Positions 1 to 32,000 of a DNA stretch of 32,000 nt are shown here, piece by piece. The translations under genes and the position numbers were made by a program. This DNA is from Geobacter sulfurreducens PCA (GTDB lineage Bacteria; Desulfobacterota; Desulfuromonadia; Geobacterales; Geobacteraceae), in assembly GCF_000007985.2 (NCBI RefSeq), contig NC_002939.5, positions 1,350,001 to 1,382,000 of the forward strand, written 5' to 3'. How positions within the stretch are numbered: position 1 is the stretch's first letter; every line of letters begins with the position of its first letter. The notes beneath the pieces were generated by a model. It saw only the letters and a program-made list of their open reading frames with translations. It did not search any database and had not been told where the DNA came from.

Positions 1-266
1 GTGCCGCATTCCTTTTCACAGGCAAGTCGCGGTACGCGTACGTGAAGATAGGCTGTATAATGAAAGAAATTTTCCCGGTGCCAGATTTCCTGGACCGACT
101 CCGAAACATGGGCGTGGGCTCCGCAGCGGGGACAGCGGAATGTTCCCCCATGATAGAAATCAATGGTGATATCCATGCGCCGTTCGGTGTCGGCAAAGGT
201 TATGGCCTTGATTTCCCATGGGGCCGTGAGGCCTAATGTTGCCGCGATGAGTGCTGCTTCGGTCAT
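1..266 (-). CDS. ISL3-family transposase, N-terminal part (rest of the gene lies beyond the window start)
   Basis: Reverse-strand translation from the ATG at 266-264 gives MTEAALIAATLGLTAPWEIKAITFADTERRMDITIDFYHGGTFRCPRCGAHAHVSESVQEIWHRENFFHYTAYLHVRVPRLACEKECG and stays open to position 1. The pattern CPxCG ... W ... F ... YLH.RVPR..C..CG is the zinc-finger N-terminus typical of IS204/IS1001/IS1096/IS1165 (ISL3) transposases. It is not in the ORF track because the stop lies outside the window. Confidence 0.8.
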   Translation of the reverse strand, partial: MTEAALIAATLGLTAPWEIKAITFADTERRMDITIDFYHGGTFRCPRCGAHAHVSESVQEIWHRENFFHYTAYLHVRVPRLACEKECG

Positions 267-423
267 GGATGGTATCCCTCGACCCTGATCCGGGAGAGTT
301 TGAACTCGTTTAGTGCTGTTTATGGGCATTTACACAAAATGTGCCATGGAATTCCTGATGGCATGTTTTCTGCTGGATTCGCAGGTTAGGGCAGGCCGGC
401 TGCAGGATGGGAGTCCCTGAGCC
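1..423 (-). mobile_element. Left end of an ISL3-family insertion sequence (outer boundary approximate)
   Basis: Transposase start at 266. The stretch 267-423 looks less GC-rich by eye. The reverse complement of 411-423 reads GGCTCAGGGACTC, and many ISL3 terminal inverted repeats begin GGCTC. The other end is outside the window, so the inverted repeat and 8-bp target duplication cannot be confirmed. Confidence 0.4.
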
Positions 424-451
424 CTGTCAAATATCGGAGCAGTGAGTTGTC

Positions 452-2026
452 ATGACCAATCCCGAGCGGGCCGCACGGCGCGCGGCGCGAAAAATACGTT
501 TCTACGAGTCACCGGTCAGGATCACCATCGCCCTGGGCGGCATTATCTTCGTGGCCGAAGCCGTTGTTATGGTCGTGATGGTGCATGTCCTGCGTTTCCC
601 GGGCAGGGCACCCGTTGTCGACCTGTTTACCGATTCGCTGATGCTGCTTCTGCTCATCGCCCCGTTTCTCCACCGATTCATCTTCAAACCGATGGCCGCC
701 CAGATCGCCCAGCGAGAAGAGGCCGAGACCCGCCTAAGGAGGTATCAGTCCAACCTGGAATCGCTGGTGGAGGACCGGACTGCCCGACTGACCGAGGCAA
801 TCGAGGAGCTGGAGCGTGAAATCGTCGAGCGGAAACGGACCGAAGAGGCGCTTCTCAGGAGCGAGGAGCGTTTCCGTCAACTGTTCGAACAGACCGAGGA
901 TGCCATTATCCTCTTTCGCCCCGGCGGGTGTCGCATCATCGACGTGAATCCGGTTGCGGAGAGACTCTACGGCTTTTCCAAAAAGGAGTTCTTCGAGCTT
1001 GGGCTCGAGTCGTTGATGGGCCCCAGTGATCTCGATACGTTCTGCCGGGCCATCGGCCAGGTCAGGATGGGAGACTCGATCCGGATCGACACCATGACCC
1101 ACACCCGCAAGGACGGCTCGGAAGTCATCGTTTCGGTGCGGGGCAAAATGGTTACGATCCAGCAGGTTGACATGGTTTACTGCACTATCCGCGACATTTC
1201 GAAGCGGATTCGCCTCGAGAAGGAAAGCCGGCTGATCCAGGCAAGGCTCATTCATACCAACAAGATGACCTCCCTGGGGGTGCTCGTGGCCAGCATCGCC
1301 CACGAGATCAACAACCCGAACAACTACATCATGGTCAACTCGGAGATACTGCGCCGTTCCTGGAACGACATCTATCCGATCCTGCGCGACTATTACGACG
1401 AACATGGTGACTTTACCATTGGCGGCATCCCTTTTTCGGAGATGCGGGAGGCCTTCCCCGAACTGATTGCAGGGGTCCACGACGGTGCGCGCAGGATTCG
1501 CGATATCGTCAACAATCTCAAGGATTTTGCGCGCAACGAGGCTTGCTCAATCGCGGGAAACGTGGACGTGAACCGGGCCATAACCATGGCGGCGACCATG
1601 CTGAACCACCAGATCCGCAAGCATACGCGGCATTTCCGGCTGGAACTCGCCGAAGATCTCCCGCTTGTCCGGGGGAGCCTCCAGCAGCTCGAACAGGTCA
1701 TCATCAACCTGATCATGAATGCAATCCAGGCGTTGCCCACCGAGGAGCGGGGCGTAACGGTTTCGACCACCCGCGACGGGAACGACGGGGGGGTAGTGAT
1801 CAGGGTTGCGGACCAGGGCAGCGGCATTCCGATCGAGATCTCCGACAGCATTCTGGAGCCGTTTTTTACGACGCGCCTCGACAGCGGCGGCACGGGGCTG
1901 GGGCTCGCCATCTGCCATTCGATCGTCCGGGATCATGGGGGGGACCTGGAGTTCACGTCAGTGCCGGGCGAAGGAACTATCTTTACCGTACACCTGCCTG
2001 CCGCGAGCAATCAGGGGGTGGCATGA
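452..2026 (+). CDS. Membrane-anchored PAS-domain sensor histidine kinase
   Basis: 524-aa ORF. Two N-terminal hydrophobic helices (ITIALGGIIFVAEAVVMVVMVHVL and LFTDSLMLLLLIAPFL) with almost no loop between them. Coiled coil, then a PAS-like segment (EERFRQLFEQTEDAIILF...IIDVNPVAERLYGFSKKE). H-box SIAHEINNP, N-box INLIMNAIQA, G-boxes DQGSGI and GGTGLGLAICHSIV. Confidence 0.9.
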   Translation: MTNPERAARRAARKIRFYESPVRITIALGGIIFVAEAVVMVVMVHVLRFPGRAPVVDLFTDSLMLLLLIAPFLHRFIFKPMAAQIAQREEAETRLRRYQSNLESLVEDRTARLTEAIEELEREIVERKRTEEALLRSEERFRQLFEQTEDAIILFRPGGCRIIDVNPVAERLYGFSKKEFFELGLESLMGPSDLDTFCRAIGQVRMGDSIRIDTMTHTRKDGSEVIVSVRGKMVTIQQVDMVYCTIRDISKRIRLEKESRLIQARLIHTNKMTSLGVLVASIAHEINNPNNYIMVNSEILRRSWNDIYPILRDYYDEHGDFTIGGIPFSEMREAFPELIAGVHDGARRIRDIVNNLKDFARNEACSIAGNVDVNRAITMAATMLNHQIRKHTRHFRLELAEDLPLVRGSLQQLEQVIINLIMNAIQALPTEERGVTVSTTRDGNDGGVVIRVADQGSGIPIEISDSILEPFFTTRLDSGGTGLGLAICHSIVRDHGGDLEFTSVPGEGTIFTVHLPAASNQGVA

Positions 2027-2053
2027 TATCGTACACGTCGGGGGAGGTGTTAC

Positions 2054-3463
2054 ATGACAACTGAGACGGCGCAGACCATCGTGCTGGTGGATGACGAGGA
2101 AAACATACTCAAGGCATCGCGTCTGATTCTGCTCGGCAACGGCTTCGGCAACGTGGTGACGCTGCAGGACAGCAGGCAGCTGATGCCCCTGCTGGAGCAG
2201 GGAGGCGTGGCGGCAGTGGTACTCGACCTGTTTATGCCCCACCTGTCGGGGACCGAGCTTCTCCCCCTGATAGTGGAGCGTTTTCCCCACATTCCGGCCA
2301 TCGTCATGACCGCCGTCGATGAAACCGAGACCGCCGTCACCTGCATGAAGTCAGGGGCCTTTGACTACCTGGTGAAGCCGGTGGAATCGGGGCGCCTGAT
2401 CGCCAGCGTGACCAAGGCGCTGGAGATGGGAGCCATGAGTCGCGAGCTGAATTCCCTGAAAGAATGCCTTCTGGACGACCGGCTCGACCATCCCGAGGCC
2501 TTCGCGTCCATCGTCACCGACAGCAAGAAGATGCGTGCGGTGTTCCAGTACCTGGAGGTGGTCTCCCGTTCCCGCCAGCCGATTCTGGTTACGGGCGAAA
2601 CCGGAGTGGGCAAGGAGCTGTTTGCCCGGGCGGTGCACGAACTGAGCGGCGTCAGGGGTGAGTTCGTGGCAGTGAATGTGGCCGGGCTCGACGATGTCAT
2701 GTTCTCGGACACCCTGTTCGGGCACAAGAAGGGGGCGTTCACCGGTGCCGACCAGGCCCGTGACGGCCTCATCGCGAGGGCGGCCGGCGGCACGCTCTTC
2801 CTCGACGAGATCGGAGACCTGAACGAGGCTTCCCAGATCAAGCTGTTGCGGCTGTTGCAGGAAAAGGAATACTATCCGGTGGGGTCCGACATGGCGCGCA
2901 AGAGCGAAGCACGGATAGTCTGCGCCACCAACCGGGATCTCAAGAAGCAGATCGAGAAAGAGGCGTTCCGCAACGACCTCTATTACCGGCTCTGCGCCCA
3001 CCAGGTCCAGATTCCGCCCCTGCGGGAGCGTCTGGAGGACCTGCCGCTGCTGATCGATTATTTTCTGGGAGAGGCAGCCGCCTCTCTGGGCCGGAAAAAG
3101 CCGACACCTCCTCCCGAACTCCTGACGCTGCTCTCGGTCTATTCCTTCCCGGGAAACGTCAGGGAGCTGCAGGCACTTATCCATGACGCCGTGGCCAGGC
3201 ACGGTTCTGGGGTCCTTTCCCTCGACAGTTTCAGGAACATCATCGGCGGCGATGCCGTCCAGCTCATCCCACAGACCGCCGTCACATCTTCCGATGATCC
3301 CCTGTCCGCCATTTTCGGCCGTTTCCCCACGGTGAGAGAGGTGGAAGATTACCTGATGGCTGAGGCCATGAAGCGGGCCAGAGGAAATCAGGGAATCGCC
3401 GCAACCATGCTCGGCATCACCCGCCAGACGCTTAACAAGCGCCTTCAGGCGAAAAAAGGGTAA
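2054..3463 (+). CDS. Sigma-54-dependent response regulator (NtrC family enhancer-binding protein)
   Basis: 469-aa ORF, 27 nt after the kinase. REC domain (VLVDDEE, phospho-acceptor context VVLDLFMP, LVKP). AAA+ domain with Walker A GETGVGKE, the sigma-54 contact loop GAFTGA, Walker B LFLDEIG and RNDLYYRL. C-terminal Fis-type HTH GNQGIAATMLGITRQTLNKRLQ. Confidence 0.92.
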   Translation: MTTETAQTIVLVDDEENILKASRLILLGNGFGNVVTLQDSRQLMPLLEQGGVAAVVLDLFMPHLSGTELLPLIVERFPHIPAIVMTAVDETETAVTCMKSGAFDYLVKPVESGRLIASVTKALEMGAMSRELNSLKECLLDDRLDHPEAFASIVTDSKKMRAVFQYLEVVSRSRQPILVTGETGVGKELFARAVHELSGVRGEFVAVNVAGLDDVMFSDTLFGHKKGAFTGADQARDGLIARAAGGTLFLDEIGDLNEASQIKLLRLLQEKEYYPVGSDMARKSEARIVCATNRDLKKQIEKEAFRNDLYYRLCAHQVQIPPLRERLEDLPLLIDYFLGEAAASLGRKKPTPPPELLTLLSVYSFPGNVRELQALIHDAVARHGSGVLSLDSFRNIIGGDAVQLIPQTAVTSSDDPLSAIFGRFPTVREVEDYLMAEAMKRARGNQGIAATMLGITRQTLNKRLQAKKG

Positions 3464-3552
3464 CCCGCCGCCGTCCCCTATCCCATCAACCGCCCTGCAT
3501 GACCGTCGTGCTTGCGGGGCTGGGCCGCAATGGCCTGCCACCTCGATTCACC

Positions 3553-3571
3553 GTGTAACGAATTGTTACAC
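3553..3571. promoter_or_regulatory. Candidate enhancer-binding-protein upstream activating site (palindrome GTGTAAC-N5-GTTACAC)
   Basis: Perfect 7-bp inverted arms GTGTAAC / GTTACAC separated by GAATT. It lies about 175 nt upstream of the -24/-12 candidates, the usual distance for NtrC-family sites. Only one clear copy was seen. Confidence 0.35.
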
Positions 3572-3701
3572 CCCTCTCTTAACTGCTTTGAATCTGGGAG
3601 TAATTCTTTCCTGTAGACTCTTGTCCGGCTTGAATCCGATCATTGCCGTGACACCCCTTCAGTAACTCATCAAACTCCATACCTCACAATAAGTGTAGTG
3701 A

Positions 3702-3714
3702 TATCAAATTGTTG
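3702..3714 (+). promoter_or_regulatory. Candidate IHF binding site
   Basis: TATCAAATTGTTG matches the IHF core consensus WATCAANNNNTTR at every specified position. It sits between the palindrome at 3553-3571 and the -24/-12 candidates. Confidence 0.35.
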
Positions 3715-3729
3715 CGATATTGTGTCGTC

Positions 3730-3767
3730 TGGCATTGTTTTTGATTGAGGGTGGGCACCAATTCTGT
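3730..3767 (+). promoter_or_regulatory. Candidate sigma-54 (-24/-12) promoter(s) for the downstream cluster
   Basis: Two candidates against the consensus TGGCACG-N4-TTGCW. At 3730-3744, TGGCATTGTTTTTGA has the GG and TTG at correct spacing but the -12 C is replaced by A. At 3753-3767, GGGCACCAATTCTGT has GGCAC plus TG at correct spacing. Both are imperfect at the -12 GC. They lie 72-109 nt upstream of the ATG at 3839. Confidence 0.4.
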
Positions 3768-3838
3768 AATCACAAGGGCTGTTCCCGTTGTCAGCCGGGA
3801 ATTGATCCGCAAGCCACGTTGGGCAGGAGGTTGTCCGG

Positions 3839-6800
3839 ATGAATGTTACTACACTATGGGGTGGATGGTTCAAGGCGCTACTTGCGGCGGCATTTATCCT
3901 GGCCACCCTTGGTGCTCCGGCCGCTGGATGGAGCGCCGTGCCGCACGTGGCGGCCGGCGGGAACCATGTGCTGACCCTCCGTTCGGACGGGACCCTCTGG
4001 GCGGCCGGCTCCAACCAGTTTGGACAATTGGGCGACGGTACGGGCATAAACCGGACGTCACCGGTGCAGGTGCCCGGCACATGGAAGACCGTGGCTGCCG
4101 GGACCACCCACTCGCTGGGCATCAAGGCCGACGGTTCGCTCTGGGCTTGGGGGTCGAACCTGTTCGGCCAACTGGGACAGCCGCTCGTCAACGGGCAGTT
4201 GGCAACGAACAAATTTTCCCCCATCCGCATCGGCACCGGTAATGACTGGGTGGCCGTATCGGCCGGCGAGTTGACCTCCTTCGGCCTCAAGGGGGACGGT
4301 ACCCTCTGGTCCTGGGGGAACAACCTCTTCGGTGAGCTTGGAGACGGCACCACGGTGAGCCGGCCTCAACCCGTGCAGGTAGTGGCAGATCCCCTCAGCA
4401 ACGGCAGATATGTGGCAGTGGCAGCCGGTGGCGAGCATGCCCTCGCGCTCCAGGCCGACGGCACGCTCTGGGCCTGGGGGGCCAACCTGACGGGGCAGCT
4501 GGGAACCGGGGGGACGGGAATCCTGCCGAATCCAACTCCTCTCAAGATCGGTACGGATCGGGACTGGACCGCAATTTCGGCTGGTGAGATGCATTCCGTT
4601 GCCCTCAAAGCCGACGGGTCGCTGTGGAGCTGGGGGCAGAACCTGTTCGGCGAACTGGGCAACGGCGTTGCCCTGCCGGGCGCCAATGTGACGACCCCCA
4701 CCCGTGTCGGAACGGGGAGCGACTGGGTCGCCATCGCCGCTGGGGCGCTCCATACCGTCGCCCTTCATCGCAACGGCACGGTCTCGGCATGGGGCAACAA
4801 TGCCCAGGGCGCGGTGGGCGACGGTACGGTTGCCAACAGAAGCACCCCGACCCTGATCGTCGCTCCGGTCACACTTGTCAATAACGTCGCCATAGCCGCC
4901 GGCACTGGCGTTTCCTTCTCCGTCCTGGCCAACGGCACCGTGTTCGGCTGGGGCGGCAACGGTGCCGGCCAACTGGGCAACGGCACCTTCGGGGCGGTTA
5001 CTGCACCCACGGTCCTCTCCGCCGGGGCATCTGCCTGGCTCGGCGTGGAGCCGGGCGGGGCATTTTCGCTGGGCCTTCGCTCCAACGGAACCCTATGGGC
5101 CTGGGGCGGCAACGCGAGCGGCCAGTTGGGTGACGGCACCACAACCCCCTCAGCCATCCCCGTGCCGGTTGTGGGCGGTGCCGGGAACTGGCGGACCACC
5201 GCCACGGGCACGGCCCACTCCGTTGCCGTCAGAGCCGACGGAACACTCTGGGCCTGGGGCGACAACAGCAGCGGCCAGCTCGGTATCGGTTCCACGGTTG
5301 CCGCGTCGACGCCGCAGCAGATTACGGTGACCAATCCCGCCTCGGCCGGCAATGACTGGACCGCCGTAGCGGGTGGAGGAGCTCACTCCCTCGGACTCAA
5401 GGCCGACGGAACGCTCTGGTCTTGGGGCGACAACACCTTCGGGCAATTGGGCGACGGCACCGGCACCTCCAACAGGACCACGCCGGTTCAGATCGTTACC
5501 GGCAATCCCGGCAATTTCGACCGGAACTGGGTGGCCGTGGCGGCCGGCGGAGTGTTCTCGCTGGCCCTCCAGGCCGATGGCACCATCTGGACCTGGGGCG
5601 ATAACAGCCTTCTTCAGCTGGGGACCGATCCGGCGATGCTGACCCCGGCCACCCAGCGCAACGTGCCGGCCCAGCTCGCGGTGGCGAGCCCCCCCTCGAC
5701 CGCCTTCAACAGCAGCTGGGTTGCCATCGCCGCCGGTCAGGATCACGGCCTCTCCCTGCAGGCGGACGGAACCCTCTGGGCCTGGGGAGCCAACAGTGTC
5801 GGGCAGTTGGGCAATGGCGTAACTACAGCCACTTTTACGCCGGTTCAGGTTATTAATGCTGAGGGCGTTCCCTACGTCTCCCTTGCGGCAGGCACCTCCC
5901 ACTCCCTTGCCGGCCGGTCTGACGGCACCCTCTGGGCCTGGGGGAACAATACCAGCGGCCAACTCGGCACGGGCCCCCATCCCGGCGATGCCGATCCGCT
6001 CAATCCCCAGCCCCACACCGTTCCGGCCCGGATTCTCACGTCGAATCCCGTGTCTGCGGCCGATGACTGGCTTGTCGCTACGGCGGGCGGGAGCCATTCC
6101 GCTGCCCTGAAGAGCAACGGTACGCTGTGGACGTGGGGGCAGAACACCTCGGGGCAGCTGGGCAACGGTACCACCACCGAGGCCGATATCCCCACCGCGC
6201 TCCTGGAGCCCCGTATCTCCGTGTCGCCCGCCAGTCTGGCGTTCGGCCCGGCCCCCATCGGCATCCCGCCGTCGCCGACCCGTACCCTCACCATCACCAA
6301 CCTGGGCTCGGCGCCGCTGTCGGCAGCTATCGCCAGCAACAATGCCGCATTCACCGTCAATCCGGCCGCCTGTAACAATCTGCCGCCCGCCGGCTTCTGC
6401 GAAATTACCGTAACGTTTGTCCCGGCGCTCCCCGTGGGGGTGAAAAGCGCCACGCTCACCATTACTTCCAATGATCCGGTTACTCCGCTGGTCTCTGTCG
6501 GTGCGACCGGGACGGCTGCGAATCCGTTCTTCATTACGGCTTCCGTTGATCCTGCCTCGCCGGTCGGCAGCGGCACCATCTCACCGGCGGGAGTACAGGC
6601 GGTCGCCGCCGGGGGAGGGGCCACCTATACGATCACGGCCGCCAGCGGCTACGCCATCGTGGACGTGATCGTGAACGGCGTTTCCCGGGGACCCATCGGC
6701 TCGTACACCTTTGTCAATGTCCAGCAGGACCAGTCCATCATCGCCCTGTTCGCCGCATCCGTGACGATCAGCGCTTCCTCGGGACCCGGGGGGATCATCA

Positions 6801-9800
6801 GCCCCACCGGCACCGTCAGCCTGCCGCTGGGTGGAAGCCAGAAGTTCACGATCACGCCGAACCCGGGCTATGCCATTGCCGGCGTGAACGTCATCGAGAT
6901 GGTTGAGCAACTGGATGTGAACGGCAACGGTACCGGCATCTTCAATCCGGTCCCCCGGGCGCTGGGCCCGGTCTCGTCCTTCACGTTCTTTTCGGTGCGC
7001 GCCAACGGTTCGAGCATTTCAGCAACATTCGTCCCCCGCGAACTCCATGAGTGGAGCTGGCAGAATCCGAAGCCCCAGGGACAGGCCATCAGTCGCATTG
7101 CCACGGACGGCAACGGCACCTACGTGGCAGTGGGCGAATTCGGCACCATCCTCACCTCCACCGACAGTGTCAACTGGACCGTGCGGACTTTCGGCTCGGT
7201 CAACCTCAACAGCGTTGCCTATGGCGGCAACCATACCTTCGTGGCCGTGGGCAGCTACGGCAGGATCCTGCTCTCCACCGACGACGGGGCCACCTGGACG
7301 GTCCAGAGCTCGGGGGTGACGGCCAGCCTCAGGGGAGTCGCCCACAGCGGGACGGTCTTCGCCGCGGTCGGTGTTACGGAAAACAACCCCAATTTCCCCT
7401 ATGAACCGCGAACCGCCATCCTGACCTCGCCGGACGGCGTGACCTGGACGTCGCGCTTCCTTGATCAGCCGTTCAACGGCACCCTGAATCTGTTCGACGT
7501 GGCCTACGGCGGCGGCAGGTTCGTTGCCGTGGGCATGGAAGGGCACGTGGTCATCTCCGAGGACAATGGCGGCAGCTGGACCGCGCTGCCTTCCGACCCG
7601 GTGACGCGTCCCACCAATCTCAACGGCGTGGCCTTCGGCGCCGGAACGTTCGTTGCCGCGGGAGACTTCGGCCAGATCGTCACCTCGACCGATGGATCCA
7701 ACTGGGTGAACCGGCCGCTGATGTCGGTGGCCGAGCTGAAAGGGGTCGGCTTCGGCACCATCTCCGACCCGCTCTTCGCGGGCAACCTGCTTCAGGTCTT
7801 TACGGTGGTTGGAACCGACGGCGAAATTCTCACCTCGGAAGATGCCGGCACCACCTGGACGTTCCGTACCTCCGGCCTTGCGGCCGGTGGAGCCGGTCCG
7901 ATGCTCCAGGCGGCCATGGTGGGACTCAACAGGGGAGTCACTCCCTTCGTGCCCACGGTCATTGTCGCCGGCAGCGAAGGTAACTTGCTCGCGTCGTCCG
8001 ACACGATTGACTGGACGAATCTGTTCACCACCATCACCCGTTACCCCCTGCGTTCCATTGCCTGGGGCAACGGCACCTTTGTTGCCGTGGGCGACGGAGA
8101 CCCCGGCACCACGCTGCATCCACCGATTTCCGCGCCCACGGTCCTTACCTCCACCAACACGGGCCTTACCTGGACCAGGCGCTACCTCAGTCCGGGCCAC
8201 AACATCCGCGGCATCGCATACGGCAACGGCGTATTCGTAGCCGTTGGCGCCAGCGGCTACGACCTGGACCAGAACGCCAGCCGTCAGGCCATCATCCTGA
8301 CCTCCACCAACGGCATCACCTGGACCCCCAGGAACTCCGGCACCTTCCTCAATCTCAATGCCGTCACCTTCGCCAACGGCAGATTCGTGGCGGTCAGCGA
8401 CTACAACGCCACCGGCGACGTGGCCGATGAGGGCGCCCTGATTCTGGTCTCCACCAACGGTATCACCTGGAACACGATCAGGAAGATCACCAGCACGGCC
8501 GGAAACCTGCGCAGCGTGATCGCCGGGACCAACGGCACCACGCCGGCGTTAGTAGCGGTGGGCGACTTCGGGACGGTCCTGAGGTCGATCGATAACGGAC
8601 AGAACTGGACCGAGGTCACCAGCGGCACCATCAATTTTGCCGAGCTGAACGGGATTGCATTCAACAACACGTCCAACACCTATGCGGCTATCGGTATCAC
8701 CAGCGAGGTGTTTACCTCCACTGATAACGGTGCCACCTGGAGCATGAGGTCCCTGCCGGTAGACGATACCCTGCTGGTCAGGATGGAGGGGATCACCTAC
8801 GCCTACGGCTCGTTCGTGGCGGTGGGCAACGACAACCACATCCTCACTTCGCCCGACGGTGCCAGCTGGACCATCAATATTGGCGCGGAATACATCAACA
8901 GCAGCCTCTACGGCGTGGCAGCCGGCAACGGCAGCTACATCGCGGTGGGGAGCGACGGGACGATCCTGCAGTCCAACCGCTTGCTCGACAATCCGCCGAT
9001 CATCGGCGTAGACCCCACCAGCCTGACATTCGACATCACCCCCGAGGGTACCCTGTCCGCGGGCCAGGTCATCACCATCAGCAACCTGGGGATCAATGAT
9101 CTGACCATCGGCGCTCTTGGCTTCGACGGCTCGGACGCAGGTGAGTTCACCGTCAGCGAGGATTTCTGCTCTCAGGCCGTCATTCCGGCCACCGGCAGCT
9201 GCACCGTTGTCGTCACCTTCGCGCCGACCGGGGCAGGCGTCAAGTCCGCCGAACTGAAGATCCCGTCCAACGATCCGGACAGCAACGATATCGAGGTGCC
9301 CGTGAGCGGAACGGCCATTCCCCGTTACCTCCTGACGGTGACCAACGCCGGCAACGGCACCGGCAGCATCGCCAGCAGTCCGGCGGGAATCAGCATTACG
9401 AACAGCGCCGCCGGAGCGAACAGTTCGGCGCTGTTCGTGGTCGATACGGCAGTGACCCTGACCGCGACTCCTGCCGTCGGCTCCATCTTCGAGGGCTGGT
9501 CCGGCGCCGGGGCCGGGGCGTGCAGCGGCACAACCACCCCCTGCACCCTGACCATGTCCCAGGCCCGGAACGTGACGGCCACCTTCACCCGGAAGTTCAT
9601 CATCACCGCCACGGCCGGCGCCAACGGCAGCATATCGCCGGCGGGCCAGGTCCTGGTGAATCCCGGTGCGAACCAGGCGTTCACCATCACCCCGGCACCG
9701 GGCTACAGCGTTTTCGGCGTACTGGTCAACGGACTGTCGGTGGGGGCCGTCACGAGTCACACCTTCACCGCCGTCAATGCCGACCAGACGATCAGCGCCA

Positions 9801-10087
9801 CCTTCACCGGGGTGCCGCCGGTCAGGCTGACGCTCCAGTCCGGCAACAACGTCTTTTCGACCATCGGCCAGGCGGTTGCCGCGACGCCGGTCAATACGGC
9901 CGCGACCATCGATGCCCAGGCAGTCCAGACCGCCGACAACGGTTTGACGTTAAACAGGGGGATCACGCTCACCTTCAGGGGGGGATATGGCGCCGGCTTC
10001 TCGGGCATTGTGGGCATGACCACGGTCACGGGGCCGGTCACCGTGACCAATGGCTCCCTGACCGTATCCGATATGGTGATCAAATGA
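3839..10087 (+). CDS. Giant secreted multidomain protein: 14 RCC1 repeats, then an Ig-like (choice-of-anchor-D-like) domain and 2 InlB-B-repeat-like domains, then ~14 Asp-box (BNR) blades, then a second Ig-like domain and 2 B-repeat-like domains, then a short C-terminal domain
   Basis: Single 2082-aa ORF. AGGAGG at 3825-3830, 8 nt before the ATG. Signal-peptide-like N-terminus MNVTTLWGGWFKALLAAAFILATLGAPAAG. Fourteen GxLGxG RCC1 signatures (for example SNQFGQLGDGT, QNTSGQLGNGT). Thirteen to fourteen Asp-box motifs (STDDGATW, SEDNGGSW, STDNGATW and others). Domain family names come from sequence-pattern memory, not HMMs. Confidence 0.9.
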   Translation: MNVTTLWGGWFKALLAAAFILATLGAPAAGWSAVPHVAAGGNHVLTLRSDGTLWAAGSNQFGQLGDGTGINRTSPVQVPGTWKTVAAGTTHSLGIKADGSLWAWGSNLFGQLGQPLVNGQLATNKFSPIRIGTGNDWVAVSAGELTSFGLKGDGTLWSWGNNLFGELGDGTTVSRPQPVQVVADPLSNGRYVAVAAGGEHALALQADGTLWAWGANLTGQLGTGGTGILPNPTPLKIGTDRDWTAISAGEMHSVALKADGSLWSWGQNLFGELGNGVALPGANVTTPTRVGTGSDWVAIAAGALHTVALHRNGTVSAWGNNAQGAVGDGTVANRSTPTLIVAPVTLVNNVAIAAGTGVSFSVLANGTVFGWGGNGAGQLGNGTFGAVTAPTVLSAGASAWLGVEPGGAFSLGLRSNGTLWAWGGNASGQLGDGTTTPSAIPVPVVGGAGNWRTTATGTAHSVAVRADGTLWAWGDNSSGQLGIGSTVAASTPQQITVTNPASAGNDWTAVAGGGAHSLGLKADGTLWSWGDNTFGQLGDGTGTSNRTTPVQIVTGNPGNFDRNWVAVAAGGVFSLALQADGTIWTWGDNSLLQLGTDPAMLTPATQRNVPAQLAVASPPSTAFNSSWVAIAAGQDHGLSLQADGTLWAWGANSVGQLGNGVTTATFTPVQVINAEGVPYVSLAAGTSHSLAGRSDGTLWAWGNNTSGQLGTGPHPGDADPLNPQPHTVPARILTSNPVSAADDWLVATAGGSHSAALKSNGTLWTWGQNTSGQLGNGTTTEADIPTALLEPRISVSPASLAFGPAPIGIPPSPTRTLTITNLGSAPLSAAIASNNAAFTVNPAACNNLPPAGFCEITVTFVPALPVGVKSATLTITSNDPVTPLVSVGATGTAANPFFITASVDPASPVGSGTISPAGVQAVAAGGGATYTITAASGYAIVDVIVNGVSRGPIGSYTFVNVQQDQSIIALFAASVTISASSGPGGIISPTGTVSLPLGGSQKFTITPNPGYAIAGVNVIEMVEQLDVNGNGTGIFNPVPRALGPVSSFTFFSVRANGSSISATFVPRELHEWSWQNPKPQGQAISRIATDGNGTYVAVGEFGTILTSTDSVNWTVRTFGSVNLNSVAYGGNHTFVAVGSYGRILLSTDDGATWTVQSSGVTASLRGVAHSGTVFAAVGVTENNPNFPYEPRTAILTSPDGVTWTSRFLDQPFNGTLNLFDVAYGGGRFVAVGMEGHVVISEDNGGSWTALPSDPVTRPTNLNGVAFGAGTFVAAGDFGQIVTSTDGSNWVNRPLMSVAELKGVGFGTISDPLFAGNLLQVFTVVGTDGEILTSEDAGTTWTFRTSGLAAGGAGPMLQAAMVGLNRGVTPFVPTVIVAGSEGNLLASSDTIDWTNLFTTITRYPLRSIAWGNGTFVAVGDGDPGTTLHPPISAPTVLTSTNTGLTWTRRYLSPGHNIRGIAYGNGVFVAVGASGYDLDQNASRQAIILTSTNGITWTPRNSGTFLNLNAVTFANGRFVAVSDYNATGDVADEGALILVSTNGITWNTIRKITSTAGNLRSVIAGTNGTTPALVAVGDFGTVLRSIDNGQNWTEVTSGTINFAELNGIAFNNTSNTYAAIGITSEVFTSTDNGATWSMRSLPVDDTLLVRMEGITYAYGSFVAVGNDNHILTSPDGASWTINIGAEYINSSLYGVAAGNGSYIAVGSDGTILQSNRLLDNPPIIGVDPTSLTFDITPEGTLSAGQVITISNLGINDLTIGALGFDGSDAGEFTVSEDFCSQAVIPATGSCTVVVTFAPTGAGVKSAELKIPSNDPDSNDIEVPVSGTAIPRYLLTVTNAGNGTGSIASSPAGISITNSAAGANSSALFVVDTAVTLTATPAVGSIFEGWSGAGAGACSGTTTPCTLTMSQARNVTATFTRKFIITATAGANGSISPAGQVLVNPGANQAFTITPAPGYSVFGVLVNGLSVGAVTSHTFTAVNADQTISATFTGVPPVRLTLQSGNNVFSTIGQAVAATPVNTAATIDAQAVQTADNGLTLNRGITLTFRGGYGAGFSGIVGMTTVTGPVTVTNGSLTVSDMVIK
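3944..6205 (+). repeat. Array of 14 tandem RCC1-type repeats (about 54 aa each; enough for two 7-bladed propellers)
   Basis: Recurrent unit ...AGxxHSLALxxDGTLWAWGxNxxGQLGDGT... counted 14 times between residues 36 and 789 of the 3839-10087 product. Confidence 0.85.
7040..8980 (+). repeat. Array of ~14 Asp-box/BNR beta-propeller blades (about 46 aa each)
   Basis: Recurrent (I/V)LTSxDxGxxWT followed by ...L.GVAYGNGxFVAVG. Thirteen full motifs plus a truncated ILQSN, spanning residues ~1068-1714 of the 3839-10087 product. Confidence 0.8.
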
Positions 10088-10113
10088 GTTTCGAGGCAAG
10101 AGGAGAGCAACCC

Positions 10114-13100
10114 ATGCGCACACGGATCAAGCCCGGCCGGATTGCCGGTTTCCTTGCTCAAATGATGCTCCTGCTGGCGCCGACGGTGTCGCTGGCCGAG
10201 GTCTGCGCCAACACCATCCAGGCCGACGTGGTCGCCATCGACCAGCAGATCGTCCATAACCGGCTTGGGGCCTTCAACCCCATCTCCATGATCTTCGCCC
10301 TGCGTCAGGATGTGGTAAATGCGGCGAACGGCCTGACCGAAGCAGAGGGGGGAATTCTCACCCCGGGCAATGTGCGGCTGCGCGACGACAAGCGACCGCG
10401 TCCCCTCGTCCTCCGGGTGAACGAGGGCGATTGCCTCCGGATCAGCTTCCAGAACCTGCTCGCTCCCACACCCCTTGTTCTCCCGCCCGATGCGGCCGGC
10501 GAATTCGCCGGTCAGCCGGCCACCCGTCACGTGGGCATGGCGATCATGGGGGTATCCTTCGCCGACATGGTCTCCTCAGGTGTCAATGTCGGTAACAACC
10601 CGGTGTCCGGCTACGCGGCTCCCGGCGAGACCAAAGTGTATCTCGTTCGGGGAGAGCACGAGGGTGGGTACCACATCAACAGCATCGCCGACAACGTGAG
10701 CGGCGAGGGGATCCAGGGCCAGACCTCCTTCGGCCTGTTCGGCGCACTCAACGTACAGAAGAAGGGGGCCGTCTGGTACCGCAACCAGACCACGAATGCG
10801 GAACTGCTCATGGCCACTACTGGGCTTACCCCCAGCGGGCATCCGATCATCGATTACGACGCGGTCTACCCCGTCGGACACCGCTACGCCGGGCAGCCGA
10901 TCCTGCGCATCCTCGACCCGGTGACCAACAAGATCGTTCATAACGAGGTCAATGCCATCATCACCGGACCCAACGGCGGCGATTTTCCCGCCGGCACCTA
11001 CCAGCGCAACCCGACTTATCCCGATCGCGACCGGGCATTCCGGGAGTTCACGGTCATGTTCCACGACGAGGTGGAGACCGTGCAGCCGTTCCCGATCTTC
11101 ATCGATCCCCAGTTCAAGTTCACCCTCGGCGGCGTCAAGGATGGCTTCATGATCAACTACGGTTCGGCCGCCGTCGGTACCGAGGTCGTGGCCAACCGCT
11201 CCGGGGTCGGTCCCACCTGGGACTGCGCCGAGTGCAAGTTCGAGGAATTTTTCCTCTCCTCGTGGGCGGTGAGCGATCCGGCCCTGCTGGTGGATGTGCC
11301 CGCCAACACCACGGACGTTAACGGTAACCTGATCGTGGGACCCAAGGCCACCAAGGCTCTCTATCCCGATGATCCGTCCAATGTCTTCCACGCCTATATC
11401 AACGACCGGGCCAAGATCCGCAACCTGCACTTCGGCAAGGAATTCCACGTCTTTCACCTCCACGCCCAGCAGTGGCTCTTCAGCCCGGACGACGACGGCA
11501 GCAACTACCTTGACGCCCAGGGCATCGGCCCGGGTGGCTCCTACACCTACGAGATCGCCTACAACTCGGGCAACCGGAACAAGATCGTGGGCGACACCAT
11601 CTTCCACTGCCACTTTTACCCCCACTTTGCCCAAGGGATGTGGGCGCTGTACCGCCTGCATGACGTGTTCGAGGCCGGGACCCAGCTCGATGCCAACGGG
11701 CTGCCGATCGCCACTGCCCGCGCCCTTCCGGACGGCGAGATCGCGGCGGGGACCCCGATTCCCGCGGTCGTTCCCATCCCGACCCTGCCCATGGCGCCCA
11801 TCCCCGGCAAGGTGCGTATTGCCCAGGTTCCCGGCTATCCCGGCGGGCAGGTGACCTACGACGAGCCCGACAAGAACGCCGGCTATCCCTTCAGCCTCGG
11901 GATGAAGGCGGGGCACCGCCCGGCTACGCCTCCCCTCGACCTGATCGACGATGGCGGGCTTCCCCGGCACATTGTCCGGGGTACCAACAACCCCCTGAAT
12001 CCGTCAACGCTCGACCCGGCTATTACCCATCACGAGGAAACCACCCTGAGCTTCGACAAGGTGCTCGTGGCGGCGGAGGCTGAGCAGGTCCCCGAAAGCG
12101 GTTCCCGTTCGGAACGGGCCGCCATGGATTTCCACGCGCGGGAATTCCATCCGACGTTCCTGCCCAACGGCTCTCCTGGCCAGTTCGTGACCAACGGGCT
12201 GCCGCCGGTTCCCGGCGCGCCCTACAATGACCCGTGCCGCGGCGATAAGGGCGGGGCTGTCGGCGTGCCAAGGACCTACAAGGGCGCCGTTATCCAGTTC
12301 GACCTGAAGATGAACAAGGTCGGTCACCACTTCCCCCAATCGCGCATCATCACCCTCTGGGGCGACGCCCAGGCGACGGTGGACGGCACCCGGCCGCCGG
12401 AGCCGTTTTTCATCAGGGCCAACTCCAACGACTGCGTGAACTTCTACCATACCAACCTGGTCCCGAGCGTGTACGAGCAGGATGACTACCAGGTCAAGAC
12501 CCCGACCGATGTCATCGGCCAGCACATCCACTTGGTGAAGTTCGATGTCACCGCATCCGACGGCTCCGCCAACGGCTTCAACTACGAGGACGGCACCATG
12601 AGCCCCGACGAGGTGCGTGAGCGGATCCATGCCTTCAACCTGACCGGTGGACTGATCCAACCCGACGGAGTGACGAAGGTTGCCCTTGCCGCCAAGCCCC
12701 ATCCCTATTTCGGCTCGACCTTCAACGGCCGCGACATCACCGGTGCCCGGACCACGGTCCAGCGTTGGTACATCGACAACATCCGCAACAACCGGGGCGA
12801 GGACCGGACCCTGGGCAACGTCTTCACCCACGATCACTTTGGTCCGTCCACGCATCAGCAGACCGGCCTCTACGCCAGCCTGCTCACCGAGCCCCAGGGG
12901 TCCCGCTGGCGTGATCCCCAGACCGGCCAGTTCATGGGCGGGCGCTTCGACGGCGGGCCGACCAGCTGGCGGGCTGACATCATTACCACTAATCCCGCGG
13001 AGAGCTACCGGGAGTTCATGGTCCATGTGGCGGACTTCACGCTCGCCTACGAGGACGGCGCCTGTCATACGGTTCCGTGCGTCAACCCGGCCAAGGCGAT

Positions 13101-15072
13101 CAAGCCGCCGGGCATGGAAGAGATCGGCCTGCCGTTCCTGTTCCGCAAGCCCCAGATCTGCCCCAACGGGACCCTGCCTCCCTGCCCCGAGGCCATTTCC
13201 GCCGAGGATCCGGGAACGTTCCTGGTCAACTACCGCAACGAGCCCGTGGCGGAGCGCGTGCGCCTGCCCGGCACCAACGTCCAGGCTCCGGGGCTTGCCG
13301 GCGATCTGGCCTATGCCCTGTCGTCGCGGGTACAGCGCGCCAACCCCCTGCTGAACCAGCAGCCCGCGTTCTATCCGCCGCTCACCCCCAACGTGCTGCC
13401 GGGTGACCCGTTCACACCGCTCTTCCAGGTCTACGACAACGACCGGGTCAACGTGCGGATTCAGGCGGGCGCCGACGAGGAGTCGCACACCGCGTCCATT
13501 CACGGCGTCAAGTGGCTCCAATCCTACGGGTCGCCCAACTCCGGGTTCCGCAACTCCCAACAGTTGGGCATTTCCGAGCAGTTCCAACTGCGGATGCCCG
13601 TGATTCCCGACCGGCTCCAGGTGGGGCAGACCGCGGACTACCTTTACACGCTTAACGCCTCCAGCGACGGTTACTGGAGCGGCATTTGGGGACTTATGCG
13701 CTCCTACGCCGTCCGGCAGCCGAATCTGCTGCCGCTGCCCAACAACCCCATCGGCACGGTTCCCTTCACGGCCGCCAACGATGCCTCGTTTAGCGGTCCC
13801 TGCCCCACGAGCGCGTTGGTCCGCTCCTACGACGTCACAGCCGTGGCGGCCCGCACTGCTCTGCCCGGCGGCTCGCTGGTCTACAACTCCCGCATCGGAC
13901 CCCAGGGGATCGGCCCCCTTCAGGACCCCGACGCCGTTCTCTATGTGAGGACAGGGGATCTCAACCCGGACGGCACCCTGAAGGCGGGTGTCCCTGTTGA
14001 ACCGCTTGTTCTCCGGGCTGCCGCGGGCGAGTGCATCGACGTGACCTTGCGCAACAGCCTGCCGGCCGTGCTGACCGAAAGTCCCGGCTACAGTGCGTTG
14101 CATCCGATCGTGGAGTTCTTCAACTTCAACGAAGTGCGGACCTCCAGTATCGTGGGGCTCCACCCGCAGCTGGTGGAGTACGATGTCACCCGGAGCGACG
14201 GCACCGTGGTCGGCAACAATCAGGATCAGACCGTGCCGCCTGGCGGGGTGAGACAGTACCGCTGGTATGCCGGAGACGTGAAGGTGGTCAACAACATGCG
14301 CGTTGCAACTCCTATCGAGTTCGGCGCCAGCAGTCTCATTTCAACCGACCTGATCAAGCATGCCTCCCGGGGCGCTCTGGGTGCGCTCATCATCGAGCCG
14401 CTCGGCTCCAGCTGGATCGAGGACTATCCGACTCCCCACCCGAGCGTTTCCGCCGGTCAGCGGCCGTCCCGGGCCTCGGCCACCGTGATCAGGGCCAACG
14501 GCACCACGTTCCGTGAGCAGGTGCTGGTCATCCAGGACGACGTCGCGCTGCGTTTCGGCGACAATACCCCCGTGCCCTTCGTTACCGGCATGGAGGACGC
14601 CCTCGACACGGGCATGAAGGCATTCAACTACAGGACCGAGCCGCTCTGGTTCCGGCTCGGGTTCAGCCCCTTGAATCTTCCGTTCCAGAACCAGGCCATC
14701 AATTTCGCGAACGTACTCCACAACAGCACGACGGGAGGCGATCCGGAGACGCCGGTCTTCACCGTAAATGCAGGCGATGAGACCCGCGTGCGCCTGGTGC
14801 AGCCGGCCGGTCACAACCGTCACCATACCTTCGCCCTCTACGGGCATGTGTGGCAGCGCGAGCCCCATACCAACAACTCCACCAGGCTCGGGCTCAACCC
14901 GAAATCGTTCTGGCGCGGCAGCCAGGATGTGGTGGGACCCGCGTCCCACTGGGATTTCCTCCTGGACCACGGTGCCGGCGGTGCCTTCCAGGCCAAGGGG
15001 GACTACCTCTACCGCGATATGCTGCCCATCCACTTCCTGAACGGGTTGTGGGGTATCATGAGGGTACAGTAG
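10114..15072 (+). CDS. Very large exported multicopper-oxidase-like protein (reminiscent of Geobacter OmpB/OmpC and the MofA/MnxG class)
   Basis: The open frame extends back to 9520, but that part overlaps the upstream gene. Preferred start is the ATG at 10114, with AGGAG at 10101-10105 (8-nt spacing), giving MRTRIKPGRIAGFLAQMMLLLAPTVSLA, a Sec-type leader with no twin arginine. An alternative ATG at 10084 overlaps the upstream TGA. Copper-ligand motifs: HVFHLH (11446-11463), canonical HCHFYPHFAQGM (11605-11640), QHIHLVK (12523-12531), HDHFGPSTH (12829-) and GHNRHHTFALYGH near the C-terminus. Confidence 0.85.
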   Translation: MRTRIKPGRIAGFLAQMMLLLAPTVSLAEVCANTIQADVVAIDQQIVHNRLGAFNPISMIFALRQDVVNAANGLTEAEGGILTPGNVRLRDDKRPRPLVLRVNEGDCLRISFQNLLAPTPLVLPPDAAGEFAGQPATRHVGMAIMGVSFADMVSSGVNVGNNPVSGYAAPGETKVYLVRGEHEGGYHINSIADNVSGEGIQGQTSFGLFGALNVQKKGAVWYRNQTTNAELLMATTGLTPSGHPIIDYDAVYPVGHRYAGQPILRILDPVTNKIVHNEVNAIITGPNGGDFPAGTYQRNPTYPDRDRAFREFTVMFHDEVETVQPFPIFIDPQFKFTLGGVKDGFMINYGSAAVGTEVVANRSGVGPTWDCAECKFEEFFLSSWAVSDPALLVDVPANTTDVNGNLIVGPKATKALYPDDPSNVFHAYINDRAKIRNLHFGKEFHVFHLHAQQWLFSPDDDGSNYLDAQGIGPGGSYTYEIAYNSGNRNKIVGDTIFHCHFYPHFAQGMWALYRLHDVFEAGTQLDANGLPIATARALPDGEIAAGTPIPAVVPIPTLPMAPIPGKVRIAQVPGYPGGQVTYDEPDKNAGYPFSLGMKAGHRPATPPLDLIDDGGLPRHIVRGTNNPLNPSTLDPAITHHEETTLSFDKVLVAAEAEQVPESGSRSERAAMDFHAREFHPTFLPNGSPGQFVTNGLPPVPGAPYNDPCRGDKGGAVGVPRTYKGAVIQFDLKMNKVGHHFPQSRIITLWGDAQATVDGTRPPEPFFIRANSNDCVNFYHTNLVPSVYEQDDYQVKTPTDVIGQHIHLVKFDVTASDGSANGFNYEDGTMSPDEVRERIHAFNLTGGLIQPDGVTKVALAAKPHPYFGSTFNGRDITGARTTVQRWYIDNIRNNRGEDRTLGNVFTHDHFGPSTHQQTGLYASLLTEPQGSRWRDPQTGQFMGGRFDGGPTSWRADIITTNPAESYREFMVHVADFTLAYEDGACHTVPCVNPAKAIKPPGMEEIGLPFLFRKPQICPNGTLPPCPEAISAEDPGTFLVNYRNEPVAERVRLPGTNVQAPGLAGDLAYALSSRVQRANPLLNQQPAFYPPLTPNVLPGDPFTPLFQVYDNDRVNVRIQAGADEESHTASIHGVKWLQSYGSPNSGFRNSQQLGISEQFQLRMPVIPDRLQVGQTADYLYTLNASSDGYWSGIWGLMRSYAVRQPNLLPLPNNPIGTVPFTAANDASFSGPCPTSALVRSYDVTAVAARTALPGGSLVYNSRIGPQGIGPLQDPDAVLYVRTGDLNPDGTLKAGVPVEPLVLRAAAGECIDVTLRNSLPAVLTESPGYSALHPIVEFFNFNEVRTSSIVGLHPQLVEYDVTRSDGTVVGNNQDQTVPPGGVRQYRWYAGDVKVVNNMRVATPIEFGASSLISTDLIKHASRGALGALIIEPLGSSWIEDYPTPHPSVSAGQRPSRASATVIRANGTTFREQVLVIQDDVALRFGDNTPVPFVTGMEDALDTGMKAFNYRTEPLWFRLGFSPLNLPFQNQAINFANVLHNSTTGGDPETPVFTVNAGDETRVRLVQPAGHNRHHTFALYGHVWQREPHTNNSTRLGLNPKSFWRGSQDVVGPASHWDFLLDHGAGGAFQAKGDYLYRDMLPIHFLNGLWGIMRVQ

Positions 15073-15110
15073 TCAGCGATGGTAACGCATCCGGTCGTGG
15101 AGCAGCTTGA

Positions 15111-17150
15111 ATGTCAGCTTTGATTGATACGTGGTTTCTCGGGTGCAGGGCGGCTGCGACAGCCGTCCTGTACGTCCTTTTCGCGGTCGTGGCCGGCGGA
15201 GCCGTTTCAGCGGCCCGGGCAGCGACCGTCGCCGCCTCTGCCCCGGCACCGGTCACGGTCGGGAGCGGAAAGAAGGCCGTGCGCCAGGGCATCAGCCTTG
15301 AGCTCCTGGTGAAACCGACCCATGCCGAGGACGGTTTTTCGGCGGCAGTGGTGGAAGGGGCCTATGCGGATGTCAGCCTGAAGATGACCGATGCCGCCAC
15401 AGGCCACCCGGTAACGGTCATGCAGCCGCGGGTCTGGATCGACCTGCGCAAGGGCACCGGCGATTTCCGTGAAAAGCAGATGGCGTGCTCCGACAAGGTC
15501 CGCACCTATCTCCAGGGGACCCTTTCCTTCAGGCCCGACATCGACCTCAACAGCTATTTCGTCCTTACCCTCAACAACGACGCCTCCATTTCCGTGATCG
15601 ACCCCATCATCGGGGTTGCCGGCTATTCGCAGCTCTATGCCATGATCCTCCTCAAGCGGCCGGGCGAGGATTGGGTCTTCAGCTTCGACGGCAAACGGCT
15701 CTATGTGACCATGCCAAAGGCGGGCGAGGTTGCCGAAATCGACACGGACAGCCTTGCGGTCGTGCGGAACATCCCAGCCGGCGCCATGCCGGTGCGCATG
15801 GCCTTTCAACCCGATTCGCGCTACCTGTGGGTGGGCAATGATTCCAGCGACCCAGCCCGGAGCGGCGTCACCGTTATCGATCCCTTTTCGGGAACGCAGG
15901 CGGCTTTCATCCAAACCGGCGCCGGCCACCACGAGATCGCCTTTGCCGACGACAGCCGCTATGCCTTTGTCACGAACCAGCAGAGCGGCACCCTCACCAT
16001 CATCGACATCCAGAGCCTCGCGCCGGTGAAGACCTTGCGGCTGGGCGACGGCCCTGTCAGCGTTGCCTACTCCGCCCTGAGCAAGTGCGCGCACGTGGTG
16101 TGCGAGGGAGACGGCAACCTCCTGGTCGTGGATGGGCTGAGCCACGAGATTATTAGCCGGAAGACCTTCGAGCCCGGTTTCCGCGAGGTGCGGTTTGCGC
16201 CGGGAGACCGCTGGTACTTCACCGTGAACGGCAAAAACGGCCAGATCCTGGTCTTCGACGCGGCCGGCAACGAACTGCTCCATTCGACCGTGGTGGCGGG
16301 GCGGCCGGAGCATGTCAGTTTCAGTACGGAGTTTGCCTATATCCGGTCCCTCGGCACGGCCGACGTGACGCTGATCCCCCTTGCCGCCCTCGGCAAGGCC
16401 GCCATTCTGACCCCCCTCGTCGTGTCCGGCGGCTCCAGGCCCCCCGCCGATTCGCCCCTTCTTCCCCCCACGGCGGACCCCATCGTGGTGACGCCTGAGG
16501 GAAATTCCGTCCTTATCGCGAGCCCGAGCGACGGCGCGGTGGTCTATTACATGGAGGGGATGGGGGTTCCCATGGGGAGCTTCAAGACCTATGGTCGGCT
16601 CCCCCGGGCCGTCAACGTCATCAACCGGCAGTTGCGCCAGAACGTTCCCGGCGTGTTCAGTTCCCGGGTCAAGATTCCCCTGGCGGGGACCTACGACGTG
16701 GCCGTGCTGCTCGATTCGCCCCGGATCGTCCAGTGCTTCGAGTTCTCGGCCGACGCTAATCCGGCGCTGCAGCGCCTGAAAACGGAGCGGCCGGTTATGG
16801 TGGAATTCGTCGGCTCAGCCCTGCGGGTGGAGGCCGGTCGTGAGTCCGTGGTCAGGTTCAGGGTGACCGATCCGGTGACGCACGAGCCCGTGGCCGACCT
16901 GCGCGATCTGATCGTGGTGACCTCCCTGGTGCCGACCGGGGCCTGGCGTCAGCAACTGGTGTCCCGCCCCGTCGGCAACGGCATCTACGAGGTCACGTTC
17001 ACGGCACGCAAAGTGGGAATCTATTCATTCAATTTCGCGATTCCTTCCCTGAAGGTGAAGCTCTATCAGCTTGCCGGCATGATGATCCATGCCGTGGAAA
17101 CACCGGCTGAGGCGGGTTCCGACGTTCCTGCCGGCCAGAAAAAGGATTAG
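15111..17150 (+). CDS. Exported YVTN-type beta-propeller protein with Ig-like (FixH/YtkA-like) flanking domains
   Basis: 679-aa ORF, GGAG 8 nt upstream. Hydrophobic N-terminus AVLYVLFAVVAGGAVSAARA. YVTN-like repeats: RLYVTMPKAGEVAEIDTDSLAVVRNIPAG, RYLWVGNDSS...VTVIDPFSG, RYAFVTNQQSGTLTIIDIQSLAPVKTLRLG. The C-terminal segment FRVTDPVTHEPVADL...GIYEVTFTARKVGIYSFNF resembles metal-associated Ig-like domains; that call is weak. Confidence 0.8.
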   Translation: MSALIDTWFLGCRAAATAVLYVLFAVVAGGAVSAARAATVAASAPAPVTVGSGKKAVRQGISLELLVKPTHAEDGFSAAVVEGAYADVSLKMTDAATGHPVTVMQPRVWIDLRKGTGDFREKQMACSDKVRTYLQGTLSFRPDIDLNSYFVLTLNNDASISVIDPIIGVAGYSQLYAMILLKRPGEDWVFSFDGKRLYVTMPKAGEVAEIDTDSLAVVRNIPAGAMPVRMAFQPDSRYLWVGNDSSDPARSGVTVIDPFSGTQAAFIQTGAGHHEIAFADDSRYAFVTNQQSGTLTIIDIQSLAPVKTLRLGDGPVSVAYSALSKCAHVVCEGDGNLLVVDGLSHEIISRKTFEPGFREVRFAPGDRWYFTVNGKNGQILVFDAAGNELLHSTVVAGRPEHVSFSTEFAYIRSLGTADVTLIPLAALGKAAILTPLVVSGGSRPPADSPLLPPTADPIVVTPEGNSVLIASPSDGAVVYYMEGMGVPMGSFKTYGRLPRAVNVINRQLRQNVPGVFSSRVKIPLAGTYDVAVLLDSPRIVQCFEFSADANPALQRLKTERPVMVEFVGSALRVEAGRESVVRFRVTDPVTHEPVADLRDLIVVTSLVPTGAWRQQLVSRPVGNGIYEVTFTARKVGIYSFNFAIPSLKVKLYQLAGMMIHAVETPAEAGSDVPAGQKKD

Positions 17151-17153
17151 ATC

Positions 17154-18497
17154 ATGGGATCGAGGATTGCCGCACACCTGTTGATCATCGGACTGGTTCT
17201 CGTCTGCTGGCTGGAATCCGCCCCGGCTGCCGGCATCACCATCAAGGCGACGGGGGAGGGGATTTACGGCATCGATGTCGCCGCGCTCGATGATATTGCG
17301 GTGGTGGATCTGGAGGTCGGCTACGATACCCTGAACTTCGATGCCCCCCGGATCGATCGGGGAGCCGCGCTCCCCTCCGATGTGTCGTTCATCACCAACA
17401 CGGCCATTCCGGGCGAGCTCCGCGTGATCCTCAAACGCTCCCGGGCCATCACCGCCGGCGGCCGGATTGCGGTGCTGCGGTTCCAGCCGATCGGCGAGAC
17501 CCCGGGCCGGCTCCTGTCGGCCCATGCCCGCCTCATCACTACCAAGGGGGTGTCCCACGCCCTGCCGGTCGGGGTCGTCAATGCCCAGCCCAAACCATCT
17601 GTCGGCCCCGGCTCCATCACGGACAAGATCTCCGGGGGCACCGGCTCCCCGTCGCCTCTCGATACGGCCGCCGGCGATATGACGCCTTCACCTGTTGCGA
17701 GCGGCGGATCCGGGTCGCGGAACACGCCCGGAGACCGGTATGCCGGCCGGGGAGGCGCAGATGCCACCGTAACCTTTGCCGATTCTTCACCGGGAGAGGC
17801 GAAACCGGCAGCGGCCCCGCCGGGTTCCCCGTCTCCGGCGGCGACCCCGGCTGTTCCCGACATGGCGTCTCAACCGGCTGAGCAGGCCGCGACGCGGGCC
17901 ACGGCCGACCAGGCACGCGCCGTCCCGGCCCAGACTATTGTCTATGGACGGGTGCTGGACCGCTTCAGTGAGGTCAGGGGCGAAACCGCCGCCGCGCTGG
18001 TGGCGCTCTTCACCCCGCCGGCGGGCCAAAAGGTGACGCAACAGCCACAGGTTGCCATCTCCGACGGTCGTACCGTCGTGACCCTGAGGGTTGAACTGCC
18101 CCGGAGCTTCGAGGGGACGCCGGTCTTTGCCGTCACCAGCGCAAAGACCCTCTCGTGGGAGCAGGACGGAGAGGGGACATGGACGGTCCGGGTGCTGCCC
18201 GACGCCGACACCCTGGACGCCGTGTTCGTCACCTATTTCGGCGAGGGCCTGATCCAGTATCCCCTGGTCGTGGCTCCGGCGCTGACTCGCCTGCCGGGGG
18301 GCGCACCTGCCCTGGACGAAGCCGGTTTCGCCCTGTTCCTCAAGGAGCGGGCGCGGGAAGGGAAACCGCGTTTCGATCTTAATGGGGACGGGACAAGGGA
18401 TTATCGCGACGATTACCTTTTTACGGCCAATTTCATCGCCCGGGGACGGCAGGCGGCAGGTACCCCTGCCCAGTCGCCCACGCGGTCTGACAACTAG
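17154..18497 (+). CDS. Secreted protein with an N-terminal cohesin-like domain, a Pro/Ala/Ser-rich linker and a C-terminal dockerin-like calcium loop
   Basis: 447-aa ORF starting 3 nt after the previous stop, with AAGGA 7 nt upstream. Signal peptide MGSRIAAHLLIIGLVLVCWLESAPA. Cohesin-like pattern VVDLEVGYDTLNFD...GELRVILKR...GGRIAVLRFQPIG. Low-complexity linker at about 17604-17935. DLNGDGTRDYRDD at 18375-18413 fits the dockerin/EF-hand loop DxNxDGxxDxxD. Confidence 0.7.
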   Translation: MGSRIAAHLLIIGLVLVCWLESAPAAGITIKATGEGIYGIDVAALDDIAVVDLEVGYDTLNFDAPRIDRGAALPSDVSFITNTAIPGELRVILKRSRAITAGGRIAVLRFQPIGETPGRLLSAHARLITTKGVSHALPVGVVNAQPKPSVGPGSITDKISGGTGSPSPLDTAAGDMTPSPVASGGSGSRNTPGDRYAGRGGADATVTFADSSPGEAKPAAAPPGSPSPAATPAVPDMASQPAEQAATRATADQARAVPAQTIVYGRVLDRFSEVRGETAAALVALFTPPAGQKVTQQPQVAISDGRTVVTLRVELPRSFEGTPVFAVTSAKTLSWEQDGEGTWTVRVLPDADTLDAVFVTYFGEGLIQYPLVVAPALTRLPGGAPALDEAGFALFLKERAREGKPRFDLNGDGTRDYRDDYLFTANFIARGRQAAGTPAQSPTRSDN

Positions 18498-18517
18498 TCG
18501 CTTACAGGGTGCTGCAT

Positions 18518-19102
18518 ATGAAAACGAATAGCTGGCGTATCCTTCTCATTCTCGTTTCCTGTGTCTGGCTGAGTCAGCCCCTGTCCGCCGTGGCGGCACC
18601 GGCCACGTTCGCCTCGGCCACGGTGAAGCTTCATGATCTGGAATTGCTCGACCAGGATGGAAAGTCCCGGCGCTTCCAGAGCGATGTCATCGGCGACCGG
18701 CTGGTGGCCATTACGTTCACCTACACCACCTGTACCACCATCTGCCCCATCCTCGACTCGATCTTCGTGACGCTCCAGAAAAAGCTCGGTGCCCGGATGG
18801 GAAAGGATTTCCACCTGATCACCATGAGTATCGACCCGGTCAACGACATCCCGAAGCGGCTCAAGGCCTATTCCCTGAAACTCGGCGCCCGTCCCGGCTG
18901 GACATTCCTGACCGGCAGCAAGGTGAACATGGACAAGGTGCTCGTGGGCCTCGACATGTACAGTCCGGACATTTACAACCACCCCCCCTCCATTATCGTC
19001 GGGGATGGCAAGACCGGGGCCTGGCAACGGTTTTACGGTTTCCCGTCGGCCGACAAGATTCTTTCGTCCCTCACTGAACTGCAGAAGGCGCGTCACCATT
19101 GA
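18518..19102 (+). CDS. SCO1/SenC-family periplasmic copper chaperone (thioredoxin fold)
   Basis: The ORF is open from a GTG at 18509. The ATG at 18518 has better spacing to AGGGTG and gives MKTNSWRILLILVSCVWLSQPLSA. CxxxC motif TYTTCTTICP (18731-18745), plus MSIDPVNDIPKRLKAY, PGWTFLTGS and the downstream His in YNHPPS. Confidence 0.85.
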   Translation: MKTNSWRILLILVSCVWLSQPLSAVAAPATFASATVKLHDLELLDQDGKSRRFQSDVIGDRLVAITFTYTTCTTICPILDSIFVTLQKKLGARMGKDFHLITMSIDPVNDIPKRLKAYSLKLGARPGWTFLTGSKVNMDKVLVGLDMYSPDIYNHPPSIIVGDGKTGAWQRFYGFPSADKILSSLTELQKARHH

Positions 19103-19119
19103 ACCGCCGGGAGAACCAC

Positions 19120-19743
19120 GTGAGAATCACGTTGTCAGCACCTGTCATTGCGCTTTGCCTGTTGCTTGCGGCAACATTACTGCCATGTACCGCCGCGGCC
19201 GCGCCCCAGTCGCCGCAGGGAACCGCTCTCGACCGCAGGACCGATGAAGCGGCCCGCGCCTATTTTACCGACCTCAAGCTGACAACCCACGAAGGCAAGG
19301 TCGTCCGCTTCTATACGGACATCCTTAAGGACAGGGTTGTTCTGATTCACTTTTTCTATACCAATTGCAAGACCGTGGCCACGCTCCAGACCAAGGTTCT
19401 CTCGGACCTGCAGCCGCTGCTGGGCGATCGCCTCGGCAAAGATATCTTTCTGGTGTCGATCAGCGTGGACCCGGCCCGCGACACCCTCGAGCATACCCGC
19501 GCCTATGCCCGGGCGTTTGCTCCCCGCCCGGGCTGGACCTTTCTGACCGGTTCCAAGGTGAACCTGGACTGGGTGAACTACAAACTGGGCAACTACAAGG
19601 AGAATCCCGAAGAGCACGAGACGTTCTTTCTCCTCGGGAACCTCAGGACCGGCCACTGGATCAAGAATAAACCGGAGACCTCGGCGCGAACCCTGGCGGA
19701 GCACCTGATCCAACTGGCCGACGAAAAACAGGTGAAGCGATGA
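19120..19743 (+). CDS. SCO1/SenC-like paralogue with a degenerate metal site (CxxxA)
   Basis: The frame is open from a TTG at 19099. The GTG at 19120 is preferred (GGGAG at 19109-19113, 6-nt spacing) and gives a signal-peptide-like RITLSAPVIALCLLLAATLLPCTAAAA. Aligns with the upstream SCO protein (ISVDPARDTLEHTRAY, PGWTFLTGSKVN), but the motif reads FFYTNCKTVAT (19366-19380). Confidence 0.75.
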   Translation: MRITLSAPVIALCLLLAATLLPCTAAAAPQSPQGTALDRRTDEAARAYFTDLKLTTHEGKVVRFYTDILKDRVVLIHFFYTNCKTVATLQTKVLSDLQPLLGDRLGKDIFLVSISVDPARDTLEHTRAYARAFAPRPGWTFLTGSKVNLDWVNYKLGNYKENPEEHETFFLLGNLRTGHWIKNKPETSARTLAEHLIQLADEKQVKR

Positions 19744-21365
19744 TCGGCATGACGGTACGGACGGCGAGATCATGCCTGACCTCACTGGCGCTGCTGCTCC
19801 TGGCTTTTGCGGCCGGAGCACTGGCTCCCCTGCAGCAGTCGTGGGCTTCGCCCGGGCTCACTCCGGCCGAGGAGCGGGGGCGGCAGATTTACTTCGACGG
19901 TACGAGCCCGTCGGGGGCGCCGATCATTGCCTATTTCGGCAAGGACTACCTGGAGGTGCCCGGCGAATCGGCCACATGCACCAGTTGTCACGGCTTCGAC
20001 GGACTCGGCCGTACCGAAAGCGGCGTCATCCCTTCCAATGTCACTTGGCAGCACCTTATGAAAAGCTACGGCCACGTCCACCCCGACGGCCAGGTCCACG
20101 GGGCGTTCAACGAAGAGAGCCTGAAGAGCTACATGCGTGACGGCCTCTACCCCGGCGGGGTGCTGGGTGATCCGGCCATGCCGGTTTACGAGATCTCCGA
20201 GCAGGACCTGGATGACCTCATCGCCTACATGAAACGGCTGGGCATCCACCCCGATCCGGGTGTCAGCGCCACTACCGTGCGAGTCGGCACGATCATTCCC
20301 GCTGAAGGAGCCACGGCTGCTCTCGGCGAAGCTCTCACCGCCACGGTGCGCGCCTCGTTCGCCGATGTGAAGGAGCGGGGCGGAGTGTATGGCAGAAACC
20401 CCGAGCTGGTCGTCGCCACGATTGCCTCCGGCCAGGATCTGAAGTCGGTGTTCCGTCGCCTGGTGGAGGAACAGCAGGTGTTCGCCCTGCTCAATACCTT
20501 GACTCCCGGTCAGGAGCGCGAACTGGAAACCCTGGCGGAAGAATTTCATGTTCCCCTCATCGCCCCCTTCGCGCCTGTCCATACGGATGATCAGCTGCTG
20601 CACCGCTACCGGTTCCACCTGCACGGGGGGGTGCGGGAACAGTCGCTCGGCCTGGTTTCGTTCGCCATCAAGAAGCGTGGCGCCGGGGATTCCCGGATCG
20701 CCATCGTCTACCCCGCGCGGGAAGAGATCGAAGAGGTGGCGGTATCCATCGATGATGCCTGCCGGGCCGGCGGAGGGCAGCGGGTTGTCAGGATTTCCCA
20801 TGCTCCCGGCCTGTTCGACGCGGCGGCTACCGTGAGCCGGCTGCAAGCGGAGCAGGTTGAGGTGGTGTTTTTCCTGGGCGGGGAAGGGGAGTCTGACTCC
20901 TTTTTCCGGGAGGCCGAAGCGCGCGCCTACATTCCGTCGTTTTTCATGCCGGGCTTCCTGTTGGGTAAAGGGATTACCCAGGTGCCGGCGGCATTCAGCG
21001 GAAAGGTCTGGCTGGCGTTTCCCTCCCTGCCTGAGGACCGGAAAGAATGGGGCCTGGCAGAATTCAACGCTGTCATGGGGCGGCAGAGAGTGGTTGTGGG
21101 CAACCCAACCGTCCAGTTGACGGCTTTTACCGGGGCCAAACTTTTTCTGGAAGGGCTGCGGCGCGCAGGGCGGGACCTCAGCAGGGAACGGTTCGTGGAA
21201 ACCTTGGAAAAGGTGTTCGAGTATGACACGGGTCTTGCCCAGACCATTACCTATACTAGAAACCACCGTATCGGCACGTTGGGTACCCACGTAGTGGTGG
21301 TGGATCCGCTCCAGGCGGGCACGGAGAAGTTTATTATACCGCAGGGATGGATCGACCTGGAGTAG
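19740..21365 (+). CDS. Exported fusion protein: class I c-type cytochrome domain plus type-1 periplasmic solute-binding (LivK-like) domain
   Basis: 541-aa ORF whose ATG overlaps the previous stop (ATGA). Signal peptide SLALLLLAFAAGALA. Single haem motif CTSCH at 19977-19991, with a distal PAMPVYEISEQDLDDLIAYMKRL typical of small c-type cytochromes. The remaining ~400 aa resemble branched-chain amino-acid-type ABC substrate-binding proteins (family call from overall pattern only). Confidence 0.8.
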   Translation: MIGMTVRTARSCLTSLALLLLAFAAGALAPLQQSWASPGLTPAEERGRQIYFDGTSPSGAPIIAYFGKDYLEVPGESATCTSCHGFDGLGRTESGVIPSNVTWQHLMKSYGHVHPDGQVHGAFNEESLKSYMRDGLYPGGVLGDPAMPVYEISEQDLDDLIAYMKRLGIHPDPGVSATTVRVGTIIPAEGATAALGEALTATVRASFADVKERGGVYGRNPELVVATIASGQDLKSVFRRLVEEQQVFALLNTLTPGQERELETLAEEFHVPLIAPFAPVHTDDQLLHRYRFHLHGGVREQSLGLVSFAIKKRGAGDSRIAIVYPAREEIEEVAVSIDDACRAGGGQRVVRISHAPGLFDAAATVSRLQAEQVEVVFFLGGEGESDSFFREAEARAYIPSFFMPGFLLGKGITQVPAAFSGKVWLAFPSLPEDRKEWGLAEFNAVMGRQRVVVGNPTVQLTAFTGAKLFLEGLRRAGRDLSRERFVETLEKVFEYDTGLAQTITYTRNHRIGTLGTHVVVVDPLQAGTEKFIIPQGWIDLE

Positions 21366-21394
21366 CGTGGTGAGCGGTTATTAAAAAATGGGGC

Positions 21395-21423
21395 TTGTTC
21401 TTCGCATGCCTCCCCTGTATTGT
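21395..21423 (+). promoter_or_regulatory. Possible internal sigma-70-type promoter for the NosL/ABC sub-cluster
   Basis: TTGTTC (21395-21400), a 17-nt spacer, then TATTGT (21418-21423), in the only sizeable gap (90 nt) within the cluster. Weak hexamers. Confidence 0.2.
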
Positions 21424-21455
21424 AATGATTGGATTTTTTCCCGAGGAGTCCCGGC

Positions 21456-21938
21456 ATGAATACCTTTCTGACGATGCTGCTTGCCTTGGTGCTGACAGTC
21501 GGTGCGGTCCCGGCCTCTGGGGCGGGAACAGCCACCAAGCTGCAGATTGCCCCCCGCGATAAATGTCCGGTCTGCGGCATGTTCGTGGCCAAGTTTCCTT
21601 CATTTGCAGCCCGGATCACCTATCGCGACGGTTCCTACGCCGTGTTCGACGGTGCCAAGGACATGTTCACCTATTACCTCAATCTGAAAAAATATGCCCC
21701 CGGCAAGTCCGCCGGACAGATCGCCTCAATCCTGGTGACCGATTATTACGGGCTCAGCCCCATTGACGGCATGAGCGCCCATTACGTGATCGGTAGCGAC
21801 GTGCTCGGGCCCATGGGGCACGAACTGATTCCATTCGCCCGCCCGGCCGATGCTGAGGAGTTCAAGAAGGATCACCGGGGGACGCGGATCGTCCGGTTCC
21901 GGGATGTGAACGCCGCCCTCATCGCAGGCCTGGACTGA
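21456..21938 (+). CDS. NosL-family copper chaperone-like protein
   Basis: The frame is open from a TTG at 21429. The ATG at 21456 is preferred (GAGGAG at 21443-21448, 7-nt spacing) and gives the signal peptide MNTFLTMLLALVLTVGAVPASGA. It contains KCPVCGMFVAKFP (21564-21581) and VFDGAKDMFTYY, as I recall them from NosL-family proteins. Confidence 0.8.
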   Translation: MNTFLTMLLALVLTVGAVPASGAGTATKLQIAPRDKCPVCGMFVAKFPSFAARITYRDGSYAVFDGAKDMFTYYLNLKKYAPGKSAGQIASILVTDYYGLSPIDGMSAHYVIGSDVLGPMGHELIPFARPADAEEFKKDHRGTRIVRFRDVNAALIAGLD

Positions 21939-21943
21939 CCGCC

Positions 21944-22249
21944 GTGACGGTGCGCAAGTCCACGGTCTTCATCGCCTTTGTCGCGGCGGAGCTGCTGGTG
22001 CTGATTGCCATTGTCGTCCACGCCTTTATCGTCGGCGGCAGGGAATCCCGTCTCGCCGAGCAGCGTGCCATGGTGAAGCGCCTCTCCCTCACTGACCTGG
22101 CGCTGTTCACTGATGCACGTTATACCCGGCATCCGTCCATGGCAGACCTCCACAGTCCGTTCCAGGATTACCCGCTTTCGTTCGAACATTTTCCCTCCGG
22201 CTCCCTCATGGCGCCGCCTCCCCACGTGAGGACCTATGGCCGGCATTGA
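21944..22249 (+). CDS. Small single-pass membrane protein, unknown function
   Basis: 101-aa ORF with a GTG start 5 nt after the NosL stop. One hydrophobic helix, VFIAFVAAELLVLIAIVVHAFIV. It overlaps the next gene by 14 nt, which suggests translational coupling. No recognisable motif. Confidence 0.55.
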   Translation: MTVRKSTVFIAFVAAELLVLIAIVVHAFIVGGRESRLAEQRAMVKRLSLTDLALFTDARYTRHPSMADLHSPFQDYPLSFEHFPSGSLMAPPPHVRTYGRH

Positions 22250-23369
22250 AAAATACCGGAGCATCATCGATTTCACCCTGTCTTCATTGCTGCGGCGCAA
22301 GGGCAAGAACAGCGCCCTGCTCTTCGTCTACACCCTGGTGGTGTTTCTCCTGGCGTCGCTCATGCTCTACACCCAGGCCCTGCGCCGTGAGGCGGCGGCG
22401 GTCCTGGCCGATGCCCCTGAACTGGTGGTCCAGCGGATCATGGCGGGCCGGCACGACCTGATTCCGGTTGACTATAGCGAGAAAATCAGGGAGATCCGAG
22501 GGGTTCGCTCGGTGCGTGCGCGGTTGTGGGGGTACTACTACGATCCGCTCTTCGGCGCCAACTATACCCTGATGGTCCCGGAGCAGTTCACCTGGGAGCC
22601 GGGAAGCGTAGCGGTGGGGAACGGTCTGACCCGCAGCAGCATGGCGGCGAAAGACAATATCATGCCCTTCTACGATCACACGGGAACCCTGGTGACCTTT
22701 ACGGTGGCCGAGGTGCTGCCGCCTTCTACGGAGATGGTTTCAGCGGACCTGGTGCTCATGGGGACGGACGATTTCCGTACACTCTTCGGCGTGCCGCAGG
22801 GCATGGCAACCGACCTCGTGGTGGAGGTCGCCAATCCAGTGGAAGTCCCCACCATCGCCGGCAAGATCGTAAAACTCCTCCCCGATACCCGTCCCATTTC
22901 CCGGGACGAGATCCTGCGCACCTACGACGCGGTCTTCAACTGGCGCAGCGGGATCATGCTGGCCGTTCTCTGTGGCGCGCTCCTCTCCTTTTTTATTTTC
23001 GCCTGGGACAAGGCCACCGGCCTGTCCGCCGAGGAACGAAAGGAGATCGGCATTCTCAAGGCGGTTGGATGGGATACCGGCGACGTGCTGGTAATGAAAT
23101 TCGGCGAAGGGGCAATCATCTCGCTCACGGCATTTCTCGTGGGGGGAACCCTGGCCTACGGGCACGTCTTCTTCACCTCGGCCGCCCTGTTCGGGCCGGT
23201 ACTCAAGGGGTGGTCGGTGCTCTATCCGTCGTTCCGGCTGGTTCCGCACGTCGACTTCGGGCAGCTGGCAGTGCTTTTCTTTCTTGTGGTGGTCCCCTAT
23301 ACCGTGGCGACCATCGTTCCCGCATGGCGGGCGGCCACCGTGGATCCCGATTCGGTCATGAGAGGGTAG
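22236..23369 (+). CDS. ABC transporter permease, FtsX/MacB (type VII) family
   Basis: 377-aa ORF. TM1 (ALLFVYTLVVFLLASLMLY), then a ~200-aa extracytoplasmic domain, then three C-terminal TM helices with the FtsX-like segment EIGILKAVGWDTGDVLVMKFGEGAIISL. Confidence 0.85.
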   Translation: MAGIEKYRSIIDFTLSSLLRRKGKNSALLFVYTLVVFLLASLMLYTQALRREAAAVLADAPELVVQRIMAGRHDLIPVDYSEKIREIRGVRSVRARLWGYYYDPLFGANYTLMVPEQFTWEPGSVAVGNGLTRSSMAAKDNIMPFYDHTGTLVTFTVAEVLPPSTEMVSADLVLMGTDDFRTLFGVPQGMATDLVVEVANPVEVPTIAGKIVKLLPDTRPISRDEILRTYDAVFNWRSGIMLAVLCGALLSFFIFAWDKATGLSAEERKEIGILKAVGWDTGDVLVMKFGEGAIISLTAFLVGGTLAYGHVFFTSAALFGPVLKGWSVLYPSFRLVPHVDFGQLAVLFFLVVVPYTVATIVPAWRAATVDPDSVMRG

Positions 23370-23370
23370 C

Positions 23371-24054
23371 GTGATATCCCTGCACGATGTGAGCAAGATC
23401 TTCAACAGCGGCAAAGCCAACGAATACGCGGCGCTCCGGGGCATTACCGTCGATATTGCTCCCTGCCGCGTGACGGTCCTGAAAGGGCCCAGCGGCTCGG
23501 GTAAAACCACCCTGCTCAGTATCCTTGGCGGGATGGCGCGCCCTACGACCGGCCGGATCGTCCTGTTCGATCGCGAGATCACCAGTCTGCCCGAGCGGTT
23601 CCTGAGCGATATCAGGCGCCGTACCTTCGGGTTTATCTTCCAGCAGTTCAACCTGATCCGCGGCATCAGCCTGCTGGAAAACGTCATGATCCCCGCCTAC
23701 CCCATGGGAGAGCGCCATGGGCTGCTCAAGGCGAGGGCCATGTCCACCCTGGAGGTGTACGGCCTTGCCGGCAGAGCCGCGACCAGGGTGGAACTCCTCT
23801 CGGGGGGGGAGATGCAGCGGGCCGCCATCGCCCGGGCCCTGATCAACGATCCGCCCGTGATCATCGCGGACGAGCCCACGGCGCACCTGGACACGAAGCT
23901 CTCCGGCGAATTCCTGGATCATATGACCCGCCTCAAGGATGAGGGGAAGACCATCATCATGGCGAGCCACGATCCGCTGGTGATCGACGCGGGGCTGGTC
24001 GACCGGATTGTGGCCATCCGCGACGGCAGGCTGGCCGACGGGGCGGCCCCGTGA
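23371..24054 (+). CDS. ABC transporter ATP-binding protein (MacB/LolD-like)
   Basis: 227-aa ORF with a GTG 1 nt after the permease stop. Walker [11 protein letters not shown]-loop FQQFNL, signature [15 protein letters not shown], Walker [14 protein letters not shown]-loop ASHD. Confidence 0.93.
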
Positions 24055-25046
24055 TCCTTCACCCGGCCGTCATCGCCCTGTTCGTCGGTTCGCTCCTGAC
24101 CAGCGGCATGCTCGTGGCGACGGCGTTCTTCGCGGTTAAGATCCTGCGCCACTGGGACCTTGCCAGCGGCAGCGAACGGCAGCTTTCGTTCGAGCGCCGT
24201 ACCTACCTTCTTGCCACAATCATGACCTGCTGCTGCGTGTTCCAGCTCCTGTCCCTGTTTCTCTTCATTCACGTGGCCGACAGCCTGAGCGCGCTCTTTC
24301 CCGGAGCCATGTGCGCGGCAGGGACCCTCAACCTGAATCGTTTCGGGTACCCTACGCTGGTCCTTAAAATAACCACTTTTCTGCTGGCCGGTTTCTGGCT
24401 CATCCTCAATCATGCGGACAACCAGGGATATGATTATCCCCTCATCCGGATCAAATACTCGCTGCTGCTGGTGATAACGCCGCTGCTGCTGGCCGAGACG
24501 GGACTGCAGGGGGGGTATTTTCTCTCCTTGCAGCCCCGGGTGATCACGTCATGCTGCGGGAGCCTGTTCGGCGGGGAGTCGAGCGGCATGGTTCCAACCC
24601 TGACTACCCTGGGGGATGTTCCGGCGCTCGCCACGTTGGGAGGAGTCTTAACGCTCACCCTGATCTGCGGGGGGATCTACCTGTGGCTGGGAAGGATGGG
24701 GTACCTGTTTGCCGCGTTATCCGCCGCAACCTTCGCCGTCGGCGTGGTGGGGCTGCTCTCGGCGATCCCGGTCTACATCTATGCCCTTCCCACCCACCAC
24801 TGCCCCTTCTGCATGCTGCACCGCGAATACGGGCATGTGGGCTATCTCCTCTACGCGACCCTGCTTGGCGGTGGGGTGGCGGGGGTGGGTATGGGAGGGC
24901 TCCAGCCCTTCAGGCGGGTGGCGAGCCTGGCATCGTCGCTTCCTATGCTCCAGCGCCGTCTGGTCCTTTTCGCCATGGTCTGCTACGGGCTGTTCGGAGG
25001 GATCGCGGCCTGGCAGGTGATGGTTTCCGAGTTACGGCTCGTGTAG
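24051..25046 (+). CDS. Cys-rich polytopic (~8 TM) membrane protein, unknown family
   Basis: 331-aa ORF whose GTG overlaps the ATPase stop (GTGA). Multiple hydrophobic helices. Cysteine clusters: CCC (24228-24236), SCC (24549-24557) and HHCPFC (24795-24812). Confidence 0.7.
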   Translation: MILHPAVIALFVGSLLTSGMLVATAFFAVKILRHWDLASGSERQLSFERRTYLLATIMTCCCVFQLLSLFLFIHVADSLSALFPGAMCAAGTLNLNRFGYPTLVLKITTFLLAGFWLILNHADNQGYDYPLIRIKYSLLLVITPLLLAETGLQGGYFLSLQPRVITSCCGSLFGGESSGMVPTLTTLGDVPALATLGGVLTLTLICGGIYLWLGRMGYLFAALSAATFAVGVVGLLSAIPVYIYALPTHHCPFCMLHREYGHVGYLLYATLLGGGVAGVGMGGLQPFRRVASLASSLPMLQRRLVLFAMVCYGLFGGIAAWQVMVSELRLV

Positions 25047-25067
25047 CGGACAGACCTTCAGGCAATG

Positions 25068-25096
25068 AAAAAAGCCCGGATCGCTCCGGGCTTTTT
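25068..25096. terminator. Bidirectional rho-independent terminator
   Basis: AAAAAA-GCCCGGA-tcgc-TCCGGGC-TTTTT. A perfect 7-bp GC-rich stem flanked by an A-run and a T-run, lying between the convergent genes that end at 25046 (+) and 25119 (-). Confidence 0.8.
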
Positions 25097-25118
25097 CGTG
25101 CATGGCGGGACACAGGCG

Positions 25119-25415
25119 CTATTTCGCTTTGGGGAGTTCCAGTTTCGGTTCCTGCGCCCTGCGGAACAGCAGGAAGGTTCGGCCGAGGACCTGGGCCACC
25201 TCGGCGCCGCAGGCCGAGGCCAGTTCTTCGGCAGCTTCGTGACGGTCCAGGAGGCAGCTTTCCAGGATCTTGACCTTGATCAGTTCATGGTGCTCGAGAG
25301 CCTCATCGGTCTCTTTGACAAGGGCCTCGCTGATCTCGCCCTTGCCGATGGTGATGACCGGAGCAAGGGAATGTCCCAGGCCCCGGAGGTGTCGTTTCTG
25401 TTTGCCGGTTAGCAT
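25119..25415 (-). CDS. yhbY: YhbY-family (CRM domain) ribosome-assembly RNA-binding protein
   Basis: The ORF is open from 25478, but the conserved start is the ATG at 25415: MLTGKQKRHLRGLGHSLAPVITIGKGEISEALVKETDEALEHHELIKVKI. This matches the YhbY signature (L..KQ...LR..AH.L.P.v.iGk.G...). Confidence 0.85.
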   Translation of the reverse strand: MLTGKQKRHLRGLGHSLAPVITIGKGEISEALVKETDEALEHHELIKVKILESCLLDRHEAAEELASACGAEVAQVLGRTFLLFRRAQEPKLELPKAK

Positions 25416-25460
25416 GCGTACGGATCCTTTTCGTTGGGTGAATGCAGATGGTATAGCACG

Positions 25461-25486
25461 AAAAGGGGCGCGGCACAACCGGCCCC
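25461..25486 (-). terminator. Possible intrinsic terminator/attenuator between the Hpt gene and yhbY
   Basis: The minus strand reads GGGGCCGG-ttgtg-CCGcGCCCC followed by TTTT. That is an 8-bp GC stem with one bulge, lying 9 nt after the Hpt stop. Confidence 0.45.
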
Positions 25487-25494
25487 ATGCCCCG

Positions 25495-25809
25495 TCACTC
25501 GCAGACCGGCTCCACCGTCTCCAGATAGCGGGCGAGCAGGTTGATGAAGTACGCGACTGCCGGCCAACGGCCTTGGGCCGCCGCGAGTTCGATCAGTTCG
25601 CCGATGGCGCTCACGGCATCGAAGCCGAACGAGCTCCCCGCTCCCTTGATGTTGTGGGCTATCTTCCGGATGAGGGACGAATCCCCATGCGCGAGTGCGT
25701 CATGGAGCGATGCCACGTCTTGCCGGCGTCGCTCAATGAACACCGGCACGATGTCGATGAGTTCGGGGTCAACCTTGACCCGGTATGTCCTGGGGGGTCG
25801 TCCTGCCAT
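25495..25809 (-). CDS. Histidine phosphotransfer (Hpt) domain protein
   Basis: 104-aa ORF starting 12 nt after the hybrid kinase stop. It contains the Hpt motif IAHNIKGAGSSFGF in a helical context. Confidence 0.8.
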   Translation of the reverse strand: MAGRPPRTYRVKVDPELIDIVPVFIERRRQDVASLHDALAHGDSSLIRKIAHNIKGAGSSFGFDAVSAIGELIELAAAQGRWPAVAYFINLLARYLETVEPVCE

Positions 25810-25821
25810 GCGGTCTCCCTG

Positions 25822-27159
25822 TTACTGCCGCGCCAGTTCTGCCACCGTGCGCAGCAGGGTGTCCTTTCTGATCGGTTTCGAGAGATGGCTCGTGCATCCC
25901 GCTTCAATGGTTTTCAGGGAATCGCTCTTTTCAGCGCATGCGGTGAGTGCCACCACCGGCACCGGCGTGCGCCCCCGTTGCCGTTCCCACTCTCGCAGAG
26001 CCCGGGTAGCGGTGTAGCCGTCCATCACCGGCATCTGGATATCCATCAGCACCAGGTCGAAGTCTTCGGCCATGAACATGTCCAGCGCCTCTTGGCCGTT
26101 GCCGGCACTGCATACTTGGTGGGATGCGCCGCGAAGGAAGGCGGCGATCAGCAGCCGGATGTCCTCCGCATCCTCGGCCACCAGCACCCGTAGCGGAGCG
26201 ACGGATTCCGATTCCTTCTCCTGGCCGTCGGCGGGTGCCTGCCGGTCGCCGGTAATGGTGAGACAGAACGGGATCGTCACAATGAAGCGGCTTCCCCTGC
26301 CTTCGTAACTCTCCACGGTGATGTCGCCGTCCATGGCTTCGATAAGCCCTTTGGCGATGGCAAGCCCGAGGCCGGTTCCGCCGAAGAGCTTGGAAGTTTC
26401 GGGCGATCCCCGGTCATAGCGTTCGAATATTCCGCCCAGTCTGTCGACCGGGATACCGATACCCGTGTCTTCAATGACGAAGCGTATCATTGCCAGCGAT
26501 GAAGCCGTCAGCGGGTCGGGGACCCTCTCGACGCGGATCGTTACCGCCCCCTCCCGGGTGAATTTTATTGCATTCCCGGCAAGATTGACGATCACCTGCT
26601 GGACCCGCGCCTGATCGCCCAAAAGGCGCGATGGGACATCCGGCGACACCTGCCACGAGAGCTCCAGTCCCTTGCGCTGTGCCTGCCAGAGAAGCTGGGT
26701 TCCCGTGGCTGCAACAAGGCCGGCCAGGTCGAAGGGAAGGCTTTCCAGGCGCAAATGGCCGGCTTCCAGGCGTGACGTGTCCAGAATGTCGTTCACGAGA
26801 CAGAGAAGGAGCTCATTGGCGTGCTGGAATCCCTCCAGGTAGTGGCGCTGGATTTCATCGAGGCGGGTCTGGCGGAAGAGATCGACGGCTCCGGAAATCA
26901 ATTGGAGCTGCGATCGGATCTCGTGGCTGACGTGGGCCAGAAGTTCGCTCTTCGCTGTGGTGGCCGCCTCAGCCGCTGTTGCTGCGGTACGGAGTTCCTG
27001 CTCCACGGCCCGGAGCCGTTCATTCTCGCCCAGAAGGTCTGCCAGCCGGCATTCGAGATCTCTGATCCGGTTCAGGTCCGTTGACGATACGAAGCCGTGT
27101 CGACTGTCGGAGCCGTTGTCGTTGGTCTGGTGCTGGCCGGAAGAGCGTTGAAGCATCAT
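25822..27159 (-). CDS. Soluble hybrid sensor histidine kinase / response regulator
   Basis: 445-aa ORF. No hydrophobic helix; only a short coiled-coil-like N-terminus. H-box LAHVSHEIRSQL, N-box NLAGNAIKFT, G-boxes DTGIGI and GGTGLGLAI. C-terminal REC domain (VLVAEDAEDIRL, VLMDIQMPVMDG, VVALTA, SKP). Confidence 0.9.
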   Translation of the reverse strand: MMLQRSSGQHQTNDNGSDSRHGFVSSTDLNRIRDLECRLADLLGENERLRAVEQELRTAATAAEAATTAKSELLAHVSHEIRSQLQLISGAVDLFRQTRLDEIQRHYLEGFQHANELLLCLVNDILDTSRLEAGHLRLESLPFDLAGLVAATGTQLLWQAQRKGLELSWQVSPDVPSRLLGDQARVQQVIVNLAGNAIKFTREGAVTIRVERVPDPLTASSLAMIRFVIEDTGIGIPVDRLGGIFERYDRGSPETSKLFGGTGLGLAIAKGLIEAMDGDITVESYEGRGSRFIVTIPFCLTITGDRQAPADGQEKESESVAPLRVLVAEDAEDIRLLIAAFLRGASHQVCSAGNGQEALDMFMAEDFDLVLMDIQMPVMDGYTATRALREWERQRGRTPVPVVALTACAEKSDSLKTIEAGCTSHLSKPIRKDTLLRTVAELARQ

Positions 27160-27194
27160 GGGGATTGTATCTGGTTCCGTTAACAGACGTTACT

Positions 27195-27223
27195 TTGATA
27201 AAATTACATTAAATTTATATCAA
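27195..27223. promoter_or_regulatory. Candidate symmetric divergent promoter pair (TTGATA-N17-TATCAA on both strands)
   Basis: TTGATA (27195-27200), a 17-nt AT-rich spacer, then TATCAA (27218-27223). The hexamers are reverse complements of each other, so both strands read TTGATA-N17-TATCAA. The element lies in the 205-nt divergent gap between the hybrid kinase (ATG at 27159) and lepA (ATG at 27365). Confidence 0.3.
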
Positions 27224-27364
27224 AATTTTCGGGGTGCGGTAAATGGAAAAGTTCGATATTGCTGATGCAGATGTGCCGTATACCGGCCGTGGAGAAAATG
27301 CCTTTACAACAGAGCTGGTTATCCATTATCCTTCATCGGTTACACTCAGAAGAGACAGGTGTTT

Positions 27365-29167
27365 ATGAAGATTGATACCATCAGGAATTTTTCGATTATC
27401 GCCCACATTGACCACGGCAAATCCACCCTTGCGGATCGGCTGCTGGAGTATACCGGCGCCCTCACGGAACGGGAGATGCAGGACCAGTTCCTGGACAAGA
27501 TGGACCTGGAACGGGAGAGGGGTATCACCATCAAGGCCCAGACGGTACGGCTTACCTACCGGGCTGACGACGGTAACGACTACATCCTGAACCTCATCGA
27601 CACGCCGGGCCACGTGGACTTCACCTACGAGGTTTCCCGGTCCCTGGCCGCCTGCGAAGGTGCCCTGCTGGTGGTGGACGCCTCCCAGGGGGTTGAAGCC
27701 CAGACCCTTGCCAACGTCTATCTCGCCATCGACAACAATCTGGAAGTCTTTCCGGTCCTCAACAAGATCGACCTGCCCGCGGCCGAGCCGGAGCGGGTGA
27801 AGCACGAGATCGAGGAAATCATCGGTCTCGATGCCCACGACGCGGTTATGGCCAGTGCCAAGGAGGGGATCGGCACTCGGGAGATCCTGGAGGAGATCGT
27901 CAAGAAGATTCCTCCTCCGGAAGGAGATCCGGCCGCTCCGCTCAAGGCCCTGCTTTTCGATTCGTGGTACGACCAGTACCAAGGCGTGATCATCCTCGTC
28001 CGGGTCATCGACGGCACCGTGAAGAAGGGGGACAAGATCCAGCTGGTCTCCACCGGCCGTAGTTACGAAGCCCTGAAGGTCGGTGTCTTCGCCCCGGTGA
28101 TGCGCGAAGTGCCCCAGCTGGCGGCGGGGGAGGTCGGTTTCCTCATTGCCGGCATCAAGGATGTGGCTGACGCCAAGATCGGCGATACCGTCACCCACGC
28201 CCTCAAGCCCTGTGTAACGCCTCTCGGCGGTTTCAAGGAAGTGAAGCCCATGGTCTTCTCGGGGCTCTATCCCATCGACACCGCCCAGTACGAGCAACTG
28301 CGCGATGCCCTGGCCAAGCTCAAGCTGAACGACTCCTCCTTCTCGTTCGAGCCGGAGACATCGCTGGCCCTCGGTTTCGGTTTCCGCTGCGGCTTCCTGG
28401 GTCTGCTCCACATGGAGATCATCCAGGAGCGCCTGGAGCGGGAGTTCAATCTCGACCTGATCACCACCGCCCCCACGGTTGTGTACAAGGTCCACCGGAT
28501 CAAAGGGGACGTGATCACCATCGAGAGCGCCAACCAGTTGCCGCCGCTCCAGGAAATCGACTACATCGAGGAGCCCTTCATCCTCGCCTCCATCCACACG
28601 CCCAACGAGTTCGTGGGGGGCATCCTCTCCCTGTGCGAGGAGAAGCGCGGCGTCCAGCGCGAGATCAAGTACCTCACCCCCACGCGGGTGATGATCATCT
28701 ATGAACTCCCCCTCAACGAGGTGGTCCTCGACTTTTACGACCGGTTGAAATCAATCACCAAGGGGTACGCCTCCCTGGATTACGAGCATCTGAACTACCG
28801 CCGCAGCGACCTGGTGCGGATGAACATCCTCATCAACGGCGAGGCCGTTGACGCGCTCTCCCTCATCATCCACCGGGACAAGGCCTACTACCGGGGCCGT
28901 GACCTGGTCTCCAAGATGAAGGAGCTGATCCCGCGTCAGATGTTCGAGGTGGTCATTCAGGCGGCCATCGGCGCCAAGGTCATCGCCCGCGAGACGGTGA
29001 AGGCCCTGCGCAAGGATGTACTCGCCAAGTGCTACGGCGGCGACATCACCCGCAAGCGCAAGCTTTTGGAAAAGCAGAAGGAAGGAAAGAAGCGGATGAA
29101 AAACGTGGGGAACGTCGAACTCCCCCAGGAAGCATTTCTCGCCATCCTCAAGGTGGAAGAGAAGTAG
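27365..29167 (+). CDS. lepA: Translation elongation factor 4 (LepA/EF4)
   Basis: [56 protein letters not shown] and the C-terminal LepA-specific region ...[13 protein letters not shown]. The track ORF starts at a GTG at 27359; the ATG at 27365 matches the conserved N-terminus. Confidence 0.97.
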
Positions 29168-29191
29168 TTACCCTTTCCGAAAGGAACATCA

Positions 29192-29860
29192 ATGGACTAC
29201 AAGGAAACCCAGTACGGCCAGTCAACCCCGTCGGAGCAGGCTGCCGAGCCGGTCAAGAAAAAGCACATTGTCCGGGAATACGCCGAGTCGATCATTATCG
29301 CCGTCATTTTGGCCCTCATTATCCGGACTTTCGTGGTACAGGCATTCAAGATTCCCTCCGGCTCCATGGAGGACACGCTTGCCATCGGCGATCATATCCT
29401 CGTCAGCAAATTCATCTACGGCACCAAGATCCCCTTTGTGGACGGCCGCTACCTGAAGATCCGCGACCCGAAGCGGGGTGACGTGATCGTCTTCGAATAC
29501 CCCGAAGACCCCAGCAAGGATTTCATCAAGCGGGTAATCGGTCTGCCGGGCGATACGATTCAAGTGGTGCAGAAGCAAGTCTTCATCAACGGCAAGCCGT
29601 TCTCGGTTCCCCAGGAGGTCCACAAGGAAAAGGACGTAATCCCCGCGGCCCAGAATCCCCGCGACAATTTCGGACCAGTCACGGTGCCGGAGAACAGCTA
29701 TTTCGTAATGGGCGACAACCGGGACCGTTCCTACGATAGCCGGTTCTGGGGCTTCGTCAAGAACAGCCAGATCAAGGGACTTGCCTTCATCAAGTACTGG
29801 TCCTGGGACCGGGAAAAGTTCCGCGTACGCTGGGGAAGCATCGGCGACATCATCAAATAG
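29192..29860 (+). CDS. lepB: Signal peptidase I
   Basis: 222-aa ORF, 24 nt after lepA. N-terminal TM, catalytic Ser box IPSGSMEDTL, Lys box DFIKRVIGLPGD, and GDNRDRSYDSRFWG. Confidence 0.93.
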   Translation: MDYKETQYGQSTPSEQAAEPVKKKHIVREYAESIIIAVILALIIRTFVVQAFKIPSGSMEDTLAIGDHILVSKFIYGTKIPFVDGRYLKIRDPKRGDVIVFEYPEDPSKDFIKRVIGLPGDTIQVVQKQVFINGKPFSVPQEVHKEKDVIPAAQNPRDNFGPVTVPENSYFVMGDNRDRSYDSRFWGFVKNSQIKGLAFIKYWSWDREKFRVRWGSIGDIIK

Positions 29861-30860
29861 CCGCGTTGTTCGTGACGGCACTGTTCAGAGGGGCCCTCCT
29901 GCCGGAGGGCCTTTTTTTATGCCATCGGCTGCCGGGGCCGTCACCGGGCATGGACACCGCGGAGATATGGCAGACTGTCTCCATGACAGCCTTGATGAAG
30001 TTGCTCCGGCAGGGGTCGCTGTAGCGCTTAGGGGCAGTGACGAGCGAGCGGAAGCGGGCATGGCTGAATCCCTTGACCGTGTGCGCCCGCAGGCTTCCCT
30101 CTGCCAGTTCCTTGAGAACAAGACTCTTGGGTACGAATGCCAGATACGGCTCAGTCTTGACCGTCTGCACGATGAGACGTGGGTCGTCGAGACCGGTGAC
30201 CGACCTGAAATCCTCAAGCACCTTGCCGAACCGGGCCAGGTTGGCGGCTAGCTGTTCGGTGCCGCTGCATCCCTCCTTTCTCATGATTACTGGCAGGTTA
30301 AGCAACTGTGACAGGTCAGGCTCCGGCACGTCGAGTCCTGTTGCCGGGTTGCTGACAAAAATGATCTCGTCATTTGGCAGGGAAATTACGTCGTATGGCG
30401 AAAGATCCAGCGGGGTGCAGTGCTCGATCACGATGATATTGAAATCCGTGTCGCGCAATCCCCTGACCGCTCCCTGGCTGGAGCCGAGAACACACCTAAA
30501 ATCGATCTGTTCTGAATTTCTGAGAACAAAATCACGCACGAGCGCAGGGAGGAAGACGGTGCCGAAGCAGGGAGAGCAGCAGAAGGAAATGACCGTTTTG
30601 GCGGGCAACAGTTTGAGAGCTCCCAGGAGTGCCAGCTCATGCTCGATGATTACCCGGGCCTTCTGGATGACCAGTTCTCCTGCAGCGGTCGGCACCAGAA
30701 AGTTCCCCGCCCGGTCAATCAGCGTGTAGCCATACCTTCCTTCCAGAAGCTTGATTCGCTGGGATACCGCCGACTGGGTAATGCATAACCGTTCGGCCGC
30801 CCGCGAAAAACTCCCCGTCTCCACTACCGCAAGCAGGGTCTTGAAGTAGACAGTTTCCAT
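29853..30860 (-). CDS. LysR-family transcriptional regulator
   Basis: 335-aa ORF. N-terminal wHTH METVYFKTLLAVVETGSFSRAAERLCITQSAVSQRIKLLE, followed by a substrate-binding-type domain. Its 3' end overlaps the lepB 3' end by 8 nt. Confidence 0.9.
   Translation of the reverse strand: METVYFKTLLAVVETGSFSRAAERLCITQSAVSQRIKLLEGRYGYTLIDRAGNFLVPTAAGELVIQKARVIIEHELALLGALKLLPAKTVISFCCSPCFGTVFLPALVRDFVLRNSEQIDFRCVLGSSQGAVRGLRDTDFNIIVIEHCTPLDLSPYDVISLPNDEIIFVSNPATGLDVPEPDLSQLLNLPVIMRKEGCSGTEQLAANLARFGKVLEDFRSVTGLDDPRLIVQTVKTEPYLAFVPKSLVLKELAEGSLRAHTVKGFSHARFRSLVTAPKRYSDPCRSNFIKAVMETVCHISAVSMPGDGPGSRWHKKRPSGRRAPLNSAVTNNAAI
29892..29918 (+). terminator. Rho-independent terminator of lepA-lepB
   Basis: GGCCCTCC-tgcc-GGAGGGCC followed by TTTTTTT, 32 nt after the lepB stop. 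It lies inside the 3' end of the convergent LysR ORF. Confidence 0.8.
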
Positions 30861-30969
30861 AGGTATTAACCTTGAAATAAATTTATTAAATTTTTTTACA
30901 AAATGCGTGCCGAAAGTGGTTGTTGACGCTGAATGATCTCAGGTGAGGGGTGGGAGGGGAAGAGTGATG

Positions 30970-31000
30970 AAAAAGGGATGGGACCGGAAAGTCCCATCCC
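30970..31000 (-). terminator. Rho-independent terminator of the LVIVD-repeat gene
   Basis: The minus strand reads GGGATGGGAC-tttccg-GTCCCATCCC followed by TTTTT, 16 nt after the TAA at 31019-31017. Confidence 0.8.
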
Positions 31001-31016
31001 TGGCAGGTGAGGCAAC

Positions 31017-32000
31017 TTACTTGAAGAACACCAGGCCGCCTGAACCGTCGGCCGCGAAAAGCCGGCCGTTAGCGATGGTCACGTCGGTACACTCGTTCAC
31101 CGTGGGTGCTACGTCCTTGAGCACCGGCGCTGTCGGGTCGGTCCAATCGATCTTGAGAAGTCCGGCCTCGGCGAATGCCACGTAGAATATCAGCTTTCCG
31201 CTTACCTGGGTAAAGGTCATCTTAACGGCGCCGCCGGCCCAGTCCTCATAGCCAGGTACGAGCTGGAGCTTGAAGCGGCTCGCGGCTACGGGACGATAAT
31301 CATAGACAAGCCTGCCGGTCTGGCTCTTTTTCCAGACATCCGTGGGTGATATGCCCGACGGCAACGGCGCAATCAGGTCGGCGATCCGGTAACAGACCAC
31401 GCCGAAGCTGTCGTAGGAGAAGAAGGCGTGGCTTCCCGCCACCTTTACGTCCACCGCCTGGCCATCGGCGGCACCGACTTTTCCGTCCTCCAGCTTGATG
31501 GGCTCGAAGACTTTAACAAGGCTCATGTTCTTCACGTCAGTTATGTCCACGACACCTACGCCCCTCGGCCCAGCGGCCACGAAGGCGTAAGATTTCCCCG
31601 TTGCTGAGTCGGTCCAGAGGGCGATGCCCGAGGCAGTGCCCAGAGGCGGACGCTCCTTGCCGGCGCCGATGTTGGCCACCAGGAAGCCGCTGGCGGCAGT
31701 GGAAGGGTCCTTGGTGACGTCATACACAGTGATACCGTTGGAACCGTCGGCCGTGAAGGCATAGTTGCCGCGCAGTTCCACATCGTAGGCGTGATCCTGG
31801 TACTGAACCGGTTTGACCGTTCCCCACTCGGCATTGTGCTCGAAGCAGTCGGAGAGGGAGAGCGGCAACAGGAGCGGTGCACCCACCCGTCCGAGATCAG
31901 CCTCCACGCCGGCTACTTTCACCCGGCGGAGCCCGAGGCTGGAGCTGCCGGACCAGGCAACGTGGTTGACCGGATCAAAGACCACGTTGGAGGCGTGGGA
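31017..32000 (-). CDS. LVIVD-repeat beta-propeller protein, C-terminal part (5' end beyond the window)
   Basis: The frame stays open to the window end; the ATG at 31985 in the track is only the first in-window Met. Repeats of the LVIVD type: NYAFTADGSNGITVYDVTKDP, YAFVAAGPRGVGVVDITDVKN, HAFFSYDSFGVVCYRIADL, FYVAFAEAGLLKIDWTDPTAP, RLFAADGSGGLVFFK. Confidence 0.7.
   Translation of the reverse strand, partial: SHASNVVFDPVNHVAWSGSSSLGLRRVKVAGVEADLGRVGAPLLLPLSLSDCFEHNAEWGTVKPVQYQDHAYDVELRGNYAFTADGSNGITVYDVTKDPSTAASGFLVANIGAGKERPPLGTASGIALWTDSATGKSYAFVAAGPRGVGVVDITDVKNMSLVKVFEPIKLEDGKVGAADGQAVDVKVAGSHAFFSYDSFGVVCYRIADLIAPLPSGISPTDVWKKSQTGRLVYDYRPVAASRFKLQLVPGYEDWAGGAVKMTFTQVSGKLIFYVAFAEAGLLKIDWTDPTAPVLKDVAPTVNECTDVTIANGRLFAADGSGGLVFFK

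What the first reader, a model, noticed from the sequence alone, without database searches (positions are those of the whole stretch)
3730..25096. Sigma-54-controlled ~21 kb cluster pairing a giant multicopper oxidase with a nos-like copper-delivery toolkit, but no NosZ
Seen in sequence:
- Twelve co-directional ORFs (3839-25046). Junctions range from a 14-nt overlap to a 38-nt gap, apart from one 90-nt gap (21366-21455).
- The cluster is bracketed by -24/-12-like elements (3730-3767) and a strong bidirectional hairpin terminator (25068-25096).
- A PAS kinase and an NtrC-type activator sit directly upstream.
- The first eight products all begin with signal-peptide-like N-termini.

Established knowledge: NosL, SCO/SenC proteins, c-type cytochromes and an ABC ATPase/permease pair are the accessory set usually found around the copper enzyme nitrous-oxide reductase.

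Inference:
- The only plausible copper-enzyme client here is the 1652-aa multicopper-oxidase-like protein.
- Its leader has no twin-arginine motif, so it would be exported unfolded and would need copper inserted after export.
- The cluster could therefore be a dedicated envelope assembly line made of chaperones, an energised ABC module, a cytochrome redox partner and propeller/cohesin scaffolds.
- I do not know of a characterised system with this composition.
Basis: partly seen in the sequence, partly recalled or inferred. Interest (0 to 1): 0.8.

Follow-up and report, generated by a model that had tools for sequence, protein, structure and literature searches.

The report
Geobacter MnxG-type copper oxidase operon
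This is the already-annotated GSU1249-GSU1257 region of Geobacter sulfurreducens plus five downstream genes: a sigma-54-controlled version of the widespread MnxG/MofA "manganese-oxidase" multicopper-oxidase operon, joined to an uncharacterised five-gene NosL/ABC copper-handling cassette that is the only new part.

Summary
Twelve co-directional genes have exactly the stated junctions. A PAS kinase and an NtrC-type activator lie upstream, a -24/-12-like element at 3730-3745, and a strong hairpin at 25068-25096.

The window is G. sulfurreducens PCA. The 1652-aa protein is GSU1252, a MnxG-family six-domain multicopper oxidase with all four copper motifs.

The core order (oxidase, beta-propeller, two SCO proteins, cytochrome c fused to a binding protein) matches the Pseudomonas putida GB-1 mnxG operon. 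That operon is sigma-54/MnxR dependent. The same core recurs in about half of 55 species-level loci across phyla. A characterised system of this composition therefore exists.

The cluster and its sigma-54 promoter were already flagged in 2009 and 2012.

"nos-like" applies only to NosL. The ABC pair is FtsX/MacB type, not NosFY, and NosD is absent.

The new point is that NosL, a small membrane protein, FtsX, an ABC ATPase and a 331-aa Cys/His-rich membrane protein form a self-standing, widespread cassette. That last protein has no Pfam family and no PDB fold match. The cassette sits beside multicopper oxidases, CopA, Cus and DsbD genes elsewhere.

Verdict: a new variant of a known kind, of moderate interest.

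The parts
359..374 (+). Sigma-54-type -24/-12 element (TGGCATgttttCTGCT, GG and GC both present), 78 nt upstream of the kinase gene. Suggests autoregulation of the two-component operon.
   Evidence: 10/12 match. Leang 2009, additional file 4, lists a predicted RpoN site for operon 582, GSU1249-1250.
452..2026 (+). GSU1249, PAS sensor histidine kinase. Two N-terminal TM segments and no large periplasmic domain.
   Evidence: Pfam PAS_9/HisKA/HATPase_c. Hydropathy. Locus tag.
2054..3463 (+). GSU1250, NtrC-type sigma-54 enhancer-binding response regulator.
   Evidence: Response_reg + Sigma54_activat (194 bits) + HTH_8. Homologues lie next to the oxidase in 17 of 55 species loci.
3554..3570 (.). 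Perfect palindrome TGTAACgaattGTTACA. Candidate upstream activator site for GSU1250, about 175 nt before the -24 element.
   Evidence: Only match in the 32 kb at up to 2 mismatches. Its function is inferred.
3702..3714 (+). IHF consensus TATCAAattgTTG, between the palindrome and the promoter.
   Evidence: Only WATCAANNNNTTR match in the window. IHF plus sigma-54 sites are reported for P. putida PmnxG (PMC11930936).
3730..3745 (+). -24/-12 element TGGCATtgtttTTGAT (GG present; GA instead of GC at -12).
   Evidence: Published as PromScan Promoter 91, score 81, targeting GSU1251-1257. The TGGCAT-N5-TTGAT form is conserved in L001.
3839..10087 (+). GSU1251, 2082-aa secreted RCC1-propeller / Ig-like / BNR-Sortilin / choice-of-anchor-D protein. 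A Geobacteraceae-specific partner placed before the oxidase.
   Evidence: Pfam and NCBIfam. Exact match to AAR34627.1. Present in L001, L002, L004, L007 and L059 only.
10114..15072 (+). GSU1252, 1652-aa MnxG/MofA-family multicopper oxidase with a Sec-type leader. Motifs: HxxHxH 445-450, HCHxxxHxxxxM 498-509, HxH 804-806, HxH 906-908.
   Evidence: NCBIfam copper_ox_MnxG 1433 bits. PDB 9bxa MnxG 9.2e-97. Motifs. Locus tag from PMC3600357.
15111..17150 (+). GSU1253, YncE/cytochrome-d1-type beta-propeller with an Ig-like C-terminal domain. The most conserved partner of the oxidase. Carries a conserved YxEGMxxPMG motif.
   Evidence: Pfam YNCE/Cytochrom_D1. Present in 40 of 55 loci. Conserved residues.
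17154..18497 (+). GSU1254. Cohesin-like N-terminal domain, Pro/Ala/Ser-rich linker, C-terminal domain with one dockerin-like loop FDLNGDGTRDYRDDY. Restricted to the Geobacter lineage.
   Evidence: No Pfam hit for the window sequence itself. Homologues P0272 and P0274 pass Pfam Cohesin. The model's best 42 PDB matches are all cohesins, E 5e-6. Only 9 homologues found.
18509..19102 (+). GSU1255, SCO1/SenC protein with an intact CTTIC (CxxxC) copper motif. The published annotated start corresponds to window 18518.
   Evidence: Pfam 52.3 bits. Motif conserved in orthologues.
19099..19743 (+). GSU1256, second SCO1/SenC paralogue. Its motif is degenerate (CKTVA; the second Cys is lost).
   Evidence: Pfam 58.9 bits. 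Other lineages keep CTSVC; the loss is shared with L002.
19740..21365 (+). GSU1257, MofC-like fusion of a mono-haem cytochrome c (CTSCH 80-84, Met147) with a type I periplasmic binding domain.
   Evidence: Pfam Cytochrom_C + Peripla_BP_6. Conserved haem ligands in 33 orthologues. MofC architecture from PMC5566968.
21456..21938 (+). NosL-family Cu(I) chaperone with a signal peptide and a CPVCGM motif. First gene of the five-gene cassette. Preceded by a 90-nt AT-rich gap.
   Evidence: Pfam NosL 106.8 bits. P. stutzeri NosL 7osf, E 2e-9. The gap has no hairpin.
21944..22249 (+). 101-aa single-pass membrane protein. A constant member of the cassette.
   Evidence: No Pfam hit. One TM segment. 41-76% identical copies in every cassette locus.
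22236..23369 (+). FtsX/MacB-type permease (type VII ABC). Four TM segments and a periplasmic domain of about 190 aa between TM1 and TM2.
   Evidence: Pfam FtsX. NCBIfam LolC/E far below cut-off. Topology.
23371..24054 (+). ABC ATPase of the FtsE/LolD/MacB class.
   Evidence: Pfam ABC_tran. Best NCBIfam hits are FtsE, LolD, DevA and MacB, all below cut-off; NosF is not among the 25 best shown.
24051..25046 (+). 331-aa polytopic membrane protein of an unnamed family. Invariant motifs: GAMCAAG, ITSCCGSLF and THHCPFC.
   Evidence: No Pfam or NCBIfam hit. Alignment A2. AF2 pLDDT 80 with no PDB fold match. 1181 clusters at 50% identity.
25068..25096 (.). Bidirectional intrinsic-terminator-like hairpin A5-GCCCGGA-tcgc-TCCGGGC-T5, shared with the convergent yhbY gene.
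   Evidence: sequence. (-27.6 kcal/mol, z = -3.9).

Best explanation
The region is a Geobacter version of the MnxG/MofA-type envelope metal-oxidase system.

**Regulation.** A two-component pair (PAS kinase GSU1249 and sigma-54 activator GSU1250) drives a UAS-IHF-sigma-54 promoter in front of GSU1251.

**Core products.**
- The transcript encodes a Sec-exported giant multicopper oxidase, GSU1252. It has one type-1 copper site and one trinuclear copper site. It would oxidise a reduced metal, most likely Mn(II) by homology, and reduce O2.
- Four conserved partners follow: a beta-propeller, two SCO-type thioredoxin-fold copper chaperones, and a MofC-like cytochrome c fused to a binding protein.

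**Copper loading.** The oxidase crosses the membrane unfolded, so it must receive its four coppers in the periplasm. The SCO proteins are the likely donors.

**Lineage-specific additions.**
- An RCC1/BNR surface protein and a cohesin-like scaffold are specific to Geobacteraceae and close relatives.
- A separate five-gene cassette follows: NosL, a small TM protein, an FtsX permease, an ABC ATPase and a Cys/His-rich membrane protein. It most likely moves or buffers periplasmic Cu(I). It would work in a way analogous to NosL docking on the NosDFY ABC complex, and so supply or protect the oxidase.

**Shown versus inferred.** Shown: family assignments, copper motifs, synteny, promoter architecture and cassette modularity. 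Inferred: substrate, direction of copper flow, co-transcription of all 12 genes, and any role in Geobacter physiology.
For: **Identity.**
- The window is G. sulfurreducens PCA. Its gene coordinates match the published ones with a constant offset of 1350003.

**Oxidase.**
- NCBIfam MnxG 1433 bits; Bacillus MnxG structure 9bxa at 9e-97.
- All four copper motifs are present and invariant in alignment A1.

**Core synteny.**
- In 55 species-level loci of at least 15 kb, the propeller is present in 40, SCO in 34 and the cytochrome c fusion in 30. The propeller lies directly downstream of the oxidase in 27.
- The order equals the P. putida GB-1 mnxG operon: mnxG, YVTN propeller, SCO, SCO, binding protein with a cytochrome c domain (PMC11409713).
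- An annotated Roseomonas plasmid shows the same order.

**Regulation.**
- The activator is adjacent in 17 of 55 loci.
- -24/-12 elements sit 130-200 nt upstream of the oxidase in 8 of 14 loci with the activator and 0 of 7 without it.
- The palindrome and the IHF site are each unique in the window.
- A published PromScan site covers the element.
- P. putida mnxG needs rpoN and MnxR and has IHF plus sigma-54 sites.

**Sec export.** Only 3 of 117 homologues carry an RR motif.

**Cassette.**
- It is intact in L088-L092 and in 26 metagenome loci; NosL is present in 23 of those 26.
- Its neighbours are about 750-aa Tat-type oxidases (9 loci), SCO plus binding protein, CopA-type ATPase, DsbD/thioredoxin, a DsbD-cupredoxin fusion and Cus RND pumps.
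- It lies next to MnxG-like oxidases in L017, L087 and L091.

**NosL.** Homologous to the NosL that docks on NosDFY (7osf).
Against: - No experiment links GSU1252 to Mn(II) oxidation, and G. sulfurreducens is not known as a Mn oxidiser.
- The oxidase scores far below the MnxG equivalog cut-off (1433 against 3100 bits).
- The -12 dinucleotide is GA, not GC, and the PromScan score was near the bottom of the published list.
- RpoN overexpression changed only GSU1253, by -1.41-fold.
- The published operon prediction ends at GSU1257, and a 90-nt gap precedes nosL.
- From the oxidase side, the cassette is adjacent in only 1 of 55 species loci, and NosL in none.
- The cassette also occurs with efflux genes and no oxidase. 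That fits detoxification as well as delivery.
- The second SCO has lost one copper-binding cysteine.
Confidence: 0.6

Rival explanations
1. Extracellular electron-transfer accessory. GSU1252 and its partners would act like the paralogous OmpB/OmpC multicopper proteins of G. sulfurreducens. They would help reduce insoluble Fe(III)/Mn(IV) oxides or electrodes, for example by binding the mineral or shuttling electrons through the MofC-like cytochrome. They would not oxidise metals with O2.
For: - The ompB cluster GSU1394-1398 also has a MofC-like cytochrome and an SCO gene, and OmpB is homologous to MofA (PMC5566968).
- Butler 2012 reports raised expression of this cluster on electrodes; GSU1253 rose 1.65-fold.
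- Oxidase homologues occur in other metal reducers: Anaeromyxobacter oryzae L072 and Candidatus Methanoperedens L012/P0034.
- The RCC1/BNR and cohesin-like surface proteins fit a cell-surface role.
Against: - The expression change is small.
- No mutant phenotype is reported, and the cluster's role is stated as unstudied.
- The complete O2-reducing trinuclear copper site is conserved.
- The same operon is common in aerobes and Mn oxidisers: Pseudomonas, Methylobacter, Roseomonas and Acidobacteriota.
Confidence: 0.15
2. Copper-detoxification island. The oxidase would act as a cuprous oxidase, like CueO or PcoA. The NosL/ABC/Cys-rich cassette would sequester or expel periplasmic Cu(I). The cluster would protect the cell rather than build an enzyme.
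For: - Cassette neighbours elsewhere include a CopA-type P-ATPase, CusB/CzcB-ACR_tran-OEP pumps, YtkA and Fur.
- About 750-aa Tat-type oxidases resembling resistance oxidases sit beside the cassette in 9 loci.
Against: - The MnxG-type core is conserved without the cassette in nearly all lineages.
- In P. putida the orthologous promoter requires aqueous Mn for activation, and the enzyme oxidises Mn.
- The kinase has a cytoplasmic PAS domain and no periplasmic metal-sensing domain.
- No CopA, CusA or CueR gene lies in this window.
Confidence: 0.12
3. Not one functional unit. The twelve genes would be two or three independently regulated modules placed side by side: RCC1 plus oxidase; propeller to cytochrome c; and the NosL cassette. 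There would be no dedicated assembly line.
For: - The published operon call ends at GSU1257.
- A 90-nt AT-rich gap precedes nosL.
- The cassette stands alone in other genomes.
- In L001 only the RCC1 protein, the oxidase and the regulators are adjacent.
Against: - There is no terminator or consensus sigma-70 promoter in the gap.
- In the Pelobacter MAG the genes were rearranged into two divergent operons yet stayed adjacent, and the cassette is still fused behind the cytochrome c gene (L007/L087).
- L017, L091 and L092 independently join the cassette to large oxidases.
Confidence: 0.13

Closest known systems
Pseudomonas putida GB-1 mnxG operon with the MnxS1/MnxS2/MnxR sigma-54 pathway
   Same: - A giant MnxG-family oxidase.
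- The same gene order: oxidase, YVTN/YncE beta-propeller, SCO1/SenC, SCO1/SenC, binding protein with a cytochrome c domain.
- Histidine kinase(s) plus an NtrC-type sigma-54 activator.
- IHF plus sigma-54 promoter architecture.
   Different: - The Geobacter oxidase is about 300 aa shorter and scores below the equivalog cut-off.
- There is no SurA-like last gene.
- The regulators are adjacent rather than about 70 genes away.
- Added genes: the RCC1/BNR protein, the cohesin-like GSU1254 and the NosL/FtsX/ABC/membrane-protein cassette.
- The host is an anaerobic metal reducer with no known Mn(II) oxidation.
Leptothrix discophora mofABC and the G. sulfurreducens ompB cluster (GSU1394-1398)
   Same: A large secreted oxidase is clustered with a MofC-type cytochrome c/periplasmic-binding fusion. 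In Geobacter and some Fe oxidisers an SCO chaperone is also present (PMC5566968). Butler 2012 already likened GSU1251-1257 to a Leptothrix complex.
   Different: - No MofB (FKBP isomerase) homologue is present here.
- OmpB carries a fibronectin III domain and has a Fe(III)-oxide reduction phenotype; GSU1252 has neither shown.
NosDFY-NosL copper-delivery machinery of nitrous-oxide reductase (P. stutzeri, PDB 7osf)
   Same: A true NosL homologue with the CxxCGM motif is encoded next to an ABC ATPase/permease pair. In both cases a Sec-exported copper enzyme needs periplasmic metallation. The idea of an ATP-driven periplasmic Cu(I) relay carries over.
   Different: - The permease is a 4-TM FtsX/MacB type, not the ABC-2 type NosY.
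- The ATPase groups with FtsE/LolD/MacB, not NosF.
- There is no NosD beta-helix protein and no NosZ.
- Two extra membrane proteins (101 aa and 331 aa) have no Nos counterpart.
Type VII (MacB/LolCDE/FtsEX) mechanotransmission ABC transporters
   Same: Four TM helices with a large periplasmic domain between TM1 and TM2. A cognate FtsE/LolD-like ATPase overlaps or abuts the permease gene.
   Different: All named equivalogs score far below cut-off. The transporter is always partnered with NosL, a 100-aa TM protein and the Cys/His-rich 330-aa membrane protein. No substrate is known.

Membership tests
MnxG-type multicopper oxidase (NCBIfam NF041487 copper_ox_MnxG) | Score at or above the curated equivalog cut-off (3100 bits) | tested here: not met
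   1433 bits over 4 stretches. This marks a full-length homologue, not an equivalog.
MnxG-type multicopper oxidase (NCBIfam NF041487 copper_ox_MnxG) | Four copper-ligand motifs (HxH, HxH, HxxHxH, HCHxxxHxxxxM) giving one T1 site and one trinuclear site | tested here: met
   445-450, 498-509, 804-806 and 906-908. Invariant in 14 diverse homologues. Aligned to the same motifs of Bacillus MnxG 9bxa.
MnxG-type multicopper oxidase (NCBIfam NF041487 copper_ox_MnxG) | Mn(II) oxidase activity | not testable with these tools
   Needs a leucoberbelin-blue or in-gel Mn oxidation assay on G. sulfurreducens or on purified protein.
mnxG-type operon (P. putida GB-1) | Gene order: oxidase, beta-propeller, SCO, SCO, cytochrome c/binding-protein fusion | tested here: met
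   Pfam calls compared with Table 4 of PMC11409713. The same order appears in 27 or more species loci. The Pseudomonas accessory sequences themselves were not aligned.
mnxG-type operon (P. putida GB-1) | Terminal SurA-domain chaperone gene | tested here: not met
   No SurA or rotamase domain in any of the 12 products.
mnxG-type operon (P. putida GB-1) | Dependence on sigma-54 and an NtrC-type response regulator | tested here: inconclusive
   Activator adjacent. -24/-12-like site with GA at -12. IHF and palindrome sites each unique in the window. Published prediction. No transcriptional data beyond -1.41-fold for GSU1253.
Nos accessory system (NosDFYL) | NosL copper chaperone | tested here: met
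   Pfam NosL 106.8 bits against a 24-bit cut-off. 7osf NosL, E 2e-9.
Nos accessory system (NosDFYL) | NosD periplasmic beta-helix protein, NosY ABC-2 permease and NosF ATPase | tested here: not met
   No NosD domain in any product. The permease is FtsX type. The best ATPase hits are FtsE, LolD, DevA and MacB.
Nos accessory system (NosDFYL) | NosZ client enzyme nearby | tested here: not met
   Every gene I scanned in the window is assigned to another family. The propeller GSU1253 hits the lactonase-type NosZ model at only 51.5 bits against a 700-bit cut-off. It lacks a conserved His cluster.
Type VII ABC transporter (MacB/FtsX/LolC) | Four TM helices with a large periplasmic domain between TM1 and TM2, plus the FtsX C-terminal domain | tested here: met
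   TM segments at 24-42, 236-254, 284-302 and 335-353. Pfam FtsX 33.8 bits against 25.5.
Cohesin-dockerin scaffold | Cohesin beta-sandwich module | tested here: met
   The window sequence has no Pfam hit. Homologues P0272 and P0274 pass Pfam Cohesin. The N-terminal domain of the model (pLDDT about 80) gives 42 top PDB matches that are all cohesins, E 5e-6, TM 0.6-0.66.
Cohesin-dockerin scaffold | Duplicated dockerin calcium-binding repeats on a partner protein | tested here: not met
   Only a single DLNGDGTRDYRDD loop was found, in GSU1254 itself. None was found in the other 13 products.

The most novel reading that the evidence does not exclude
The five-gene cassette would be a previously undescribed, widespread periplasmic Cu(I)-trafficking machine. 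Its members are NosL, a 100-aa TM protein, an FtsX permease, an ABC ATPase and a 330-aa Cys/His-rich membrane protein. It would be a functional analogue of NosDFYL built on a type VII mechanotransmission ABC transporter, and it would metallate Sec-exported multicopper oxidases of several size classes, including GSU1252. The 330-aa protein, with its invariant GAMCAAG, SCCGS and HHCPFC motifs, would be a new copper-conducting or copper-reducing membrane protein family.
Probability: 0.3. Interest if true: 0.7.

Novelty: new variant of a known kind. Interest (0 to 1): 0.42.

Why it matters
- **Oxidase biogenesis.** How giant Sec-exported multicopper oxidases obtain copper is unknown, even in the Pseudomonas and Bacillus Mn-oxidase models. 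A conserved propeller/SCO/MofC set, and in some lineages a NosL-ABC cassette, gives concrete candidates to delete.
- **Geobacter physiology.** An O2-reducing MnxG-type oxidase under its own sigma-54 two-component switch in a model anaerobe could bear on oxygen tolerance. It could also bear on metal cycling at oxic-anoxic interfaces.
- **The cassette.** It occurs in more than a thousand 50%-identity protein clusters. It has no name, no Pfam family for two of its five proteins, and no solved fold for the largest. Its function would fill a gap in bacterial copper homeostasis.

Tried and rejected
- **NosZ-like propeller.** I asked whether GSU1253 could be a cryptic NosZ-like copper propeller. The L-NosZ hit is 51.5 bits against 700, and only one His is conserved. 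Rejected.
- **Second -24/-12 element.** The element near 3752-3767 matches fewer than 9 of 12 positions. Set aside.
- **Internal signals in the 90-nt gap.** No hairpin, terminator or consensus sigma-70 promoter was found. The best hand-read hexamers are weak. Inconclusive.
- **Palindrome and IHF site in relatives.** Neither is conserved in L001, L004, L007, L059 or L087. Only the -24/-12 element is conserved.
- **Fold search for the 331-aa membrane protein.** No PDB match; best E 0.48.
- **Plasmid search for an annotated Pseudomonas-type operon.** It gave a Roseomonas example. The best hit, Indioceanicola, carries no annotation.
- **Literature searches.** GSU1254-1261 and NosL+FtsX+copper returned nothing relevant.
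- **OmpB/OmpC/MofA sequences.** These could not be obtained, so direct relatedness was not measured.
- **GSU1254 model.** Mean pLDDT is 57. Only the N-terminal domain is usable, and the C-terminal domain remains unassigned.

Full report
**Source and observation**

The window is Geobacter sulfurreducens PCA. The 2082-aa ORF at 3839-10087 is identical to AAR34627.1. The coordinates of seven genes match those printed for GSU1251-1257 in Leang et al. 2009 with a constant offset of 1350003. GSU1252 is listed as a 1652-aa protein in PMC3600357.

- Twelve co-directional ORFs run from 3839 to 25046.
- The junctions are +26, +38, +3, +11, -4, -4, +90, +5, -14, +1 and -4 nt.
- A PAS histidine kinase (452-2026) and a receiver/sigma-54-interaction/HTH_8 activator (2054-3463) lie directly upstream.
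- The hairpin at 25068-25096 is strong: -27.6 kcal/mol, z = -3.9, with no shuffle folding as well. The pattern scanner missed it because its A5 and T5 flanks can pair.

**What the genes are**

Pfam and NCBIfam give the following assignments.

| Locus | Assignment |
|---|---|
| GSU1251 | RCC1 propellers, Ig-like, BNR/Sortilin, choice-of-anchor D |
| GSU1253 | YncE/cytochrome-d1-type beta-propeller |
| GSU1255, GSU1256 | SCO1/SenC |
| GSU1257 | cytochrome c plus Peripla_BP_6 |
| downstream genes | NosL, an FtsX permease, an ABC ATPase |

- **The oxidase.** The 1652-aa protein barely passes Pfam Cu-oxidase_2 (20.5 against 20.4 bits). It scores 1433 bits against the NCBIfam model for Pseudomonas MnxG (cut-off 3100) and 9e-97 against the solved Bacillus MnxG, 9bxa.
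- **Copper motifs.** It has exactly the four multicopper-oxidase motifs: HxxHxH 445-450, HCHxxxHxxxxM 498-509, HxH 804-806 and HxH 906-908. All are invariant in 14 diverse homologues.
- **Export.** Its leader lacks a twin arginine, and only 3 of 117 homologues have one. Sec export and periplasmic copper insertion is therefore a fair inference.
- **GSU1254.** It has no Pfam hit itself. Two of its nine homologues pass the Cohesin model. The N-terminal domain of an AlphaFold model returns only cohesins as its best 42 PDB matches. The "cohesin" guess holds at fold level.

**Comparison with relatives**

A scan of one genome per species found at least 592 genomes with a relative of the oxidase. I ran tblastn of all 14 window proteins against the fetched loci. 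Among 55 loci of at least 15 kb the counts were as follows.

| Partner | Loci with it (of 55) |
|---|---|
| Beta-propeller | 40 |
| SCO gene | 34 |
| Cytochrome c fusion | 30 |
| Sigma-54 activator | 17 |
| RCC1 protein | 2 |
| FtsX/ABC/membrane cassette | 1 |
| NosL | 0 |

The propeller lies immediately downstream of the oxidase in 27 loci. The phyla include Acidobacteriota, Myxococcota, Methylobacter, Roseomonas and Chloroflexota. An archaeal Methanoperedens locus carries the oxidase and a weak propeller match but no SCO or cytochrome fusion.

This conserved core is, gene for gene, the putative mnxG operon of Pseudomonas putida GB-1: mnxG, YVTN beta-propeller, SCO1/SenC, SCO1/SenC, substrate-binding protein with a cytochrome c domain, and SurA (PMC11409713). 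Mn(II) oxidation there depends on two kinases, the sigma-54 activator MnxR and rpoN. PmnxG carries IHF and sigma-54 sites.

The cytochrome c/binding-protein fusion is the MofC architecture of the Leptothrix mofABC cluster. The G. sulfurreducens ompB cluster has the same fusion and also an SCO gene (PMC5566968).

So a characterised system with this composition does exist. Butler et al. 2012 had also already singled out GSU1251-1257 as a third copper oxidoreductase cluster, up on electrodes, unstudied and Leptothrix-like.

**Regulation**

The element at 3730-3745 (TGGCATtgtttTTGAT) has GA instead of GC at -12. Matches of equal quality occur about 34 times in the window, so alone it proves nothing. 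Four things raise it.
- It is PromScan Promoter 91 of Leang et al., assigned to GSU1251-1257.
- The only IHF consensus (3702-3714) and the only TGTAAC-N5-GTTACA palindrome (3554-3570) in 32 kb lie just upstream.
- A 67%-identity relative has TGGCATgcttgTTGAT 140 nt before its RCC1 gene.
- In distant loci, GGCAC-N5-TTGC[AT] sits 130-200 nt upstream of the oxidase in 8 of 14 loci with an adjacent activator and in 0 of 7 without one.

The kinase-activator operon has its own better site at 359-374.

Experimental support in Geobacter is thin. Only GSU1253 changed, by -1.41-fold, on RpoN overexpression.

**The last five genes are a separate module**

The published operon prediction ends at GSU1257, at the 90-nt gap. 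That gap has no hairpin, terminator or consensus promoter.

- **The 331-aa protein family.**
  - More than 3700 hits in the word-indexed search and 1181 clusters at 50% identity.
  - No Pfam or NCBIfam family.
  - Invariant GAMCAAG, ITSCCGSLF and THHCPFC motifs.
  - A confident model (pLDDT 80, pTM 0.81) with no PDB fold match.
- **Cassette integrity.** Around its homologues the same cassette recurs: NosL, a roughly 100-aa TM protein, FtsX, ABC and the 330-aa protein. It is intact in all 5 long contigs not chosen for their context, and NosL is present in 23 of 26 metagenome loci.
- **Recurrent neighbours.** These are about 750-aa Tat-type multicopper oxidases (9 loci), SCO plus binding protein, a CopA-type P-ATPase, DsbD/thioredoxins, a DsbD-cupredoxin fusion and Cus-type RND pumps with YtkA.
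- **Links to large oxidases.**
  - The cassette lies behind the cytochrome c gene, without NosL, in L017 and in a Pelobacter MAG.
  - It lies in front of two tandem MnxG-like oxidases with a divergent activator in L091.
  - It lies behind a 1297-aa oxidase, an SCO gene and a binding protein in L092.
  - In the Pelobacter MAG the cluster is split into two divergent operons that remain adjacent.

The cassette is thus copper-linked and repeatedly recruited to multicopper oxidases. It is not specific to them.

**"nos-like"**

NosL is genuine: 106.8 bits in Pfam, and E 2e-9 to the P. stutzeri NosL of the NosDFY-NosL complex, with the shared CxVCGM motif. The remaining Nos components are missing or of a different kind.
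- The permease has four TM helices and a roughly 190-aa periplasmic domain, which is the FtsX/MacB/LolC topology.
- The ATPase is closest to FtsE, LolD, DevA and MacB.
- No NosD and no NosZ is present.

The analogy is one of principle, a chaperone plus an ATP-driven periplasmic relay. It is not family membership.

**Most likely mechanism and rivals**

My best reading, at confidence 0.6, has three parts.
- GSU1249/1250 activate a UAS-IHF-sigma-54 promoter.
- The Sec-exported apo-oxidase is loaded with copper in the periplasm by the SCO proteins. It works with the conserved propeller and the MofC-like cytochrome, oxidising a reduced metal (Mn(II) by homology) while reducing O2.
- The RCC1/BNR and cohesin-like proteins tether it in Geobacteraceae, and the NosL cassette supplies or buffers Cu(I).

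Family assignments, motifs, synteny and promoter architecture are shown. Substrate, direction of copper flow and co-transcription are inferred.

The rivals are an OmpB-like role in extracellular electron transfer (0.15), a copper-detoxification island (0.12), and merely adjacent, independent modules (0.13).

**Verdict**

The cluster is a lineage-specific variant of the known MnxG/MofA-type operon, in a genome where it was already annotated and remarked upon. The new element is the uncharacterised NosL/type VII ABC/Cys-rich membrane-protein cassette. Interest is moderate.

Noticed in passing
window 331-374: A good sigma-54-type site (TGGCATgttttCTGCT, 359-374) lies 78 nt upstream of the kinase gene. 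An inverted second site (TGGCACATTTTGTGTA) on the minus strand starts at 346 and faces a small divergent gene. This suggests autoregulation of GSU1249-1250 and perhaps a bidirectional sigma-54 region.
   Followed up: partly
window 19099-19743 (residues 90-94 of the product): The second SCO paralogue has CKTVA where orthologues in other phyla have CxxxC (mostly CTSVC). The loss of the second copper-binding cysteine is shared with the closest relative, L002 (CKTIA).
   Followed up: yes
window 21456-25046; L088 7425-11005; L089 7425-11005; L091 6547-11002; L092 7174-10999: NosL, a small TM protein, FtsX, ABC and a 330-aa membrane protein form a self-standing cassette found widely in anaerobe-rich metagenomes. 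It often sits beside copper genes (Tat-type oxidases, CopA, Cus, DsbD-cupredoxin). I found no paper describing it.
   Followed up: yes
window 24051-25046: The 331-aa membrane protein belongs to an unnamed family (1181 clusters at 50% identity). It has five invariant Cys and two invariant His. It has no Pfam or NCBIfam model, and a confident AlphaFold model has no PDB fold match.
   Followed up: yes
window 15111-17150 (residues 480-489): The beta-propeller partner carries a YxEGMxxPMG motif conserved in 54 orthologues, plus two conserved Cys (126, 542) and one conserved His (274). This may be a Cu(I)-binding Met motif. It is not a CuZ-like His cluster.
   Followed up: partly
L007 and L087 (same contig, JAVBXN010000011.1): In a Pelobacter MAG the cluster is split into two divergent operons sharing one intergenic region. 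One runs cadherin-like gene, RCC1 gene, oxidase. The other runs propeller, GSU1254-like gene, SCO, SCO, cytochrome c fusion, then the cassette without NosL.
   Followed up: partly
L091 11356-21002: Two tandem MnxG-like oxidases (about 1930-1960 aa, 38-40% identical to GSU1252) follow a complete NosL cassette. A divergent PAS/sigma-54 activator lies upstream.
   Followed up: partly
L012; protein P0034: A 54%-identical oxidase occurs in Candidatus Methanoperedens nitroreducens, an archaeal methane oxidiser. This suggests transfer of this enzyme across domains among organisms at metal-rich redox interfaces.
   Followed up: no
window 27326-29167: Two long ORFs overlap on opposite strands. The + strand one (27359-29167) is LepA, followed by signal peptidase I (29192-29860). 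The 423-aa minus-strand ORF has no Pfam hit and is probably spurious. Many long antisense ORFs of this kind occur across the GC-rich cluster, for example 12004-14163 on the minus strand.
   Followed up: yes
window 17154-18497 (residues 407-421): GSU1254 combines a cohesin-like N-terminal module with a single invariant dockerin-like calcium loop (FDLNGDGxxxYxDDY) in the same protein. No partner in the cluster carries a dockerin repeat.
   Followed up: partly

Follow-up and report, generated by a model that had tools for sequence, protein, structure and literature searches.

A conserved five-gene cassette joining NosL to a type VII ABC module is probably an undescribed ATP-driven copper-handling machine

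The cassette and its genes

The window, that is, the whole 32,000-nucleotide stretch of DNA analysed here, carries between positions 21456 and 25046 five tightly packed genes, all on the plus strand. The first of these (21456..21938) encodes a NosL-type periplasmic Cu(I) chaperone of 160 aa and is followed by the genes for a small conserved protein of 101 aa (21944..22249), an FtsX-type (type VII ABC) permease of 377 aa (22236..23369), an ABC ATPase of the LolD/FtsE/MacB clade (227 aa, 23371..24054) and a Cys/His-rich membrane protein of 331 aa (24051..25046). The junctions, +5, -14, +1 and -4 nt in this order, are exactly those of the preliminary description of this DNA, and the overlaps of 14 nt (between the small-protein and FtsX genes) and 4 nt, together with the gap of 1 nt, suggest translational coupling. 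The five reading frames are backed by their codon-position GC pattern (GC3 0.75-0.86, GC2 0.43-0.46), which the overlapping antisense and alternative ORFs in the cassette do not share. The nosL gene starts with the ATG at 21456, and a longer ORF with a TTG start runs from 21429; in the near-identical public record CP010430, the gene calls for the cassette are identical and the first product is annotated as NosL of 160 aa.

The identification of the first product as a NosL-like protein with a CPVCGM motif was borne out by a match to PF05573 (E 1.3e-30) and to Pseudomonas stutzeri NosL (7osf_H, E 8e-10), with the CxxCGM and G-x-M-G motifs aligned; in the 61 NosL orthologues from cassettes, the conservation of CPVCGM and GPMG is 90% or higher. 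In S. denitrificans NosL, C62, M64 and M145 are essential for Cu(I) transfer (PMC8457098), and all three of these ligand positions are retained in the window protein. It has a signal peptide and no lipobox Cys, the lipobox being absent also in 56 of 60 cassette orthologues.

For the permease (PF02687, E 3.9e-8), AlphaFold2 (pLDDT 78) gave a model with four transmembrane helices, in which residues 60-235, located between TM1 and TM2, make up an extracytoplasmic domain of about 175 aa. Foldseek matched this model to LolE, LolC, MacB, HrtB, YbbP and BceB (E 2e-13 to 1e-7, probability 1.0), so that the type VII fold initially suspected is indeed present, in a MacB/LolC-like form, and PDB profile matches were to LolC, LolF and YtrF. 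The permease has 6871 homologues, the best 120 of which are all at least 61% identical to it. The source annotations name it 'ABC-type lipoprotein release transport system permease' or 'cell division protein FtsX'; the NCBIfam similarity to LolC/E is, however, weak (LolCE, 29 bits against a cut-off of 362). Since no Cys, His or Met is invariant in the periplasmic domain of the orthologues, this domain is not itself an obvious copper carrier. The ATPase (PF00005, E 1.1e-27) is MacB/LolD-like, as had been proposed: its best NCBIfam matches are FtsE (169 bits), LolD (169 bits), DevA and MacB, all under the equivalog cut-offs, and its motifs, read from the sequence, are intact (Walker A GPSGSGKT, signature LSGGE, VIIADEP and the H-loop SHD).

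The two remaining proteins have no Pfam or NCBIfam match. The small protein, at first described as a single-pass membrane protein, does possess one N-terminal hydrophobic segment, which could be an anchor or a cleavable signal with x-H-A at its end; within the approximately 70 residues that follow, an alignment of 83 sequences revealed the near-invariant motif LTDLxLFT(D/E)ARYTRHP...PFQDxPxSxEHFPSGS. The Cys-rich protein has 10 Cys and, in an AF2 model (pLDDT 86, pTM 0.85), the expected eight transmembrane helices. Its 3759 homologues (1198 representatives at the 50% clustering level) are, without exception, labelled 'hypothetical' or 'membrane protein', and the searches yielded no PDB relative by sequence or fold and no similarity of either kind to DsbD, DsbB, VKOR or Mer transporters. 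Invariant in this unnamed family are M87-C88, C168-C169 and H249-H250-C251-P-F-C254. The odd loops are enriched in Lys and Arg (K+R count 13.2, versus 3.5 in the even loops plus termini) and, by the positive-inside rule, the conserved Cys/His loops are predicted to lie all on one side of the membrane, facing the periplasm.

Conservation of the cassette

A search of a one-genome-per-species collection gave at least 585 matches for FtsX orthologues, and the best 80 loci were examined for gene content. Of these, 79 have the small protein (its gene adjoining the FtsX gene upstream), 76 the ATPase, 69 the Cys-rich protein and 62 NosL. All five genes occur in the same order and on the same strand in 54 of the 80 species-level loci, which belong to several phyla; an arrangement that recurs in this way is far beyond chance. 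In particular, the adjacency of NosL and FtsX, the restriction of which to a single genome would have spoken against the initial proposal, is kept across phyla, nosL being immediately upstream, in the same orientation, in 60 of the 74 loci that could be assessed; in L023, nosL sits between the FtsX and ATPase genes. Because NosL is missing beside the core in about 19% of the assessable loci, including the closest relatives that have the same oxidase block (L005-L007 and L016, see below), it is not obligatory: the conserved core consists of four genes, to which NosL is often added as an accessory. By correlation of distance matrices, FtsX is tracked about equally well by the Cys-rich protein (r 0.71) and the ATPase (r 0.75), and less well by NosL (r 0.52). 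The small and the Cys-rich proteins are near-universal companions of the permease, which fits the role of extra subunits that had been assigned to them.

The genomic neighbourhood

The cassette is the last part of a gene row in the window that probably corresponds to G. sulfurreducens GSU1251-1262; the oxidase cluster GSU1251-1257 is reported to be induced on electrodes and to be unstudied (PMC3495685). [quoted passage not shown] The operon starts with a giant multicopper oxidase of 1652 aa (10114..15072; the same length in CP010430) that has a signal peptide and the motifs HxxHxH (residue 445) and HCHxxxHxxxxM (residue 498). This oxidase matches NCBIfam NF041487 (copper_ox_MnxG) with E 0 and 1432 bits; since the equivalog cut-off is 3100, Mn oxidation is not implied. 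It is followed by a YVTN beta-propeller protein of 679 aa (15111..17150; YNCE and Cytochrom_D1 in Pfam, beta_rpt_yvtn in NCBIfam), a 447-aa protein (17154..18497) that matches nothing in Pfam or NCBIfam and has orthologues at the same position in L005-L007, two SCO1/SenC copper chaperones (18509..19102, with a public annotation start at 18518, and 19099..19743; PF02630, E 7e-14 and 7e-16, respectively), and a cytochrome c fused to a periplasmic binding protein (19740..21365; PF13458, E 6e-33, and PF00034), which is found directly upstream of the cassette in 8 loci. For L-NosZ, the propeller scores only 51 bits, the cut-off being 700.

Copper-related genes recur at other loci as well. CusA/CusB, SCO1 or a multicopper oxidase is encoded within 10 kb of the cassette in 22 of the 41 fully flanked loci (CusA in 11 of the 41), and none of these was seen within this distance in the other 19; a ResA/TlpA-like thioredoxin occurs in 20 of the 80 loci. 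Eight loci (L021, L026, L032, L049, L050, L058, L066 and L072) contain islands in which a multicopper oxidase of about 800 aa with a Tat signal (CueO/PhsA-like) is followed by CusB, CusA, sometimes TlpA, NosL and then the cassette; the RND pumps have a CusA-type TM4 motif in a Met-triad context, by which we liken them to E. coli CusA. Every metal-related neighbour is of the copper type, namely, SCO1, multicopper oxidases and CusA-type pumps, and no mer genes were seen near the loci. Together with the Cu(I) ligands of NosL, these neighbourhoods uphold the proposed link of the ABC module to copper. Besides the window, L014, L028, L038 and L044 have genes for a histidine kinase and a sigma-54 regulator next to the cassette; in L014, which also has two DUF255 proteins as neighbours, orthologues of the window kinase and regulator (463 and 691 bits) immediately precede NosL and the cassette.

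Comparison with known systems

In the NosDFY-NosL system of P. stutzeri, ATP-driven conformational switching passes Cu(I) from NosL to NosZ (PDB 7osf-7osj, 7znq). The cassette resembles this system in that a NosL-family chaperone with the same Cys/Met/Met ligands is encoded beside an ABC system, the business end of which is the periplasmic part and not a transport pore, and, in idea, in that ATP hydrolysis is proposed to give direction to a periplasmic copper hand-off. However, a NosD beta-helix protein, a six-helix NosY permease and a NosZ client are all missing; the motor of the cassette is of another fold class, type VII (FtsX/MacB); nothing in NosDFY corresponds to its small protein or to its Cys/His-rich 8-TM protein; and its NosL is predicted to be soluble rather than lipid-anchored, has an Asp at the position of the Zn ligand C88, and can be dispensed with at the locus, as in about a fifth of the lineages. 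The original suggestion that the module may replace NosDFY is not supported as regards the NosZ role: there is neither NosZ nor NosDFY in the window, and neither NosZ nor NosD recurs in the 83 loci.

With the type VII mechanotransducers MacAB-TolC, LolCDE, FtsEX-EnvC, HrtBA, YbbAP-TesA and BceAB, the cassette shares the LolD/FtsE-type ATPase and the four-helix FtsX permease, in which TM1 and TM2 flank a large extracytoplasmic domain of Porter/Sabre-like type, and the single permease gene implies a homodimer, as in MacB, FtsX and HrtB. It is not, however, an equivalog of any characterised member, all the NCBIfam scores being far below the cut-offs. MacA, LolA, EnvC, TesA and BceS, the partners of known type VII systems, are an adaptor, a carrier, an amidase activator, a hydrolase and a kinase, respectively; the cassette instead has new partners, in that a metallochaperone is joined by a small conserved protein and by a polytopic protein rich in Cys and His. 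The literature searched yielded no type VII system related to metals.

The mnxG genes of Pseudomonas putida GB-1, with MnxS1/S2/R, constitute a Mn(II)-oxidising multicopper oxidase system. The content and order of genes at 10114-21365 of the window, MnxG-like oxidase, YVTN propeller, SCO1, SCO1, cytochrome c/binding-protein fusion, is that of the P. putida mnxG operon (PMC11409713; the fusion is in its Table 4), and the nearby sigma-54-dependent two-component genes parallel MnxS/MnxR. In contrast, the P. putida operon ends in a SurA-domain gene, whereas that of the window and of related Geobacter/Pelobacter ends in the ABC cassette, and the window has the extra 447-aa gene and the RCC1-repeat giant gene.

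Finally, periplasmic chaperone networks (SCO1/SenC with TlpA, PCuAC, CusF-CusCBA) likewise employ soft-ligand Cu(I) carriers, whose genes often accompany those of thioredoxin-like reductases by which the ligand Cys is held in the reduced state, and SCO1 and TlpA-like genes recur beside the cassette. In those networks, ligand exchange is passive and has no dedicated ATPase; the cassette includes an entire ABC motor as well as a Cys/His platform in the membrane.

A possible copper hand-off and its alternatives

We propose, at about even odds, that the cassette encodes an ATP-powered periplasmic Cu(I) hand-off complex that serves multicopper oxidases. The five gene products would form one envelope machine for Cu(I) at the periplasmic side of the inner membrane, with a type VII ABC motor built as a homodimer from two copies each of the FtsX permease and the ATPase, in which ATP hydrolysis in the cytoplasm would move the periplasmic domain. 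The 8-helix subunit, permanently bound to the motor, would expose five Cys, two His and one Met as a cluster on the periplasmic side, and the small periplasmic or anchored protein would be a further subunit. Soluble NosL would dock and exchange Cu(I) with this Cys/His site. Mobilisation of Cu(I) from NosL by a histidine of a partner protein has been proposed (PMC8457098), and the invariant HH-C motif could provide this histidine. Directional transfer would result from the ATP-driven switching, and the copper would end up in periplasmic cuproenzymes.

The main rival, which appears possible but unlikely, is copper detoxification or homeostasis: Cu(I) would be captured in the periplasm or on the outer side of the inner membrane and passed via NosL to CusCBA efflux or CueO-like oxidation, shielding anaerobes, to which Cu(I) is especially toxic. 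The eight oxidase-CusB-CusA-(TlpA)-NosL-cassette islands have a layout typical of copper resistance rather than of enzyme maturation, the frequency of CusA and its pump motifs point the same way, and the hosts, as judged from record titles, are mostly strict anaerobes with few cuproenzymes. However, in the window, L005-L007 and L016 the cassette stands in a maturation-type operon with oxidase and SCO1 genes and without Cus genes; the island oxidases are themselves clients that require copper; and Cu(I) detoxification is not known to need an ATP-driven periplasmic motor, since CusF-CusCBA runs on the proton gradient.

A cargo other than copper seems improbable, whether the complex would handle another thiophilic species (Hg(II), Ag(I), Zn or Cd) or would relay sulfur or thiol/disulfide equivalents in the periplasm, with the Cys-rich protein as redox component. 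The invariant vicinal CC and CxxC of this protein resemble Hg(II) sites of the MerT/MerF type, the host range overlaps that of known Hg methylators, thioredoxin-like neighbours (ResA/TlpA, DUF255) are present, and NosL has the MerB fold and also binds Zn (PMC8457098; PMC8261052). Yet the purely copper-type metal neighbourhood, the retention of the Cu(I)-specific ligands in NosL, and the lack of mer genes and of similarity to Dsb, VKOR or Mer proteins argue for copper, and an electron relay across the membrane of the DsbD/CcdA kind is unlikely because the conserved Cys are predicted to be all on one membrane side.

Still less probable is a BceAB-BceS-like signalling module that would sense a periplasmic condition, such as copper load, and report it to the adjacent two-component system without moving any metal: BceAB-S complexes are among the Foldseek matches and regulators adjoin the cassette in the loci listed above, but most loci have none, the kinase looks like a soluble PAS kinase rather than an intramembrane-sensing one of the BceS kind, and a chaperone with a Cys/His-rich subunit is more easily explained by metal transfer. 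That the cassette is a generic MacB/Lol-type exporter of lipoproteins, lipids or antimicrobial peptides lying beside nosL by coincidence, as the permease annotations and weak LolC/E similarity might hint, is very unlikely because the neighbourhoods are strongly copper-related, and equally in view of the LolCE score, the lack of a MacA-type adaptor in the cassette, the mostly non-lipoprotein nature of its NosL proteins and the adjacency of NosL and two dedicated unnamed proteins across phyla.

Literature and family searches found no paper or curated family that describes this cassette, which recurs in hundreds of mostly anaerobic bacteria. Judging from its sequences and gene neighbourhoods, it is probably an undescribed ATP-driven copper-handling machine. 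The likely clients of the proposed hand-off complex are multicopper oxidases, and in the window the client would most probably be the MnxG-like oxidase encoded upstream in the same gene row, along with the two SCO1 chaperones.

The five-gene cassette

All five open reading frames that the preliminary description had placed at 21456-25046 were confirmed there, on the forward strand and with junctions of +5, -14, +1 and -4 nt: a nosL gene (21456-21938; PF05573), the gene of a small protein of 101 aa (21944-22249), an FtsX permease gene (22236-23369; PF02687), the gene of an ABC ATPase of the LolD/FtsE/MacB clade (23371-24054), and the gene of a Cys-rich protein of 331 aa (24051-25046). Neither Pfam nor NCBIfam has a model for the families of the small protein and the Cys-rich protein. 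The five frames are coding, with a GC3 of 0.75-0.86 and a GC2 near 0.45, a pattern that is absent from the overlapping antisense open reading frames. The gene calls are the same in CP010430 (labelled Geobacter sulfurreducens; 98% identical), and over 100 contigs with the label G. sulfurreducens, G. anodireducens or G. soli encode the window's own FtsX and NosL proteins. An AT-rich spacer of 90 nt (21366-21455) lies ahead of nosL, and the genes within the cassette otherwise abut or overlap. No terminator-like site was found between the cassette and the upstream genes, and a scan of the cassette for sigma-70 promoters and terminators yielded nothing that exceeds shuffled sequences. The gene directly 3' of the cassette is convergent; the convergent set (25119-27159, reverse strand) encodes a YhbY/CRM RNA-binding protein, an Hpt phosphotransfer protein and a hybrid histidine kinase-receiver, and is followed, from 27359 onward, by lepA, lepB and a LysR regulator gene.

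The assignment of the permease to the FtsX type was borne out (PF02687, 33.8 bits vs a cut-off of 25.5). Its AlphaFold2 model (pLDDT 78) has four transmembrane helices, with an extracytoplasmic domain of ~175 aa between TM1 and TM2, and in a Foldseek search retrieved LolE, LolC, MacB, HrtB, YbbP and BceB with a probability of 1.0, E-values down to 2.4e-13 and TM-scores of up to 0.66 (vs MacB, 5gko). Likewise, the ATPase, which had been described as MacB/LolD-like, has FtsE, LolD, DevA and MacB as its top NCBIfam matches (E 1e-50 to 1e-47), and retains intact Walker A, signature, Walker B-Glu and H-loop motifs. The scores of the specific systems, in contrast, stay under the respective cut-offs, both for the ATPase (FtsE, 169 vs 265; LolD, 169 vs 308) and for the permease (29 bits vs 362 with the lolCE model), and no adaptor or EnvC-like gene is present in the cassette. 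LolCDE, MacAB and FtsEX were each rejected as the specific system, given the missed equivalog scores and the lack of the partners that they require, namely, LolA, MacA/TolC and EnvC. The motor thus belongs to the type VII ABC systems but is distinct from Lol, MacB and FtsEX.

An atypical NosL

The first gene product was confirmed as a NosL: PF05573 matches with 106.8 bits vs a cut-off of 24 (E 1.3e-30), covering positions 2-130 of the 131 in the model, and among solved chains the protein matches NosL of P. stutzeri (E 8e-10) and of S. denitrificans (E 1.6e-5). In the latter, Cu(I) is bound by Cys62, Met64 and Met145, three essential residues that show strict conservation (Prasser et al., PMC8457098). 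The CPVCGM and GPMG motifs of the window NosL align to these ligand positions and are at least 90% conserved among 61 cassette NosL orthologues. The Zn(II) site of NosL (Cys59, Cys88 and Asp92) is not fully conserved among the known members of the family; in the window NosL and in the cassette consensus, the C59 and D92 positions are kept and the C88 position is occupied by Asp (FDGxKD). The signal peptide of the window NosL ends in ...PASGAG, and no Cys precedes CPVCGM, hence it lacks the lipobox Cys of a NosL outer-membrane lipoprotein; the lipobox is absent from 56 of 60 NosL orthologues as well. The cassette chaperone is, therefore, a member of the NosL family, but an atypical one: it is soluble, encoded outside a nos cluster, and has Asp at the C88 position. 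Eight loci, namely L084 (8520-9529), L085 (8506-9666) and six others, carry a second NosL paralogue, the two genes forming a tandem pair upstream of the cassette; the second copy is divergent, scoring 25-45 bits against the window NosL.

The proposal that the cassette replaces NosDFY, the ABC complex that takes Cu(I) from NosL toward NosZ, stands as a functional analogy only. NosDFY consists of NosD, a periplasmic beta-helix protein, the six-helix ABC-2-type permease NosY, and the ATPase NosF. No NosZ, NosD or NosY was found among the window open reading frames, no family of NosZ or NosD size recurs across 83 loci, and neither NosZ nor NosD recurs near the cassette in any surveyed locus; G. 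sulfurreducens is not known to carry nosZ. Since the defining NosD and NosY components are absent, the permease being of the four-helix FtsX type, the cassette is not NosDFY, but, by analogy, it may work in the NosDFY manner.

The Cys-rich protein and the small protein

For the Cys-rich protein family, which comprises 1198 representatives at the 50% clustering level, no match was found in Pfam or NCBIfam even at E 5 (30 family members searched), none in the PDB by sequence profile at E 10, and, by fold, the best Foldseek match to the PDB had an E-value of 0.36 and a TM-score of at most 0.31. The structure model itself is confident (pLDDT 86, pTM 0.85). Three motifs are invariant in 30 homologues: M87-C88, T166-S-C168-C169-G and P247-x-H-H-C251-P-F-C254. 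The counts of Lys and Arg are 13.2 on loops 1, 3, 5 and 7 vs 3.5 on loops 2, 4 and 6 and the termini, so that, by the positive-inside rule, the invariant Cys and His residues are predicted to face the periplasm, whereas the conserved cytoplasmic loops are devoid of soft metal ligands. This distribution suggests that the protein is a binding platform exposed to the periplasm and not a channel for copper across the membrane.

Several other identities were considered for this protein. DsbD/CcdA, DsbB, VKOR and Mer transporters were rejected because there is no likeness in sequence or fold and because the invariant Cys residues are all on one, predicted periplasmic, side. The HHCPFCMLH segment is not a CxxCH heme-attachment site, as its trailing His is not conserved (consensus HHCPFCILQ). 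The longer homologues P0133, P0156, P0243 and P0244 were read as duplications or frameshift artefacts and not as domain fusions. The small protein has a short basic N-terminus, a single hydrophobic segment, in many cases with x-H-A at its end, and then a stretch of ~70 residues that carries the near-invariant motif LTDLxLFT(D/E)ARYTRHP...PFQDxPxSxEHFPSGS.

Conservation of the cassette

In total, 6871 homologues of the permease were detected, the best 120 of which are all at least 61% identical, and a scan of one genome per species gave at least 585 matching stretches. The best 80 of these matches were surveyed, with neighbors called, 10 kb to each side of the permease gene, by an ORF and phmmer pipeline that was spot-checked with curated models. 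The 80 loci come from Geobacterales, Desulfuromonadales, Syntrophales, Desulfobacterales and Nitrospirota/Thermodesulfovibrionales, along with single metagenome-assembled genomes of Chloroflexota, Rokubacteria, Fibrobacteres and Dongiaceae. Among these best 80 loci, the small protein is present in 79, the ATPase in 76, the Cys-rich protein in 69 and NosL in 62, and the full row of five genes is found in 54. The adjacency of NosL and FtsX thus extends well beyond this genome: nosL is directly upstream on the same strand in 60 of the 74 loci with enough upstream sequence. The reading of this adjacency as non-conserved, drawn from two loci without nosL (L001 and L002), was overturned by the survey.

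NosL is absent from L001 (Desulfuromonas versatilis), L004, L019 and L046, and also from L005-L007 and L016, the nearest relatives with the upstream genes of the window. From the presence counts and these absences, it follows that the small protein, permease, ATPase and Cys-rich protein constitute a four-gene core to which NosL is a frequent accessory; given its absence from these nearest relatives, which have the same oxidase block, nosL appears to be easily gained or lost. The distance matrices of the ATPase, the Cys-rich protein and NosL correlate with that of FtsX at r 0.75, 0.71 and 0.52, respectively, which is weak evidence because such correlations are confounded by shared phylogeny.

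Some loci depart from the common arrangement. L023 has its nosL between the genes of the permease and the ATPase; in L055, L056 and L062 (Nitrospirota/Thermodesulfovibrio), only the small protein and FtsX are together, the ATPase and the Cys-rich protein not being adjacent. In D. versatilis (L001, 12195-13136), a c-type cytochrome gene is inserted between the genes of the ATPase and the Cys-rich protein, and in L085 (8020-8505) a multiheme gene is located upstream of nosL; these cytochrome genes in or next to the cassette hint at a redox step.

Copper genes around the cassette

Neighbor families were obtained by clustering, with family checks of representatives, and counted in the 41 loci with full 10-kb flanks. 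A CusA/CzcA-type RND pump with a CusA-like TM4 motif and Met context, a CusB-type adaptor and SCO1 are each found in 11 of these loci, and a multicopper oxidase and a protein in which cytochrome c is fused to a periplasmic binding protein in 8 each. Altogether, CusAB, SCO1 or the oxidase occurs within 10 kb of the permease in 22 of the 41, a frequency far above the expectation for families with few copies per genome. A ResA/TlpA-like thioredoxin is encoded in 20 of the 80 loci, often directly upstream of nosL. Three larger arrangements recur: oxidase, CusB, CusA, sometimes TlpA, NosL and the cassette; SCO1, cytochrome c fusion, NosL and the cassette; and an MnxG block followed by the cassette.

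The window is of the last kind. On its forward strand, a PAS histidine kinase and a sigma-54 response regulator (452-3463) are followed by a giant RCC1-repeat protein (3839-10087), a secreted multicopper oxidase of 1652 aa (from 10114 onward) that is matched by the NCBIfam MnxG model, a YVTN propeller of 679 aa (15111-17150), a protein of 447 aa without a Pfam or NCBIfam match (17154-18497), and, up to 21365, just ahead of the cassette, two SCO1 proteins and the cytochrome c fusion. The oxidase scores 1432 bits with NF041487 (MnxG), under the equivalog cut-off of 3100, and has the copper motifs HxxHxH and HCHxxxHxxxxM. The propeller is not NosZ: it reaches only 51 bits vs a cut-off of 700 with the model of clade III lactonase-type L-NosZ, which is generic propeller similarity, and corresponds to the mnxG operon's YVTN propeller.

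In P. putida GB-1, this operon comprises, in order, mnxG, the YVTN propeller, two SCO1 genes and the cytochrome c/binding-protein fusion (PMC11409713, Table 4), and it ends in a SurA-domain gene; Mn oxidation depends there on the sigma-54-dependent two-component pathway MnxS1/S2/R (PMC11409713). The window has the same accessory gene set in the same order, with the ABC cassette occupying the place of the SurA-domain gene. The 447-aa protein, with a Pro/Ala/Gly-rich middle, is absent from the P. putida operon and holds the same position in L005-L007. The RCC1 protein (2082 aa) has ~14 RCC1 repeats, BNR/sortilin-like regions and Ig-like domains, and an RCC1-like gene lies upstream of the cassette in L067, too. 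In L014 (5167-17390), nosL and the cassette come immediately after orthologues of the window's kinase and sigma-54 regulator genes, without an intervening oxidase block, and two DUF255/Thioredox_DsbH proteins are encoded after the cassette. A search of the window for sigma-54 promoters gave 14 matches vs 13.6 expected; one such site, TGGCAT-N5-TTGAT with two mismatches (3730-3745), lies ~95 nt ahead of the start of the RCC1 gene, and matches of this kind are not above chance.

Butler et al. (PMC3495685) listed GSU1251-GSU1257 as an unstudied, electrode-induced third multicopper-oxidase cluster with a 'cytochrome d' gene and two copper chaperones. This cluster is probably the oxidase block of the window. 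Counting by position from LepA, which we take to be GSU1266, the cassette would then be GSU1258-1262; a literature search found none of these tags, GSU1257 being named only as the end of the GSU1251-1257 cluster.

A possible mechanism and its alternatives

Type VII ABC systems pass ATP-driven motion to periplasmic partners and do not pump across the membrane, and, in NosDFY-NosL, ATP-dependent switching moves Cu(I) from NosL to the client. On the identities, folds, ligands, synteny and context of the cassette described here we base, by analogy with these systems, a model of ATP-driven copper hand-off to which, as a whole, we give about an even chance, its complex, topology, cargo, direction and client all being predicted. 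A motor of two FtsX and two ATPase subunits would form a stable complex with the Cys/His platform and the small protein; NosL would exchange Cu(I) with the HHCPFC/SCC/MC site of the Cys-rich protein. Mobilization of Cu(I) from NosL by a partner histidine has been proposed (PMC8457098), and the invariant HH of the Cys-rich protein could be such a partner. Cycles of the motor would then drive the release of Cu(I) to a client, which in the window would be the MnxG-like oxidase. SCO1 may stand in where NosL is absent, and the thioredoxin-like neighbors would hold the ligand Cys residues reduced.

The most serious rival is copper detoxification, with the cassette working alongside CusCBA and an oxidase of the CueO type. 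Such a role fits the Cus islands and the fact that the hosts are anaerobic, but not the maturation-type operon in the window, and we regard this possibility as unlikely. The transfer of another soft metal, or a thiol relay, would account for the vicinal Cys pair and the thioredoxin neighbors, yet it is disfavored by the copper-type neighbors and the one-sided topology of the Cys residues and appears quite improbable. Bce-like signaling to the adjacent two-component system would be a very improbable function, and synteny, together with the score cut-offs, all but rules out a generic Lol/MacB exporter.

As regards precedents for copper hand-off, NosL-NosDFY sets without NosZ have been proposed to serve other cuproenzymes (PMC13068155), which supports the general idea but involves the canonical NosDFY motor, unlike the cassette. 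The SAO selenoprotein ABC locus of Haft (bioRxiv 10.1101/2022.07.06.499078) was rejected as a match, its components being different, with neither FtsX nor NosL, and our literature search found no paper that links NosL to FtsX, MacB or Lol. A further-reaching reading, to which we give somewhat less than an even chance, is that the cassette represents a previously unrecognized class of ATP-driven metallochaperones, in which a type VII motor, a platform of a new fold with five Cys and two His residues, and a small partner would load Cu(I) from NosL (or SCO1) into multicopper oxidases and other periplasmic cuproproteins.

Implications

The copper supply of periplasmic cuproenzymes other than cytochrome oxidase and NosZ is poorly understood, especially in anaerobes. 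The question is directly testable, given that G. sulfurreducens is genetically tractable and that the cassette adjoins an oxidase cluster which is itself unstudied and electrode-induced. If the copper hand-off model is true, the cassette would represent a second, mechanistically independent case of the NosDFY principle and the first metal-related job for type VII ABC systems, and a role would be assigned to two sizeable unnamed protein families. The NosDFY principle would then extend to a different motor, to clients other than NosZ, and to hundreds of mostly anaerobic species.
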